Shown one piece after another: positions 1 to 64,000 of a DNA stretch of 64,000 nt. Origin of the DNA: Convolutriloba macropyga. Taxonomy: Eukaryota. The notes under the pieces are model-generated. The model did not search any database and was not told where the DNA came from. It saw nothing but the letters and a program-made list of their open reading frames with translations. Where the stretch lies: assembly GCF_964194025.1 (NCBI RefSeq), contig NC_134473.1:70866001-70930000 (forward strand), in the 5' to 3' direction. Each line of letters starts with the position of its first letter. The first letter of the stretch is position 1. Position numbers and translations under genes: made by a program.

Positions 1-1301
1 GTGTTCACTGTTTTTTTTTCAGCATAAGATCAATTCAAAGAAGAAATAAAAAAACTTTTTCTCGTTTAGTTCATTTAACTTTTTTCAATGCCCATTTGAG
101 GATTTAATTGTATATTTTTTGCATTTGAATTCAGTTCGCAATTAGCATAATTATCTATCAATTTTGCTAAATCAACTTTGACACAATTCTTATCTTTTTA
201 AGTCTTGTAAGTTCAATCAAAGATATTAAAAGTCTATAAAGGTAAATGCTTACAGTGTGATGGCATATCTCTAAAATGTTTCGTGTAAGTCAACTGGTAA
301 TCGTATAAGATATTGTAAATCGAAGAGATAACTTGTAAGAATAAGAACTTCTAAATCGGATGATTAACTTGTAAGACCTTGTAAAATGTATGCTAAAATT
401 ATTTTAAAAAATTTGTATGTTGCAGGTTAAACTTATGAGGACTTGTAATTTTTTGCGGAAAAACTCATAGGGTGAGGCATAGCCTTATGAAGCCTTGTAA
501 GAAAATTGCAAGTTCCTACAAGTTAATCATCCTTACTCGACCCGATTAAACACAATATGTGTTGACAACGAACCACACAATTGATATCGTACTTTTCAAT
601 TTATTCAACAACTCGGCTACTCCTAGCATTATTGTGAGTTACCAAACTGCTAGAGTGTAGATTGCCCTTACTAGCTGCCAAAAAGACTGTATAGAACTAA
701 CAGAATACTAAGCAGCAAAAAAAAACAGATTTAATTTTAAAAAAAGAAGAATATAAATTGCATCAACTAAGTCCCAATAGATGAAGCACAAAATTACAGA
801 ATATATTTGGATTTTCATTCAATAGATACTTAGAAACATTAAAGACTTAGGTCTTTAGGTTACAGCACTACATTGACAGTCAGTTTTTGTTTGCCTTTAC
901 AGCACAACTAAAGCTACTGACAAGCTGACCTCGAAAGTTTTTGTTTTCTTGATGGGGTACACTTGGTGTAGAAAAAACACCCTGAAAAGAACCCTAAACT
1001 AACAGGTAGTGCGATTGAGAAAAGTCTATTTGTAATTTTTCACGATGAACAGCCTTTTTTTGAATTGTCTGTTTATCATTCCAGCTTTCATTTGCTATTC
1101 CTGACTTTATCTTTCATCGACGGATAATCACCAGAAATTTGTTGGATATAATTTCCAGAAAACGGAAATGGTGTTCATCGAGAATTTATAAAGAAGACAA
1201 GAAATATTATTATTGAAGTAAAATTCTATTTGTACAACAGCTATTTTCATTTTTACTATGTATTTTTATTTTGCAATTCAGATATAATACCAAAAAAAAT
1301 A

Positions 1302-4300
1302 AAAATGCTTTTCTATCTGTTAGTGTTCATAGTAAAAGAGCGTATATTCAAAATTAAAAAAATAAAATCAGCTTTGACAACCTCACAAAAAATACACAAA
1401 AGAAACTTAAAACGCCAGACACACAACCTGTTGTTCTGTTCAACTTTTAAACTCATTATATTTCTAGAAGGTTTTGAGATCAGTTTTATTTTTTAATTTT
1501 CATGGGCTAAAATCAACTCTCCTAACTGAATATATCTTTGCAAGGTATTAAGTTTAAAAAAGTACTTTGGTGTGAGAAATTCTTCTCTTGAAAAATTATT
1601 AGAGTGACTATCATTTTTAATTTTTCAAAATTTGCTTGAACTGCAATATTAATTTACATAAAAATTATTTATTATAAAAATTACAAACATGTTTCTATAA
1701 TTGTTTTGTATATCGTCGTACAGAATTAATCTGGTACAGAAGTTATTCCTAACAAAAAAAATCAACAAAAAAATAATTTTTTGAAAATCACCAAAACTAA
1801 AACATTTCAAACATTTCTAAGTGAAATCTACCAAACGGGATTTCAAAAGCAAAGCATTCTCGCAAAAATGCGTTAGATGAGATCAACAACCTTACTACTA
1901 GTTCTTTGCTCGTGTGGTGAATTTTCGTTTAAACACTGAACTGTCAGCCCGTTTAGCATTTCAGCTATCAATACTGCATCACAATTTATTGCCGCTTTCT
2001 CTTTTCTTGTTGTTGATTATAAAAAGCGACAAGTTTGACAGCTCAGACAAGAATCGGAGCCAATAAGAAGCTTAGGTTGTTGGATTCGTACATTATAGCT
2101 TTGAATTTCCTGAGATGATTTACCAACTAAAAATTTGCTCGACAAAAAATAGATAAAAATTAGATAAAAACATTTGATTGGGAATCGAATTGCTAGGTCT
2201 AGAGTTGAACAAAAATATGAAATGATGCGTTTATGGGAAAAGCTGAACTAATCTAGTTTCTTAAAACTAAGTTTCAGAAAACAGTTTTTTAATAAGTTTT
2301 GAGTAAACTAAGCTGACAGAGTGCCACCAAAGAGCCACGATTGCTTTAGAGAAATTTCGTATAGTATCACTAAAACTTTTTCGCTGCTTTCTCATTAGGT
2401 TCTCAAAACTTCGCATCCTTTTCAGAAGATATTGGCATTATCAAATCTTTGGCTGAGATTACTATTGGCGTAAAAACGGTTAAATAGTGAAGAAATTTAT
2501 TGAAATACTTCGCTCTGTATTTAACGACGGATCCCAATTCGGACAATTTGTCAAGGGTTTTCGTTTGAGCCTTTTCAAGTTTGCTTAAAAATCCGACAAT
2601 GTTTATGTTACTTTGTAAACTCTTGTTTCCACTGGTTTAGTGTCGTTCAATGACATTCTACCGTGGCTCTTCGCTGGCACTCTGCAAGCAGCTTATTTTA
2701 TTCAACATTCGTACGAAAAAAAAACACACATTTTCTCCGATATACAGTTTTTACGGAATTGGATTACTTTATCTCTTCTCATAAACGCGTCTTTTGAATT
2801 TTTTTGTTCAACGCTAGACTCTTTAACCATCGGGAATAATCGACGTAAATTAGAAGAAAGTGCGTTTTCCTTTTTTCTAAAAGTTGTTTGTTTAAAAAAA
2901 AGATATTGTTCCACATTTGTATTCAATCAAAAAAAGGTACATCAGGACCATCACAGTCGTTCAATTGGATTCAATTTTAGGTACACAAATTCATTGAAAT
3001 GAATTCCACGTTAATAAACTTTTCACAAATTAAGTTTAAAAGAGTTAACATAGCTGGCAGATTGCCAGAAAATGCTTTTCTATCTGTTAGTGTTCATAGT
3101 AAAAGAGCGTATATTCAAAATTAAAAAAATAAAATCAGCTTTGACAACCTCACAAAAAATACACAAAAGAAACTTAAAACGCCAGACACACAACCTGTTG
3201 TTCTGTTCAACTTTTAAACTCATTATATTTCTAGAAGGTTTTGAGATCAGTTTTATTTTTTAAATTTCATGGGCTAAAATCAACTCTCCTAACTGAATAT
3301 ATCTTTGCAAGGTATTAAGTTTAAAAAAGTACTTTGGTGTGAGAAATTCTTCTCTTGAAAAATTATTAGAGTGACTATCATTTTTAATTTTTCAAAATTT
3401 GCTTGAACTGCAATATTAATTTACATAAAAATTATTTATAATAAAAATTACAAACATGTTTCTATAATTGTTTTGTATATCGTCGTACAGAATTAATCTG
3501 GTACAGAAGTTATTCCTAACAAAAAAAATCAACAAAAAAATAATTTTTTGAAAATCACCAAAACTAAAACATTTCAAACATTTCTAAGTGAAATCTACCA
3601 AACGGGATTTCAAAAGCAAAGCATTCTCGCAAAAATGCGTTAGATGAGATCAACAACCTTACTACTAGTTCTTTGCTCGTGTGGTGAATTTTCGTTTAAA
3701 CACTGAACTGTCAGCCCGTTTAGCGTTTCAGCTATCAATACTGCATCACAATTTATTGCCGCTTTCTCTTTTCTTGTTGTTGATTATAAAAAGCGACAAG
3801 TTTGACAGCTCAGACAAGAATCGGAGCCAATAAGAAGCTTAGGTTGTTGGATTCGTACATTATAGCTTTGAATTTCCTGAGATGATTTACCAACTAAAAA
3901 TTTGCTCGACAAAAAATAGATAAAAATTAGATAAAAACATTTGATTGGGAATCGAATTGCTAGGTCTAGAGTTGAACAAAAATATGAAATGATGCGTTTA
4001 TGGGAAAAGCTGAACTAATCTAGTTTCTTAAAACTAAGTTTCAGAAAACAGTTTTTTAATAAGTTTTGAGTAAACTAAGCTGACAGAGTGCCACCAAAGA
4101 GCCACGATTGCTTTACAGAAATTTCGTATAGTATCACTAAAACTTTTTCGCTGCTTTCTCATTAGGTTCTCAAAACTTCGCATCCTTTTCAGAAGATATT
4201 GGCATTATCAAATCTTTGGCTGAGATTACTATTGGCGTAAAAACGGTTAAATAGTGAAGAAATTTATTGAAATACTTCGCTCTGTATTTAACGACGGATC

Positions 4301-4840
4301 CCAATTCGGACAATTTGTCAAGGGTTTTCGTTTGAGCCTTTTCAAGTTTGCTTAAAAATCCGACAATGTTTATGTTACTTTGTAAACTCTTGTTTCCACT
4401 GGTTTAGTGTCGTTCAATGACATTCTACCGTGGCTCTTCGCTGGCACTCTGCAAGCAGCTTATTTTATTCAACATTCGTACGAAAAAAAAACACACATTT
4501 TCTCCGATATACAGTTTTTACGGAATTGGATTACTTTATCTCTTCTCATAAACGCGTCTTTTGAATTTTTTTGTTCAACGCTAGACTCTTTAACCATCGG
4601 GAATAATCGACGTAAATTAGAAGAAAGTGCGTTTTCCTTTTTTCTAAAAGTTGTTTGTTTAAAAAAAAGATATTGTTCCACATTTGTATTCAATCAAAAA
4701 AAGGTACATCAGGACCATCACAGTCGTTCAATTGGATTCAATTTTAGGTACACAAATTCATTGAAATGAATTCCACGTTAATAAACTTTTCACAAATTAA
4801 GTTTAAAAGAGTTAACATAGCTGGCAGATTGCCAGAAAAT
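1302..4840 (+). repeat. Tandem duplication, 2 x 1767 bp (1302-3068 / 3069-4840)
   Basis: Identical ORFs offset by 1767 (2640/4407, 2702/4469). AAAAT microhomology at the junction. At least 4 substitutions seen between the copies. Confidence 0.97.
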
Positions 4841-5873
4841 AGCCGCAATAGATTCGTAGATCGACAGTCTAAAAAAACAGTAAAAAAGACAGACCAAAAA
4901 AATTCGTCTTTTTATTGAAGACTGATCTGTTATATTTTGATTAAAAATCTGTATAAGTTATTTCTGCCTCTATTAGCTGATTTCAAATAACCTTCATTTA
5001 GAGTGACACACACCCATTTGACCTTATCTCTTTGAATTAAAGTAAATAAAAGTCAATTTCAAATTGAGGAAGTCATTTTTGAGAGTGAGGTAAGTCAAGT
5101 GTGACCAAAAAATTAATCATGCGCATGAACAAAACACTCGCTCCACTAAGAGCGAAAAAGGACGTCACACATGCAATTCAGTTGAAATTGCATGAACGAA
5201 TGAACAAAAAGTGGCTGTGACGTCATATGGTCGTAACAAAAATCATGACGACGAAATAAAAAAACATAGCAGGACAAGTCCTGACGTACAATTCAAAGAA
5301 TTTTCATTGACTAAACAGAAAAACTAGACCAGGAATGGACTGTGAGTGACTTGAGAAAACCATTTTGAAAAAATCAGATCAAAAAATAAGAAAAAAAAAA
5401 CAGAAAATCAATGTCAAAATGCCGCATGTGAACAAAAAAACCAATAGCGAGAAATGAAAATTCAATTCAAACAAAAAACTAGGCCTAGAATGAGCTGTGA
5501 ATGGATTGGGAAAACCATTTAGAAAAAAATCCGATCCAAAAAATCGAAAAAACAGTAAAAATCAGAGTGAAATTGCCGCATGTGAACAAAAAACCACTCC
5601 CGAGAAACCGAATTTTTGTTCAAACACTGTTTTCTCACTCTACTTTAAAATTAGAGCGATAAAAATTTACGCCGCAAAACCACTCGCTTTTTCGCTCTAT
5701 TTCCTGTTTCGGCGTGACCAAAATCACTACTCCAATTTGACTTCAAAAATCATGAAAATGTGTGAACAGATCTTAAAAAAAAGACAGCGCCCCAATACAA
5801 TTCAAATTATTTGAATTGTAAAAAACCAAGAGAAGGCCAATAATAGCCCCAGCTATCGCTGTGCGGCTATTAA
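4814..5873 (-). mobile_element. Non-autonomous Helentron-type (HINE-like) element, family B
   Basis: On the + strand: AACATAG, hairpin CTGGCA-gat-TGCCAG (4821-4835), subTIR AATAGCCGC (4838-4846) ... GCGGCTATT (5863-5871), with a partial IR AATAGCC just inside the right end. On the - strand this reads subTIR ... subTIR + 3' stem-loop + TT, the HINE layout. Confidence 0.75.
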
Positions 5874-6043
5874 TAAAGAGTTCAAAAGAAAAACGAAGTA
5901 ACAAAAGTTTTCCTCCATTTTTCCTTATATATATTTTAACCTTTCCTGGTTTTTCGATTTCCAATTTTCATATCAATTTTTGTCTTAGTTAAAGCAAATG
6001 CCTGCCCAGCTACACAACAAAAATTAAAAACACAACAACCCAA

Positions 6044-6572
6044 AATTATAGCAGGCACATTACCGGAAAACAGCCACTATTGTCGCGCTTGATGCACATT
6101 GGGATTAAAAATGAAAGTTGAAAATAAAGAGAAAAAAGTCTAGAGAATTATCTAAGTTTTCAAAGTGTTTTTATTTGATGGCAAATTCTGCATATTTGAT
6201 TAGCTTTGAAAATTACACTTAATTAAGCTTCTAAACAGAAATACATTAAGAATAATATAATATAATGCAAGGTAAATATCGCTTTAATGAATTTTGAAAA
6301 CCTACTTCACTATGACTTAATGAACGAGCTTTATATTTTTTAACCCTTTTCTTTTGATTTTGCTCTTTTGATTTTAACAGTATTCACCACATTGCGTAAT
6401 TTATTGCGCAAAAGAGTTTAAAATCCATTCAGTTGAAACTGTGAGTGAGGTAAGTCAGAGGACAAGCGTAGAAATTGTGACTTTTGTTAAAAAAACGTGC
6501 TCAAAAACTGAGCGAAATTTTAAAAAGGAGAGCGCCTAAAGATAGCCGTTGAGAAGCTGACGGCGGCTATTA
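6044..6572 (-). mobile_element. HINE-like family B copy (diverged); a further left-end copy follows at ~6680-7130
   Basis: ATAGCAGGCACATTACCGGAAAACAGCC left end, GGCGGCTATT right end, and the shared internal GAGTGAGGTAAGTCA motif. Confidence 0.6.
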
Positions 6573-7759
6573 TTAATAACCAAGGGAAGGCGATGGTGAG
6601 AAAATGAAAACATATTTTTTAACCTTCAATACAGGATCTTTTTATAAACGTTTATTTTTGATTTTTAAACAAAATTGCTACTTAGCCACTCATTACCGGA
6701 AAATAGCTGCCGTTGGCCTCCTTGACGCACATTGGGGCTGAAACAAAAAAAAGAAAAAGAAGAGCTGAAGAGTTATAAATTAACAGATGTCTTTCTAAGT
6801 GTCAAAAGTGTTCTAATTTGGTGTCCGATTTCAGGTAGGTTCTAAAATTAGCTTTAATGCAACTTCTTCACTAAGACCTATATTGTTTATGACTAACGAA
6901 CACTAGCAATGGTTGAAAAAAAAATTTGACTAATTAATGCATCATGACTTAATGACAAGTTTAATCGGTTTGTTCTGTTTCCTTTGATTTTGCTCTTTTG
7001 ATCTTGGCCGTCTTCCGTCTTCACAATATTTTGGAACTTATCGAGTCATTGGATTTTAACTCTTTTTAGTGGTAACAGTGAGTTAGTTTAGTCAGACAGT
7101 AGGTCATGAAAGTCATGACTTATGTAAATCAGAAAAGTGGATCGAAAGAAAACAAGAAAAAAACATAGGTTGAAGACTCGAAGAGACCTCTCTGTCTATA
7201 AAACTGTTTTTCGATTAATTGATACAGACTAACGGACTAAATTGAATGAAAAGGTTTTAAAAATAAGTCAGAAAATAATATGAAAAAATTTTTTTAAAAA
7301 AGTAACTGTACTAGAAATTAGAAGAAAATCAATAACTCTATATATAATACGAGTCTACCCAAAAACAAATTTTTTTAAGCAGCCCTTGAATACATTATTA
7401 AGCCACGTCAGGGTCACATAATATTCTATTTTATGAAAAAAAGGAAAAATACGTCGGGAAATTGGCAAAATATATAGAAATTTATCTTTTTTGCGTCATT
7501 TTACTTCACAAAGCACAGTTTTATACCATAGAAATTGTAATTTTCTGATACCTACAAAATATTTTGCCAAAATGGTTTTTTTCAATACACAATGAATGCG
7601 ATAAAACACGAAATTTCAAAAGAAAGCTAAAATAACTTAAAAATTTGCATGATAGCAGAAAAACCTCTATAACAATATAAAACTAGGATTCTTAATTTAT
7701 TCTGAACACTAATTTGAACTAAAATAAAATTGTCATTACAGCCTTTTCTTTAATAACTT

Positions 7760-8275
7760 AACAATTGAAGTCGGGAAAATTGCTCTCAAACGACTGGCGA
7801 GCAGTTGGCTTTGTCAGTAGCTAGCCACTTTTTTGGTGAGGCTAGCCTTAGCCTAATTGAAGGGGCGTGATGTGGGCTTAGCGGCTGTAAGGGGGTTCTT
7901 TGGCCGCACGGGGCCCTTACAACCTGAGCAAGGTACAGCGGTGTGAATTAGAGGGGAGAGGGGGTTGAGTAAGTGAGGGGGCTAATCTGGAGGGGGTGTT
8001 ATATGGGGGAGGGGGTGTGGGGGCCAACCTATAGGAACCGCCATTTATACCACAAGTAGAGGTCTCCAAAACTTTTTCTGTGAATCGCATACCTAGAGAC
8101 TAGTGAGCTGAAGGGTTCTAAAAACAATTAATCTTCTCTGTACGCTACCTGTTTATCCTGTTTGTGAGGATGAAAAGTCAAATGGCTCAGACGAAAAATC
8201 GGTCACGCCAAAAATCGCATAAAAAGATAAACAGGACTAATTTAATTGCTACAAACTTCGTTTGAGAGAAATTAA
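7760..8275 (-). mobile_element. HINE-like family A copy
   Basis: AATTGCTCTCAAACGA ... AATTGCTACAAACTTCGTTTGAGAGAAATT with a G-rich centre; collinear with 48505-48932. Confidence 0.8.
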
Positions 8276-8495
8276 TATTGTATTAACCACTTTCCTCTAT
8301 TCATTAATATTGTATTAACCACTTTCCTCTATTCATTTTTTTCTGTTCCAGTTTCTTGAATAACTCTTCTTTTCCAACATGCGAAAAAATGTGTGTTTTG
8401 AAATAAAAAAAATAGGCTCTAGTGGCTAAAAATGTTTTTTCTCTTTTTTCGCTACGAAGCGTAAACAAAAAATAAAAGTTTGACTGAAGAAAGTT

Positions 8496-8499
<4 letters not shown>

Positions 8500-8581
<82 letters not shown>
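8500..8581. repeat. (TA)n microsatellite
   Basis: About 40 AT units with one interruption. Confidence 0.98.
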
Positions 8582-8679
8582 TCTCCAATTTTGAAAAAAA
8601 CTTTGGAACAATAAGAGAGACTTTATCAATGGCTTCTAGCAAAAAGGCACACCACCGCTAAAATTTATTCATAATCAGG

Positions 8680-9921
8680 CCCAGGTAGAGGAAAAATCGC
8701 AAAAATATGTAAGATAAGCGTCATGGAGGTTTTGTTCACTGCAAATTGCGTACTAAGTTTTGCGGTCAAATGTTGTGAAACTATGTAGTTTCACCGCTAG
8801 AGGAAATTTATAGTAAATTTCACAGGAAATTTATAGTATTTTCACAGCTTACTATAAATTTCCGGCCTTACAAGTGTTTGAACCTCTCATGTCGTGCATG
8901 TCTCCTACTTCTTTTTCCACTGCGCCACCTCTCAATAACTGCTAGGATATTTGTTTTGAATTTAAATCCAATTGAATCTACTTTCTGTAAAACATGCGCC
9001 TCGAGTTTTTATAGGATTTGCAATTTTTAGGGGTGAAATTACATGATTTTTTGTAGGTTCAACGCCTTCTCTAGTGTTGAAATTACATAAATTCAACGCT
9101 TAGAAAAAGTCTCAAAAGATGTAAGATTAGGGGGTAATTTTAAGGGGGTTGGTAAAATCTAACAATTCCTCCATTATTCCTAATTACCCCCTTATCTTGC
9201 ATCGTTTTACCCCCTAAAATTACCTCATAATGTTACAAATCTTTTCGTCACTTTTTTTCTAAGTGGTGAAGTTATGTAATTTCACCACCAAGTTGAGCGG
9301 TGAATTTATCCGCTTATCGCTTATCTCACCGCATTTACCGCTTATCTCACTTAATTTGGACACTTTTTTAAGCGTTGTATTTGTTTATTCACCGCTAAAT
9401 TCAGGGGTGAAATTATGTAATTTCACCGCTACCAGGCAATAAAGTTTTCTTTCACCGAATTCACCGCCTATCCGCTTATCGCTTATTTCACCACATTCAC
9501 CGTTTATCTTAAAAAGCAATTTTTAGCATTGATTGACGGTGACTCTCGACCCAGGTCATGTCCGATGCACCCCCTGAGATAACCCCCGAATTTTACATCT
9601 TTCTGTCAATTTGTTTAAGCGTTGAATTTATGAAATTTCACCACTAATATAGCGGTAAATTTATGTAATTTCACCGCATTCACCGCTTATCTAACATAAT
9701 TTGGACACTTTTTAAGCGCTTTATTTGTTTATTCACCGCTAAATTCAGCGGTTAAATTATGTAATTTCACCTCTACCAGGTAATAAATTTTTCTTTCACA
9801 GCATTCACCGCCTGAATGATGTAATTTCACCGAATTTACCGCTTTTTCTTACAAAATTTTTCCGAATTCAACGCTTCTCTTGAATATTTTTGCGTTGGAA
9901 TTTGGCGACCCTCAACTCGGG
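8680..9921. mobile_element. Non-autonomous TIR element(s) with many short internal repeats
   Basis: CCCAGGTAGAG..CGCAAAAATATGTAAGATAAGCG at the left resembles the reverse complement of the right end (CGCTTCTCTTGAATATTTTTGCG..CTCAACTCGGG). Inside are repeated TTATGTAATTTCACCGC / CACCGCTTATC motifs. Probably nested copies. Confidence 0.5.
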
Positions 9922-10331
9922 AGCTTTATTCAATTGGTATATGAAATTAGATTGTAAACGGCAGCTTCTCTATTAGACATAGATAATATTCATTGAAAGT
10001 TGTTTGGTAACCCAATTGTAATCTTATTTTTGCTTTCGATTTGAAGAAAACAATTCACAGTGTTTTGAAGTTATACTTTGGAAAGATAAGATCTCGTGAC
10101 GCGCATTTTGGTATGAAGAGGATAGAATGTTATTGAACTTGAAGGAGACAGACGGAACACTTCACTCTAATCAAAAGAGTCCAAAAGACTATGATTCAAC
10201 TTTAACGGAGGACACTGAACAAAAGAAAACTAGTGTTTACAAAGTAACATAAACCTGTCTAAAATGCGTTCCGTCCATAAAGACAGAACGAAGGAGGAAA
10301 ATATTTCTTTACTGCTTTTTCTTACGTCAAG

Positions 10332-10491
10332 AATAATCTCAACCGAAAATTTCAAAATTCAAACAATTTATGAAAAGGATGCAAAGTGCCCCCTGTACCA
10401 CGGGAACTCTGTGGGGCAATGTCACCATTTATTTTTCTTAGCAAAAACTGTTCCGTCACTAAAATTACCCGACTTTGATGGCTCATGGAAT
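10332..10491 (+). CDS. Putative exon of + strand gene A (unknown protein); 5' boundary uncertain
   Basis: Pyrimidine tract + CAAG acceptor; open frame IISTENFKIQ...DGSWN (ORF 10264-10512); phase-0 GTAAAT donor matches the next exon. Confidence 0.45.
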
Positions 10492-10639
10492 GTAAATATA
10501 TATCGTATCTAGGAATGTTACTCGCAAAAAGATACAATAACCCTAGCATTGAAAGATTAGCAGGCTGTAAACAAAAATGTATACAAAAATGGATCATATA
10601 CAGCTAAGCCAATCGTCTCGAATAACTCCTGCTTTGAAT

Positions 10640-11340
10640 TTGCAAAAACTTAATGAGAAAGCAGCAAAAAAGTGTTCGAGTGATACTATACTAAATGTCT
10701 GCAAACCAATCATGGCTCTTTGGCGACACTCTGCCAGCTTAGTTTGTTCATCATTTGCTCAAAAAATAAATTATTTTTTTTCTGAAATCTATTCTTTACG
10801 GAATTAGGTTAGTTCAACTCTTCCCATAAACGCATCTTTTGCAATATTTTTGCTCAACTGTAAACTCAAGCAATTGGATTCTTAGTCAATTGCTTCTAAC
10901 CATTTTTTGTCTATTTTCTATCAAAATTCTTTTAGTTGGCAGACAAATCATCTCAAAATCTCTATTGTAAGAAGCTAACAAACCAAATTTCTTACTGGCT
11001 GTGACTCCTGTATGATCTGTCGAACTTGCCCCTTTTTATAAGCAACAAGATGAAAAGAGAGAACGACAATAATTTGTGCTGCAGTATTGCTACTTGATAT
11101 GCTTAACAGACAATTTAGCGTTTAATTGAATTTCACCACAGGAGCAAAGAACTAGTAGTACAATTGGTCATCTCAGAACGATGCATTTATGCAGAGAATA
11201 TTCTGCTTCTTAGAACCAACCCAGTTTGTTAGATTGCATTTAGAAATTTTTTAGTTTTTAAGGTGATTTTTGTAAATTAATTTTCTTTTTGGTTGATTTT
11301 TTTTCGTTAGCAACAACTTATATACCAGCAGACTAATTGA
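10640..11340 (-). repeat. Diverged inverted copy of the repeat at ~1720-2350
   Basis: For example GGAGCAAAGAACTAGTAGTA (11141) is the reverse complement of TACTACTAGTTCTTTGCTC (1893); similarity continues across ~700 bp. Confidence 0.75.
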
Positions 11341-12568
11341 CAAAATACTTGATTTTTTGTATTTTCTGAAAAAAATGTTCAGAAAGTTTCACTCGGCTTT
11401 TGGGATTTGAGACTGTTATCTTAGTTAATATTTGACCTGGGATCTAAAAACTTTGTGTTGCGAGTTATGAGGTGTTGAATTTTGTATATGAAGAATTTTT
11501 AATAAAAATTATAGAAACATGGATGTAATTTTTCTCCTCACTTCCGTTGGAATTTATTTTTTTGTACAATCACAATGTTTATGTTAATCTGATATCGCCT
11601 AAACTCAAATAATCAACAATATCTTTGGAAAAAATGGAGTGTCAGAGTTATAAAAACAAAAAACAAAACCCTATAGCGGAAACAGTTAATGGACGCCATT
11701 TAACCCTGAACAACAGAAAACGATGAGACTTTTTGTCATAGACTGTAAACTACAAAGAAGGAAAAATGACATAAAATAAGCGTGACAGTCCAAAAGTATC
11801 AAATATGTTTCAAAACAGGTCCTGTAGGAAATGTAAAAACCAAACGCAATAATCTAATTTAAAAACGGAATCTCTATTTTGCGTTACCAGAACTCCAATG
11901 AGGCTTGGCATTAACAATTTTAAAAGACAACAGATAACAAATACGACAACAGATTGGGGCAAAGCTCAGAAAATCAACTACATTATTTGAAACCAAGTAG
12001 TGTTAAAATCGAAAAAAAATTGATATTAATTAAAATATGCATAAAATTCTAACAAATAAGAACAGAAATTTAAACATTAGTAGCATTTGATGAAAAATGT
12101 CATTGAATGGAGGAGTGAAATTGCCAAACGCCGAAGAAGTCTCTTTTAAAAATGCGACATTTTTTTTCGAATATCAATTCCGCATTACGCTTTTCAAGTA
12201 ATTTGAAAAACTTTCACGTCTCTGGTCTATTCATTTTTGGCCACCTTTATTACTCAAGTGGAATTAAAATTATTACCCAAAACTTGACTTCTCATTGACA
12301 AAAAAAGGAAAAAAGTAAAAGAAATGTTTGACAAGACCTTAAGATCATAGATGCAAGACACGGGAACTGACTCGAAGCTGATAACCACTTAAGCCAAACA
12401 CACCAGAAAACAATCTACACCTCTTGATTGATTACATTTTTGATTTTGAAGCAAACGGAGAAAAATTATCATGAAAAATATAGTTCTGATAACAAATACT
12501 GGTAAAATATCTTAAAAATTTCCATTCGAATTGCAATTCGGAAAAAAACTGTTGGCAAGAAAAGTTGA

Positions 12569-13110
12569 AACATACCCGGCAGATTGCCGGAAAATAGCCG
12601 CCGTTGATTCCAATAAGCATGATTGGGATTGAAATAACGGAAGATATTGAAAAAAAAAAGATTTTTGTACAAAAACATTTTTTTAAGTCCGATTTATTTT
12701 GATGGCATTTCGTAGTTGAACATACTTCTGTTTCTTAGAGAGAGGCTACAGGGGCTACTATCAATACCAATAAGCATTAGAGATGGTAACTAAGACTTAT
12801 AGGAACGACGTTCAAATAGCGGGCATCTAAAATTGGGCTTTATGGGTTTATCCCGTTTCTACTTCTGACTTCAATTTTTTATACTGACTCTGTTCATTTT
12901 AAATTGCTTTGCTGAGCAACTGATGTTCAAAATCACTTTTAGCAGAATGAGAGAAGAGAGAAACTAGCCTAGAGAAGTCAAAAAGATTTCACGCAAAATG
13001 TTGAAAAGGCGGCAAAATGAGGTAAAGCGAAACATTTTTTTATTCGACGAAGTAAAAAAAAAAATAGGAGCGCTATAATAGCCGGCTGAGAAGATGAGGG
13101 CGGCTATTAA
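12569..13110 (-). mobile_element. HINE-like family B copy with well-preserved ends
   Basis: Hairpin CCGGCA-gat-TGCCGG (12576-12590); AATAGCCGCC (12593-12602) / GGCGGCTATT (13099-13108). Its interior matches 55990-56470. Confidence 0.8.
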
Positions 13111-13963
13111 AAATAAATAGATATTATTGAATAGTTCAGTGCCGACTGACAGAAAAATAAAAAACACAAGAACACCACCAAATCAGAGAAAATAGAGCAA
13201 AGGAAAACAAATAAAAACTTTAATTAATAATACCAACAAATGATATCGCAGAATTTTGCCCCTGCTTATTTGAAAGCGCTTTTATATAAATCTTTCTGCT
13301 CATTTTTTGGCTGACTTAATGCCTTTGGGAGAAATACTAAATACCAACAAACATGAGAAATAGCAATTAACTTGAAAATAATACAATTTTATATTATTCA
13401 TTTCACTAAAAACTCACTGTATAAGTGCTACCTTGAAGCGTTATCTCATCGTCGCAATTCTTCAGAAAGCTTTCAGATAGAATAGTGAACAAGGAAGGCA
13501 AAGAGGATTAGTTTAAGAAACAGAGTTAAAAGCAAAAAAAAAAATAAAGAAACCGATGAAAATGGACCAAAATTTGGCTTAAACTACACAATTTCTTAAA
13601 CAAACTAATCAAAATAAATATCAATCAAGCTGAAAGATTGCTGAAACCACTAAAACAACTGAAATAAATTACAGACTTTCAAATATGTTTTACAAAGTGA
13701 AAAACATTTTAAAACAACTAAAAAACATCCATGAGAACAAAATGAAGAAATTAGCCAAACGTTGCATCTAAAATTCCAGTATTTGCTTTAGGTGTTCACA
13801 ATTGCTTTCGAACATTTTTTTGAGAAAACAGTTGGATTGAAAGATTTAGACTTAAAACTTTAAAAAAAACCGCTGTGAAAAGGCCGCATGATTAAAAATA
13901 TCGCCCAGGTAGAGGAAAATTTGTTCACACCTATTTTTCTCGCTCTCTCTCTCTCTCTCTCAG

Positions 13964-14084
13964 AACATACACCAACTAATTTTGGACGAATTGGTATCGA
14001 ACGACTCGCGATCCAGAAGGGCGCATAGACAACATAATATTTTGATGAAGCAAAATTTTCAGACTAGGGAGGTGCTGGATCTTC
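13964..14084 (+). CDS. Exon of gene A (NIHQLILDELVSNDSRSRRAHRQHNILMKQNFQTREVLDL)
   Basis: (CT)n tract + CAG acceptor; 121 nt open, phase 0 to phase 1; GTGAAT donor; phases fit both neighbouring exons. Confidence 0.65.
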
Positions 14085-14100
14085 GTGAATGCGCGGATAT

Positions 14101-14330
14101 AACCGACTAACGTCGAACGAAATGCTCACAAACGACTGGCGAACGTTTAATTTTTGTAAGTAGCTAGCTACGGCTTTAGGGAGGTCAACTTTATCTTAAG
14201 TGAAGGGTCGTAGGGTGAGCGCAGTTGGAGGGGTCAAGTGGGGTGTACGTAGGGGAGCAGTTTTCTCTATAAAAGTCACTCTAAATAATCTCGTCTTTTG
14301 CTCGGCAAAATGACGTAAACACTTTTTTAT
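14101..14330 (-). mobile_element. HINE-like family A, hairpin-end fragment
   Basis: AACCGACTAACGTCGAACGAAATGCTCACAAACGACTGGCG...; starts 16 bp after a splice donor. Confidence 0.65.
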
Positions 14331-14757
14331 CGTTCGCGGTATTTGGCTTCCTCAAAAACACTTCCTTTATAAAAAGAAGTCACTGATTGACAAAAATGCA
14401 TACCCTTACTCCTCGTCGAGTTGTGAAAAGACAATGCACTAATGCAATCTGATTTTTGAATGGTAAGGAAGGAAAGCGCTAAAATATTAGCCATTAAGAT
14501 GCTGATGGCGGTTATTAAAAAGAAGTAACAGGCGCTGAACAATTACGATAATTTTTACAGAGCTATAATTGCAGAAAATAAATTCAGGAAAGTGGTCACA
14601 ATTAACGGAGAAAAGAAGTCACCACATAGCTCAAATCAGCAAAACCATTAAATCCAAATTTGTGTTTAATAACATTATTAGATGTAGCATTTGCTGAGGC
14701 ATCAGCCTGCGTGCTATACAATTTTCAATGGGGAAATATTTACTTTTCACACCAGGT

Positions 14758-15712
14758 ACACTCCAAGGATGAGGTGAGCAACCCAAGCCAGCTCTAATCA
14801 GACTGACTCGCGTCACGCACAGGGGGTACCAGAAACTCCAGACCAAAATCAGCGCCGATCAGACCAATATGGGTTTCGAACTGGATTGCCAGACCCAAAA
14901 GGGTCGCGCTCCAGGGGTACATCAACTGACCTTTTTAATTGTTGAAGCAGCGTTAATTATTGGCAGAATGTACTGTTTTAAGAAAATTAGACATCATCTT
15001 ATGTAGAAGGTTGTTGACTTCTTCATTGAAATATTTATATTTTTGTTCCAAAAAAAGATTCATTCATCAGCAATTACTAAAACTAAGTCTTTAGTGTGGT
15101 ATTTGAGGCTCATAAAATAAAATTGGGAAGTGCTCGTCAAAAAACAGTCACCTAATGGGTTTATTAAATCTCCGTTTTTCGGTTGGACTTCTTAGTTTGG
15201 AGCAGACTTTCCAGACTCTGGAAAGATTTCTAATCAGACCTGCATGCTCTGGAAAGGGCTGTGTTGAGACTATTCGGATCATACCATGAAACAATCCAGA
15301 CTCCATACGACGCAAATATCAGACTATCTAGACTCTGGGCTGAGATTTTCCAGACCGTAGGTATAGTGCGCTGATTAGACCATGTGTGCGGACTCTGGGT
15401 GGGGTCTTAATCAAACTTTCCAGATCCTATACAGTCCTGTCAGACTCTGTGGAACTCCTCTTCTGTGAATTAAGCTCGACCATTTTTATCAAAAAGAAAT
15501 AGGCGTGACCCATGAAAAGAATTTAACTCGACTTTAACTGGGTCGTCGACCATGTAATTAAAGTCGTTTTAACCCCCCCCCCCGCGAGACTTTATAGGTC
15601 TTTTAATAAGTCGTGGCTTCGTCCTGGTATGGGTCGCGGTTTAACCCAAGTGCGCGCCACTAGTTGGTCTGATTAGAGCTGGCTTGAGTCGTTCACCTCA
15701 TCATCTTGGGGT
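14758..15712. mobile_element. Non-autonomous DNA transposon (~950 bp) with ~60-bp TIRs
   Basis: CCAAGGATGAGGTGAGCAACCCAAGCCAGCTCTAATCAGAC (14763-) pairs with GTCTGATTAGAGCTGGCTTGAGTCGTTCACCTCATCATCTTGG (15667-15709); internal CAGACT subrepeats. Superfamily not assigned. Confidence 0.75.
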
Positions 15713-16227
15713 AAAAATATACACGAACAGTTGGAAATTTTGAAACTTTGTCCAGAGAGAGACTCACGAACACAAAATTTTTTAAGAATTTGAGGAGGAG
15801 AAGGAAACAGATCTCGATTAGGTTGTTTTTTATCTGTCACATTTTCAGTGTCCCTCATTTGTGCTCTGAACACTATCCCTCTCTCCTCTCATCACTCGTC
15901 TATAGTTGGACGCGTCATCCACTCTCTCATTGTTCATGTTGTATCCTAACATGTCTTTCTTACCATCTCCTTCTCCTTCCTTATTGCCCCCCTCCCTCTC
16001 CCCCTCTCCATCTCCATCTCCCTCGCCCTCCTCTTCGTCGTCGTTGTAGTCTTCCTCGTCAGCCTCCATGAAAGTGGGAAGACCACCCGCGGCAAGAGGG
16101 GCGAACAGGTTTCGTTACTCAACATCATTTCACACAAAAATATAATATATTCCTATATTTTTCTGTAGTTTTGATTTAGCCGGAAGTTAATGTAAGATTC
16201 AATCAGAAAAAAAAAGAATGTCAATCA

Positions 16228-16634
16228 TGTCGGTTAATGGGAACGCAGAGACAAATCTTGTAATCGAATAGTTAAATTAGAAATAATGGTTGACAACTGT
16301 GGCGATTAACACGAAATTCAGTCCATATTTATTACCCCAAATTACCGCACTTTTACATTCATGGTGATCACCTTTAATTTATAACTTCCTTGACTTCTTA
16401 TGACATCCGATCTTAACTAGTTATTTACTCTGATAATTTACTTCTCTAAAAGATCAAGGGTCATCATATCACACATAACAATATGAAAAGTTGGGGACAA
16501 ATCTAGTATAAATAGCACGTGTTAGCTCCTTGTTGCATTCACTCATTTCATAAATAACCAAGATATAAATCAGCACGTGGATGAGGTACGTATATCTTTC
16601 CATACTTTAAACAATTAACATTATACTTTCAACA
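16228..16634 (-). repeat. Copia 3' LTR (407 bp)
   Basis: TGTCGG...TTTCAACA on the + strand; identical to 21658-22064. Element-strand AATAAA at 16328-16333. Confidence 0.98.
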
Positions 16635-16644
16635 CTCCTCCTAT
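16635..16644 (-). promoter_or_regulatory. Polypurine tract (ATAGGAGGAG) abutting the 3' LTR
   Basis: + strand CTCCTCCTAT lies immediately inside the LTR end. Confidence 0.85.
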
Positions 16645-16648
16645 CATG

Positions 16649-19600
16649 TTAAGTGTTTGTTCCGAGAAGGACATCACGAAAAAGTGATACTTTGGTCCTC
16701 CCCAATGCTTTTGTAAGTGTGTCTGCCGGCATGCGATCGGTAGGTAAGTAGTTTAGCTCTAATAGTCGACTTTCGACTAAATTCCGAACGAAGTGCACTT
16801 TTAATGAAAAGTGCTTTGTCTTTCCGTGATTCATCGAATTTTTACTAAGAGCAATACAAGCTTGATTGTCTACAAAGACGTTTACTGGCTGCTGGATTTC
16901 TAAATCTAATTCTCGTAATAGGTTAACTAAATGTACTGCTTCTTTACTGGCCTCTACTACGGCGTTAAGCTCAGCCTCAGCTGTTGAAGTAGATACACAC
17001 TTTTGTAACTTGCTAGCCCAACTGATTGCACCTGAACTATTATTAAGTTTAAAACAAAAACCACTTGTACTTTTTCTATTGTCTATGTTGCCTGCCCAAT
17101 CTGAGTCTGAAAATCCTGTTAACTCCAGTTTCTCACTTTTTCTAAAAACCATCTTCTCTGATTTTGTACCTTTTAGGTAACGTAAACACCCTTTTGCCGC
17201 ATTCCAATGTCGCCTTCCAGGATTTTCAACAAACGAACTCAATAAATTGGCTGCGTGCGCAATATCTGGTCTACTTGTTAATGCCAAATAGTTCAAACAT
17301 CCCACTATACCCCTATAATCACACGATTGCTTTTCTCTATGCTCATTGCTGCCGATTTCTGGTGAATCTAATTTTGATAGTTTCAGGCTAACATCTAAAG
17401 GTGTTTCCAGTGTCTTTGTTTCGCTCATGTTAAATTTCTCAAGTAATTTTTCTACATATGCTTCTTGGCTTAGCATAATTTCGTTTTGTGTTCGCTCAAT
17501 TTTTATATTTAAGAACCAGCTAAGATCTCCATAACTGCTAATTTGAAATTGCTCACTAACTTTAGTTTTAAAGTTTTCACAAAAGTCTTCCTGCAATCCT
17601 AATATCACCATATCATCTACCCAAAGACACACTAATCCTTCTATACCATTTTCTCCTTTCTTTATGAAAAGACACTCATCTTGAATAGCCGGCGTGAAAC
17701 CTAATTGGTTGAGAAAAGTTTTGATTGTTAAGTACCAATTTCTACCGGACTGTTTCAAACCATATAAACTTTTCCTCAGCTTACAAATTAATGGATTTCC
17801 TTGCTTGTCAAACTTTTCAAACCCTTCGGGCTGTTGCATAAAGATTTCTTCTTCGATGTCAGCGTTTAAGTATGCTGTTTTGATATCCATTTGTTTTAAC
17901 TCGGTGTTTTTAAATACTGCGTAGCTTATCAGTACTCGAATTGTTGAGAGGCGTGTTGTTGGTGAGTAGGTTTCGTTGTAATCCCGACCTGGATCTTGGC
18001 TAAATCCTTTTGCTACGAATCTTGCCTTATACCTTGTTATCTCACCACTAGGACCAAACTTAAGAGCAAAGTGCCAGCGGCTACCAATGGGTTTATTTCC
18101 TTTGTTCTCTACCAGTTCCCAAACATTATTTTCCACTAATGAGTTGTATTCTAACTTCATTGCCTCGTACCAGTTTTTATCCCTAATTGCTTCATCAATG
18201 GACTTAGGTAGCAATTCGTTGTTAACAATTTCACCAAGGAAAGCTACCGGGTTTAAATCTCTATCACCATCTGAATGATGCTTGTTGACTATCTCCTCCT
18301 TCTTTTCTTTGACTTCAATAAACATTTCGTTTTCGTTGAAAGTTACATTGCGAGATTTTCTAACCTTAAAGACCCCTTTGTCATTTGGAGTACCTACCAG
18401 ATAAGTCTTACTATTGTCTGAAGACCCTAAGAATATTCCTTTTTGAGAAGTTCTATCAATCTTACCGCGAAAATTTTTTTCAACGTGAACGAAAGCTGAA
18501 CAACCAAACACTTTGATAGATTCTAAGTTAGGTTTCTTCTTGTACATTGCCTCAAAAGGTGTCTTCTGAATACCTGAATGGAAACAAAAATTTTTAATCT
18601 CACTTGCCATGTTAAGCGCATATGGCCAATACTCTTTTTCTAAACCTGACTGCTCTAAAAGACATCTAGCCATTGGGGTTATTGTCCCCCAATTCCTCTC
18701 AACCTTTCCGTTTTCTTGTGGTGTATACGGTGCCGAGAACTCAAGCCTAACGCCTTTTCGTCTACATAATTGTTTTATGTCATTTGACACATATTCCCCT
18801 GCACCGTCACAAACTAAGGTTCCTGGTTGTCCTATGTCTGCAAAGAACTGTTCAACTTTTTCAAAGGCCTCGTCCCTTGTCCTCAAAAAATATAGTTTCT
18901 GATATCTGCTAAAACTATCCACGAACCCTATTGCATACCTATGACCATCAACCGCTTCCGGTTGGATGGGCCCTAATATGTCGGTATGAACAATTTCTAA
19001 GACTTCACTTGCTCTTGTTTCTGAGTCTCTTGGTACTGGAAGTTTCTTTGATTTATTTAGCTGACATATTTCACAGTTTGCTAAATCATGCTCGTTTACT
19101 TTTAGCCCCACTGCGTGAACTTTTAATTTGTATATGTCCTCAACATTGTTATGACCCAAACGCTTATGCCACAAACTAAGGGGATCTCCATTTGCTAAGT
19201 TGCACTGCTCACCGTAATCAATGTTGTGCCAGATAAATAAACTATCTCTTTCCTCGAAAGGGAAAACTGTTCCGTTCTTGGTCCGTATTTCTAAAGTCAC
19301 ACCAAAGACGACCTCATTGCCTGTTGCTCTAAGTTTTGACACTGATATAAGATTCCTTGTGTTTTTGGGAACAAGCAACGCATTATTTAATCTTATTTTT
19401 CGCGCTAAACCATTGGAATCCAAAACCCTAATTTCAACTGTTCCTTTCCCACTAATTGAACTTTTACTGTTGTTTGCATTAGTGATGGTACCAGAATACT
19501 CCTTGTCTATATCTATGAATAAACTTTCATCTCTAATCATATGACTGGTAGCACCTGAGTCTAAAACTAGCTCATTTGCAAGGTTGTTTTCCGACGTTTG

Positions 19601-20521
19601 AAAGAAGGAAAAGATCTCTTCTTCTTCTTCTTCTTCTAAATTCTGCTCCTCAACTAAATTTTGCGTGCCCCTCTGGTTGGTTCTCCTGCTTTGACTTACA
19701 AACCTTTTCTCATATTTCTGTTGTTTTCCACAAAATTTAGCTATATGTCCGTGCTCACCACACTTAAAACATTTCATTTGAGAAGCTTTGGTTTGTTCAG
19801 GAATCGTTTTCTTAAACCTACATTCTTTTGCGATATGTCCCATTTTCTGGCAGTTGAAACATTTCCGTTCCTTATTAAAGAATACGCTCTCTGTTTTGGT
19901 TTTTACATTTTCATTATCGAAGTTTATCAGGTCTCGTTTTATTTCCTCTAGAGTTTTCTCGTCTTTGCTGTATTTCACGAGTGTTGCGAAATTTTCATAT
20001 TCCTTCGGGAGCCCTTTTAGAATTATTGAGACAAACATTTGTTCACTAATTCCTTCATTCACTAGTGTTAAGTTGTATTGCATATCATCTGCTCTGGTTA
20101 GATAATCTACTATACTCTCACTTGAAGTCTTCCTAAGGCTAGTTAATTGCGCTATCAATTTGTGTAGCTGGGGTCTCTCAAAACTTTTGAAGCGTTTACA
20201 CAGTACATCCCAAGCTCTGGTGCCATCACCCTTATGTGGTCTAAGAAAAAGAACTGATGTTTTGTCTAAAGCCTGAACCAACTCGTACCACAATGTCTTC
20301 TTTTTCTCTTCTAATTCTTCCCTCCCCTTTTCTATAGCTTGCCTACGTTGCTCCTCCGAAGAATTATTTCTAACAGCTTGCACATAATCTAGATAGGTGG
20401 CTTCTCCACTAAGAACTTTACCAAGTTTTAAAGAGTGCATACGAGCCTCAAACTGTTCAGCAAAATACAAGAAATCATCTTCACGCCCGCTGAATACCAA
20501 TCTTTCTAATTTTGAGCTCAT
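16649..20521 (-). CDS. Copia Gag-Pol polyprotein, 1290 aa
   Basis: Two CCHC knuckles (CFNCQKMGHIAKEC, CFKCGEHGHIAKFC); protease LDSGATSHM; WHKRLGH..CEIC; integrase HTD..CDGAGEY..ENGKVER; RT KSLYGLKQS, WVDD; RNase H DSDWAG, TAEAE, DNQA, ADTLTK. Confidence 0.99.
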   Translation of the reverse strand: MSSKLERLVFSGREDDFLYFAEQFEARMHSLKLGKVLSGEATYLDYVQAVRNNSSEEQRRQAIEKGREELEEKKKTLWYELVQALDKTSVLFLRPHKGDGTRAWDVLCKRFKSFERPQLHKLIAQLTSLRKTSSESIVDYLTRADDMQYNLTLVNEGISEQMFVSIILKGLPKEYENFATLVKYSKDEKTLEEIKRDLINFDNENVKTKTESVFFNKERKCFNCQKMGHIAKECRFKKTIPEQTKASQMKCFKCGEHGHIAKFCGKQQKYEKRFVSQSRRTNQRGTQNLVEEQNLEEEEEEEIFSFFQTSENNLANELVLDSGATSHMIRDESLFIDIDKEYSGTITNANNSKSSISGKGTVEIRVLDSNGLARKIRLNNALLVPKNTRNLISVSKLRATGNEVVFGVTLEIRTKNGTVFPFEERDSLFIWHNIDYGEQCNLANGDPLSLWHKRLGHNNVEDIYKLKVHAVGLKVNEHDLANCEICQLNKSKKLPVPRDSETRASEVLEIVHTDILGPIQPEAVDGHRYAIGFVDSFSRYQKLYFLRTRDEAFEKVEQFFADIGQPGTLVCDGAGEYVSNDIKQLCRRKGVRLEFSAPYTPQENGKVERNWGTITPMARCLLEQSGLEKEYWPYALNMASEIKNFCFHSGIQKTPFEAMYKKKPNLESIKVFGCSAFVHVEKNFRGKIDRTSQKGIFLGSSDNSKTYLVGTPNDKGVFKVRKSRNVTFNENEMFIEVKEKKEEIVNKHHSDGDRDLNPVAFLGEIVNNELLPKSIDEAIRDKNWYEAMKLEYNSLVENNVWELVENKGNKPIGSRWHFALKFGPSGEITRYKARFVAKGFSQDPGRDYNETYSPTTRLSTIRVLISYAVFKNTELKQMDIKTAYLNADIEEEIFMQQPEGFEKFDKQGNPLICKLRKSLYGLKQSGRNWYLTIKTFLNQLGFTPAIQDECLFIKKGENGIEGLVCLWVDDMVILGLQEDFCENFKTKVSEQFQISSYGDLSWFLNIKIERTQNEIMLSQEAYVEKLLEKFNMSETKTLETPLDVSLKLSKLDSPEIGSNEHREKQSCDYRGIVGCLNYLALTSRPDIAHAANLLSSFVENPGRRHWNAAKGCLRYLKGTKSEKMVFRKSEKLELTGFSDSDWAGNIDNRKSTSGFCFKLNNSSGAISWASKLQKCVSTSTAEAELNAVVEASKEAVHLVNLLRELDLEIQQPVNVFVDNQACIALSKNSMNHGKTKHFSLKVHFVRNLVESRLLELNYLPTDRMPADTLTKALGRTKVSLFRDVLLGTNT

Positions 20522-21302
20522 TGTTAGGCCTGTCTTACTTTCGTTTATTTTCCGTTCGTCTCAAATTAACACTTTAGCTTTAATTGTTCCCTACCGAAAC
20601 AAAGACTATGTCCTTTGTTTTTCTAAGCTATTACTGCTCTAGGTAAATATTCTTTTGTAACAAGGGTCGGGCTGTGAAAAATCTTGTTCGGACTTAGATC
20701 AAAACTGCTTTCCTTTCTACGCGTGTTTGAATCTGTTGCCTGTTGGTGGCTGTGTTATAGGGCGACGAAGCGGTGAGTCGTTATGTTTGTGTATCAAAAA
20801 AATGCTTTATAGCACCAGGTTAGCACTTGTTGTAATATGGTAGCACTTGTAAGAAAAAAAACACTAAGCAAAAAGAGTTTGGTCGACTAAATTAATCTAG
20901 AAGTTGGTGTTCTGTTCGAGTTCTGTAATATCCTTGACAAAATCGAAAGCAGGACATTGACATTGAGCCAGGGTTTTTCTTCCGCGATTAAGCACGATGA
21001 GGATACCAACACCCTCCGAGGATAATGTACTCGAACCCTAATCCTAGTCCTATTTAAGAAATGTTTTACCACCAACTTTTGTGTCTTTCGACCAAACTTG
21101 TATCTTACAGAAGCACAGCACACACAATTGAAAATGAAACAGTTGTTTAAGCTGAGCTGTTCTCAGCTATACTAAGCAATCCTGGTTCCCCGACAGCTCT
21201 GTTATACAATTGAACCTCCGCGCTCCTTTTTGATTCCCCACAACAGCTCCACTCACTCTTCTTCACAAGCAGAATCCACTGCTTAGCTACACACACTTAG
21301 CA

Positions 21303-21466
21303 CTCCACGATTGAAGTCCCCCGACCAGGTACACAAGCTCTCGACTCAACAGATGAAGTCCCCCAACCACTTACAAAAGCTTTCAACTCCACAATTGAAG
21401 TCCCCCAACCAGTCACACAAGCTTTCAACTCCACAACTGAGGTCCCCCAACCAGTTACACAAGCTT
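21303..21466. repeat. About 4 x 42-bp tandem repeat in the copia 5' leader
   Basis: Unit ~CTCCACAATTGAAGTCCCCCAACCAGTCACACAAGCTTTCAA, with imperfect copies. Confidence 0.9.
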
Positions 21467-21643
21467 CTTACTCTTGCTTCTTCTGGTCTCACTTGGCCAC
21501 TTCTTGACTACAAGGCTTGTCTCTCCTTGTCTTCTCTGTCTTCCTCCCCCAGTGATTTCAGCGATCCTCCTATGTAGCAAAGAGGCGCAGCAACAACGTT
21601 TTTCTATTTACGATGGGGGTTGATTACTTAACTTAGAAAAGCT

Positions 21644-21657
21644 CTGGGCCCATAACC
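21644..21657 (-). promoter_or_regulatory. Primer-binding site GGTTATGGGCCCAG (tRNAiMet nt 26-39, half-tRNA priming)
   Basis: Directly abuts the 5' LTR. Complementary to CUGGGCCCAUAACC of animal initiator tRNA-Met, as in Drosophila copia. Confidence 0.93.
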
Positions 21658-22064
21658 TGTCGGTTAATGGGAACGCAGAGACAAATCTTGTAATCGAATA
21701 GTTAAATTAGAAATAATGGTTGACAACTGTGGCGATTAACACGAAATTCAGTCCATATTTATTACCCCAAATTACCGCACTTTTACATTCATGGTGATCA
21801 CCTTTAATTTATAACTTCCTTGACTTCTTATGACATCCGATCTTAACTAGTTATTTACTCTGATAATTTACTTCTCTAAAAGATCAAGGGTCATCATATC
21901 ACACATAACAATATGAAAAGTTGGGGACAAATCTAGTATAAATAGCACGTGTTAGCTCCTTGTTGCATTCACTCATTTCATAAATAACCAAGATATAAAT
22001 CAGCACGTGGATGAGGTACGTATATCTTTCCATACTTTAAACAATTAACATTATACTTTCAACA
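21658..22064 (-). repeat. Copia 5' LTR (407 bp) with TATA-like TATAAA (21808-21813) and two CACGTG E-boxes (21946, 22004)
   Basis: Identical to 16228-16634. Motifs read directly from the sequence; their function is inferred. Confidence 0.97.
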
Positions 22065-23006
22065 AATCAGAATGTTTTTTCTTCAGAAAGACCATTGCCT
22101 TGCCATTGCTTTTGATTTAAGGTGGTTTATGAGTTTATGCCATTGCTATAGAGAGAGATGCACCTGAGATTTAGACGCTGGTTAGGGGCAGAGAAGGCGG
22201 ACTTATCTATCCAGAGACAAAAATAAATTTGACCCATTCCAGAGAATAAATGCTTAACGACAAAAACACCGAATGAATAATTTCAAAATGTTTCTAAATT
22301 TAGGCATTTAACAGTTTCTAAGAACTAGTTGCTCACATTTTTGTAAAAAGAGAATTAAAAATACAGAAATGTATGTTATTAGAAACTTTTTGTCTGTAAA
22401 TTGTCAGACAAGTAGCATCCAGGTTGATTTGGTAACTATAGACTCTATCAATTTTATTATGAATAAAACATTTGAAACAACCCCTAAACAAAGTTTAATA
22501 AAAAAAAATCACTGAAAAATTTAGGCAGAATCTAAGTGCTTCCAAAATAATAATTCCTGTTGTCAATAATTTAACATACAATTTTCTAGCCTTTTGTTTC
22601 ATCCGATTGGTTTAAGTTCCTAAATGCTTCAAGACGAAAACTTTAAAACCGAAAAAATTTTCTGCCTGAATTCTAAAAAGATTTAATATCCAAACGACAG
22701 CATATGATATAATAATACTCTACACAAAAAAATTGTTTGTCTCAAAAAGATATGCAGCTACGAAGATCACTCAGCTTTATCTACTGAATTTGACAAAAAA
22801 CGGACTCAGCAGTTGAGCAACAATAAATTCAACAATTTTTCAAAAAGTTGCTTTGCAGAGACAAGAAACTAAAACTTACCAAAAATTAACTAATCAGGAA
22901 ACAATTGTTTCTTTCTCACAGAATGAAGGTATTAATTGATCAGCGTAGATGAAATATAAGGTATACCTTAAAAACAATATAAAAAATTTGAAGGCCAGAT
23001 GAAAAA

Positions 23007-23662
23007 AACATAGCCTGCAGATTGCCGGAAAATATCCGCGATGGACGCTTGGGGCCTTCCATGAATGTAAACTACTAAAGAAATTAGATAGACAGATCGA
23101 CCACCAGTCCTTTAAAAGACCACTAGACTTTTTGGGTTAGCTTTGGACAGTCACTTTCATGAGACACATAAGCTCTATAAGGAGAAAGCGCTAATATGGC
23201 TTTTCAACATTAGGATCTTTTGACGTTTGTACCCCCTGAGCTCAGTGGGCGCATATTATTTGCAACCCTCAGATGCACGTGCAATATTTTTTGCATAATC
23301 GCTTATTATGTAATGGCACGTGCTCTGTAACTGGGGGCGCATAACGTACTGGGGGCACAAACGGAGAACATCCAAAAATTAATATTCGAAATCAAAAAAT
23401 CAAGACTCTAATAATCAAGAATTAGGGCATATACGTTTGGCACTACCTAGATGCACACTATTGACCTTTAATAAGTAAATGTTCATAAAATTTGAAGTTC
23501 CATAAGTGAGTTCAGAAGTCATCTTTGAGTGAGGTAAGTCATTGAAAAAGTCATTTCCAAGAAGTCAGGGTAAGACGAAACAAAAATCTGTTAGACGAAG
23601 GAAAAAAAGCGATATAATAGCCGTCTATAATAGCCGCCTGGAATTGAGGACGCAGCTATTAA
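23007..23662 (-). mobile_element. HINE-like family B copy containing a nested MITE
   Basis: AACATAGCCTGCAGATTGCCGGAAAATATCCGC ... GCAGCTATTAA; internal GAGTGAGGTAAGTCA. Confidence 0.7.
23213..23373. mobile_element. ~160-bp MITE (possibly Tourist/Harbinger-like)
   Basis: GGATCTTTTGACGTTTGTACCCCC / GGGGGCACAAACGGAGAACATCC imperfect TIR; TTA left flank. Confidence 0.55.
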
Positions 23663-23673
23663 AAATTGAATAT

Positions 23674-24176
23674 AACCGGCTAGCGTTGGGTGAATTGCTC
23701 ACAAACGACCCACGAGCAGTTAGCGTCGTCAGTAGCTAGCCACGGTTTAGTGAGGCTAGCTTTAGCTTAATTGAAAGGCGTGATGAGAGCTCAACGGGGG
23801 GTGCAGGGGGTGAGGCAGTTGTGGGTTCTTTGGATGCACAGGGCCTTTACCGCTTGAATCATGTGCAGGGGTGTGGATTGAGGTGGGGCTGGTGATGTGG
23901 AGCGGGGGTGTGGTTGTTGGGGAGTCAACTTGTAGGAACGGCCCTTCACACCATAAAAATAAGTCGCTAAAACAGTTTCTGTGAATCGCATACTTTGAGA
24001 CTGGTGAGCTGAAAAGCGCTAAGATCACTTAATATCCGCTGGGCGCTACCTGCTTATCCCGCTTTTGAGGACGAAAAGTAAAATGGGTCAGGCGAAAAAT
24101 GCGTCAAGCGAAAGATTGCATAAAAAAACCAACAGGACTAATAAAATTTCTACAAACTTCGTTTGAGAGCAATTTA
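23674..24176 (-). mobile_element. HINE-like family A copy, head-to-tail with the preceding family B copy
   Basis: AACCGGCTAGCGTTGGGTGAATTGCTCACAAACGA ... TCGTTTGAGAGCAATT. Confidence 0.8.
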
Positions 24177-24663
24177 AAACCAAATGAAGTGCTGTCATTA
24201 TATTATTTTTGTCTCCTAAATGTTTTGTTTGCAATAATAATTGTCAGTCAAAGAAAATAATGAAACAGATAGCTGGAGACATCATTGGCATTTGATATCT
24301 GAAATCAAATTAGCTAATTAGTTTCGTTGTTTTATTATTCTCAAAAAATTTGCAGCTCTTATGAGAATTTTTTGAACAAGCTGAGAATCATTTTATAAAA
24401 CAGTTTTCAGATTATGTTTTTATTATATTTCATTTAAAATTGCAGTTTCTCTGCCAAATATTTTTAAATCTATATATGATGCCTACTGAACATTTTTAAT
24501 GTTTTCTGTCTATTCTTAATAGCTGAATTTGAGATTTGATCTTATGAATATCATTTTCTCATGTTTTTATCTATTTTTTGTATTAAAAATTGTATTTTCA
24601 AACACTACAGAAGCAAAAAAAATTAATATTTGGAACATTTGTGTTTCCTGGATTAATAAACAT

Positions 24664-26309
24664 AATGGACTAACGTCGGGCGAATTGCTCTCAAACGACC
24701 AGCGAGCGGTTGGCTTCGTCAACAACTAGCCACGGTTTAGTGTCCTCAGGGATTGAACACAAAATTTTTTTTGTACCTTTTTGTCCCGTTTCTGAATACA
24801 AAAGTCAAATGAGTCAGACGAGAAATGGGCCAAGCGAAAAATTGCATAAAAGACAACCAGGATTAATATATTTGCTACAAATTGCTTTTGAGAGCCCTTA
24901 ACAATGGTTTACTTAAAGTGTCTGTTAGATCATTTATGATAAAAAACATTTCAACTATAACTCATTGATAATGAGGATCAAAGATGGAGACGTTACGCCA
25001 CATAACAGCAGCTGATGTGCGGAATCAACAAAAAAGAGAGAGAGAGATAAACCGTGAACGAGAAAGAGAAGGGAAGTAACGCTAACCGAAAGAGAGAAGG
25101 AGACAGGAATATCTTTCATGATTGGATTTGACACTGCAACTTCTAGTTTTCTAAGCGTTGAGGAGGTCCCAGGGCCTCTGTTGCATGAAAAAAAAATCAA
25201 AAATGAAAAAATTGCAAGTTTTTTCTAAAAATTGCTTAAATTCGTGATTTTGAAATCTTACAGAACATTCCATTACATCTACAAAATATACAGTAACATA
25301 CTATCAAACCCTAGAGGAAATTCCTTGGTCCTTGAGAATAGAGAAACCTAAAAAATAACAAAAAATTTCGAAAAATTAGCATGTTTTATAAAAAAATTGC
25401 AAAAACAAATGATTATAAAAAGTTGAAAATTAACCCACTGCCAACAAATTTTTTCCAGTAACTTCTTATCAAAACTTAATGGAGGTTTTTTGACCCTTGA
25501 GGCTCAAAAAAATTGAATAATGACTATAAATTTTAAAAAATTGGAAGAAAATGGCAAAAAATATCAAAAATATGCTAATATTCGGTGATGTTAAACACTT
25601 GCAGTACATTCCATTTAAACTAGAAAATATTCAGTAACTTATTTTCAAACCTTAGAGGAGGTTCTTGGCTCTTAAGGCTGGAAAATTAAAAAAAACGAAA
25701 AAAATTTCACAAAAATACTTGATAAAAAAGCAAGTTTTATCAAAAAATTGCTCAAACTTGTGACATTAAAAAGCTGAAAAACTATTCCATGAACATTAAA
25801 AATTTGTCGGTAAATTATTATCAAACCCCATAGTATGTTTTCTGGCCCCTGGGTCTGAAAAGACCTGAATAAGGAAAAAAATGTCAAAAAATTTGAAAAA
25901 CTTGCACATTTTGTCAAAAGATTGGTAAAATTCGTGATGTTACCCCGGTGCACCGGGGGCTGATTGGGGGGGGGGGGGGGGGAGGGGCAACACTAGGGTG
26001 GGGGGGGGCAACACTGGGGTAGGGGTGGGCAATAGGGGGGTGGGGGGTCAACAGTGGGGGTGTCTTCAACCTCTAAGAACCGCCCTTCACACCATAAGTA
26101 TAAGTATAAATCTCCAAAGCAGTTTGAGCTGAAACAGAGTTGAAAGGCTCTAAGAGCACTTAATGCCCGCTGGGTGCTACCTGTTTATCCCGTTTTTGAG
26201 GACGAAAAGTCAAAAGCGTCAGACAAAAAACCGGTCAAGCGAAAAATGGCATTAAAAAAGACCGACAGGACTAATATAATTGCTACAAACTTCGTTTGAG
26301 AGCAATTAA
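24664..26309 (-). mobile_element. Composite family A unit: short A copy + extension + ~170-176 bp satellite + G-rich A right arm
   Basis: A ends at 24664-24901; extension shared with 42359-; TATCAAACC-like markers at ~25303, 25467, 25643, 25819; A right arm 25943-26309 ending TCGTTTGAGAGCAATT. Confidence 0.7.
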
Positions 26310-27080
26310 AAAGCCTTAACATATCTCTGAAGCGATCAATTCAGTTTTTAAAGAGCTTTTATAAATTTTGTATCTCAAGGCAAAACATATAGATTGTACA
26401 AAAAAGTCTTCACAGACAAAGTGGGCCTGCTATAAAGTTTCTGACCCATATTACATTTGGATGGGAAAACTTACTAAAATGAGTAATAACTTAAGCTTTG
26501 ATTGACCAAAAAGTTGAAAATTAGTTCTAAAATGACCAAAACGAATGAGTTTTTTGCAATAAAATTGTTTGCAGACATCAAATTATCAGCACCTGTATTG
26601 CTGTCAATTATGCTTCATCCCTCATCGATTTAAATTACGCTTAAAACTCTTTTATAATTGCTCGAGTACGGATGAAAAAAATTGGAGCCTTAAATTAAAA
26701 TAATTTGGTGACGCTAATGTGGTTCATACATTGTTCTTGGCGTATTTTTTTAAAAGGATGACAATGATTATTGAAACAGTAAGCTACAAAGCTTGAGTCA
26801 ACACGAGTGTATTCTCTGATGTACTCTTATAATCGATATCAAATCAACAAAAATAAGAGCCAAATATACATGAATTTTTATTTTTGCTTTAAACGTTTTC
26901 AAATCAGCCTTGCAGTAAATTCAAACATTTTAACTCTATGCGTCAAATGTTTTCGAATTTTCTCTTTCAAATCGTCTTTTGAAAAGGCATTTGAGCGCGC
27001 TTAAGAACGTAGCTGTATAATCTACATGCGTGATTTACTTTAACTAATGCTCGCAAAATTGCATTAATATTGCTGAAAAG

Positions 27081-27121
27081 TTACCACAAGTGAACTCTTT
27101 GTTTTCTATTTATGTCTGCAG
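27081..27121 (+). CDS. Short exon of gene A (LTTSELFVFYLCLQ)
   Basis: AAG acceptor, CAG|GTATGC donor, phase 1 to phase 0; links exons 13964-14084 and 27214-27392 in frame. Confidence 0.55.
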
Positions 27122-27213
27122 GTATGCATTATTAGTACGACGGGTCATCATTTATGAAAAGTCGGATGTTTTGCATTACAAGACCTTGTTGACTTAATTT
27201 TGCATCGTAACAG

Positions 27214-27392
27214 AGGTTATTGTGTACACCTAACAAACACCTGGTCAATCGAGACGAAATGGTGATAAAAATAGACTCCACCGAGTACAAGGAGTCATTT
27301 GATGAGGTATTGGGAGACGGGGTGAACAGAATGCTGCGCTATTACGTCACATGGCGCACAGAAAGAGACAAATTAGACCAAAACCCTGACGA
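27214..27392 (+). CDS. Exon of gene A (RLLCTPNKHLVNRDEMV...DKLDQNPD)
   Basis: CAG acceptor, 179 nt open, GTGAGT donor, phase 0 to phase 2; GC-richer than the flanks. Confidence 0.75.
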
Positions 27393-27502
27393 GTGAGTAC
27401 CCCGGGATTTAGACTCGGATTCAGAATTGCAAGTCTTGACCAAGACATGCGGCACAAGACTGGCAATGGTAAAAAGTGACATGATCATAGCTCTGAATCA
27501 GT

Positions 27503-27658
27503 ACTGATATTATTCTTGCAATTAGACTTGCCCAGTACTGATATTGACTTGCTGTTAGCTCCGGGCCATTAACTAAACAGCTGTATAGTTAATGGCCCGG
27601 ACCTAACGGCGAGTCAATATCAGTATTGGGCAAGTCTAATTGCCAGACTAATATCAGT
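27503..27658. repeat. 156-bp zero-spacer imperfect palindrome
   Basis: 78-bp arms centred on ACAG|CTGT (27580/27581), e.g. TCCGGGCCATTAACTA / TAGTTAATGGCCCGGA. Confidence 0.95.
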
Positions 27659-27767
27659 TAATTTTTTTCCGCGGCAAATCAGAATATGCAGTATAAAAAT
27701 TTTTTTCAAATAATTGTTTCCAATTCCGATCATTGCGGTCATTTTTTTTGCATTATTGATATCAGAA

Positions 27768-27831
27768 TTTAATCGGAGTTCTCGATTGGGGTAGTTACTA
27801 GTAACTACCCTAATCGAGAACTCCGATTAAA
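27768..27831. repeat. 64-bp zero-spacer palindrome, one mismatch
   Basis: TTTAATCGGAGTTCTCGATTGGGGTAGTTACT|AGTAACTACCCTAATCGAGAACTCCGATTAAA. Confidence 0.97.
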
Positions 27832-30800
27832 ATTCCATAATGGAGATTGTTTCTTTAAACTATAATTCAAATCTTGTAAATACTTATAGCACTGACTTCT
27901 TGACCTGTTTTGACAAAGTACCCAGGTTTATGATGAAGTTTTAATTATTTGCAAATGAGGTTATCAAGTTTTTAAAATATTGTATCAGATTTGAAAACTT
28001 TATGTAACGATCCCACTGATTTTTCCAATTTCGTTTTTTACAGAGAGTTATCGAGGTTTAAAGTTTTGTGAATATTCGACAGTTTTTAATCACAATTTCC
28101 ATAATTTTTGCTGAAAATTTGGCTAACAATTGCTAATATAATTTGAAATAAGTTTGGATTTTTATTAATAGAGTGTGATTTTTACCGTTAGAGATAGAAT
28201 AGCGTTGCTGAATTGTTTGATTGCAGATTTTTGGGGCGAAAAACTATGATAAGATTTTCAAAATTCAGGTACTTTTCATCAAAATTTGCACAAAATACTC
28301 TTTTTTGGGCCACTTTGCTTAGGTTTAACAGAATTGGAGAGCTGTAAACCACTGACACAATCTCCGTAAACTTCAAAAGAGAGCTAGTTGAAATCCAGTG
28401 CCCTGCAAAATTCATCTGCAATTAAAATTTTGTCATTTTTTGCAAATTTAACTCGATAATTATACAATATGCACCATTCTTTTTTTCTTTTTGAAAATTT
28501 TAACTTACAAAATGGTTTAATACAAAACCAATTGGAAAACTTGGAGCGTTTGTTGGACCCGCGCCAAAATGAGGCATAGGTTTGATGTTACCATGGCTTT
28601 TAACAGTCACAAACACTTTTTTTTGTTTTGGTGCTGCCCTTTTTTCAAAAAAATTTTGCTTTTTTTGTTCTTTTATTGCTGATTGCTGACAAAACTTTCT
28701 TTTCACGGCTCCATTAATGAGAGCTCCTATTTACGCAAGAATGAGGTCAATTGTAGATGTAGTATTTTTTCGAAGAACCTAATGGTTTTTCATAGCTCTG
28801 AAGAAGAGTTTCAGTAGATGTTAAGTGAGTTCTGGTTTCTGGTATCTTGCCTTCAATTGTTTTTCTTACCTCTACAGTGCATTAGGTTATTATCTAATGT
28901 CTCTTATGGTATTGAAAATATTTGTTTTAAGAAGTTTTCATTGATTTCCGACAATTTTTTGTGTGAAACTTTTATCTTATTTATCTCAATTTTAGCTTAT
29001 TCTCAGTATATACAGGCCAAACCTTTTTTCGTATAAGATGCAAACGATTCCTTGCGGTGGTTTTTAATTTAAAAAACTGGCGTCCTGGTTTTGGTACTAA
29101 AAGTTTTCAAACAAAATATTGTGAATTTTGTTTATAATTGCCCATTGTCACTGTAGCGTTTCAAAATTCGTAATTAATTATATTTATTGTTTTCATAGCT
29201 TATTTTTTTAAGGGGTGCGACATCGTTCTCCTTCAGAATTCGGCATAGATTTTTTTTAAATTTTTGCCCTGTTAATCTTGTTGCTGTATATCAAAAATTG
29301 TGTAATGAAGGTCTCAATGGCTAACCATGGATATATAAATGAACTGATTAACTGATATCAGTATACAGCTAATGGATTTTATTTATTTTCAAATTGACTT
29401 TTTTCAAAAAAGTATAAGAATTCTTCACCTCATCATTTTTGTTTCATATTTGCTTTTTCATTTTTCACAGTTTTGCGTAATTTAGCGTCATTATTTTGTT
29501 AGTTTTCTTTGTTGAACCAAACAAAAATTTCTCTGTTGGTGAAAGCTTTTGACTAATGTCTTTAGGGATCAGACAATTTGTTTCAGAAGAATTTTGTGAG
29601 TTGTAGATACTTTTCCATTTTTGTGGTTCTTTTTTGTCATTTTGAGATAGTCGTTGTACAAAAAGACTTTATGATGTTCAAAAGAGACGCAAGCAAAAAC
29701 TTAGTATTCTCGGGTTTCGTATTTTATATATTCAATGGCTTCAACACTCACTGTAGTTTCGTAAAAATGTTTGTTAAATTTTCTTGTTCTGTTTGATTTA
29801 ATGTTATTTTGCAGTCTTATGATTTAGTCTCCCTAAAAGGGGGCACTAATAAAAGCAATTAGCTGTCGAAGAAATTGCAATAAAAAATGTCTACTCTTTT
29901 AGTCGAAAGCTTTTGTTGGCTATGGATTTTGAAAGTTATTGTTTTTATTAAAAAGCAACGGATTTTTGAGCTATGCCAATCTGATTTCTTTTAAATTTGT
30001 AGCTTAGTGTCTCTATCGAAAAGTCGCATTTCTCATCTATCGGACAAAATGTTGCTTTTTTAACGGTTTTGTTTTCTTTGTATGGTCTTTGTTTTTGGTA
30101 CAACGAATTTTCATAAAACATTAGTGATTTTTGCATATCCGCCAATTTCTGAAGATTTATTTTTTCTTTTCACAGTATCACAAGAATGGGCAGTCCTTTG
30201 GCCATTTGAAAAAAAACGCAATAAAAAATAGTTAATATCCTTAGTGAACAGCTTAACGTTTCATTTTTTGAGTGAATTTGGGATTTTTCTCTTTGCCTGT
30301 TTTCGTCGTTTTTTGTAGTCGCATGGAATATCCTGGATAATGAAAAGTCTGGCTCACTTTCTATTAAGGAATAATTTAATCTCTCCATGATTTGGGTTGA
30401 AGCATAATGTTTTAAATCACTTTTAAGTTAATTCTTTTCAAAAAAGCAACATTTTATTAAACTTTGCAATTTTGCTCATTTCTTGTGGACTTGTTAACAA
30501 GTCTCATTTAGGAAAAGTCCCATATATTTTCCAATGAAATACAGCTTACTTTTCTTTAGTATAAGTTTCATTTGCTGCCATTTTGATTTGGTTAATGGTG
30601 AATTTTAAAAAAATGGACGAGATTATGTTTAATGAATATTTATAATTATTTGAAGTTGTGCCGTATTTTCTGCTGGCAATTAAATGAGAGTTCTCATGGG
30701 CCCTATGATTTAGATTATTTTCTTCATATAGTAGTTTGTTGAACGACATGATAATTTTTTCAATCTCTTCGTCATTTGGTTACCAAATAAGCGAAAAATG

Positions 30801-32399
30801 CAGATGAGCGCGGTTGGAACTTTATGTGCAAACGCACATTAACTAGCCCCCTTGTTGCTAATTTCGGATTCCTTTACAGAAAATTTTGACGTTATTTAAG
30901 GAAAATTTTTTGGGATTTCTTTTTGCGGTTTAAATAAAGATGGTGTATAAATATGAGATACTTACAGATATTCAAAACAATTTAAAAGATTGCCACTCTA
31001 ACCAACCAAAAATAGTAAGAACAAGGAGATTCCTTTATATGCGATAGCAAATAAATTTTCGACCCTGCTGAATCACGCTTTTGTCTTTGTTGTCCACCAA
31101 GAGAGCAAAGAGAAAGAAAACTTTCAAAATTCCCTTATTGTTTAAAAAAAAAAGAGTTTTATCCACTTTAAAAATTGCTATAAGCTCTAACCAATATGCA
31201 GCTGAAACAATATCTCAAAAGAGAGTGTATAACTCTTTGATAACTACCATTAAGGAGAGTAGGAAATAAGACAAACAACAAATAAAACAACAAGCATTAA
31301 TTACAGCAAAAACTCAATGTCTGTTCATTTTTGTATTGTAAAAAATTGAAAAAAAAGCAATTTGCCAGAAAAGATATGAGAACTGTCTTTTTTGAGAACA
31401 ACTAACATGTAGACAGAAAAGGAAGAAAGGCAAGGAAGAAAACACGTTTACACATTTTGAAGACAATTGAGTTCAAAGTCATGAAAATAACTAGCTATCC
31501 GCTAAAATCTGTCAATGGCTTAATTTGTAATTTCAAAGCCTTTGAGACTTGTCAAAATCCAGAATGTCATACGACTATAAAAGGACAAAATTAGGGCAAA
31601 AATCAAGAATTCATTTCAAATTTGCGAGGAAACGGTGTCGAAGTATTTTATATCAATATCTATTTGACAAAAACTCCATTAATGTGATATGCGACTTGTC
31701 AATAATAAGCTTTTTATATGATGATTGGACAAACAACCAAAAGAAAACGTTACGATTGAAAAATGTCGAAAACAAATAATAAATTGTCCTATCAACGCCA
31801 AAAAGCGATTATTTAATTAAAAAACAACCATTAGGACCTCCTTATAAAATATTGAAAAAGAAGGCAACCTCTCTTTAATGAGACTACGCTAAAACGCTCC
31901 AAAAATGAATTAAATAGGCAAATATTGGAAATGTCATGATATTTTCAAAACAAGTTTTTCAAGCCATGAGTTATAACAACTGTCTCCAACTGAAAAATAC
32001 TAGATATAATAATTTTTTTCTGCTTTGAAGGAAGCCAATTGTTTATGTAATTGGTGAGACTAAGTCAAAAGATTACAAAAAAAATAAAAGAAGAATTCAG
32101 AATTTTGCGAGCATTTTTAGCAATTTTGCTAAAAATTTGTATGCTTTTCGCTGAAATTATTATGTATGTTCATTGTCCTCCCATTTGCCTAAAAAACTAA
32201 GTTTTCAATAGGTGATGTTTGAATTGAAACGATTCTGGTGTATAAGAAAAAAAAACAAAAAAAACTTTCAAAAAAAAGTATTTTTACTGCACCATAAAAT
32301 CCAAATAATTTTTGAGCAATAAAATTCCACAAATTGAACAAAACTAATCATGCTTTTATTGCTTCTCCCTTAAATTGGAAGGTGTACAAAATGTTACCG

Positions 32400-33420
32400 A
32401 ATTAGATGGGTTGGAGTAGAAATCCAAATGCGTCTCCACTGTAGAGTGCCGAAAGGATTAATGTCGCCGTAATCTCCTCGTGGGCCATCCTGGATAGATT
32501 TTGGTCTAGCAAAGCGGCAAAAGTCCTCGAGTTGTCTCACAAATCATGAAGACTCAAATACTTAGTGTCAAAATATGTTCCTTGCTGGTCCAATACTCAT
32601 CAGCGCAGGCAAGAGCCTGAGATGAGGGAGTTGAGGTAGAGCATTTACTGTGCCCTTGAAAAAAGGGAGCAAAAATGTAGTCGTCGGTGGGACCCTCTAG
32701 TGGCTCTTGAGGTCATATCTCGCCGACTTCTACCTGTTGGAAAGGTCTACAATGAGAGAAGGATGGTCCTACAGACTCGAAAATCAGCAAAGTAACGAAA
32801 GTGAAATTGACACTAGTAGATGAAGTTCGACCATTTAGTAGCAATTTGGCTAGACTCCAATGAAAGTCTATTGAGAACTCTATTCAGCCTGAACTACCTT
32901 GCCTGTAGGCAACTAAATTAGGGTTAGTAAGGTTGAGATGTAAGGGAGCTTGGGATGATTGCTACACAGTATGACTGAAAATTGATGAGTAGTGGATGGG
33001 AAAATTAAGTGTAATCCCTACGCACAATTAGAACCTAAGATAAAAATCTATTAGTAGGAAAAACTGTGAGAGGTCCAGACAATTGATTGATGTAATGATA
33101 GTCACAGAAATAACATCACAGTATAGTGTTGTGTCTGTGATATCGGAGCTCAAAAGATATGAGTGGCTACACTATGTGTCTGGTCCAGACAACATATGCT
33201 CTGCTATGTCCCGAAAGATGGTTTAAGGAGCCTTGAGGCTCACGGGACTGAACTTCTCAAAGAGCTGCACCCCAGACAGTCTTTGCGCCAATGCACTGGT
33301 CTTCATGGCATGGAACAAGTTCCTCTAAAGGTCTAATGACTAAATAACTGAGGCATCGGCCAAAGCTGAGGTGCACCGAATTTGGTAATATGTCCAGAAA
33401 GTCATTATATCAAAAATGAA
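32400..33420 (+). pseudogene. Possible highly decayed non-LTR retrotransposon fragment
   Basis: GC-richer island. One frame reads EITSQYSVVSVISELKR...SGPDNI (~33105-33200), like the GPDGI motif preceding LINE RT. No other motif was recognised. Confidence 0.3.
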
Positions 33421-34848
33421 TTGTCATTTAGGGACACTTATCGAGTAATATTAACAAAAAGGCATTATGTATCAACTTAAGGCATTAGATAGTTTTTTAA
33501 TAGCTTCCTAGATAACCAGTTAGAATTTTGAATGATTTAGTCATATGATTACAAAAAAGACATCAAATGCTGGAAAATCTCACGAATTCCTTAAAAAATG
33601 GGGAAAACAATTTGTCAGAGCCAGAAAAACCATAAGTTTTACTCATAAAACATAGTATCGTTTCATTGGATCTTATTGGATTATTAAATGACCTCTCGTT
33701 AATGGCACCTTAAAGAAATACTTAATAATTGTGATGAAAAAGTTCCACAAAATAATTCAAAGAAGACCGACCCAAGATGCCACCCGAATCCTTTTTCATC
33801 GAAAAACTGAACGAAGAGATCAGAACTTGCCTTGCCATCACTGCACGCCTGTTAAAAGAGCAATTGTTCTAAAATTTTTCAAAATAGTTTTTGGCAAAAA
33901 AAATCTTAATATATCAGAAACAATCTATTTTTTTAAAAAATATATATTGGTTCAATTTGAATGAAGACTACAAAAATGTGTTTTCCAGAAGGTTTTATTT
34001 GGAACCGGAGGCACAACTAATCCATATCTGAGTTAAGAAAGATTGTTCAGCAGTTTTAGTACCTGCATGACCGGTCAAGTTGGCAGAATGGGCCAAACAT
34101 GCATAATTGATGCCATTTTTATGAAAGAAAAGAAAAAACTGAAATTTCAAAAATTTACCTGAAAGCACTGCCAAAAAAGTGGGTTCTAACAATTCACCAA
34201 CTCTCTTCTATCTTTAAACGTAAAACCAATGAGACTATTGTTAACATTTTTGTCATATTTTAAAAATTACGAAAAATGTGAACAAAACGACAGAAGTTAG
34301 GCTAACGTTCGCAATTCGTTTAACCTCCGTAACTTCTCGGAAAAAGTGAAAAAAATTATGAAACTGAGAATGTGCGCTTGACAAGGTTTCTTGTGATACC
34401 ACTCACAACTCTCTACGATGATTATATCGATCGGCGAAAATTGACTGAGCAAAAAAAACCAGTTGATTATAGAGTTCCCCTCCCCCACTAAAGTGGTTCG
34501 GAACAAACAAGAAAAATATTGGAACTTGGATATTCTTATCTTTATAATAACATTAGTCAAAGAAACATTCGTTTAAATAAGCTTCTTTTCCTCACATGTA
34601 GGGTAAACAGGAGACCTTAATTTCACTGTTAAAGTAAATCAATCGAAATTCATTATAACCAATTTTCTTACAATCGTATATAATTGAATATTATGTAACT
34701 TAATGAATTAACTTCTTCAAAATTATACCATCAGAGAAAATGGATTATAGTTCCTAACTTGTATGCCATAAAATTATGATCCGAATGATATCTTTGCTAA
34801 CCACGTACAGGTGCCTATTTATCATAACAGTCGAATGATTTATTCCAG

Positions 34849-35294
34849 ATTTGACGCTGGAGCCGAAGAGCTGCTTCGAGAAAACCTCATTTCAAAGGTC
34901 ATTGCAATCCAACAATTATTCGAACAGCCAAAACGACCAAAATTTGCAAAACAGTGGACAGAGAAACGACTGAACATGATCAAAAATATGGGCCAAATTC
35001 AGGCTATCTTAAAAATGATGAGCACAGACAAAAAGAAAAAGAAACGAAAATCTAAAAAACCTAAAGTTAACTTAATTCCAGTTGCAAATGAGAAACAGAA
35101 AACGTTGCCCGAGGGTTTCATCAACACTTCAAAATTGTTGCCCAGAGTTGACATGAAGTCAATGGAGACTAGAAGTTTCAGGCGGTCAAGGGAAAGGGAA
35201 ACAAGTCTGATTGACATCTATGTTGAAAAGGAACACATGAAGAAACAAGCCATTTTGGAGCACAGAACGGGATTGAGGCCCATTTTGAAAATAG
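34849..35294 (+). CDS. Exon of gene A (FDAGAEELLREN...LRPILKI) with a basic KKKKKRKSKK stretch
   Basis: Inside ORF 34811-35302. The TTATTCCAG acceptor gives a phase-2 join (GA+A = Glu). Ends at an AG|GCAAGT GC donor, phase 1. Confidence 0.75.
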
Positions 35295-35702
35295 GCAAGT
35301 AATACCTCCTAATAGCCCGTGTTGCTCATCATAATTGTTTCTTAATTAACAATCATACAAAGTCATATATAACTTGTATGAAATCTTGACATTCATACTA
35401 AGATCATAAGAAAAATTAACTTATCCTCAAAAAAATTGCACAGCAACACTTCCTACCATAAGATCATCTAGAAAGTGAACAAAGGACCAAAAGACGCTTT
35501 TAGTTTTCTAGTTTTCGTCTAATTTCTGTGAGCTTTCCCAAAAGCTAAGTGATTGTACTGTTTTCAAAATTGTTGAAATGGTTGAAAGTTTGAATTGCTA
35601 TCCCAGAGAATCGAAACTTGATACATTTTGGTAAAAGCATACTAAAACATTATAAATCTTGCCAATACCGTGATAGGGTGCATGGTAAGATGACTTCAAG
35701 AT

Positions 35703-35846
35703 ATGTTAAAACACTCACGTGCACATTTTAAAATGCCGAAAGTCTGCAGTGCCAGAAGTCAAAATGCCAGAAGTTGCTACTTAGCCAGAAGTTGACTTCC
35801 ATTGAGTTTCGTCATTTTAAACGTGCGCGTTTCGTGTTTTAAGCAT
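35703..35846. repeat. Inverted-repeat (MITE-like) segment with CCAGAAGT subrepeats
   Basis: TTAAAACACTCACGTGCACATTTTAAAATGCCGAAA pairs imperfectly with TTTCGTCATTTTAAACGTGCGCGTTTCGTGTTTTAA. Confidence 0.6.
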
Positions 35847-36534
35847 GGTTAAGTGACTCGAAATTCGAACTTCTGACTTAATATCTCGAACCGTTTCGCG
35901 GTTCTCAATAAACGCCAGAAGTTCTCAGTGACTTCAAGCAGAGTCACTTAACGATTACTTTAAACTTCCATGATCTTTGCACGGACATCAAGAAACAAGA
36001 TCTTGGCAAGATAAGCAAGAAAAGTTACATGGCAAGAAATACCAAATTGCATGGTTCAATCGAGAGTTAATAAATAAAATCGATGTTCTGAGAAAATTTA
36101 AATTCGAAAGTTGCCCCGACAGGAATACCAGAAATGCTTCCTTCCCGGGTGGTATCCAGTTTTAAATGATGCTTTTGAACCCTCTTAAGGACACGAAAAT
36201 CCAGTCGATTGCAATAGTAAGTTGCACAACGTATTATGCAGAAAAGCTACTGTAAATGCAAAAAAAACATGCTCATAAAAAAACAAAATTTTGCAAAAAA
36301 AAATCCAAAATAAACTTTTTTCTCTACTAAGGGCTATGGACATAAGTTTATGTCAACGGGGAAATAAAAACAAATCCCGCTACTACCAGTTAACACCATA
36401 CTTTAACATTTTGCCAAATGAAGCACTCTTCGTCTATAACTAGCAAGAAAAGCTAGCAGACGCTAACATGGTTTTAGATTTGTTTACATTTGCAATCAGT
36501 TTATATATGTTTTTTCCATGTACTATTTTGTCAG

Positions 36535-37160
36535 ATTTTACCGAACATACACCACTGCCAATTAGCACCCAATGGACGAAACTGCCTATGGCCAAATATT
36601 CTCTCGAACTTGAGGACGAAAACACTGCCACCTCTCCGAAACCCCCTCAAGACCCACAAAAAACATCAGGAAGCCGAACACCTTCAAGGTTATCAGTACA
36701 AAAGTCCAGACAAAACTCAGCCAGAAAAAGTATAACCCACCGAGATAGCGTGTCGAGACAAAGCGCCACAAGTCGCAAGGGGTCTAAAAACATGCTTTCA
36801 GTCACAGACATGCCTGATTTGAAGACAGCGCCTTCGAATTTTTCAAACAAGCGCGGATCTAAAGCCATCGGGCGCAACAGTTTAATGGTTCCCGGGTTCA
36901 ATTTCGAAGCTATTGACGAAGAAAGTGTGTTCGACTATTCAGACACGGACACTACGAATTCACCCTCACTCCGACGAGAATCAATTTCGGTTTTGAAGTC
37001 GTCAAGGTTTCCTGAGAAACAAAGCAGGATGGGAAACAGGAGTTTCAAAGACGAGCCGGATGGACTTGGCGCTGAAGTTTCAAAAGACGGTGCCTCTGAG
37101 GTGAAAGAGGTGATAGAAATTGACAGGAGTCGCTACTATCGCAACTGGTGGAAAAAGAAG
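36535..37160 (+). CDS. Large exon of gene A, Ser/Arg/Lys-rich and probably disordered
   Basis: Inside the 243-aa ORF 36468-37199; TTTTGTCAG acceptor in phase 1 (G+AT = Asp); AAG|GTAGCA candidate donor. Confidence 0.75.
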
Positions 37161-37567
37161 GTAGCATGCAACGTGCAGTTTGAATCCGTTTTCTTCTAGT
37201 CTAAAACCGGCTGTTATTTTTTAATATCTTGCAAGATAACCATCTTTTTGAAGGATCCCCCCCCCAACCAGTTGAAGTGGAAACGAGTTATTTTCAGCAC
37301 CCTAAGTTCCACCAAAGTTCTTTTAAAACATAATGTCTTTTAGTAATAGTCTTTTAGTACATAATGTTTTAAAACATTCTAGAAGCTCTTGAAAATTGAC
37401 ACCAAAAAATGTAGCCTCCGAATCACCCTAACACTAACCCAAATACATTTTCATTTTAAGTTTGGAAAATTTTCAAAAAAAAGTTATTTTTCCGTCTTCT
37501 CCAGTTTCGATAATACTGTTATATTAACAGAAAAACAAACGAACGCTGACCTTTCTTGGTCTCTCAG

Positions 37568-37872
37568 ATGACGAATTTTCCGACGACAACGACGAACTAC
37601 AGACCGACTCTGAAAAGATCCAACGTACTAACCCGACCTCCCCCAACAAACCCCTCCGGTCCTCACCCCCTCCTAAAATTCCTCTAATGGACATTCATCA
37701 AACTTTTGTACATTACAATCCAGACCACTGCCATTCAAAAGAGGACCTGGAAAGAATTCGAAAGCATCGATTGGAGGAACTGTTTTTGAAGGTCAAACTG
37801 TTCGTGTCTGCCGATTCAGATGACGAAAGGTCAAATGCAACTGTGTCAAGGAGACAAGCAAAAAAGAAGTAA
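37568..37872 (+). CDS. Probable last exon of gene A (reading frame at the junction unresolved)
   Basis: CTCTCAG acceptor. The phase-1 frame is open for ~100 codons (DEFSDDNDE...RRQAKKK*); the phase-0 frame stops near 37687. Confidence 0.55.
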
Positions 37873-37956
37873 CTCAACTAAACTTTTAAACTTTTGTTTT
37901 ATAATTTGAATTTTCTATGAAAGCCAAATTTACACAAAATTGCACCGAATTTTTAG

Positions 37957-38349
37957 TTAAATATCTTCAAAACTCAATTCGAAATTGACAGGCGAAACTG
38001 GAGATGACAAACAGCCCTTGAAGAAATCTCTTAACGTAAACATCTCAAATTGAAAAAAGCATCGAATTATCACAACCAGTGTTATGTTATGAGCCCTTTT
38101 GAGTTGAGCATGAAAATATTCTAGCAGTTTTGTTTTTCGCTCACGTGATTGGAGGAGAGCTATGTACTTGTTAAAATTGTTGTCCAATTTGAAGGCGCAC
38201 AAAAAGTCAAGAGTTATGTTTTCTTTGTCGTGCCCAGTGATGGACAATAACAAGCGAACAACGATATCAAATTCCAGAACAAATATTAAAGGACAAACAC
38301 TAACATGGGATGAACAAAAGCGAATTATCACACTAGTACAAATTGAACT
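37957..38349 (-). CDS. Possible alternative terminal exon of gene B
   Basis: TTGGTTTCAG acceptor, then 130 open codons in phase 0 (part of ORF 37957-38439) in AT-rich DNA. Confidence 0.35.
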   Translation of the reverse strand, partial: SSICTSVIIRFCSSHVSVCPLIFVLEFDIVVRLLLSITGHDKENITLDFLCAFKLDNNFNKYIALLQSRERKTKLLEYFHAQLKRAHNITLVVIIRCFFQFEMFTLRDFFKGCLSSPVSPVNFELSFEDI

Positions 38350-38548
38350 CTGAAACCAACAATGACTAAAAATAAATGCGAATAAAAAATAGACAGAGGT
38401 CGGCGGAGGTGGGCAGGGATTCAGATAATTCGGGTGCATTGAAATTATCCATCAAACCGTGAAATTTTAGTTCATCAGCAGTTAGGGTAATCCATAAAGC
38501 TCGAGATGAAATTCACAGACATTTAGTGAACTGGGGTTTTGACGTTAC

Positions 38549-38593
38549 TCAGGACAAAAATTCAAATCGCTCGAGCGAGCAGAAAACAATAAC
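38549..38593 (-). CDS. Gene B exon VIVFCSLERFEFLS*
   Basis: TTTGCTTCAG acceptor, phase 0; the last codon TGA is directly followed by GTAACG. Confidence 0.5.
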   Translation of the reverse strand, partial: VIVFCSLERFEFLS

Positions 38594-38724
38594 CTGAAGC
38601 AAACTATAACGAAGGTTGAGCAAACGTTTGCATGTAAGAACACGGACACCCGAATAGAACAATTAGTTGAATTTTCGTTCTATTGCGTAATAAGTTCAAT
38701 GGTTTCTCAAGGTTAGTGGCTCAC

Positions 38725-38776
38725 CTTTAAAAACAAACGCCAATGCTCGAGGCAAAAGATGTAGAGATTAAAGCCG
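38725..38776 (-). CDS. Gene B exon, TM7/helix 8-like (CGFNLYIFCLEHWRLFLK)
   Basis: TAG acceptor, AAG|GTGAGC donor, phase 2 to phase 0; NLYIF sits where NPxxY is expected. Confidence 0.6.
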
Positions 38777-40302
38777 CTACCAGATGTGTTTCAATGGAAA
38801 AACTTAGCTCGTAGATTGTCAGAAAATAGACCCTATAGCTTCGTAAATTTGCAGTCTCAAAAACTTAAAACAGACTGAAAAAAATATTACTTCTTTCTAT
38901 TAATTGCTAAGATGATATATTTTGATAAGGAATCGGCATAATTTATTGCTGCTTCTATTAGTTGCTCTCAAGTACCATTCAATTAGAGCAAAACACATCA
39001 GTTGATTTTCTCTCCTTGCAATAAAGAAGAAAATTTATTTCGAGAGCGAGGAGAGTCATTTATGAAAGTGACGTAAGTCGCGTGAGACCAAAACATAGTC
39101 CAGCCAGTGAACCCAAAATTTGCTCAACTAAGATCAAAAAAGGCATACAATTTAGTCCAAATTGTATGAACGGACGAACAAAAAGCAGATTTGAAGTTAT
39201 CTGGAAGTCATATGGTTGTCATCTTGTTTTCATTGACCGAACAGAAAACCAGACCAAGAGGGGACTAGGATTTCACTGAGAAAACCGCGTAGAAGAAATC
39301 TGGAAAATTTAAAAACAATAAAAAGCACAAGTCACATCACCGTTCTTAAACAAAAAACATCTCGCAAGAAAGCGAGCTTTTTCAAAAACCTTTTCTCACT
39401 CTATCATATTATTGAAAAATTAAAACAATTAAATTTCACAACTTAAAGGCACTTGTTTTTTCGCTTCACTTCCAGTTTTGGCTTGGTCAAAATCATCATT
39501 ACAACTTGATTTATTCATTGTTTTGTAGTAATCACGTTGAAACACTAACCGACTAAATTTAATACGAGGAAAAACAAATCTGAGAACAAAAAACTGATAC
39601 AATATCTGGAAAACTCTCCACAAATTATGACTTGGGGACAATTAGTAGCAGAAGAAGGTGACAAAATAAACTTCAATTGATAGTCAACCACCAACTAATT
39701 GACAAAAATATGAAAGACGGTATATGCGGAGAAAACTGAGAAAAAAAAATTAAAAAGAAAGTGGAAAAACATTCCAAGCAAAAAACTAATGCGACACTTC
39801 ATAGCAATTCTACTCGAAACCCAATTTAAAAATTCTCAAGCTCTTTTTGAACACTTGTTTACTCAATTAGAAACCCACTCAATTTTTTCGAGACATACTG
39901 ACAACAATTAAGAAAAAGAAATAAAAAAAATTACCAAAGTGCATCGATTATTTCTGTAAAACTTAACTTAGAAAACTGAAGTGTTCGTATCATTAACTAG
40001 CAATTGATAAATAGTGGACAAGAAAAACGGTAGCTCAAAATTAAAGACCAGAAGGCATAGTAAAGAAAACAATTCACTGTCAAGGAGAAAAATTATTGTG
40101 ATAAACGTAAAAATAGTAATCTCAATTGTCAAATTTACAAAAGTAAGTGTTTAACGTCGATAAATTGCTCTCAAATGACAGGTGGGGCAATTTAATTCAA
40201 GGAGAGCGGTAGCATTAACAACAATTTTTATGGGTGCAAAAAAGTACAATTCGGGAGGGATCCAAATTCACAACCTCTTGCGTCCTAAACTAAACCCCTT
40301 AC

Positions 40303-40330
40303 CACTCGGCTATCAGGCCTTTATAGCCTT
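40303..40330 (-). CDS. Gene B 28-nt microexon (EGYKGLIAE)
   Basis: TAG acceptor, GTAAGG donor; supplies exactly the phase 1 to phase 2 bridge needed. Confidence 0.6.
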
Positions 40331-40552
40331 CTAGCTTACAATTGCTTTCATTTTTGCAACACAGATCTGACTTCCAGATCAGAAGAACTTAGGACAAGAA
40401 GAAAATCAAGAAGATAAGCGTAAAGAAGTCACTAAAAAGTGTAATCGAAAGAATGTTAAAGAAGAAAACGACCAAGCGAAATGTTGCATTGAAAAAGACG
40501 CACAGGTTTGCAGTTATCGCTTCAAACTTAGTTCGAGAACAATTAAACATAC

Positions 40553-40685
40553 CTGTAAATTGATATTCATGAAATCTAATAATCACCAAAACTAATAGAA
40601 CTACATGCGTCAACCAGAAAACTTCCCAAATGCTGGAGAAGTTAACAGAAACTGCTCTCTTTTTGAGCGCGGCATGTGATTTCCT
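40553..40685 (-). CDS. Gene B exon, TM6-like (RKSHAALKKRAVSVNFSSIWEVFWLTHVVLLVLVIIRFHEYQFT)
   Basis: TTTTAG acceptor, CAG|GTATGT donor, phase 0 to phase 1; FWLT resembles CWxP. Confidence 0.7.
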
Positions 40686-41798
40686 CTAAAACAATTTCTC
40701 TAAGTCGCCAATTTAAAAAATGGATCACTATCACTCATCTTCGAGTATAGTAAAAAAATAAAGCTGCCTAATGCAATTTAAATTCTTTGATATGTAGAAA
40801 TCAAGAGAAGACCAATAATAGTTCCAGCTATAGCTTTGCGGCTACTAAAATTTGCCGAAAACGAAAACTCCTGTTGGAGTCATGATAAAATATAGACTTG
40901 ACCCAAATATTTGTCTCAAAATTGGTCCGAGAATTCTTTAGATCTTGGAAACTTTATCTTTTAAATTTTTTGATATTTAAAACCAAATATGATCAAGATT
41001 CCAATAAAACAATTAAGAATATTATGTTACCTCACCGATACATAAAACATTCAATTGCAGTGTTTATAGCCCGAGAATTGTTTTCATTGCTCATAGACCA
41101 AAAAAGAGTTTTTCATAGGGTTTTCAGTACATTACTAAACTAATACTTTTAAATTGAATTGGACTAATATTGAACTTTTTTTTATTGAAACCCATTCCTG
41201 ATGTAACTCCTGCTAATCCTAAAACAAATTAAATCTATAATGATATGAATCAATATTTGAAGTGAATTAGGCTTGCTTCAAACTTTGTGCCAATTGATGC
41301 GTAAGAGAACGCAACCAAGTGACACTTGAATCAAACTTTGAAAGAAAAAGAGATGGTAGTGTAAGATAAATTTAAAAAGTTTCGATCAGCTTATCCCTCC
41401 TATTTGGTCAATTTAAAGCCAAATGAATTCAGATCAACCTCAGTTGATCATCTTCAATGAATCCTATATAGAGCACTCATTCTGTGTCCACAATGTTGAA
41501 ATAGAAAACATGATATTCGCTGAAAAGTTTATGGAAACTTAGCTGCTCAAAAATATTGGAAATTTGTGGAATTTGATTGAAATTTAGTCCCAAAGTATGG
41601 AGAAAATATTGGTGCTCAAAAATATCGGAAAATTATGAGATTCGATTGAAATTAGTCCGAAAGTATGGAATTGTTCGTTAGCCCTAAATGTCGAAATATG
41701 AAAGAAGATATATTCACTGAAGAAGTACTATGTTTAAAATGACCTTTTTGTTTGGTTTGTGCATCCTCTTCGTCCTGCATGAGGATGTGTTCACTCAC

Positions 41799-41876
41799 CC
41801 CAAATAGAGTGCAAACTCCCTTCTGGTGGTTTAACCCACTAAGGGCTGCTGCGTAGTACTCCGCCTCGTATGGCTC
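41799..41876 (-). CDS. Gene B exon, ICL3-like (EPYEAEYYAAALSGLNHQKGVCTLFG)
   Basis: TTTATAG acceptor, GTGAGT donor, 78 nt, phase 0 to phase 0; GC-rich. Confidence 0.75.
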
Positions 41877-41975
41877 CTATAAACATAAACAATCACTACA
41901 AAAACAAGCAAACACTACACACGGTAAAAAATCAGAAAAGGAAATTCAATCTGAAAAAATCTCAGGACAAAATGT

Positions 41976-43940
41976 AACCGACTATTGTCGGGCGAATTGC
42001 TCTCAAAAACTTCGTCAGTAGCTAGCCACGGTTTAGTGAGGCTACCTTTAGATTAATTGAAGGGCGTAAGGTGAGCGCAGCGGAGGTGAACCGCAGCGGG
42101 GATGCAAAAGTGGATTGGGGGACTGATGTGGGGGCAGTGGGTGGGTAGGGGTGTGGGATCAATTTCTAAGAACCGCCCTTCACACCATGAGTATGAGTCT
42201 CAAAAACAGTTTCTGTTAATCGCATACTTGAAGACTAGTGGGATGAACGGCTCTAAGAGAACGTCTCTATGAACGAAAAATCGGCCAAGCAAAAAATTTC
42301 ATGAAAGAGACAAACAGGATTATTATATTTGCCACAAATTGCTTTTGAGAGCAATTAACAATGATTTCCTAAAAGTGCCTGTTAAGTAATTTATGATAAA
42401 AACAATTCTACTATAACTCATTGTTAATGAGGATCAGAGATGATGACATTACGCCACATAACAGCAGCTGAACTGCGGGATCAACAAAGGGAGAGAGGGA
42501 GAAAGAAATAGATAGAGTGAGAGAGAGATAAAACGTGAACGAGAAAGAGAAGGAAAGAAACCCTAACCGACAGAGAGAGAAAGAGAAATAGGAATTTTTT
42601 CCATGATGGGATTCGACTGTGTAACTTCCAGTTTTCTAGCCTTGTAAGTAAATAAATCATACAGAAAAACTGAAAAAAGCAAAATTAGAAACCAAAAATT
42701 TCAAAAACCAATTTCTTGTCCCGAAAGTTCTGTCAAGTAACCCATCTGCAAGACTTAAAAAGTTTCGTTGGACAGTACTGGTCGTTAAACTCAAGAACTC
42801 GTTAAATTCAAGACATTGATACTTTAAGAACCATTTCATTGTCTCAAGAGACTATCCAGTATCCCTGTTTAAAGCCTGAAACAGTTTCACTGGCTCATAA
42901 GGATTCATACTTGGAACATGTTAAAAATTTTCCAAAAATTTAAAGTTTATCGAAAAATTTCTGAAACTGGAACCATAAAAACTATTCATCAACATTTCAT
43001 TAACTCAATCATTGGAGAAGGTCCCAGGGACCCCGTCGCCAGAAAAAATTTAAAAACGAGAAACAATTGCAAATATTTTTAAAAAAATTGCTTAAATTCG
43101 TGATAATAAATATTGAGAAACATACTTTTACATCTATATACTTTGCGATGACAAATTATCAAACCCTAGAGGAAATTCTGTGGCTCTTGACGCTAGAGAA
43201 ATCTAAAAAGTGACAAAAAATTACAAAAATAATTGCAAAATCCATAAGAAAAATTGCTAAAACTTGTGATATTAAAAAGTTTAAACTTAAGCTATGACCA
43301 ACAAAAATTTTCACGAAACTTATTATCAAACCCTAATAGGGTTTTCTGACCCTTTCGGCTCAAAAAAATTTTGAATAATGGCTATTACTGTAAAAAAATT
43401 GGAAAAAATTGCAAAAGTCGTCAAAAAATGCTAAAATTCGTGATGTTAAAATCTGGCAGGATTTTCGATTACATAAACAAAATAAAAAGTAACTTCTTTT
43501 TCAAATACTAGAAGAGGTTCCTTGGCTTTTGAGGCTGAAAAATTTTTAGAATTCAAATGTTTTCAAAAAACTTGAAAAAAGTTAGTTTTATCGAAAAATT
43601 GCTAAAATTTATGAAATTTAAAAGTTGAAAAACTATTCCATGGCCAAAAAAAATTTTTCAGTAACTTATTATCAAACTTCTTTTGCGGGGGCTTTTGGGG
43701 ACCCTGGGGACCCTGGGTCTTGAAAGCTTTTGGGGACCCTGGGTCTTGAAAGACCTGAATAATGAAAAAAAATGTCAAAAAATTTGAAAAAATGCACGTT
43801 TTGTCAAAAAAATTTGCTAAAATTCGTGATGTTAAAATGTTGAAACCATTCCATTACCACTAGAAACTATGCAGTAACCTATTATTAAAACCTAGAGGAG
43901 GTTCCTTGACACCTGGGGCATATAAAAATTTTAAAAACGT
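41976..43940 (-). mobile_element. Family A copy (41976-42358) + extension + ~170-175 bp satellite
   Basis: AACCGACTATTGTCGGGCGAATTGCTCTCAAA ... TTTGAGAGCAATT. The downstream sequence is homologous to 24901-25940; satellite markers at ~43157, 43324, 43499, 43670, 43883. Confidence 0.75.
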
Positions 43941-44563
43941 CTCCGAAGTTGAATGAACTGAAGAAAACAAGATGAATATTTTATGGCTATTCCACAAAAC
44001 AGTTGAGGCGTAAATGTTACCCAAAACTAAAATAATTTTATTACCAAAACGAGATAAAGATTATTCTGTAGTATATAGAACATCTAGAGCTGGCAATGCT
44101 TTTTGTGCGTAGTTTCATTAAGCAATCTAACTTGTTTTTAATTGCATCACTTGGCAAATAGCTGTTTTAACAAACCCATCTTTCGTAACATTTTTTTGCA
44201 AAAAAAATGTTTTAATTTGCCGAAGTCATTTTGGGCAAGTTTTGTTATCAATTATTTGAGACCTGCTTTATGTACCACTTATTTTTGTTTATAGAAACAG
44301 TATTTAGAAAGTGGTAACAAAACGTAGCACGAGATCCAAATAAAATGGCTTCGTAGTTTTGGGTAAAACTAGAACTTAAAGAAAATTTACAGATGAACAT
44401 AAGGAGACAATACAAGTGCTACTTATTAGGAAAACGCCGCAGTTTAAAACTAACGCATTGCCGTCGGAAATATTTGTACAAACGAGTAAAAAAGCCTCAA
44501 CATAGCTGTTAGAAAAAGTATTTAGGACTCAAACCAGGGTCTATAGCGTTTCTGTTAAACTTA

Positions 44564-44570
44564 TATATAA

Positions 44571-44612
<42 letters not shown>
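44564..44612. repeat. (TA)n microsatellite
   Basis: Read directly from the sequence. Confidence 0.9.
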
Positions 44613-44614
<2 letters not shown>

Positions 44615-44659
44615 TGGTGGTCGTTACACTTATTTTTGGTTTGAGATCTTTCTGGGTAC

Positions 44660-44832
44660 CTTATGGTAGATGTGTTCCCTGGCTATTCCGTGACTGACAG
44701 CCAGGAATGTGAGTGGGAGTAGGAAGCAGAGTATCTGGAAGATGATGGTGAACAACTCTGTGCTGATCTGGCTGTTCAGGATTGTAGTGAAGCTCGATTT
44801 GGGCATATTCACAAGGCAGATGAAGATGGCGC
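44660..44832 (-). CDS. Gene B exon, end of TM4 to TM5 (CAIFICLVNMP...CFLLPLTFLAVSHGIAREHIYHK)
   Basis: TGCAG acceptor, AAG|GTACCC donor, phase 1 to phase 0; FxxP TM5-like motif; GC-rich. Confidence 0.8.
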
Positions 44833-44850
44833 CTGCATTCAAATTAAAAT

Positions 44851-47280
44851 AACATAGCCGGCAAATAGCCGGAATAGCTGCGAAAGAATAGACTTGCGTG
44901 CCGTATAATAGAGATTGAAACGGATACAGTTATAGGCTGAAAAAGCTATCGAAGCAGCTAAAAATATATTCAGCGATAAATTAATCAAACTTGTTAAAAT
45001 TCCCTCCGCAGAAGCCTTTCTATTAGTGACCTTAAATACATATGTGAGTTCCTTTTGCCTTAAACAATTTCAAATTAAAATTAAGTCTAAAAATGTAAAA
45101 GCCATTTTATTGAGTGAGGTAACTAACGAATGATCAAAATCTAGTCATACAATTGAACTAAACGTTTTTGCTAGAGTGAATGAGAAATGACGTCACGCGC
45201 GCAATTGCCGTTAGAGAGAGGAAGAAGTAAATCAGAAAATTTGACCTTTTCAGCTCTGCGGTGTAATCAACTTCAAAACAAAAACAGAGCGTCCAATGAC
45301 AATGCAAAAGCATAGCAGTACAAATTCTGAAATAAAATCCAAAGAAGTGGAAGAAAAATTATAATTACTCTACCTGACAGCAGATCTATTGTGATCCAAA
45401 AAGATAGACAATCTCAAAAGTTGAGAAACTAAAATAACCAAACAAACTAAACAAAGAACAATCATAGCTAAAATTCATGAAGCTCTCACCCCATAGGCAA
45501 AATTTGATCCATCTGAATATACCCGTTAACCCATGCACAAGCCTTGAAAACTGTTTATTGGCCAATAAAAATTTTAAAAAACCGAGAAAATACTTTTAAA
45601 AAATAGAAAGTTGCAAAACTTAAATAAAGTTTTTTATTTTTGCATTATGTTACATATTAGAATGTTCCAAGCCACTTTCTTGTCTCTAAAATCTGTCTTC
45701 TAACCCATCTGTCTGATCTAAAATTTTTATTGGCCAGTACAGATCAATAAATTTCAAAAAATTTGAAAGTAATTGCCAATCGTATTAAAATTTTTCTAAA
45801 ATTGGTGATATTAAAATCTTCAATCACATTTTATTATCAAGCCATAAAAACTTTCTTTGGCTTAGAGATCGATAAAATAGGAAAAAGGCAATAATTTTCA
45901 GAAAATTTGACAAAAAATTATCAAACTTTCTAAAAAAAATTGCTAAATATCGCGTTATTAAATTGTTGAAAACAATTCCACTGCAACCACATACAATAAT
46001 ATAAAATTGCAATACCTTATTATCAGACGGTAGAGGAGGTTATCTGACCACTGAGGTTGGAAAAACACAGGAAATGACAAAAAACATTAAGGAAATTTTT
46101 ATAAAGAAAATTGAACATTTTATTTAAAAAAATTGCTGAAATTCGTGAAATTGAGATGTCTAAAACCGTTTCTTTATCAAGAGAAATTGTTTAGAAACCT
46201 ATTATCAAACCCTAGAGGAGCTTCATTGGACCCGGAGGCTAGAAAATGTCAAAAAATTATAAACATTTAAAAATTTTTTAAAAATTAGTTACATTTCTCG
46301 TGTTTACGTGTGCAGTACCCAAAAAATATAGCTCATAAAATGATCAAAAAGTATTTATATCATGCAAATGACCTGTATCAAATTTGACAACTGTCAGTTC
46401 AAGACCAATTAAAAAAATAGAAAAATGACATAAAGTTAAAAATTGCACGGTTTTAGGCTCCAAATTCTTAAAAATGACGTTTAACCTTGAGTTAAGGCCT
46501 CCCAGTAGCTTCACCACTCTAATCTCATGGAGGGACACTAAACACCGCTAAGGGCCTCTAATGAAACTTGATGCCCTCTGAGTTTTACCTCTTCATCCCG
46601 TTTTGAAAGCTCAATTTCGTGAAATGAAAAAATAATGTATGAAAACATCTTACAAAAAAAGACAGACCACAAATACAATCCATTTCTTGGATTTCAAAAA
46701 AAAGAAAAGCGCCAATACAATCCTTAAATCGCTATTAAAACTTGAATGACTGCTGAAACCACATTCGGGCCCCTAATGGAACTTAGTGACCACTGGGCTT
46801 TACCTGTTTATCCCGTTTTGAAAGAAAACCTTAAAAAAAGACAGAGCCCCAATATAATCCAAATCTTGGATTGTTAAAACATAACAGGAGACGTCCTGAA
46901 TTACAATCCAGAAAATAAAAATTGAATGGCGTCATAATTATTCTTTATAGATTATCATCAAACAATGACAGTCAACAAAATTCTTGACCTTTATTGAGCA
47001 AAAATTAACCAAATCTAAAAAAAAACAACTACCAAAGTATTTTTTCCAGGTCTTAGTGCTATAGAAAAAATTGAAAACAACAACACATTATAGATAGTAA
47101 TTAAATAGTAATTAATAACATTTCTAATTTGACTCCTCACTGATTTGAAAGAGCCGAACAAAGTGTGAACAGATCTCAAAAAAAGACAGCGCACCAATAC
47201 AATTCAAATGCTTTGGACTGTAAAAAACAACAAAAATTGCAATATAATTCGTATCAGCTTACAGTTTTGCAGCTATTGTA
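44851..47280 (-). mobile_element. Long degenerate family B unit with internal ~180-bp satellite copies
   Basis: Left end AACATAGCCGGCAAATAGCCGGAATAGCTGC; satellite at 45780-46340; the right module at 47160-47280 matches 5760-5873. Could be several adjacent pieces. Confidence 0.45.
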
Positions 47281-48504
47281 AACAACTACCGACGGTCGAA
47301 TTGCTCTCATACTCATTGCGGGAGGTTGGCTTGTGTTTTTTGTAAAAAGGTGACAAAAGTGGGAGGGGCAGAACCGTATATAAATTTAATTGTTGAATTG
47401 TTAATCCTTTTGAGGTATAGGAAAAATTTTAAAAAATTTTCAAGCGTTATTCATCGCAACTTAGCAGAAACGTACGCTCAGAGCTTAGTAAAGCTCTAAT
47501 AGAGCAGCTCAGAGACTTAATCTCCCCAGGTTTTGCAGGATTATCCCGTTTGTTAAGACAAAAAGTCAAATCAAATTGCTAAAGCGAACGAAAGAATGTT
47601 GTGGCAGAAAAGTGAAAATTCTAAAGTGAAGTAATGTATGAAAAAGTCACATGCGTTTACAATAATTGGTTCAATCTTGTTTTTGTTTCAAAACTACCAG
47701 TCTTTGCCCTATTTGGTAATAGACCTAACTGCCAAGAATGATAGGTTCGGGGTCTCTTTCCCATTGTAGGGTTTGGGGGACTCAATGTAGCCCCCACCCA
47801 CCTAACCTTAATTTATCATTAACGGGGGCTACAAGATGATATAATGGGAAAGACAGGCAACACCTTCGAATTACCGTGAGGATCTTTGTTCTTTATTAGA
47901 CTACGATTACATTATGCATTTTAATAGACACGCCCCTGGAATGAATGGTGTCCGCCAGAACAATCCCAAATATCAATGTTCAAAGCCAAATGTCGTGTGG
48001 ATGGAGCGTATGACATTGTCTATCTATCCACTGCCTCGAATATTCAAAATTGCCAACTCGATAGTGTTGATTATTTTGATTCAAAACTTTCGACTGTTAG
48101 CGTACAACATAATTCATAGTGTCGCAGTGCAGCTCCTGTCTTTACCGACTAAAATAGCGCTCTAAGGATTACATCGCAACTTTAGATTACCCTTGACAAA
48201 AGATTTGTCCTTTCCCCATTTTAAAAAATTATGATTCATAATGTATTCCCCTGTCACCTGTTATCCATAATTACATCATAAATAAAAAGAAGTTATAACG
48301 ATAACATTTCTTTTGATACCGTTTGTCAAATGTTATTGTCAGTGAACTTTGAGAAAAGCAAATTAATAATTTTTACAATTTTTTAACAAGAACTCAGTGA
48401 ATTCAAACTTGTTTAATAAAACTCGAACTTAGAAGATTTAAGACCATCACTAGGATGTTAACACCACTTATCAAGATTCAACTCTAATATACAAAACTAA
48501 ACAT

Positions 48505-48932
48505 AACCGACTAACGTCGGGCGAATTGCTCTCAAACGACCGGCGAGCGGTTGGCTTGGTCAGTAGCTAGCCACGGGGGGGGGGGGGGGTGCACTAGGGG
48601 CAGCACTGGGTGGGGGGGGGCAAAAGCGCGGTGGGGGGGGGGGTGGAGCCAATAGTGGGGGTGGGGGGTCAACAAAGGGGGGGGTGTCAACCTCTAAGAA
48701 CCGCCCCTCACACCATAAGTATAAGTATAAGTCTCCAAGACAGTTTGAGCTGAAACAGACCTGAAAGGCTCTAAGAGCACATAATGCCCGCTGGGCGCTA
48801 CCTGTTTATCCCGTTTTTGAGGACGAAAAGTCAAAAGCGTCAGACGAAAAATTGGTCAAGCGAAAAATCGCATCAAAAAAAAGACCGACAGGACTAATAT
48901 AATTGCTACAAACTTCGTTTGAGAGCAATTAA
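48505..48932 (-). mobile_element. Best-preserved HINE-like family A copy (428 bp)
   Basis: Hairpin CCGAC-taac-GTCGG; perfect 16-bp subTIR AATTGCTCTCAAACGA / TCGTTTGAGAGCAATT; partial IR AATTGCT; poly-G centre; AA (TT on the element strand) at both ends; no TSD. Confidence 0.88.
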
Positions 48933-49240
48933 AAATTTATGACGTTAGGACTGCCCAAAAAGAACATCAGACCTAGTAACAAAGACTAAGCAGATGAATA
49001 TGCAAATAACGGGAATTTGAAAATGATCTTCTTTGCTGAGAGTTCTTGTTTCTATTTCTGATCCCATGTTTTGATATTGACTTGGTTCAAAATAGATTGT
49101 TTTACTAATCAACAGCTGTATGAACTCACTGTGAGCGAAATGAGCGAAGAAACAAACTAACCACGAGATGTCAGATATTTGACGCAAGCTATCAACAAAA
49201 GGGAGAAATTTGGGTAAAACGAAACGAAACAAAGAAACAA

Positions 49241-50250
49241 AACCGACCAACATTGGACGAATTAATCTCAAAAGGAAGCCGAGTGGCTAACTTCGTTAGA
49301 GCTAGCCATGGTTTAGTGAGGCTAGCTTTAGCTTAAATGAAGGAGCGTAAGGTGAGAGTAATAGATGATTACATCACTCAGCTGAAGTGCGGCATCAACA
49401 AAAGAGTTAAGGAAGAGAGCGAGAGAGATAGTGAGAGAGAGAGAGAGAGATCTAGGAATATTTTGAATGATGAGTTTAGACTCTGCCACTTCTATTTTTC
49501 TAGCTTGGTTAGTAGTTAAATCATTAGAAAGAAAACTGAAAGTGCAAAATTCAAAAGAAAAGTTTCCACATTTCGCAGTGAAAAAATGTTCAAAACCACT
49601 TTTTGTCTCTAGAGTTGTTCTCCCATGTAACCCATCTGCAAGACTTAAAAAGTTTCGTTGGCCAGTAATGATTGTTAAACTCAGAAAAGAACAAAAGTAT
49701 TCAAAAATTTTGAAAACAATTGGAATTTTTAACACAATCTTGCTGAAATTTGTGATATTAATATTTTCAGAACCATTTCATTTTCTCAAGAGACAATCCA
49801 GTTTCCCTATTGCAAGCCTTAATCAAATTTACTGGCTCATAAAGATCCATAAACTTGGAACCTTACCAAAACATATAGCTCATAAAATGGTCATCGAATG
49901 TACTTATTTCTTTCAAAAGACCTTTATCAACTTTAACGAGCCTCAATTATAGACTGGTTCAACAAAGATTTCAACAAAAAAATTGAAACATTTTGGGCTC
50001 AAAAACTCCTAATAATGACCTTTCAACTATAAACTACGGCCAGCTCGGTAGATTCATAACACTGAGCACTTGAAAGACTACTAAACGCGGCAAATGAATC
50101 TTATTGCCGTCTGGGCGCTGCCTGTTTATCCCGTTTTCAAGGGCGAAAAGTCAAATGGGTCAGACAAAAAATCGGTCAAGCGAAAAATCCCATAAAGAAA
50201 GACCATCAAAATTGATATAATTGCTACAAGCTTCGTTAGAGAGCAATTAA
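49241..50250 (-). mobile_element. Composite family A unit (left end + extension + right end)
   Basis: Degenerate left end at 49241-49360; middle homologous to 42440-42930; right end GCTACAAGCTTCGTTAGAGAGCAATT. Confidence 0.6.
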
Positions 50251-50983
50251 ACAGGCTATTCTTCTAAAAAATTTAGATGAAAAAAGGTCAAGATTTTTAC
50301 TGAGATGTCATTCGAATTTTGTGTCAAAAATTATATAAAACGTCTGCTAGATGTTGAAAAAGCTAAAACCGTATTGACTCAATTCTAGAAAACTGATTTG
50401 AACTGAAAACGATTATAAAATGATGTTTCTGGCGCTATTTAAAAATTCTTTAAATATTTTAACTTCACTATTTTGACCGAAAATCAACAGTGCAAGTTTT
50501 GGTTGTCTGAAATTAATTATCATGTTTTCTGATCCCATGTTTGCAATCTAGCCGACATTTTTATTCTAATTGGTTTGAAGAAATTTCATTATTTGATTAA
50601 TGATCATTATCTTTGGCTTGCTGTATGATGGCATTCTAATACACCTCTCCGTTGCCACGCCCCTTAATGGTGGAGGGCGTTCAACCACGGATACACTTTT
50701 CTTACGACAATTGAATATATAACATTGTATAATTGAAATTGCTGTACAACTCACAAAATACGTTATAAGAATTGCAAAAAAAAACAATAAATTATTTCAG
50801 GAGGTCAATAGAAAAAAATAACTTAATTATGTATTTTTACATCGAGACAAAACCAATGTACCTCTGGGAGATAACTATTAGGCCACGAAAGCCTGTTTTC
50901 AAGTGCCTCAAGCAGAAGAGAAATAACTGTGCTACTTGTTGACAAGAACAACAGGAAAATTACCGCTGTCAATAAAAGAAAGA

Positions 50984-51490
50984 CTTTATTATTATTATTA
51001 GTTTACATAGTAACTAATATAGTAACTATATAGTAATTATATATTAACTTATATAGTAACTCATAATTGTCCATGGTGTATTTATCAAGGAATTTCTGGC
51101 AGTAATCATTAACTTGGAGGTTTGATTTGTTCGAATGTTATTTACAAAGTTTGGAAAATATACTAGTGAGCAGTTTATCATCTGCCTGATTTTATTATTT
51201 ATAGAAAAAATGTAATATTCGTTTTTGGGTAGACAAAATTTCCTAGATCTCGTTCGGCATTTCGTAAAATTAGTAGGAAACTTACCTCCGGAAATTAGAT
51301 TTTCTAGATATGAAACTTAGTATTCGGTCCTTATTATATTTCTTGCTGTTTTCGAAATTTCAAAGAGGTGTAGCTCTGACAAAGACTTTTTCAATTGAAA
51401 GCATCAACGCTGTATTTGTTTTTTAATTGGCTGATCATTTCAGATGTTGTTGCTTTAAAGAGAAACACGCTACGTAAAGATATTTTGCTT
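50984..51490 (-). mobile_element. Short rearranged LINE 3' fragment with a (TAA)n tail
   Basis: 51170-51380 matches 52035-52250, and 51400-51490 matches 53390-53490; TTA repeats at 50986-51000. Confidence 0.55.
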
Positions 51491-51989
51491 GACTCAATAC
51501 TAGAAAACTCATTTGACCTCAAAACGATTATTAATTGATGTTTGTGGCGCTTTTTAAAAATTCCTTAAATTTACAAAGCTTTTTGTTACTATAGTATATT
51601 ATTTGAGCTGGGCGACGGGGTAACTATTTTAGTGTGGTAGGAAAACATCGAAATATTTGAGTGATCATACCAAAATGGAGGGCGTTGAACGCCAATGTCA
51701 ATTGGCTGGATGCTTTGAAATTAAAAACTCGTGAATATCGTAGAAGAACATGTTTAAAATAGATAGAAAGTGTTCGGAATTGTTTAATGAATACTACCAC
51801 AAGTAGTTTAAAATCGCCACCGAGAAATTATCAGACCTCGCGGTTGAGTTGATTTGTTGAATAGGTTCAAGACCGCGACAAAAATCATTGGAATTTTTTC
51901 ATTCAATTTTAACTGTCATTAAAAGCGTTACACAGATGCATAATTTACACCACACTGAAATGAGTGTGCTGCAAAAGAGTGGTGGAAAA

Positions 51990-54800
51990 GATAGTCTAAT
52001 ATCGGAGCAGATTTACAATGTTTTGAGAATATATTAGTAAGCAATTTATCACTTGCCTGATTTTAGGTCTTATAGAAAGATTGTGATATTTGTTTCTGAG
52101 TAGACAAATTTTCCTAGATCTCGTACGACCATTCGTATTTTTAAGAAATTCATCTTCGAAAATTAGAACTTCTAGACATGAAACTGAGTTTCCGCTCCTT
52201 AATAATTTTGTTGCTGTTTTCAAAATTTCATAGAGGTGTAGCTCTGATACATTGTAAATGAGTACTTTTTTCCTGGTTGTTATGGATTCAAATTTTCTTC
52301 TGAAAATCAAAATTCTAGCAACTCTGTTTATCATCATTTTCATTGGTTTCAAAATGCACATCAATAAATAAGAACTCCACACTGAGCAATTGGCTGCACA
52401 TATGCTTTATAATATGTTACAAGCAGCCTTGTACTTAAACATTTCCTCAATCGGTAGAAAAAGGGAACAGAAGGTTGTCAATGTTTTTCCAATGACTCAG
52501 CATGTGGTTAGAAATTTAGATTTTTTTTCAAGTACAATGCCAAGGTACCTATTTACTGCAACATTGCGTATTACCGTGTTGTCAATCTCTACAGTGTTTA
52601 ATCGATGGGTATTTTTATTTTTGTAAAACCTATCTGTTTTTGTTTTATCAGCATTCAATGTGAGACGACTCTTTTTGTGCCAAATTTAGAATCTTTCTAG
52701 AGTTTTTTGCTGCTCATCACTTTGGGTTTTCAGGTCTTCTTTGGTGTAAATTACAGCATCGTCAGCATACAAAATTGAACCAGTTCGCGTTGTAGCAAAA
52801 TCAACATCATTTATATAGATAACAAATAATAAAGACACCAAGATCAAGCCACAGGGTACGACAAATCAACCTAAATTCAGTCAATTGCACTCTATTAATG
52901 AGATAGATTTTCAGTAATTCTAGGACAGGCCCGCTTAATCCGCAATTCCAACATTTTTTAAACAAAATTTGGTGGTCAACAATGTCAAAGGCCTTTTAAG
53001 GTCAAAGATGGTGAATGTAGTTCCCACCCTTTTTTTATCCAGTTTGATTTCAAGTTCACAACAAATTCTACGAGTGAATCAATTGTTTTTCTTTGGTCTC
53101 TGAAGCCGAATTGATTTTTGGTTAGAACCTTTTCTTTGTTCACGAAAGAAACAAATCTGCTCTATATTATTTTCTCGAAGACTTTTCCAACTGCTGGCAA
53201 AATAGATATTGGCCGGTATTTTGATGGCTCAGTGTTATCTCCGTCTATTAGGATTGGAACTACTGTCGTTATTTTTGAGCATTTGGGATGCATTTGTTTA
53301 AAATTACTCCATGTATTTGTTTAAAATTTCGCATAGTGAAGGTGCTATTGAGGAGGCAATGCTGCTTTGAAAAATGTTGCTAAGATTAAAGACATCGACG
53401 CTGTACCTGCTTTTTTAATTTGCTGAGAATTTTCTCCAAATGAGATGTTGGTGTTTCAAAGAGAAACATGCTAAGTACAGATATTTTTCTTCAGCTTGTT
53501 GTTAAGAAACTATCAGAATTAGCTGCCAATTTTTCGCCTATTTTGGAAAAAAGTTATTAATAATTTCCAAGTTTGCTTCAGCAAACCACGGTTATGTTGA
53601 TTTTGGGTCACCCGACAGCTTTCTTACGACCTCAAAAAAGATTCGTTTACCACTGCTGGTAGTATTCTTATTTATTTCTTCTGACATAATTGTCTCAAAT
53701 TTGTTCTTACTAGTTTTTTGACTACTAATTTTGACTGTTCATCATACAACTTTTTGCTTCTATCAGATTTTTGCATGAGGCACAATTGTCTTAAGTGAAT
53801 TTTCTTGGAAGCAGCCTTCTTAATATCATTGTCAAACCAATTTTTTTTTGTTTGTTGACTGAAATTTTTTTACTGGCACCACTTGATTCACTTTTTAATA
53901 TAAAAAATTCCTGTAACTGTTTTGAAAGAAAACCGCAGTAATTAATTCTTGTAACTCTTTTAGAAAAAAAATTGCAGTTTTTAATGCTGAAGCCGTCTGC
54001 TAAAACTTTTTCAACGTAGGATTCTACATTTGTTATCATTTTTTCAATGACTCGGGTTTTGATTTTTCGACCTTTTGCGAAAACTGCAGGGCTCATTACT
54101 TATATCCCCTGCATTCGTTTCCGTTATCTGCAGCTCAACGCTTTTTTATGACACTTTGTAGGGAGCGCAACTTTGTGAAACACAGATCAAGTAATTTTGT
54201 TGTTGTTTTTATCTCCCGAGTGGCAATATTAGTTCCTGCCAGTGTTAGTCCGTTTGCTTGCAAGATTGATGCCAGTTGCTTGATTTTTTTCCTTTCTGAA
54301 AAAAATTATATTGAAGTCACCACAGAGTATGTGTTTAATATCTGGTTTCACAACAATTGCTTCAGAAAAATTTCCCAATGTAAGATAAAAATTCTCGTTA
54401 GAACAACTAGGGGGATCTAGATGCAGCTTATAACGTTTTCGAATTCTTTATGGTTGATAAGTATAGAGATAGCCTGGACAAAGTCTTACTCGTTTTACAA
54501 GGAATTTTACTTTAGAACTACGCGTTACAAAAATATCAACCCCGCCACCTCTTTTGTTCTTCTCCGCGATTTTTATGAATTAAAATTTGGAAGGCGAAAC
54601 AATTATTTTCTATCAGTATTTTTTAACCATGTTTCCATTATGCATGAAACTAATGGTTGTTGTTCGTCAATCACAAATATTTTGATTTCATCATAGTTTT
54701 TGGACAGAGACCTAATGTTTTGTAGTAAAACAGTATTCAAATCAGTTTTTTGACGTTACTCGTCTTCCTTTAGCTATGAAAGAATATTCATTAAGGCATG
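51990..54800 (-). pseudogene. Decayed LINE ORF2 (APE endonuclease + RT; CR1/L2-like)
   Basis: - strand motifs in order: NIRSL (54705-19), ETWL (54627-35), RGGGV, LDL, YRPISILP (~53200), NQFGFR, AFDIVDH, VP.G.IL..LLF.IYIND, YADD (52758-69). Many stops and frameshifts. Confidence 0.9.
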
Positions 54801-55695
54801 ACTGCAGCGAAGCATTGCCAGTTCTCTAGGAGTTTTTTATACTAGTGTTTTCAGTACTCGCACATTGATGAAACACATTCAGAAGCAAGAAATAAAACTT
54901 TCTATTTTAAAATGTTAAAAGGAGAAAGAAATTATTGCGAAAAACAATTCAGAACAAAAAATTGAGTAATCTACCCCCTTAAACAGCATCGGTGAATGGC
55001 ATACTTAGAGAGAGGTAAGGCTTCGAGAGATTCTAAGGCCCTTGTATGTCTCAATTTTGAGGATGAAAAGTCAATTTTGAGGTAAAAAACGATCAGAATA
55101 AAAGTTGCCGTTAAGAAAAATTGCAGCAAATTACGGCAGGACAAAAACAATTGCTGCAATCCTTATTTAAGAAAATGTGTTTCCTTTCCAAACTTTTCGA
55201 TTATTATTAGGCTTTGAGATTCACGAAATCTAATTGCTAACAGAAACTTAGCAGCAACTAATAGTGGAACAGCACCGTTGACGGATGCTGAAATGTTGAC
55301 CATTTGTTTTTCATACCTATAAAGCAACAATTTTCACTGGTGTAGTACAAATCTTGCAAAAACTGGAATTGGTCACAGTAAGTAACTTTCTAATCCGTCT
55401 AAAACTTGCTTAAAGCAGATCCTCACTTTCATTTATACCAACCCACAGACAAAAAACATTCTCGCCTTTTATTTCTTTGTATTTATTTTCCCTATTGGCA
55501 ATGTGAATTTCATTTTTTCTCGTGTCTTCAGTGAGCACCCCAACCTCTTCTCTCTGGCTCCTTTTCGTTTTGATTTTCAACCCCAACACTTTCTGCGTCC
55601 TTTCTTTGCTTGCCTTTGTTTTAAAACCCACTCCGTACGTAAGCTATATAAGATCAATTCACCCCCTCCCCCCGAAAAAAATTTGAAATGCTCAC

Positions 55696-55907
55696 AGGAT
55701 GGAAATGAGATAATAGCCAGAATCCACTTTGACATGAACAGGAGGAATATCTCGCACGTGTTCAGTCTGTTGCCCTTGAGGAGTGCCACATAGAACACCA
55801 CCCTTTGGAATACCCCCAGTGCCAGAAACACCAGGTAGCAGATTGCAGCGAATGATGCCATCAGAGAGTAGCAAGCTGAATAATAAACGCCATCATTAAA
55901 ACTACGT
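55696..55907 (-). CDS. Gene B exon, TM3-TM4-like (...ACYSLMASFAAICYLVFLALGVFQRVVFY...KWILAIISFPS); divergent rhodopsin-like GPCR candidate
   Basis: ORF 55577-55924; GTGAGC donor in phase 1 fits exon 44832. Cys...QRV in place of DRY; TM4 Trp...Pro. The acceptor is at either 55908 or 55876. Confidence 0.75.
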
Positions 55908-55989
55908 CTGCAAGCATTTTGCATTTTCCATACTTAAAAAAGCCATCGTTGGGCTAAAATACAAAATGCTTAACGCTTAAATCAATTCA

Positions 55990-56976
55990 TAACATGCCGG
56001 AAAATAGGAAAGATTGTTTCCCAAGACCCTGATTGGGATTGAAATAATAAAATTGATATATTTACAAAGAAAATAATTTTGAAGTGCTGTCTATTTTGAT
56101 TGGGCTTCGTAGTTAGGCACACTCCTGTTGCTAATTAAGTACACGGTGATTACTAGCATTAGCGAAAAACATAAGACCTGGTAACTAAGACAGCTAATAC
56201 TAATTAGAAAAAATTCTAGTAAAAGTATTTCTAAAACTGGTCTTTATGGGTTTATCCCGTTTCTAATTGTGATTTCGTTTTTCCCCATGGACTCTCTACA
56301 TTTTAATTTGTTTCGCTGGGCAACTGCTGCTTATAAATATTTTGGGCAGAATGAGCGAAAAATTAAACAGATAGAACAGAAAAACCTAAAGTGAAAAAAT
56401 TTTGGGAAATACGCTAAAATTTGATAAAAAGTAAAAGAGTTTTAATTGACTAAATAAAATAAACATCGACGGAACCTTGCCAAAAAATAACCTTCAATAC
56501 CTTCAACACGCCGGGCAAATTGCTCTCAAATCACTATGGTTTGAGTAGCATTGTGGCGTGCATAAGGGGGTGGGGGATCGAGGTAGTGGTCTCGGCGAAG
56601 GGGGCCAACCGTAGAGATATAATGAAGCCGGCGGGACTGTAAATCGCCAGGTGGTTGCGGGTGGACAGGTGGTGTGATTTGGAGGGTTATGGGGTGGGTG
56701 ACTGACTGACTGAAGCTGAAGGGGTGTTGTGTCAAGCTCTTAAGATTAGAAACCATCATTCACTCCATGAATTTATGTCGCATCAGCAGTTTAGGCGAAT
56801 CAAATACTTAGAAACTAGCAAGGCGTAGGTCTGTAAAAGAACTTATTACCCTGCGGGCATTACCTATTTAACTCGTTATTCAGGAGTCAGAAAGGTCAAA
56901 ACTTGTCAAGCGAAAAATTGCATTAAAAAGACCACATGACTATTATATTTGCTACGAAATTCATTTAAGAGATATT
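55990..56976 (-). mobile_element. Degenerate family B copy (55990-56470) followed by a family A copy (56505-56976)
   Basis: Interior matches 12600-13000; then CGGGCAAATTGCTCTCAAA ... TTGCTACGAAATTCATTTAAGAGATATT. Confidence 0.6.
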
Positions 56977-57103
56977 CGAAGGAACTTAAATATCCGCAAA
57001 TCAGCTGACGATCATTCAAAACGGGGTACAATTACTTTTAATTACCAAAAACTTTAAAGCCGTAATAATCGTATTAGTCGTACAAAAACACATTGAGTAC
57101 AAA

Positions 57104-57570
57104 AACATAGCTGACAAACTGCCAGAAAACAGCCGCAGTATCTGTGCAGATCTGCAGTCTAAAAACAGAGTAAAAGCATAAAAGAAACAGACCAAAAATA
57201 ACCTTTTTTAAATTTCTAGCTGAAACATTAGATTTTGACTAAGAATATGCATAACTTAATGATGTTTATACCAGCTGCTCTCGAATAACCTTCATTTAGT
57301 GTGACACACTCTCTTGACCTTATCTATTCGAATTAAAATAACGAAAAGTCAGTTTCAATGTGAGGACGTCATTTTTGAGAGGAAGTAAGTCAGGTGTGGT
57401 CAAAAAGTTAACGATAGTGAACAAAAAACTCGCTCCACTAAGAGTGAAAAGTGACGTCACACTCGCATTGCAGTTGAAGTTGCATCAATGAATGAACAAA
57501 AAGCAAATAAGTTCGTAACCAAAATCTTGACGACGAAATGAAAAAACAGCCATCGCCTTGTGGCTATTAA
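57104..57570 (-). mobile_element. HINE-like family B copy (shorter relative of 4814-5873)
   Basis: AACATAGCTGACAAACTGCCAGAAAACAGCCGC ... GTGGCTATTAA; interior collinear with 4850-5270. Confidence 0.75.
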
Positions 57571-57652
57571 ATACATACAAAAAACAAACTTCAAATTGCA
57601 AGTGTGCCGTTAAATCGCCCACTCAAAATTATGCAAACCTTGCAAAGCTCAC

Positions 57653-57721
57653 AAATTGAATCCATTTTTCAAAAAATTAGACAGATCTCTACGAAATTGA
57701 AACAAATTGCATGAATTGAAA
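57653..57721 (-). CDS. Tentative gene B exon (FNSCNLFQFRRDLSNFLKNGFN)
   Basis: TTTTAG acceptor, GTGAGC donor, phase 2 to phase 2. Confidence 0.35.
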
Positions 57722-57824
57722 CTAAAATGTAATCCATTGCTAACAAAATTGCCTAAAATCAGTATGTTTTTTTCATTTCCCGAAAAATTTATGATAAAAA
57801 CATTGAGACAACAATTGTTAAAAC

Positions 57825-58195
57825 CTAACGCACTAGCGACGGGCGAATAGCTCTCGAAAAACTGGCTAGCATTTACCTTCATCAGAAGTTGGATATTGTT
57901 TAGGGGGGCTTACTTGAGGGGCCCGGAGTGAGCACAGCAGGGGGAGTGCACCGGGGGTGAAGTGTCCGGGAGCGCTAAATGAGGGGGGTCAAACACTAAG
58001 CACCGCCCTTTGCACCATGGATTTATGTCTCCAAAACAGTTTCGGTGAATAGCGTATACTTCGAGTCTGGTAACCCCAACGGATCTAAGATAACTTAATG
58101 TTCTCCGAGAGTTACCTATTTATCCCATTTTTACGACTTAAAGTCAAAAGGACAAGAAAAAAAACAAGCGAAAAATTGCATAGAAGACCACGTGA
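57825..58195 (-). mobile_element. Family A copy, right end truncated
   Basis: GACGGGCGAATAGCTCTCGAAAA...; G-rich centre; TTTATCCC core. Confidence 0.65.
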
Positions 58196-58331
58196 CTGTG
58201 CAAACGTGAAGTGAAACGTGAAGTGAATTTGAAACGTGGAAGTGCAAAACCTGCTAAAATTTGTTGCTGAACGATCTGGAGAACTGGTTTCTATTTTATT
58301 GCTAAACGCGCAACAAAGAAAAATTGCTCAC

Positions 58332-58378
58332 TACTTTATAATCAAGTTATCTCGCAATTCGTCAAAGTGGTATGCCCA
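58332..58378 (-). CDS. Tentative gene B exon (WAYHFDELRDNLIIK)
   Basis: TAG acceptor, GTGAGC donor, phase 0 to phase 2. Confidence 0.35.
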
Positions 58379-58461
58379 CTAATTATGACGGGGGGACCAC
58401 AACAATAATCAGGAAAAGCGAATGTGCAGCATTTGATTTTTAGTACGACCTCTACCTCTAC

Positions 58462-58496
58462 CTTAACCTCCCAATTTGCACTGATAATCGCGTAAC
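58462..58496 (-). CDS. Tentative gene B exon (YAIISANWEVK)
   Basis: TTCGTTCAG acceptor, AAG|GTAGAG donor, phase 1 to phase 0. Confidence 0.3.
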
Positions 58497-58971
58497 CTGA
58501 ACGAAGATTTCCGTCTGCTTAATAATAACACGACAAAGTTGTCATACAAATTAAAGGTTTTTTTTAAAATAATGTAGCAGTAAAAATACTGGATATACAC
58601 CTCCAGCCAATCACAGACTGAGAAGACACTCTTCTCTTTTATATAGAGAGAACTGAACTATAGTCAGTCTAATAGAGTAGCTACACGATGCGTACACCTC
58701 TGACTCCGGTGTTAACTCTTTTTTACATCGTTATAATTGAAGTTTAACTTCAGTGTTTTACCAAGTCGGTTAGTCAGAGAGATATAGGTAAGCCTACTTC
58801 GCGCGCAGAAATAAGTAGCCCTAGCTCTTTATAGTTTAAGGCTAAAAAAGTAGCCCACTTTGGGTCTGCCTTACCTGGTGCGACCAGTGAGTTAACAAAC
58901 TCTAACTATAGAAAGAACTCACACAAAACACATTATTCTCTTTTGAGAAATAAACTTAGAAATAGTTTATA

Positions 58972-59776
58972 GAATATATTAATTTTTCTTCATTTAAAAT
59001 TTAGAAAAACGGGGAATACAAACCCAACAAAAACAAAGAACAAACTGAGAAAATGAACCATCCAATGGTCAAACTTCCTCAAATACAGACACACACTCTG
59101 ACGAAATAAAATTAGCTGTTCTTACACAACAGAGAAAACGTTTACAACGTGACATTTCATCCTTTGAAGTTAAACACTATCCACACCAAGAAGAAAAACA
59201 AATCTACTTCTAAACATAGCAAAACAACTCAAAAATCACTATTTTGTAGCAGAGCAACAGCGTCTCTTTTCTTTACCAGATAAAGCATCACAAGTTTCAC
59301 GAACAGCGTTTCTCCCATATCTAATTGAAATTTTTGGAGCTCAGCTCACAAAAGGCTCGATTCTTTCTCTTGTGAATATATTAATTTTTCTTCATTTAAA
59401 ATTTAGAAAAACGGGGAATACAAACCCAACAAAAACAAAGAACAAACTGAGAAAATGAACCATCCAATGGTCAAACTTCCTCAAATACAGACACACACTC
59501 TGACGAAATAAAATTAGCTGTTCTTACACAACAGAGAAAACGTTTACAACGTGACATTTCATCCTTTGAAGTTAAACACTATCCACACCAAGAAGAAAAA
59601 CAAATCTACTTCTAAACATAGCAAAACAACTCAAAAATCACTATTTTGTAGCAGAGCAACAGCGTCTCTTTTCTTTACCAGATAAAGCATCACAAGTTTC
59701 ACGAACAGCGTTTCTCCCATATCTAATTGAAATTTTTGGAGCTCAGCTCACAAAAGGCTCGATTCTTTCTCTTTGT
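58972..59776 (+). repeat. Tandem duplication, 2 x 402 bp, inside the LTR element
   Basis: 58972-59373 and 59374-59776 appear identical except for one T. Confidence 0.97.
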
Positions 59777-59779
59777 GAT

Positions 59780-61000
59780 CTTCACTCAAACACATGCATT
59801 TCTCTTATATATGACACTTTATTAAACCCACTATCAGATACATTATTTGAGTAAAAACATATAACGGATTATGGTCAGAAGTTCAACCCTCGGATAGAGC
59901 GGGTGTAATTAGAAAATCTTCTTTTGATTTTCCTAAACGTCTCACTTCCGCACATAATACTGCCGCTCTACAGTCACCAAAAGAGAGCTACACAAAATCG
60001 CTCGACAAGAAGTAGAAGGTTTCACTCATCATCTTAAAATATATATAAGCTCAGTAAAAGACGCAGACTTACATTAAGAAGAGATTCTCGATTCTGTTAC
60101 AATTTTATTTTGGTACAAACACAGACTTTGGAAAAGCCTCGTAAGACACATTTTTCCAGCTAAAAAATTAATAGCTGAAACATACTCACAATTAATTTCT
60201 AAAATACCAGAAACACCACATTACATTTGTGATTCCAACTTGTTTTGCACAAAATTTCGTATACATCACAGAAGTACCTGGAAAATTATACAAAAACTAA
60301 CCATTAACCATAACAATATTAAAATAAAAATACTAAACTGCAGAAAATCAACCAATTATATGTACAAACATTCATGAGGAGACAAATACCTCTGGGAATG
60401 TATCATCGATAGAAAATATGGATACAGTACACCCACTCGGACTTTACAGCAGAACAACTCGGCATATATAGTCAACACGATTGGACTAAGTCCATCGATA
60501 AGATGAAATATAACAAATTAGTAGATGACGCCGCCCAAAAATTTGAAGTAGCACAAGCTGTAAACTTGCAGATCTTGCAAAACAAGCACAATTTCCAGCA
60601 CAATTCTCACAATTATAAAGTGAATACAATAATTGTTTTAATAAACTCTTTACTAACGGAAAGAAATGTAAACTTCGCCGTCTCGATGGACGAGAAATAA
60701 TCAACGGCAACTATTTAAAAGAATCCCGCATCGGAATTTTGTAGATACCCCTGGTACGTATTAAAAGAAATAGCCATTATTTGGACTAAATTTCATTTTT
60801 TACAGTGCCTTTATTGACTATTTCGAAGCGCATTTAATGCCTATAACCTCAAAGAACTCGTAGGTCCTAATATAACACTAGCAAAAATCATTACCTCTGG
60901 ATTTTTTGGCGTATTTTCACAAACAATATTCCATGTACTCCAATCTGATTCCTCACAGTATAAAACACCCTCCCTAAAAACGACAAAACCACTCCGTTGA
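59780..61000 (+). pseudogene. Decayed class III (gB/chuvirus-like) envelope glycoprotein, C-terminal half
   Basis: Ordered fragments: FVIPTCFAQNFVYITEVPGKLYKN*PL; QLGIYSQHDWTKSIDKMKY; YPWYVLKEIAIIWTKFHFLQCLY*LFRSAFNAYNLKELVGPNITLAKIITSGFFGVFSQTIFHVL. Resemblance recognised from memory, not by search. Confidence 0.55.
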
Positions 61001-61397
61001 TATTAACATTCCTCACTCTCAACTTGAATTGAGTCTATTGCACAGAAGTGAAAACTTCTATCAGAAATTATCTTCTCCTGTACACAATAGTTCGAACAAA
61101 CACAAAACATCCACTCTCCCCATCTATATCTACGAATGCTATGATTTACCAGTAGATTCACACAGTAAGCTGGATTTTCGCTCTTTACACTTACATACCT
61201 TTCAGCCTAACAAACGCAAACGTTCAAGAGGCATTTCACTTTCAAAGAATTCTTTCGAAAATGACCCTAATTATCAGAAAATCCCGGAAGACTTTCTTTT
61301 TAATCTGCCTAGTACTCGTATTTAACGTTTTCTTGTTTTAGCGACTCCAAAGCAGTCACTCCCATAGCACAGGAAGGAGGTTCACCAATTCCTCCAA

Positions 61398-62480
61398 ATG
61401 TCGACCCCACAGCATACGACCTCACGTTGCTGGAAATCGGCTTGCCCCCACCCAGTACCAGAACCAGTATGCAAGATGCAAACACCAGCCCTCTTCACGA
61501 TGACTCAATCCTCACCACAGCCACTGTCTGTGGACACAGAAAATTATGCGCGGGTAAACCCACTGCCATCAACCGCCACCTCATCCTCCTCTTCAGGTGA
61601 ACTCCACCTGTATATCGAAAGTGACACGAGTTCACCCTCGGTTCCTGTTCATCCTCGGTGCCCACGAAGCTCGTCACAAGAGCTACTCCTTCAAGGAGAC
61701 CAACCGGTGCCACAAGCACCTCCAGTATTTGGAGCAACCACTACCACAGCGACACCCATATCACAACCACCAACCCAGCCTACGGGTATTTCCTCTTGGG
61801 CTGATGAAGTCGCTATAGCGGAACAATCAGGCCGTTCCACGCTTGAAACAGTTATCTCAATTTGGGCATACTTTGGAATGATTCGTGGATCTCGAACACG
61901 CTCCCAACCCTTGGTGTATCCGCCACCAGTAATGCCCACGCCCTCTACACAACGACCACGTGCGCCTTCACCACGGTATGGTCCAACCATTACGCCTCTC
62001 CGACCACAAACATCCTTTCCACAACCACACCCTACAATCGACCGACATCGACGAACAATTACCCGTGCACCGACTCTTCACCCAGAAGACGCCCAAGAGC
62101 CACAGCATACGAAATCTATCCTGTGCGCTCATCTCCGATCCAGGCTTCACAATCGCCTGCTCGACACACTGCAAGCCCATATATCTACACCACCACAACA
62201 CACCCTCGAACCCACAGCTAGTTCCTGCTCTCTCGGACAATTGGAGAATGAATATGTCCAAGAAGGTCGGGATAGAGACCTCCCGTTAGAGTGTCTCCAT
62301 TTTCCAATAAACCACCGCTTCACAGATCGTTTCTGGCACCAATCCAAATACTTCTACACCATTGCGGACCGAAAGAACGACTATTTGAACACCTTTTGCA
62401 CCCGCGATGTCACTCCCTACCGTATTTACCAAAAAACGACCTCTTCTATCTGCAATTTGTTTTTGTACTTCCCACACTGA
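61398..62480 (+). CDS. 360-aa ORF of unknown function in the LTR element (Pro/Ser/Thr-rich N-part, globular-looking C-part; probably truncated)
   Basis: ORF track. Coding-like sequence continues through stops to about 63050 (ORF 62777-63013). Confidence 0.55.
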   Translation: MSTPQHTTSRCWKSACPHPVPEPVCKMQTPALFTMTQSSPQPLSVDTENYARVNPLPSTATSSSSSGELHLYIESDTSSPSVPVHPRCPRSSSQELLLQGDQPVPQAPPVFGATTTTATPISQPPTQPTGISSWADEVAIAEQSGRSTLETVISIWAYFGMIRGSRTRSQPLVYPPPVMPTPSTQRPRAPSPRYGPTITPLRPQTSFPQPHPTIDRHRRTITRAPTLHPEDAQEPQHTKSILCAHLRSRLHNRLLDTLQAHISTPPQHTLEPTASSCSLGQLENEYVQEGRDRDLPLECLHFPINHRFTDRFWHQSKYFYTIADRKNDYLNTFCTRDVTPYRIYQKTTSSICNLFLYFPH

Positions 62481-64000
62481 TGGATGTAAATAACCAGACA
62501 AACAAAGTCAACAGAGTAAAAATGTTACACTCTCTTCACAACTATTCATTTGTCCAACACCACATCCACAGGAGAAACCCACTCATCCACATGAATTCGC
62601 GTCTCCAATATGCTAACACAAAGCTCACTTCACCCTACTACAAAAATTATAGCTATTATAGCAAATTATTGTGAAGGCACTATTCGCAATTTCGGTTCGA
62701 TAAAGAACTACTTACTGTTCTCGTCACTCTATGCAAAGACCAGCCGTCCAATTCTTGATCCGATCGAATATCTCAAGTGTCTGTAGAGGGAGGAGCCACG
62801 AAGCGCATGTACAGCAACACCACCTTCAACCTCCTCTACAGGGACTGGATAACGGACAAGTTGGACAATCGCCAACCGTCAGCAGAGGAGACACAGGTCC
62901 TCAACCATCTTCTCGCGTTGCAGCCACACTGCAATGTCGACCTCTTCCCTTGTGCCCTTGCAGCTTACCTGGCACGTGATCTTGTAATTTTGGATTTTTT
63001 TCAGGGATCCTGACAATCAGGCCCTTGATTTTGAGTTCCAATATCGGACGTAGGCCACAGCCCTAAAACATCGGGCTCACAGTCCCTCAGAAACTAAAGA
63101 CTGACTAATCTTCCAAACTCACTTAAAATTTTTATTTTTTCTTTTCTTTCTATTTCACTTCCTCTACATACACTATTTCCTTTCTATATTCCTTTCTTCT
63201 TTGCCACATTTGAAGATTGGGATCAGTTATTTTCTTCTTCCTCCCGGTCGGGGCTTACTAAGTACGCATTAAATTTAAATAATAAATTTAATAGGGAAAG
63301 TAGTTCACACAGTAGCAAAAAGATGGATTTCCACCTGAAGATAAGCTGGTAAATCCGACCGGTTCAAACCTTGTATCAGATGGAGATAAACAGAAATCTC
63401 TTGGTACAAACCAGACATAGACTACAGACTACAATCGATCCTCCAATTGGCAACAAATCCTCGCTACATGACAGTGAGAGCAGTTGCATATTCTAACAGG
63501 ACTGACTTTACTGGCCAGCTAACCTTGTAACTGGCACCATCACTGGCTCTACAATCAGGCGAATCCTTCACTGACGACACTAGTCATTACCTAACTGGCA
63601 ACGACTTCAGACGACAGCACAAATCACAACCCTACTTCAAAGAGGACATAACTCTTCACTCCACCATTAAGCGAGATCGATACATCCAGCGTATTTCGGC
63701 TACAGCCCACAGATTCGGATATGAAATTCAAAACCCCGGATGGATATAGCAGTAGAAATAATAGATGTACACTTCCAGCCAATCACAGACTGAGAAGACA
63801 CTATTCTTTTTTAAATAGAGAGAACTCCACTAACTAAAGTTAGTCTAATAGAGTAGTTACACGATGTGTATACCTCGGACTCTGGGGCTAACCCTTTTAT
63901 ACATCGTTATAATTGAAGTATACCTTCAGTGTTTTACCAAGTCGGTTAGTCTGAGAGACATAGGTAAGCCTACTTCGCGCGCAGAAATACGTAGCCGTAG

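What the first reader, a model, noticed from the sequence alone, without database searches (positions are those of the whole stretch)
3046..58195. More than 20 Helentron-type elements of two families all point the same way, across two oppositely transcribed genes
Seen: every recognisable family A copy or fragment (7760, 14101, 23674, 24664, 25943, 40152, 41976, 47287, 48505, 49241, 50100, 54975, 56505, 57825) and family B copy or fragment (4814, 6044, 6680, 12569, 14487, 23007, 40818, 44851, 55990, 57104) lies in the same orientation (hairpin end to the left on the + strand). I found no reversed copy. They lie in introns of both the + strand gene and the - strand gene, so host transcription or selection against sense insertions does not explain it. 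Other repeats here occur in both orientations (1720-2350 vs 10640-11340). Known: Helentrons use an HUH/Rep nuclease, and bacterial HUH transposons (IS200/IS605) insert with replication-fork strand bias. Inference: eukaryotic rolling-circle elements here may be coupled to fork direction or to local head-to-tail re-insertion, so their orientation could map replication domains.
Basis: partly seen in the sequence, partly recalled or inferred. Interest (0 to 1): 0.85.

Follow-up and report, generated by a model that had tools for sequence, protein, structure and literature searches.

The report
Same-direction rolling-circle transposon relics
About 25 short non-coding rolling-circle transposons (Helentron-type "HINEs") spread over 53 kb of this acoel-like animal genome almost all point the same way, and other loci of the genome show the same pattern, but the data fit gene direction and the elements' habit of landing inside each other better than replication-fork direction.

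Summary
Profile searches on both strands give 39 distinct significant hits for families A, B and B2, all in one orientation and none reversed. A family-free scan for the 3' end motif gives 10 against 1.

There are two exceptions. Older pieces carrying a B-type hairpin end lie reversed at 10256-11328 and at 2657-2819 (duplicated at 4424-4586).

The elements are true non-autonomous Helentrons (HINEs). A filled and an empty site show insertion after a T-run with no target duplication. They have subterminal inverted repeats and a 3' stem-loop.

The copies are independent insertions, not a segmental duplication. Four other loci of the same genome also carry these families, and each is uniform.

RNA contigs define the + strand gene at 27.1-38.1 kb, and it holds no A, B or D copy. 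Where host gene strand is known, all copies lie in sense. This holds for the twitchin-like gene and for two histidine-phosphatase genes, and more weakly for a − strand ATG exon at 16 kb here.

Copies insert strand-specifically at T-runs, often just behind the 5' hairpin cap of a resident element. Orientation is therefore inherited within nests.

Replication-fork coupling is untested and not needed.

First readers of this scan noted the same pattern in several other windows of this genome.

The parts
4812..5871 (-). Family B HINE acting as host. It has a palindromic 5' cap at 5842-5871 and a 3' hairpin at 4814-4835. Family D guest (5263-5820) is nested in the T-run about 50 nt behind the cap.
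6046..6801 (-). Two B/B2-type 3' end fragments (6046-6199 and 6687-6801).
   Evidence: (E 4e-4 to 2e-6)
7755..8283 (-). Full-length family A HINE, solitary.
12566..13108 (-). Full-length family B2 HINE. It is 96.7% identical to the polymorphic insert L003:13277-13812.
13970..14520 (-). Two A 3' end fragments (13970-14012 and 14089-14224) and a B-type 5' cap (about 14487-14516).
23003..23660 (-). B-type pieces: 3' hairpin at 23007-23028, body at 23455-23611, 5' cap at 23629-23660. Family A's 3' end abuts this cap 11 nt away.
23672..24184 (-). Full-length family A HINE.
24650..26316 (-). Composite family A element with 176-bp tandem repeats (25160-25942) and a G-rich microsatellite.
38791..39215 (-). 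Family B HINE, solitary, 0.7 kb downstream of the 3' end of the + gene.
40138..40852 (-). A fragments (40138-40550) and a D-in-B cap junction (40753-40852) of the same design as 5776-5871.
41962..43936 (-). Composite family A element with tandem repeats, colinear with 24650-25942.
44849..45206 (-). Family B HINE.
45746..47587 (-). Tandem-repeat remnants, A right-end fragments, a D 3' hairpin (46878-46898) and a degraded A copy (47278-47587).
48490..50257 (-). Full-length A (48490-48943), the 5' half of a B2 (48960-49225) and a composite A (49234-50257).
54976..58199 (-). A fragment (54976-55172), B2-like copy (55986-56363), A (56508-56977), full-length B (57102-57575) and A (57819-58199).
10256..11328 (+). 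Exception. This is a reversed copy (74% identity) of the composite repeat 1731-2545 / 3498-4312, and it carries a B-type hairpin and subTIR end.
2657..2819 (+). Exception. This is a reversed B-type end piece, repeated at 4424-4586 by the 1767-bp tandem duplication.
27095..38090 (+). RNA-verified + strand host gene with no A, B or D copy. The first exon ends at 27392 (ATG at 27259). The other exons are 34849-35294, 36535-37158 (to within 2 nt) and 37529-38090 (stop codon at 37870). Its introns are GT-AG, GC-AG and GT-AG.
35706..35960 (.). Very high-copy 255-bp element E in intron 2 of the + gene. Its polarity is ambiguous. Its orientation relative to A/B is the same here and in L003.
15955..16068 (-). 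Putative first coding exon of a - strand gene: ATG at 16068, acidic peptide, GTAAGA donor at about 15955. This is inferred from sequence only.
16228..22064 (-). Young Copia LTR retrotransposon with identical 407-bp LTRs. It interrupts the domain and was used as a handle to fetch other loci.

Best explanation
The repeats are non-autonomous Helentrons (HINEs) of at least four families: A, B, B2 and D. They inserted independently. Two effects acting together give the near-uniform orientation.

(1) Strand-specific integration (shown). Integration happens just 3' of a T-run on the strand that becomes the element's own strand. The favoured T-runs lie inside resident HINEs, directly behind the palindromic 5' cap or at element ends. 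A guest therefore takes the orientation of its host. The element strand also carries 4 to 12 times more long T-runs than its complement, so HINE-rich DNA keeps recruiting copies in the same direction.

(2) A link to host transcription (observed association, cause inferred). The orientation of founder copies follows the host gene, because copies are found only in sense orientation. Either antisense copies are removed by selection, or the displaced sense strand is the single-stranded target. The non-element strand carries donor-like GTAAGT/GTGAGT motifs and more poly(A) hexamers, which fits selection.

On this reading the canonical minus-strand copies at 4.8-14.2 kb lie in a - strand gene. Those at 23-26 kb and 38.8-58.2 kb lie in - strand transcribed or HINE-derived DNA. 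The + strand gene between them stays free of them.
For: HINE identity:
- Filled site L003:13277-13812 against empty site L002 about 13684 (GAGTTATTTTT^ATTAATG) shows no target duplication.
- The insert has a 5' AATAGCCGCC paired with GGCGGCTATT, then a CCGGCA-ATC-TGCCGG hairpin and a GTATGTTT tail.
- Family A has a 16-17 nt subTIR, a CCGAC-GTTA-GTCGG hairpin, a microsatellite and 176-bp repeats.

Independence:
- The A right-end tree is star-like and window copies are not monophyletic.
- Window B2 is 96.7% identical to a copy on another contig but 67% to its window neighbour.

Generality:
- Loci from other contigs of the same assembly are each uniform: L003 all minus, L004 all plus, L006 seven minus, L007 five plus.
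- The cross-locus BLAST sign matrix is almost pure, for example 0+/44-, 0+/35-, 0+/18- and 10+/0-.

Nesting and T-run targeting:
- D sits in the T-run behind B's 5' cap.
- All 12 readable 5' junctions follow a T-run.
- T-runs of at least 5, 6 and 7 bases on the element strand against the other strand number 189:45, 87:14 and 36:3.
- In five loci the non-repeat DNA also has more T-runs on the element strand.

Gene link:
- HINEs lie in three separate introns of the - strand twitchin-like gene in L004, all in sense.
- They lie in at least four introns of two + strand histidine-phosphatase genes in L003, all in sense.
- The RNA-verified + gene in the window has none.
- Donor-like motifs number 11 against 1, and poly(A) hexamers 36 against 18, on the non-element strand.
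Against: - Only two loci have a firmly known gene strand. The third, the - strand ATG exon at 16 kb, is inferred from sequence alone. Sense in all of them has a chance probability of 0.125-0.25 if orientation is set per domain.
- I found no evidence of a - strand gene in 38-58 kb or 22-27 kb. Pfam scans of 30 ORFs gave nothing.
- If transcription alone set orientation, the + gene should carry sense copies, and it carries none.
- Element E in the + gene keeps the same orientation relative to A/B as in L003, although the gene relation differs. This is one bit in favour of a determinant above gene level.
- T-run asymmetry outside HINE DNA is only 1.2-3.2 fold. That is too weak to give 100% uniformity among solitary copies.
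Confidence: 0.5

Rival explanations
1. Replication-fork coupling. The HUH Rep integrates the transferred strand into single-stranded DNA of one fork template, as IS200/IS605 elements do. Orientation would then record the usual fork direction and mark replication domains of 50 kb or more.
For: - Uniform orientation extends over at least 53 kb here and over every 15-20 kb locus sampled.
- It crosses a young Copia element, a putative divergent-promoter interval (16-27 kb) and the far side of a + strand gene.
- Uniformity across separate introns cannot come from nesting alone.
- Element E keeps its relative orientation in two loci whose host genes relate differently.
- The absence of copies from the + gene fits 'all insertions in this domain are minus, and antisense ones are purged from genes'.
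Against: - There are no replication data, and no skew inversion is visible in repeat-masked DNA.
- All copies in genes of known strand are in sense. A fork model predicts this only if forks and transcription are co-directional.
- Two reversed copies exist.
- Nesting and T-run asymmetry already explain much of the clustering.
Confidence: 0.2
2. Nesting and T-run targeting alone. A few founders with random orientation seeded each block. Everything else follows from same-strand insertion into HINE-derived DNA, and agreement between blocks and with gene strand is chance.
For: - Nest structure and T-run junctions are seen directly.
- T-run asymmetry inside HINE DNA is 4-12 fold.
- The window may hold only three or four truly separate blocks, for which agreement has P of 0.125-0.25.
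- An earlier follow-up in this genome found guests always just inside the host's 5' end (s1-240938).
Against: - HINEs in separate introns, divided by conserved exons, agree in L004 and L003. That is 7-9 founders, all alike and all in sense.
- About six solitary copies in non-repeat DNA of the window also agree.
Confidence: 0.2
3. One ancient segmental or tandem amplification copied a few elements together with their orientation.
For: - Colinear composites occur at 24.65-25.94 kb, 41.96-43.94 kb and 49.2-50.3 kb.
- A 1767-bp tandem duplication lies at 1302-4840.
- The D-in-B junction recurs at 5.8 and 40.8 kb.
Against: - Similarity stops at element ends.
- Window copies are 65-91% alike, yet some are 96-97% identical to copies on other contigs.
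- The tree is not clustered by locus.
Confidence: 0.03

Closest known systems
HINE / DINE-1 non-autonomous Helentrons (Thomas et al. 2014, PMC4067079)
   Same: - Subterminal inverted repeats of 10-17 nt.
- A short stem-loop right after the 3' subTIR.
- T strings at both boundaries and insertion at T-T without target duplication.
- A central microsatellite and tandem repeats.
   Different: That paper reports no orientation rule. Here the copies are almost all one way over tens of kb, and they strongly prefer the T-run behind another element's 5' cap.
Cg_HINE elements of the Pacific oyster (PMC7492417)
   Same: They are non-autonomous Helentrons carrying satellite-like tandem repeats, dispersed through gene-rich DNA.
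   Different: The oyster elements are reported to be integrated in both orientations. Here one orientation rules each locus.
Telomere-capping Helitrons of Paramecium (PMC13085455)
   Same: They show an absolute orientation bias, which the authors explain by insertion into one specific strand of an asymmetric target. That is the same logic as strand-specific T-run or cap targeting.
   Different: Their target is telomeric repeats at chromosome ends and the elements are autonomous. Here the target is T-runs inside other HINEs and in introns, at internal loci.
IS200/IS605 (IS608) bacterial HUH transposons
   Same: They use an HUH nuclease, single-stranded DNA intermediates and a strand-specific target next to a short motif. 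Their orientation is biased with respect to the replication fork. This comes from my own knowledge of the family and was not checked in a paper here.
   Different: They are bacterial, have no helicase fusion, and fork direction is known for their hosts. No replication information exists for this genome.

Membership tests
Helentron-type non-autonomous element (HINE) | Insertion at a T-T or T-run site without target-site duplication | tested here: met
   The empty site L002 about 13684 and the filled site L003:13277-13812 differ by exactly the element. The flank TTATTTTT^ATTAA is not duplicated.
Helentron-type non-autonomous element (HINE) | Subterminal inverted repeats of about 11-15 nt | tested here: met
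   Family A has AATTGCTCTCAAACGA / TCGTTTGAGAGCAATT, seen as the only minus-strand nhmmer hits. B2 has AATAGCCGCC / GGCGGCTATT.
Helentron-type non-autonomous element (HINE) | [quoted passage not shown] | tested here: met
   The hairpins are A CCGAC-GTTA-GTCGG, B CTGGCA-ATC-TGCCAG, B2 CCGGCA-ATC-TGCCGG and D CAGGA-CTTG-TCCTG (5-bp stem, 4-nt loop). Each is followed by a YTATGTTT tail.
Helentron-type non-autonomous element (HINE) | Central microsatellite and/or tandem repeats | tested here: met
   There is a G-rich microsatellite and 165-176-bp repeats at 25160-25942 and 43015-43936.
Helentron-type non-autonomous element (HINE) | An autonomous partner with Rep-helicase(-endonuclease) sharing the termini | not tested
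   There is no such ORF in the window or in the fetched loci. A first-reader note mentions RepHel proteins elsewhere in this genome (s1-263058), unchecked.
Replication-fork-oriented HUH transposition (IS200/IS605-like behaviour) | Orientation correlates with fork direction and flips at origins and termini | not testable with these tools
   There are no origin or fork-direction data. The repeat-masked skew profile is uninformative.
Transcription-linked (sense-only) intronic transposon | Copies in genes of known strand are in sense orientation | tested here: met
   This holds for the L004 twitchin-like gene (-) and for two L003 histidine-phosphatase genes (+). All 7-9 intronic copies are in sense. 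That is only two independent loci.
Transcription-linked (sense-only) intronic transposon | Orientation flips between adjacent genes on opposite strands | tested here: inconclusive
   The only RNA-verified + gene inside the minus-oriented domain carries no A, B or D copy in either direction. The polarity of element E is ambiguous.

The most novel reading that the evidence does not exclude
Integration of Helentron-type elements in this animal is physically coupled to a chromosomal polarity. The coupling would be either to the single-stranded template of a replication fork or to the displaced sense strand of a transcription bubble or R-loop. HINE orientation would then be a fossil record of fork or transcription direction over domains of 50 kb or more.
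Probability: 0.25. Interest if true: 0.85.

Novelty: new variant of a known kind. Interest (0 to 1): 0.55.

Why it matters
How eukaryotic rolling-circle transposons choose and enter their targets is poorly known. A genome where dozens of independent HINE insertions per 50 kb share one orientation, in every locus sampled, shows that integration or survival is strongly strand-specific.

It also offers a natural data set for separating three causes that are usually confounded. These are target-sequence asymmetry with nesting, transcription, and replication.

The pattern has a practical use as well. HINE orientation may predict the strand of poorly annotated genes in this genome. And HINE nests explain much of the intron expansion: the twitchin-like gene spans 22 kb here against 10 kb in a related species.

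Tried and rejected
- **Pfam scans.** I scanned 30 window ORFs to find host exons. Only the Copia polyprotein hit.
- **Codon-usage scoring.** Scoring trained on 2146 codons recovered the + gene exons but gave only one - strand candidate, at 15848-16114.
- **AT/GC skew.** Skew of repeat-masked DNA gave no usable polarity signal, in the window or in L004.
- **Walking along the 120-kb ENA contig.** One guessed ORF was not on record, and the steps needed were too many for the look-up cap.
- **More loci with known gene strand.** The homologues of the twitchin exon that I fetched came from other assemblies, probably other species, and carried no A or B copies. They added no test.
- **Paralogue difference.** The L002 / L003 difference at L002 11036-11343 is an internal deletion, not an insertion event.
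- **Literature.** Searches for orientation rules of Helentrons, DINE-1 or acoel Helitrons found only the Paramecium case.
- **Rejected explanations.** Chance, segmental duplication and assembly artefact. On the last, a second assembly matches 24 kb of the window at 99.996%.
Full report
**Setting.** The window has 35% G+C and no gaps. An earlier follow-up note calls the organism acoel-like. A second public assembly, ENA ERZ25071359, contig of 120 kb, matches window 6649-30520 at 99.996%. The arrangement is therefore not an assembly accident.

**The observation.**
- Self-BLAST gives 214 direct and 63 inverted HSPs.
- The inverted ones are (AT)n tracts, three palindromes, one TIR pair and the repeat 1731-2545 against 10256-11328.
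- All family A pieces fall into one component whose members match only in direct orientation.
- Profiles built from the A left end, A right end, B and B2 were searched with nhmmer --max on both strands. They give 39 distinct hits at E<1e-3, all on the + strand.
- The minus hits are the 16-17 nt subterminal inverted repeat and one weak hit at 10750-10690.
- A scan that ignores families, looking for a perfect hairpin followed by a TATGTT-like tail, gives 0 against 7. A relaxed version gives 1 against 10, with 1.5 expected per strand.
- Two exceptions exist. A reversed piece also lies at 2657-2819, copied to 4424-4586 by a tandem duplication.

**What the elements are.**
- Two paralogous loci, L002 and L003, are 93-97% identical and differ by one B2 element.
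- The empty site reads GAGTTATTTTT^ATTAATG. The filled site has 536 bp there, with no target duplication.
- The insert starts with AATAGCCGCC. It ends with GGCGGCTATT, then the hairpin CCGGCA-ATC-TGCCGG, then GTATGTTT.
- Family A has the same plan, with a 16-17 nt subTIR, the hairpin CCGAC-GTTA-GTCGG, a G-rich microsatellite and 165-176-bp tandem repeats.
- This is the design described for HINE/DINE-1 non-autonomous Helentrons (PMC4067079).

**Independent insertions.**
- Similarity stops at element ends.
- A maximum-likelihood tree of 17 A right ends is star-like. Window copies do not form a clade, and two of them group with copies from another contig.
- Window B2 12568-13116 is 96.7% identical to L003:13265-13811 but 67% to window 55995-56359.
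- Only the composites 24.65-25.94 kb and 41.96-43.94 kb pair up.
- Segmental duplication is therefore rejected as the main cause.

**The pattern is general.**
- Members of the window's Copia family (165 cluster members) and one element-derived ORF served as handles.
- With them I fetched eight further loci of 12-24 kb from other contigs of the same assembly.
- Five of them (four independent, L002/L003 being paralogues) carry A or B copies, and each is uniform: L002/L003 all minus, L004 all plus, L006 seven minus, L007 five plus.
- The sign of every cross-locus BLAST match outside Copia is almost pure per pair of loci: 0+/44-, 0+/35-, 0+/18-, 10+/0- and 0+/8-. This includes a further family, D.
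- First readers of this scan noted the same thing in several other windows of this genome. Those are leads, not evidence.

**Genes.**
- Contigs of two RNA runs laid on 34600-40599 show a spliced + strand transcript. Its exons are 34849-35294, 36535-37158 (to within 2 nt) and 37529-38090.
- The loose 5' end of that transcript maps to 27363-27392.
- The introns are GT-AG, GC-AG and GT-AG. The ATG is at 27259 and the stop codon at 37870.
- No A, B or D copy lies between 26316 and 38791.
- A plausible - strand first coding exon lies at 16068-15955, with an ATG, an acidic peptide and a GTAAGA donor. If real, the copies at 4.8-14.2 kb are in sense within that gene.
- In L004 a twitchin/titin-like gene lies on the minus strand. 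Its exons are confirmed by Pfam and by an ortholog from a related species. Its HINEs, in three separate introns, are all in sense.
- In L003 two tandem histidine-phosphatase genes lie on the plus strand. HINEs in at least four of their introns are all in sense.
- Exons separate these copies, so nesting alone cannot explain their agreement.

**How copies land.**
- All twelve 5' junctions that can be read follow a T-run on the element strand.
- In the window, family B (4812-5871) hosts a family D guest (5263-5820). The guest sits exactly in the T-run about 50 nt behind B's palindromic 5' cap.
- The same junction recurs at 40.8 kb and in L003 and L006.
- Family A abuts a B cap at 23660.
- This agrees with an earlier follow-up on nests in this genome.
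- Inside HINE DNA, T-runs of at least 5, 6 and 7 bases are 189:45, 87:14 and 36:3 in favour of the element strand.
- In five loci the non-repeat DNA leans the same way by 1.2-3.2 fold.
- Strand-specific T-run targeting therefore makes orientation heritable and self-reinforcing.
- The non-element strand carries GTAAGT/GTGAGT 11 times against 1, and poly(A) hexamers 36 times against 18. Antisense copies in introns would plausibly be harmful. This last step is inference.

**Weighing the explanations.**
- Nesting is shown, but it cannot account for agreement across introns or among about six solitary copies.
- A determinant at gene or domain level is needed.
- Sense orientation in both firm loci, plus one weak one, and the empty + gene favour a link to transcription. 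The number of independent loci is small, with a chance probability of 0.125-0.25.
- Against a pure transcription model, the + gene has no sense copies. I also found no gene in 22-27 kb or 38-58 kb.
- Element E (35706-35960, depth about 4000 times baseline) keeps the same orientation relative to A/B in the window and in L003, although the host-gene relation differs. That is one bit only, and its polarity is ambiguous.
- Replication coupling remains possible and untested.

**Known and new.**
- The element type is known.
- Oyster HINEs are reported in both orientations.
- The only comparable absolute bias I found in the literature is that of Paramecium telomeric Helitrons, explained by a strand-specific target.
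- A near-absolute orientation rule for HINEs across whole loci, at internal chromosomal sites of an animal, did not turn up in my searches.
- I class it as a new variant of a known kind.

Noticed in passing
window 1302-4840: There is a 1767-bp tandem duplication at 99.8% identity. Each unit ends in the 22-26 nt 3' hairpin piece of family B (3047-3068 and 4814-4835). The duplication junction therefore lies at a HINE 3' end, which could reflect rolling-circle read-through or slippage.
   Followed up: partly
window 35706-35960: Element E is 255 bp long, and its depth in DNA runs is about 4000 times the local baseline. It has sharp boundaries, repeated GCCAGAAGT motifs, an internal inverted repeat and a terminal hairpin (GTGACT..AGTCAC). 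It may be another HINE-like or MITE family.
   Followed up: partly
window 27095-38090: This spliced + strand gene encodes a low-complexity, probably disordered protein with no Pfam match. Its second intron is GC-AG and its first intron is 7.4 kb long.
   Followed up: partly
window 27503-27658 and 27768-27831: Two near-perfect palindromes (156 nt at 91% and 64 nt at 97%) lie just inside intron 1 of the + gene, 110-440 nt after the first exon.
   Followed up: no
window 16228-22064: This is a Copia element with identical 407-bp LTRs and an intact 1290-aa polyprotein. Its 90% cluster has 165 members on different contigs, so the family is recently active.
   Followed up: partly
window 14760-15712: A 61-71 nt inverted-repeat pair lies 813 nt apart, directly downstream of the putative - strand first exon. 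It is probably a TIR transposon.
   Followed up: no
L003:15200-20393 and L007:1-2900: There are ORFs with Pox_A32 packaging ATPase and double-jelly-roll capsid domains. These point to Polinton/Maverick-like or virophage-like insertions in the host genome.
   Followed up: no
L004 against L010: The orthologous part of the twitchin/titin-like gene spans 22.4 kb in this genome but 10 kb in a related species' assembly. The extra DNA is Copia and HINE insertions in introns.
   Followed up: partly
window 51140-54450 and about 55400-55900: There are degraded non-LTR retrotransposon remnants (RT and endonuclease motifs) on the minus strand inside the HINE-rich block.
   Followed up: no
window 58972-59778: There is a 402-bp tandem duplication at 99.75% identity inside the LTR element at 58572-64000.
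   Followed up: no

What the first reader, a model, noticed from the sequence alone, without database searches (positions are those of the whole stretch)
21576..21657. Split primer-binding structure that could anneal nearly the whole 39-nt half-tRNAiMet
Seen: the PBS (21644-21657) matches tRNAiMet nt 26-39. At 21576-21599 the + strand reads AGCAAAGAGGCGCAGCAACAACGT, against tRNA nt 1-24 AGCAGAGUGGCGCAGCGGAAGCGU: 18 identities, four A-for-G changes that become G:U pairs in the element RNA, and two mismatches. The spacer between the two sites is closed by a 7-bp stem (TTTTCTA 21600-21606 / TAGAAAA 21634-21640) that starts exactly where the second site ends. Known: Drosophila copia primes with a 39-nt 5' tRNAiMet fragment, and extra primer-template contacts exist in yeast Ty elements. 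Inference: a three-way junction that unfolds and captures the tRNA 5' half and may expose the cleavage site.
Basis: partly seen in the sequence, partly recalled or inferred. Interest (0 to 1): 0.75.

Follow-up and report, generated by a model that had tools for sequence, protein, structure and literature searches.

The report
Second tRNA-pairing site in a copia element
A young, intact copia-type jumping gene has, 44 bases past its normal primer site, a second stretch that can pair with the rest of the half-tRNA it uses to start copying itself. The match is far beyond chance, but whether it works or is a leftover stays open.

Summary
The sequence facts hold. The element is an intact Ty1/copia retrotransposon on the minus strand (16228-22064), with identical 407-nt LTRs and the target-site duplication TGATT. 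Its 14-nt PBS abuts U5 and is complementary to host tRNAiMet nt 26-39.

The second site (21576-21599) lies 44 nt downstream and is complementary to nt 1-24. The true count is therefore 16 Watson-Crick pairs, 5 G:U pairs and 3 mismatches, not 18/4/2.

The duplex is -31.7 kcal/mol. No shuffle reached this (0 of 3000 local, 0 of 2280 element-wide), and it is the best site in the whole 5.8-kb RNA. Co-folding with the 39-nt half gives the proposed two-site pairing as the minimum-energy structure.

The 7-bp stem exists but is weak (-0.8 kcal/mol), is not in the minimum-energy fold, and is broken in an older subfamily.

The second site is confined to this family (about 70-120 copies). About nine other half-tRNA families in the genome lack it. 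The closest family (Gag 61% identical) shows only weak colinear fragments. Variation among copies gives no clear sign of extra constraint.

Best reading (about 45%): a family-specific accessory primer contact, like the Ty1 boxes. Main rival (about 33%): a non-functional tRNA-derived relic. I found no support for the idea that it exposes the tRNA cleavage site.

The parts
21658..22064 (-). 5' LTR (407 nt, TG...CA), ending in U5
   Evidence: Identical to the 3' LTR over 407 nt. Flanked by the target-site duplication TGATT at 22065-22069.
21644..21657 (-). Primer-binding site GGTTATGGGCCCAG, complementary to host tRNAiMet nt 26-39 (anticodon stem-loop)
   Evidence: 14/14 match to host tRNA genes. 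It abuts the LTR's terminal CA. Invariant in 29 fetched copies.
21600..21643 (-). 44-nt spacer. Inverted-repeat arms at 21634-21640 (RNA 5' arm UUUUCUA) and 21600-21606 (RNA 3' arm UAGAAAA), with a 27-nt loop
   Evidence: Exact 7-bp inverted repeat. -0.8 kcal/mol alone; not in the minimum-energy fold; broken in the older subfamily.
21576..21599 (-). Second site ACGTTGTTGCTGCGCCTCTTTGCT, complementary to host tRNAiMet nt 24-1 (16 WC + 5 G:U + 3 mismatches)
   Evidence: Duplex of -31.7 kcal/mol; 0/3000 and 0/2280 shuffles reach it; best site in the whole element RNA. 53 exact genomic copies; 72 copies of a 35-nt pattern spanning the 3' arm and the site with at most 3 mismatches.
21658..21672 (-). 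3' end of U5, CCCATTAACCGACA. It repeats the tRNA anticodon-loop strand and pairs with the PBS in the free RNA
   Evidence: This hairpin is in the minimum-energy and centroid folds of the free leader. Similar CCATAACC motifs occur at the U5 end of several other families.
21302..21466 (-). 42-nt tandem repeat (3.9 copies) inside the roughly 1.1-kb untranslated leader
16649..20521 (-). Uninterrupted 1290-aa gag-pol ORF (gag, zinc knuckle, protease region, integrase, RVT_2)
16635..16645 (-). Polypurine tract GATAGGAGGAG, directly upstream of the 3' LTR
16228..16634 (-). 3' LTR, followed by the target-site duplication TGATT (16223-16227)

Best explanation
The second site is an accessory primer contact, making a split (bipartite) primer-binding site that is specific to this copia family.

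Shown: the element carries a copia/Ty5-type PBS for the 3' end of a 39-nt 5' fragment of tRNAiMet. It also carries, 44 nt downstream, a 24-nt stretch that can pair with the fragment's remaining 5' part (the acceptor 5' strand and the D arm). Together the two duplexes cover 35 of the 39 nt.

Inferred: once the 14-bp PBS duplex forms, the tethered 5' part of the primer only has to open its 4-bp D stem to zip onto the second site. This adds about -30 kcal/mol, loops out the spacer (which may fold into a weak hairpin), and so stabilises or selects the primer on the template before minus-strand synthesis starts towards U5. This is the same logic as boxes 0/1/2.1 of yeast Ty1 and the split PBS of Ty3, applied to a half-tRNA primer.
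For: - The complementarity is far beyond chance and is the single best tRNA nt 1-25 target in the 5.8-kb RNA; it sits next to the PBS and in colinear order.
- The minimum-energy co-fold with the host 39-mer is exactly PBS plus second site.
- Five of the eight departures from perfect complementarity are C-to-U, which keep a G:U pair.
- The site best fits the C16/U24 tRNAiMet gene variant.
- Primer read-through, the obvious accidental source, leaves no trace elsewhere. Among more than 200 PBS-bearing insertions, none has the D-arm complement within 32 nt of the PBS, apart from one spacer-deleted copy of this family.
- From general knowledge of eukaryotic initiator tRNAs, not tested in this host: m1G9 and a modified G26 should stop reverse transcriptase before nt 1-8.
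- In 29 young copies the site is among the least variable 24-nt windows, together with the PBS (2/24 variable sites against 34% elsewhere).
- The nearest family (Gag 61% identical) has weak colinear pieces ACGC, GCUGC and UUCUGC right after its PBS (P about 0.009 uncorrected).
- Precedent: extended primer contacts in Ty1 (PMC3592414) and Ty3 (PMC5371799).
Against: - About nine other families in the same genome use the same PBS without any second site, so it is not needed for half-tRNA priming.
- The site fits the host tRNA slightly worse than the canonical animal sequence at nt 6-7.
- Genome-wide it is not better kept than neighbouring leader sequence. Exact 24-mer counts are 53 (site), 47 (spacer) and 80 (a control 130 nt downstream of the PBS).
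- The sliding-window rank of its low variation is only 4.5%.
- Variants in older copies include many pair-breaking changes.
- Because the tRNA partner is fixed, no covariation test is possible.
- The stem is marginal and not conserved between subfamilies.
- An RNA:RNA duplex of 24 nt would also have to be displaced late in minus-strand synthesis, which is a cost.
Confidence: 0.45

Rival explanations
1. Non-functional relic. A piece of tRNAiMet complement entered the leader once in the ancestor of this family, by plus-strand synthesis running on into the primer or by recombination with tRNA-derived cDNA. It was later separated from the PBS by an insertion. It is still recognisable only because the family is young. 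It may pair with the primer in particles, but this has no consequence.
For: - Its orientation (tRNA complement on the sense strand, colinear with the PBS) is what read-through into the primer would give.
- It is confined to one family and its older subfamilies.
- It is no more conserved than nearby leader blocks.
- The C-to-T bias of the changes also fits plain deamination (11 C against 5 G in the perfect complement; 5 of 5 has P about 0.15).
- Old copies decay freely.
Against: - It needs an extra 44-nt insertion exactly between the two halves.
- No contiguous read-through product exists among more than 200 PBS-bearing insertions.
- Read-through past the expected modified G26 and m1G9 is unlikely (general knowledge, untested here).
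- The nearest family, whose leader is otherwise unalignable, still shows colinear fragments.
Confidence: 0.33
2. The stretch serves another RNA role, such as an intramolecular hairpin, packaging or dimerisation, and the tRNA complementarity is secondary. In the free leader, GCGCCUCUU pairs with AGGAGGAUCGC just downstream.
For: The minimum-energy and centroid folds of the free leader put the site in a local hairpin with the following purine run. The purine-rich block downstream is the best conserved part of the leader.
Against: The free-RNA fold is not unusual (z -1.9). This does not explain a 24-nt colinear match to the tRNA that no shuffle reproduces.
Confidence: 0.08
3. The site is a target. 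Host 5' tRNAiMet fragments (5' halves or tRFs) pair with it to repress the element, by analogy with 3'-tRFs that target PBSs.
For: Only the complementarity itself. tRF-based control of LTR elements is known for 3'-tRFs (PMC7472051, from its abstract).
Against: A repressive site should be lost, not kept, in one of the largest coding families with this PBS seen here (about 117 copies, many 97-100% identical). No data on small RNAs.
Confidence: 0.06
4. Chance resemblance.
For: None beyond the post-hoc nature of the find.
Against: 0/3000 and 0/2280 shuffles reach it. It is the best site in the element, adjacent to the PBS and colinear with it.
Confidence: 0.02

Closest known systems
Half-tRNA priming of Hemivirus-type Ty1/copia elements (Drosophila copia and 1731, yeast Ty5, Volvox Osser)
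   Same: The PBS next to U5 is complementary to the anticodon stem-loop of tRNAiMet and ends at nt 39. This implies a 5' tRNA fragment as primer (PMC1181622, PMC10886601, PMC5371799). The gene order is gag-PR-IN-RT and the target-site duplication is 5 bp.
   Different: In the papers I could read, nothing describes a second template site for nt 1-24 of the fragment. I could not read the primary papers (Kikuchi 1986; Ke 1999) or the sequences of those elements here, so absence in them is untested.
Extended PBS of yeast Ty1 (boxes 0, 1 and 2.1 pairing with the T and D arms of full-length tRNAiMet)
   Same: Extra short complementarities lie within a few tens of nt downstream of a short PBS, in a copia-superfamily element. 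They are thought to position the primer (PMC3592414).
   Different: Ty1 uses the 3' end of the whole tRNA and three boxes of 6-7 nt; box 2.1 was not confirmed in particles. Here a single, almost continuous 24-nt site covers the acceptor 5' strand plus the D arm of a cleaved tRNA.
Bipartite PBS of yeast Ty3, and the U5/PAS-type contacts of retroviruses
   Same: The primer tRNA is held by two separate template segments (PMC5371799).
   Different: In Ty3 the second segment is about 4.8 kb away in U3 and pairs with the T and D arms. In retroviruses the extra contacts are short and mostly upstream in U5.

Membership tests
Ty1/copia LTR retrotransposon | Paired LTRs ending TG...CA, a 5-bp target-site duplication, and a PBS and PPT at the inner LTR borders | tested here: met
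   407-nt identical LTRs, TSD TGATT, PBS at 21644-21657, PPT at 16635-16645.
Ty1/copia LTR retrotransposon | Domain order gag, protease, integrase, then RT (integrase before RT) | tested here: met
   Pfam hits: Retrotran_gag_2 (aa 45-207), zf-CCHC, gag_pre-integrs, rve (507-601), RVT_2 (798-1042) in one 1290-aa ORF.
Half-tRNAiMet-primed (Hemivirus-type) copia | PBS complementary to the tRNAiMet anticodon stem-loop, ending at nt 39 and directly after U5 | tested here: met
   14/14 match to host tRNAiMet nt 26-39. Complementarity stops at nt 39/40.
Half-tRNAiMet-primed (Hemivirus-type) copia | A 39-nt tRNA fragment is physically joined to strong-stop cDNA in particles | not testable with these tools
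   Needs cDNA or small-RNA data from the host.
Extended / bipartite PBS (Ty1 boxes, Ty3) | Extra template complementarity to the primer outside the PBS, beyond chance | tested here: met
   -31.7 kcal/mol; 0/3000 and 0/2280 shuffles.
Extended / bipartite PBS (Ty1 boxes, Ty3) | Conservation of the extra contact among related active elements | tested here: inconclusive
   Kept in the family's subfamilies. Weak fragments in the nearest family (P about 0.009 uncorrected). Absent in about nine other families with the same PBS.
Extended / bipartite PBS (Ty1 boxes, Ty3) | Required for initiation of reverse transcription | not testable with these tools
   Needs mutagenesis and cDNA assays.

The most novel reading that the evidence does not exclude
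The element RNA acts as a clamp for the whole 5' half of tRNAiMet. The split PBS and the looped-out spacer form a three-way junction that selects the tRNA and helps define or present the 39/40 cleavage that creates the primer, so the template takes part in making its own primer. This would give a sequence-level handle on the long-open question of how copia-type half-tRNA primers are generated.
Probability: 0.1. Interest if true: 0.7.

Novelty: new variant of a known kind. Interest (0 to 1): 0.42.

Why it matters
How half-tRNA primers are chosen, held and produced by copia/Ty5-type elements is poorly understood. Extended primer contacts have been shown only for elements that use whole tRNAs. 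If this second site works, it would be the first extended contact for a cleaved primer. It would also be a natural construct for testing: a young, apparently intact family whose sister families have the same PBS without the site. If it is a relic, it records tRNA sequence entering a retroelement leader. Either way it is one lineage-specific feature, not a general rule for half-tRNA priming.

Tried and rejected
1. Complementarity of the U5 end to tRNA nt 44-60 (12 of 16 by eye) is not significant (z -0.7). Rejected, and with it any template-guided bulge at the cleavage site.

2. A 12-bp match to the T arm at element nt about 1346 has a family-wise P of about 0.49. Rejected.

3. Second sites in other families:
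- An ungapped scan and a duplex-energy scan gave nothing for the TRIM-like arrays and for L045, L047, L049, L050/57/59/62 and L052/55.
- The L053 signal equals that of a reversed-tRNA decoy, so it is non-specific.

4. Purifying selection judged from copy variation is suggestive in 29 copies but is not borne out by genome-wide 24-mer counts.

6. A search for contiguous read-through products found one spacer-deleted copy only.

7. An Rfam scan of the leader found nothing. ARAGORN found no tRNA gene in the window.

8. The papers of Ke 1999 and Friant 1996 are not held.

9. Limits and housekeeping:
I therefore fetched no further copies and could not build a subfamily tree.
- A majority-rule column reference made, only to count variants in a 1.7-kb non-coding stretch, was deleted and is not reported.
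- The first duplex script timed out.

Full report
**What is there**

The finding lies in the leader of an LTR retrotransposon on the minus strand.
- Two 407-nt LTRs (21658-22064 and 16228-16634) are identical. They start TG and end CA, and are flanked by the 5-bp duplication TGATT.
- Between them lie a leader of about 1.1 kb holding a 42-nt tandem repeat, and one open 1290-aa gag-pol frame. Its Pfam domains run in copia order: gag, zinc knuckle, integrase, RVT_2.
- A polypurine tract sits before the 3' LTR.
- The copy looks young and intact. At least 40 other copies are 97-100% identical over the 361-nt query that spans the site, and about 117 copies hold the PBS region.

**The observation**

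On the element strand the LTR's final CA is followed at once by GGTTATGGGCCCAG, then by a 44-nt spacer, then by ACGTTGTTGCTGCGCCTCTTTGCT.

I took the host's own tRNAiMet from the genome. A pattern that leaves nt 5-8 free finds 103 genes or gene-like copies, many in tandem arrays, and 95 of the 100 listed read AGCAGGAT at nt 1-8.

The PBS matches nt 26-39 at 14 of 14 positions. The second site pairs with nt 24-1 through 16 Watson-Crick pairs and 5 G:U pairs, with 3 mismatches at tRNA nt 7, 8 and 19.

**Is it more than chance?**

Yes.
- The duplex of tRNA nt 1-25 with the site is -31.7 kcal/mol.
- Shuffles of the sequence after the PBS give -17.4 +/- 3.0, and none of 3000 reaches it.
- None of 2280 shuffled 200-nt windows from the whole element reaches it.
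- In the real 5.8-kb RNA the next best site is -22.1.
- The best site in the element is therefore the one next to the PBS, in colinear order.

**Structure**

Alone, the leader folds with the PBS sequestered by the U5 end (CCCAUUAACC pairs with GGUUAUGGG) and with the second site in a local hairpin (z -1.9, unremarkable).

With the host 39-mer, the minimum-energy dimer pairs the PBS with nt 26-39 and the second site with nt 1-24. It is 5.8 kcal/mol better than the separately folded RNAs.

- It is worth -0.8 kcal/mol alone and is not in the minimum-energy fold.
- In the complex, a fold that enforces it is only 0.2 kcal/mol worse.
- A perfect stem of 7 bp or more occurs in 3.1% of shuffled spacers, and an end-closing one in 0.14%.
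- In an older subfamily the 3' arm reads TAAAAAA, which breaks the only C-G pair.

A three-way junction is therefore allowed but not demonstrated.

**Relatives**

The genome holds about 106 further insertions with the same PBS. They fall into roughly ten families, some TRIM-like and in tandem arrays.
- Only this family and its older subfamilies have a significant second site.
- By Gag similarity the nearest family is L041 (61% identity) and then L053 (43%).
- L041 has the colinear pieces ACGC, GCUGC and UUCUGC starting 4 nt after its PBS (-22.1 kcal/mol; 26/3000 shuffles, not corrected for 13 tests).
- The L053 signal is matched by a reversed-tRNA decoy.
- The leaders of these families are otherwise unalignable.

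This is at best a hint of an older feature.

**Constraint within the family**

In 29 fetched copies the site has 2 variable positions of 24 and the PBS has 0 of 14, against 34% of positions elsewhere in the 360-nt region. As a sliding window, however, this ranks only in the lowest 4.5%.

Genome-wide, the exact 24-mer of the site occurs 53 times, a spacer 24-mer 47 times, and a control 130 nt downstream of the PBS 80 times.

Seventy-two copies keep the 3' arm plus site with at most 3 mismatches. Their variants include both pair-keeping changes (C to T opposite G9, G12 and G23; A to G opposite U24) and many pair-breaking ones.

So there is no clear sign of extra purifying selection. Covariation cannot be tested because the tRNA partner is fixed.

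**Origin**

The orientation is what plus-strand synthesis running on into the primer would produce, but that would give a contiguous extension of the PBS.
- A search for the PBS followed within 32 nt by the D-arm complement found only one hit. It is a copy of this same family that has lost the spacer and carries no tRNA-specific bases at the junction.
- From general knowledge of eukaryotic initiator tRNAs, not tested in this host, a modified G26 and m1G9 should stop reverse transcriptase. This fits the PBS ending exactly before G25 (linear numbering; standard position 26). It also argues against copying of nt 1-8.
- At nt 6-7 the site fits the canonical animal tRNAiMet better than the host's. 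This could point to an older or foreign origin, but it rests on two positions.

**Other leads checked and dropped**

The U5 end is not significantly complementary to tRNA nt 40-72. A 12-bp T-arm match near the start of gag is not significant. Nothing here therefore supports template-guided exposure of the 39/40 cleavage site. Rfam finds nothing in the leader.

**Comparison with what is known**

The element qualifies as a half-tRNAiMet-primed (Hemivirus-type) copia, like copia, 1731, Ty5 and Osser (PMC1181622, PMC10886601).

Extra primer contacts are established for Ty1 (boxes 0, 1 and 2.1; PMC3592414), Ty3 (split PBS; PMC5371799) and retroviruses. All of these use whole tRNAs.

I found no report of a second site for the 5' part of a half-tRNA.

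**Verdict**

The second site is real, non-random and tRNA-complementary, and it would almost certainly pair with a tethered half-tRNA.
- My best reading is a family-specific accessory primer contact (0.45).
- A non-functional tRNA-derived relic is nearly as likely (0.33).
- The stem and junction are optional decoration on present evidence.

It is a new variant of a known kind and of moderate interest.

**Limits**

Noticed in passing
window 21644-21672 (-); also L050, L057, L059, L062, L045, L053, L055, L069 just upstream of their PBS: The last bases of U5 (CCCAT(T)AACC) repeat the tRNA anticodon-loop strand. They can therefore form a hairpin of about 9 bp with the PBS in the free RNA. The motif recurs in several otherwise different copia families, but not in L041 or the TRIM-like ones.
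   Followed up: partly
L041 family, e.g. G000:C1:1084087 and 34 other places: In the nearest sister family, 32 of the 35 listed copies carry GTG or CTG in place of the GGG of the PBS core (mostly GTGCCC), which is one mismatch to tRNAiMet. Only two have the perfect GGGCCC. This looks like a template-inherited PBS variant that is occasionally corrected from the primer.
   Followed up: no
G000:C5:55029132-55029164 (-): One copy of the family has the whole spacer deleted, so the PBS is followed after 4-5 bases by the second site. It lies 5.7 kb from another copy of the older subfamily.
   Followed up: no
L042, L043, L051, L056 and others; L061-L068: Short non-coding LTR-like units have the same half-tRNA PBS, a PPT about 95 nt later, and a tRNA-like T arm (GGTTCAAATCC) in the repeat. 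They often sit in tandem arrays about 383 bp or about 310-940 bp apart.
   Followed up: partly
G000 C13:12.52-12.58 Mb, C7:7.43 Mb, C13:37.7 Mb: tRNAiMet genes occur in large tandem arrays that differ at D-loop position 16 (A, C or T). A G16/C24 variant is dispersed, often as inverted pairs 3-16 kb apart.
   Followed up: no
window 21302-21466 and about 21490-21550 (-): The untranslated leader is unusually long (about 1.1 kb). It has a 42-nt repeat (3.9 copies) and a purine-rich block about 95-170 nt after the PBS. That block is better kept between subfamilies than the second site (80 exact genomic copies of one 24-mer).
   Followed up: partly

Follow-up and report, generated by a model that had tools for sequence, protein, structure and literature searches.

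Between two LTRs at the right-hand end of the window (the whole 64,000-nucleotide stretch of Convolutriloba macropyga DNA analyzed here, contig NC_134473.1, positions 70,866,001 to 70,930,000) a first-pass annotation recognized no pol and described 58573 to 64000 as an LTR element carrying the remnant of a class III envelope. What kind of element left these remains, and what has it lost? We are confident that these are the remains of a dead member of a Ty3/gypsy LTR family of about 16.5 kb with a predicted gB-type envelope, a copy from which most of the sequence, about 11 kb, has been deleted; this confidence applies jointly to the whole explanation, including the deletion, the gypsy backbone, the envelope, and the life cycle proposed below. 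Relatives in the same genome give the fuller family layout as LTR-PBS-gag-PR-RT-RH-IN-(X1, probable X2, X)-env-ORF Y-PPT-LTR, against which the window copy reads as follows.

58573 to 58873, plus strand: 5′ LTR (TGTAG...CCTTA), about 301 bp, placed by the flanks of 33 LTR matches; 89.0% identical to the right LTR.
58876 to 58891, plus strand: PBS, 16 nt, complementary to a tRNA 3′ end plus CCA.
58972 to 59775, plus strand: tandem duplication of 402 bp that takes in UTR and the beginning of gag, copies 99.5% identical.
59070 to 60429, plus strand: broken gag N-terminus with stops and frame breaks, matched by tblastn to residues 18–334 of a relative's gag-pol.
60430 to 60438, plus strand: junction of the ~11-kb internal deletion, 4–6 nt of microhomology common to gag and env.
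60430 to 61322, plus strand: broken env C-terminus (residues 617–889), with the last ectodomain helices, membrane-proximal region, TM helix, and cytoplasmic tail.
61313 to 63053, plus strand: what is left of ORF Y, a putative accessory gene; its N-half is rich in P/S/T, and a C-terminal region of ~290 aa is conserved.
63054 to 63730, plus strand: 3′ noncoding region; a relative's homologous stretch has no triplet periodicity against 13 copies.
63731 to 63744, plus strand: PPT-like stretch CCCCGGATGGA, which precedes the 3′ LTRs of the family; a similar one occurs in the sister family.
63745 to 64000, plus strand: second LTR, running on to 64049 beyond the window and common to a second unit.

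The earlier view, in which an LTR lineage bearing a class III (gB/chuvirus-like) envelope gave rise to this element by internal deletion, is supported, as is the reported lack of pol motifs: PR, RT, RH, and IN are all absent between the LTRs, where tblastn with a relative's gag-pol and integrase matched gag residues 18–334 only. Twelve window frames gave no Pfam match above cutoff. An extra ORF in 63050–63744 was ruled out, since the stretch shows neither triplet periodicity nor a conserved frame.

The LTRs are, as first estimated, about 89% identical (89.0% for 58573–58873 against 63745–64049), but they do not bound a simple insertion: the right LTR leads into a PBS-like site and a second gag stub, not into host DNA. 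This second stub, which ends at G000:C6:70931135, resembles the first more closely (88%) than does any other (85% or less), and we suggest that the window copy stands in tandem with a second, truncated unit from the same source. The two LTRs might instead belong to unrelated insertions joined by ectopic recombination, so that their 11% distance would not date the copy; the window's 5′ LTR is equally near other copies' LTRs (up to 91%) and its partner (89%), and no target duplication is readable at the right end. We consider ectopic joining quite improbable, given the kinship of the two gag stubs and their K2P distance of 0.10, which matches the 0.12 of the LTR pair as expected of a tandem from one source. 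Since its copies are 99.5% identical, the 402-bp duplication is much younger than the insertion. Its junction is bridged without mismatch by a 70-nt contig of sequencing run X3 and is also found in a 62-nt contig of run X2, the shorter side of which (30 nt) is one below the tool's 31; an assembly artefact is an unlikely source of this duplication.

The ~11-kb deletion has left the gag start joined, at 60430–60438, to the final 273 env residues. Its flanks lie 11,345 bp apart in a 16,471-bp relative copy and about 10–14 kb apart in other copies, and a microhomology of a few bases likely guided the event. An assembly artefact is ruled out by 182-nt contigs that bridge the junction in sequencing runs X2, X3, and X4 (one study's runs, which may include the source sample). 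Only the window copy spans the junction among the matches scored (40 of 196 candidates and likewise 40 of 781); in the latter set, the other matches (39 of 39) begin at or past it. It is very improbable that the deleted form is a nonautonomous family, retaining the env tail and ORF Y and mobilized in trans by intact elements. Such derivatives are known (PMC6431247), and LTRs, PBS, and PPT-like site are all present, but the junction occurs here only among the scored matches, the remaining frames are broken, and the LTRs are 11% diverged. The window copy was most likely not amplified after the deletion.

The first-pass annotation held that gypsy and BEL/Pao could not be distinguished here. They can be, and the family is gypsy, not BEL/Pao, because of its domains, its Ty3-like RT, and its 4-bp target duplications. 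A relative carries the Pfam domains Retrotrans_gag, RVT_1, RT_RNaseH, Integrase_H2C2, rve, and, weakly, SH3_Tf2-1. The pol order PR-RT-RH-IN, deleted in the window copy, is found in relatives (RT at 1460–1583, RH at 1646–1762, then IN), with weak protease matches upstream of RT in another copy. Ty3 is the best PDB match of RT-RH (E 1e-28; the next entry, 8r0s, 6e-17), the RT motif is YLDD, and the nearest named proteins, at about 30% identity, carry the gypsy set of Pfam domains. Among nine other two-LTR copies, the target-site duplication is an exact 4 bp in five (two being duplicates of one insertion), has one mismatch in two, lies in an AT microsatellite in one, and is unresolved in one; the LTR 3′ end is TA, not CA. 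Derivation from a BEL/Pao element of the Anakin or Tas type is scarcely credible. BEL/Pao elements do carry chuvirus-like glycoproteins (PMC13524379, PMC7642597), and the closest viral folds to this envelope are chu-like, but DUF1759, Peptidase_A17, and DUF5641 are absent from the family by Pfam and present in a BEL control of the same genome (DUF1759 and DUF5641 matched, Peptidase_A17 just under its cutoff), and the Ty3-like RT with YLDD and the 4-bp duplications also argue against it. In a quick RT tree without curated references, 16 of 34 rows group in a long-branch clade with no name (SH-aLRT 99). Because the BEL row was excised incorrectly (it lacks a YxDD), the tree is no test of gypsy versus BEL. 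A third related pol clade (P0335 type), whose best match is 53–54% among 45 scored in this genome, probably comes from another organism.

There is indeed an envelope remnant, at 60430–61322, but the first third of the stretch originally proposed for it is gag: the DNA at 60150–60430 is 46–70% identical to gag pieces, so that the "C...Y..xP" strand motif assigned there to env is not confirmed. The only candidates of C..Y..P type found, YICD (60222) and CIIDR..Y..P (60399), are in gag or out-of-frame gag DNA; the deletion removed the family's real C..P..Y crown motifs (env 527 and 541) from the window copy. The remaining motifs are indeed envelope: GIYS (60461), YPWYV/TM (60746), and NAYNL (60836) correspond to residues 627, 722, and 752 of a relative's 889-codon frame, and IFHVL (60926) is found in env P0159. 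That natural frame matches Pfam Monjiviricetes_fusion PF24664 (E 9e-14, 50.8 bits against a cutoff of 27), a match found at E 9e-14 in both the 16.5-kb and the sister family. The window's own env pieces do not match PF24664 and are identified through their homology to relatives' env. Structure prediction, which had been suggested earlier, was run on the natural frame and gave a gB-like fold (AF2 monomer, pLDDT 64, pTM 0.44). In a Foldseek search of the PDB, all 35 of the 35 matches listed are herpesvirus gB (best E 4e-10); a VIA comparison aligned 405 residues (Z 10.7, rmsd 15), TM-scores to gB are 0.10–0.22, and the best BFVD matches are chu-like glycoproteins (E 1e-22). Env sequence and profile searches against PDB sequences gave no matches. 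In this moderately confident model, the predicted fold has the long-strand fusion domain, central helix, and beta crown of gB.

Env and the extra genes are under purifying selection by rough dN/dS estimates, with dS close to saturation or past it and a filter on columns at 55% DNA identity: 0.07–0.17 for env, 0.04–0.09 for RT, 0.11–0.18 in the N-half of ORF Y (in 19 of 19 pairs), 0.03–0.12 for the ORF X C-part, and 0.04–0.13 for X1. Since env is under such selection and open in young copies, a potentially infectious lineage, as first proposed, is plausible. It cannot hold for the window copy itself: env residues 1–616 are deleted, ectodomain domains I–IV are not intact, and the deletion took all 12 ectodomain cysteines (12 in both families), so that no fusogen can be encoded here.

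Overlooked at first was ORF Y, a 1.7-kb gene after env, whose remnant in the window is broken in frame and lacks ~175 bp near 62180. In relatives, the interval between pol and env contains further genes (X1, probable X2, and X); ORF X lacks an AUG. ORF Y matches are without a stop in 73 of the 80 scored, and the gene has no strongly hydrophobic segment. Neither ORF X nor ORF Y matched a Pfam family; for ORF Y, Atlas gave no usable match, NCBIfam noise only, PDB profiles an E of about 2 at best, and IMG/VR no relative, and its predicted fold has a pLDDT of 38. A young, 21-kb sister family, 47% identical in pol, preserves the order ORF X–env–ORF Y but has no detectable match to X1 or X2. In four pairwise comparisons, the ORF Y block looks to have been exchanged in the sister family, and a single genome contains young copies with open frames that carry two divergent types of ORF Y.

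Could env and ORF Y have been acquired jointly from one negative-strand RNA virus, ORF Y being a structural gene (nucleoprotein, phosphoprotein, or matrix)? The gene adjoins env, some chuviruses have N after G, and viral P proteins combine a disordered N-half with a folded C-domain, a plan that ORF Y resembles. We think this origin unlikely: Pfam, PDB, and Atlas gave no match and IMG/VR no relative, and the block was apparently exchanged independently of the env ectodomain. From its position, selection, and apparent exchange, ORF Y most likely encodes an intracellular accessory protein at the host interface, which would be made from a subgenomic or spliced RNA, and the extra genes likely help the element deal with its host.

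In the proposed life cycle, the element would copy by tRNA-Met-primed reverse transcription, the 16-nt PBS being complementary to the 3′ end (plus CCA) of the host tRNA-Met(CAT), as well as to Ile(TAT)-called tRNA genes with the same acceptor stem. It would integrate with the 4-bp target duplications observed, and env would fuse particles with neighboring cells, most likely from soma to germline as in Drosophila errantiviruses. We speculate, at slightly less than an even chance, that these gB-enveloped gypsy elements of 16–21 kb form a lineage of "complex" retroviruses of invertebrates, with an old, conserved accessory kit (including the AUG-less ORF X before env and ORF Y, of unknown fold, after it) and with an ORF Y cassette that young copies exchange as part of an arms race against the host. 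Accessory genes distinguish complex from simple vertebrate retroviruses; to our knowledge, few have been described in invertebrate gypsy elements. Because young open copies with two ORF Y types coexist, a role of accessory genes against host silencing or immunity is testable by observation. The window copy is a fossil, yet it points to a family in which conserved accessory genes extend the known plan of gB-enveloped gypsy elements; given the size of these elements, surveys limited to 10 kb are likely to undercount elements with an envelope.

Tas and Anakin, named earlier as precedents, are BEL/Pao elements, and the closest known systems are gB-type Ty3/gypsy "errantiviruses". Tas has a chuvirus/gB-like glycoprotein in an LTR element with a BEL/Pao backbone; the backbone here is gypsy. 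The same contrast applies to Anakin, a BEL/Pao element with a chuvirus glycoprotein (PMC7642597). Envelopes of gB type in gypsy elements have been published as the HSV/gB-type "ancient errantiviruses" of Chary and Hayashi (PMC13524379), which share with the present families a Ty3/gypsy pol, gag-pol-env order, tRNA PBS, multicopy recent insertions, and a gB-like env with signal peptide, cysteine-rich ectodomain, and TM. Unlike them, the families here are 16.5–21 kb long, with 3–5 kb between IN and env and a gene after env. The prefilter of that survey for non-insect genomes allowed a pol-env gap of up to 1 kb and regions of up to 10 kb, with manual extension 3–5 kb downstream for some phyla, and elements of the present layout could therefore be missed; the word "accessory" is absent from its main text. 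We did not find this layout in the literature searched, although the supplements of PMC13524379, which list its elements, could hold relatives. Troyka is set apart by its description, a 3-bp TSD and CG..CG termini. LTR elements of bdelloid rotifers (PMC5408684) also have modular extra ORFs downstream of pol, there GDSL, DEDDy, or paramyxovirus-type env, whereas ORF X and ORF Y have no Pfam match. Burro/GYPSM1 of planarians (PMC6431247) is likewise a very large gypsy element with a mononegavirus-like env and accessory coding, but its env is part of a single polyprotein with recognizable domains, in frame and flanked by gag and pol, whereas env and the accessory genes here are separate and the latter belong to no recognizable family. 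If these are indeed complex invertebrate retroviruses, the accessory genes of lenti- and foamy viruses would offer an analogue for ORF Y.

The window copy is a decayed Ty3/gypsy element whose two LTRs are 89.0% identical (K2P 0.119), in keeping with the roughly 89% estimated in the first-pass annotation. Since LTR pairs in eight other old copies are 83.5-95.1% identical, it is a typical old member of its family. Its gag, env and ORF Y residues were assigned by mapping the window onto the frames of a fuller relative in the same genome (the C3 copy, L052/L053; G000:C3:875.4-891.8 kb, minus strand):

58573-58873: left LTR
59070-60429: gag remnant, residues 18-334 of the C3 relative, with stops or frame breaks
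60430-61322: env remnant, residues 617-889 of the C3 relative, with stops or frame breaks
61313-63053: ORF Y remnant, most of the C3 relative's 632-codon gene, with stops or frame breaks
63745-64049: right LTR, running past the end of the window

As first noted by eye, pol is missing: matches to protease, RT, RNase H and integrase are all absent between the LTRs, both in Pfam searches of the window frames and in tblastn with the relative. A 16-nt primer binding site (PBS) after the left LTR is complementary to the 3′ end of host tRNA-Met. Matches to this primer tRNA end form long tandem arrays (G000:C1:77.67-77.77 Mb and C4:55.03-55.13 Mb), in which the sampled loci are tRNA-Met(CAT), genes called Ile(TAT) with the same acceptor stem, and tRNA-Thr. 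Elsewhere in the window, a Ty1/copia polyprotein frame (16649-20560, minus strand; gag, IN and RVT_2) runs uninterrupted for 1303 codons and is probably a young insertion.

The window copy carries an internal deletion of about 11 kb, because all 39 other matches among 40 scored (of 781 candidates from an own-genome search with 60000-61300) start at about 60430, and the part upstream of this point matches the same loci some 10-14 kb away. In one fuller copy of 16,471 bp, the two flanks are separated by 11,345 bp, which bears out the earlier proposal of an internal-deletion derivative. The junction is unique to the window copy among 40 scored of 196 candidates, is bridged by contigs from three sequencing runs, all of one study, and has 4-6 nt of gag/env microhomology; template switching or microhomology repair may have produced it. 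The junction is real and, going by the candidates scored, reflects a single event and not a mobilised derivative. The element as a whole is a genuine deletion derivative, and it is dead.

The copy also contains a 402-bp tandem duplication (99.5% identity) spanning the UTR and the start of gag, its junction spanned by one contig of run X3. Behind the right LTR come a decayed PBS and another gag stub, which extends to 1.1 kb past the window; no more family sequence was seen beyond this stub in the approximately 27 kb fetched. The first stub has its closest relative in this second one, at the same distance as separates the LTRs, so the locus is most likely a tandem derived from one source.

The C3 copy, from a subfamily related to that of the window, is arranged as gag-PR-RT-RH and IN, then an intervening block, then env as a frame of 889 codons and the frame after env, with pol split into two frames; its LTRs are identical at 308/308 bases, so this lineage inserted recently. 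Whether the element was gypsy or BEL/Pao had been judged undecidable from the window, yet the family is gypsy by several measures: (i) its domain set and order are of gypsy type; (ii) the PDB entry nearest its RT-RH is Ty3; (iii) BEL-specific domains are absent from the family and present in a BEL control of the same genome; and (iv) among nine other two-LTR copies, target duplications are exact 4-bp repeats in five (two being one insertion duplicated), carry one mismatch in two and are uninformative in two. A quick RT tree, in which the BEL row is invalid, puts the family RT within an unnamed long-branch group, and its close relatives are unnamed proteins only. A BEL/Pao element is nested within one copy of the window's family (L036:2422-8420).

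A gB/chuvirus-like envelope had been suspected, and the lineage is predicted to encode one. Against Pfam Monjiviricetes_fusion, the natural env frame of 889 codons reaches 50.8 bits (cutoff 27), and 8/8 tested distant homologues from a representative search match this Pfam family too (E 1e-24 to 5e-45). Its structure was modelled with AF2 on a 44-row alignment (pLDDT 64, pTM 0.44). All 35 PDB rows listed for this model are herpesvirus gB (best E 4e-10, TM-scores near 0.2), VIA likewise matches it to gB (Z 10.7, rmsd 15, 405 aligned), and in BFVD it finds chu-like glycoproteins (E 1e-22). Features of the frame are a hydrophobic segment at the N-terminus, 12 cysteines in the ectodomain and a single TM segment. 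All 12 cysteines precede residue 617, so the fusion domain, central helix and crown are missing from the window remnant. The GIYS, TM and NAYNL/IFHVL motifs first read as envelope do map to env; the "C..Y..xP" motif falls within gag DNA, and the genuine crown motifs of the family were lost in the deletion.

Additional genes flank env:

X1: between IN and env, 128 codons
X2 (probable): between IN and env
ORF X: between IN and env, 441 codons, no AUG
ORF Y: after env, 632-codon frame in the C3 copy

Against the C3 copy, dN/dS is approximately 0.03-0.2 for X1, ORF X, env, ORF Y, gag and RT (rough values, dS being near-saturated) and 0.2-0.75 for the X2 frame; triplet periodicity was not found in non-coding spacers. 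With ORF Y as query, a homology search found 174 proteins; those listed are mostly about 543 aa long and 31-35% identical. They are members of a young sister family of 21 kb in the same genome:

G000:C5:57722714-57743987 (L079/L067/L068): sister-family copy, 21.3 kb, LTRs of 434 bp, 99.3% identical

The sister family has the same order (gag-pol, ORF X, env, ORF Y) and nearly the same PBS, with identities of 47% in pol, 28% in env, 41% in the C-part of ORF X and 33% in that of ORF Y; counterparts of X1 and X2 were not detectable. Its gag-pol frame has at least 2550 codons (stop-free in 17/45 scored matches), and its env frame of 1144 aa is extended at the N-terminus and contains an RNKR site. 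At one locus (L080:1540-7190), a sister-family LTR plus the start of gag occurs twice, 5.2 kb apart, the two copies sharing the same flank, within a non-LTR RT fragment.

Purifying selection on ORF X is strong, yet the frame lacks an AUG in both families (L052:8949-9998 with L053:1-271, minus strand; L068:1224-2387). In 4/4 sister copies it comes after a TGA that is in frame with an upstream frame of 115 codons, which suggests decoding via read-through or splicing.

ORF Y matches are free of stops in 73 of 80 scored, and two types coexist (46 and 34 of the 80). Two of four sister-copy comparisons (L068:5200-9200 versus L071 and L078) give 69-82% identity for the ORF Y block against 94-97% for the env ectodomain and LTR, suggesting that this block has been exchanged between copies. 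The N-terminal half is of low complexity, a strongly hydrophobic segment is absent, and neither family nor fold could be assigned by Pfam, Atlas, NCBIfam, PDB profile and IMG/VR searches or structure prediction. A viral structural gene captured together with env is an improbable identity for ORF Y, and another role altogether is also less likely; we lean, by a modest degree, toward a putative intracellular accessory factor acting at the host interface.

Because gB-type envelopes are described in Ty3/gypsy elements across metazoans in the survey PMC13524379, envelope capture as such is not new. The prefilters presented there restricted length and the pol-env gap, and the word "accessory" is absent from its main text. 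A description of this family's layout was not found in the literature searched. In general, LTR elements with additional ORFs, placed between pol and env or behind env, are known (PMC6431247, PMC5408684); the present family is a gypsy element with a gB-type envelope and conserved accessory genes.
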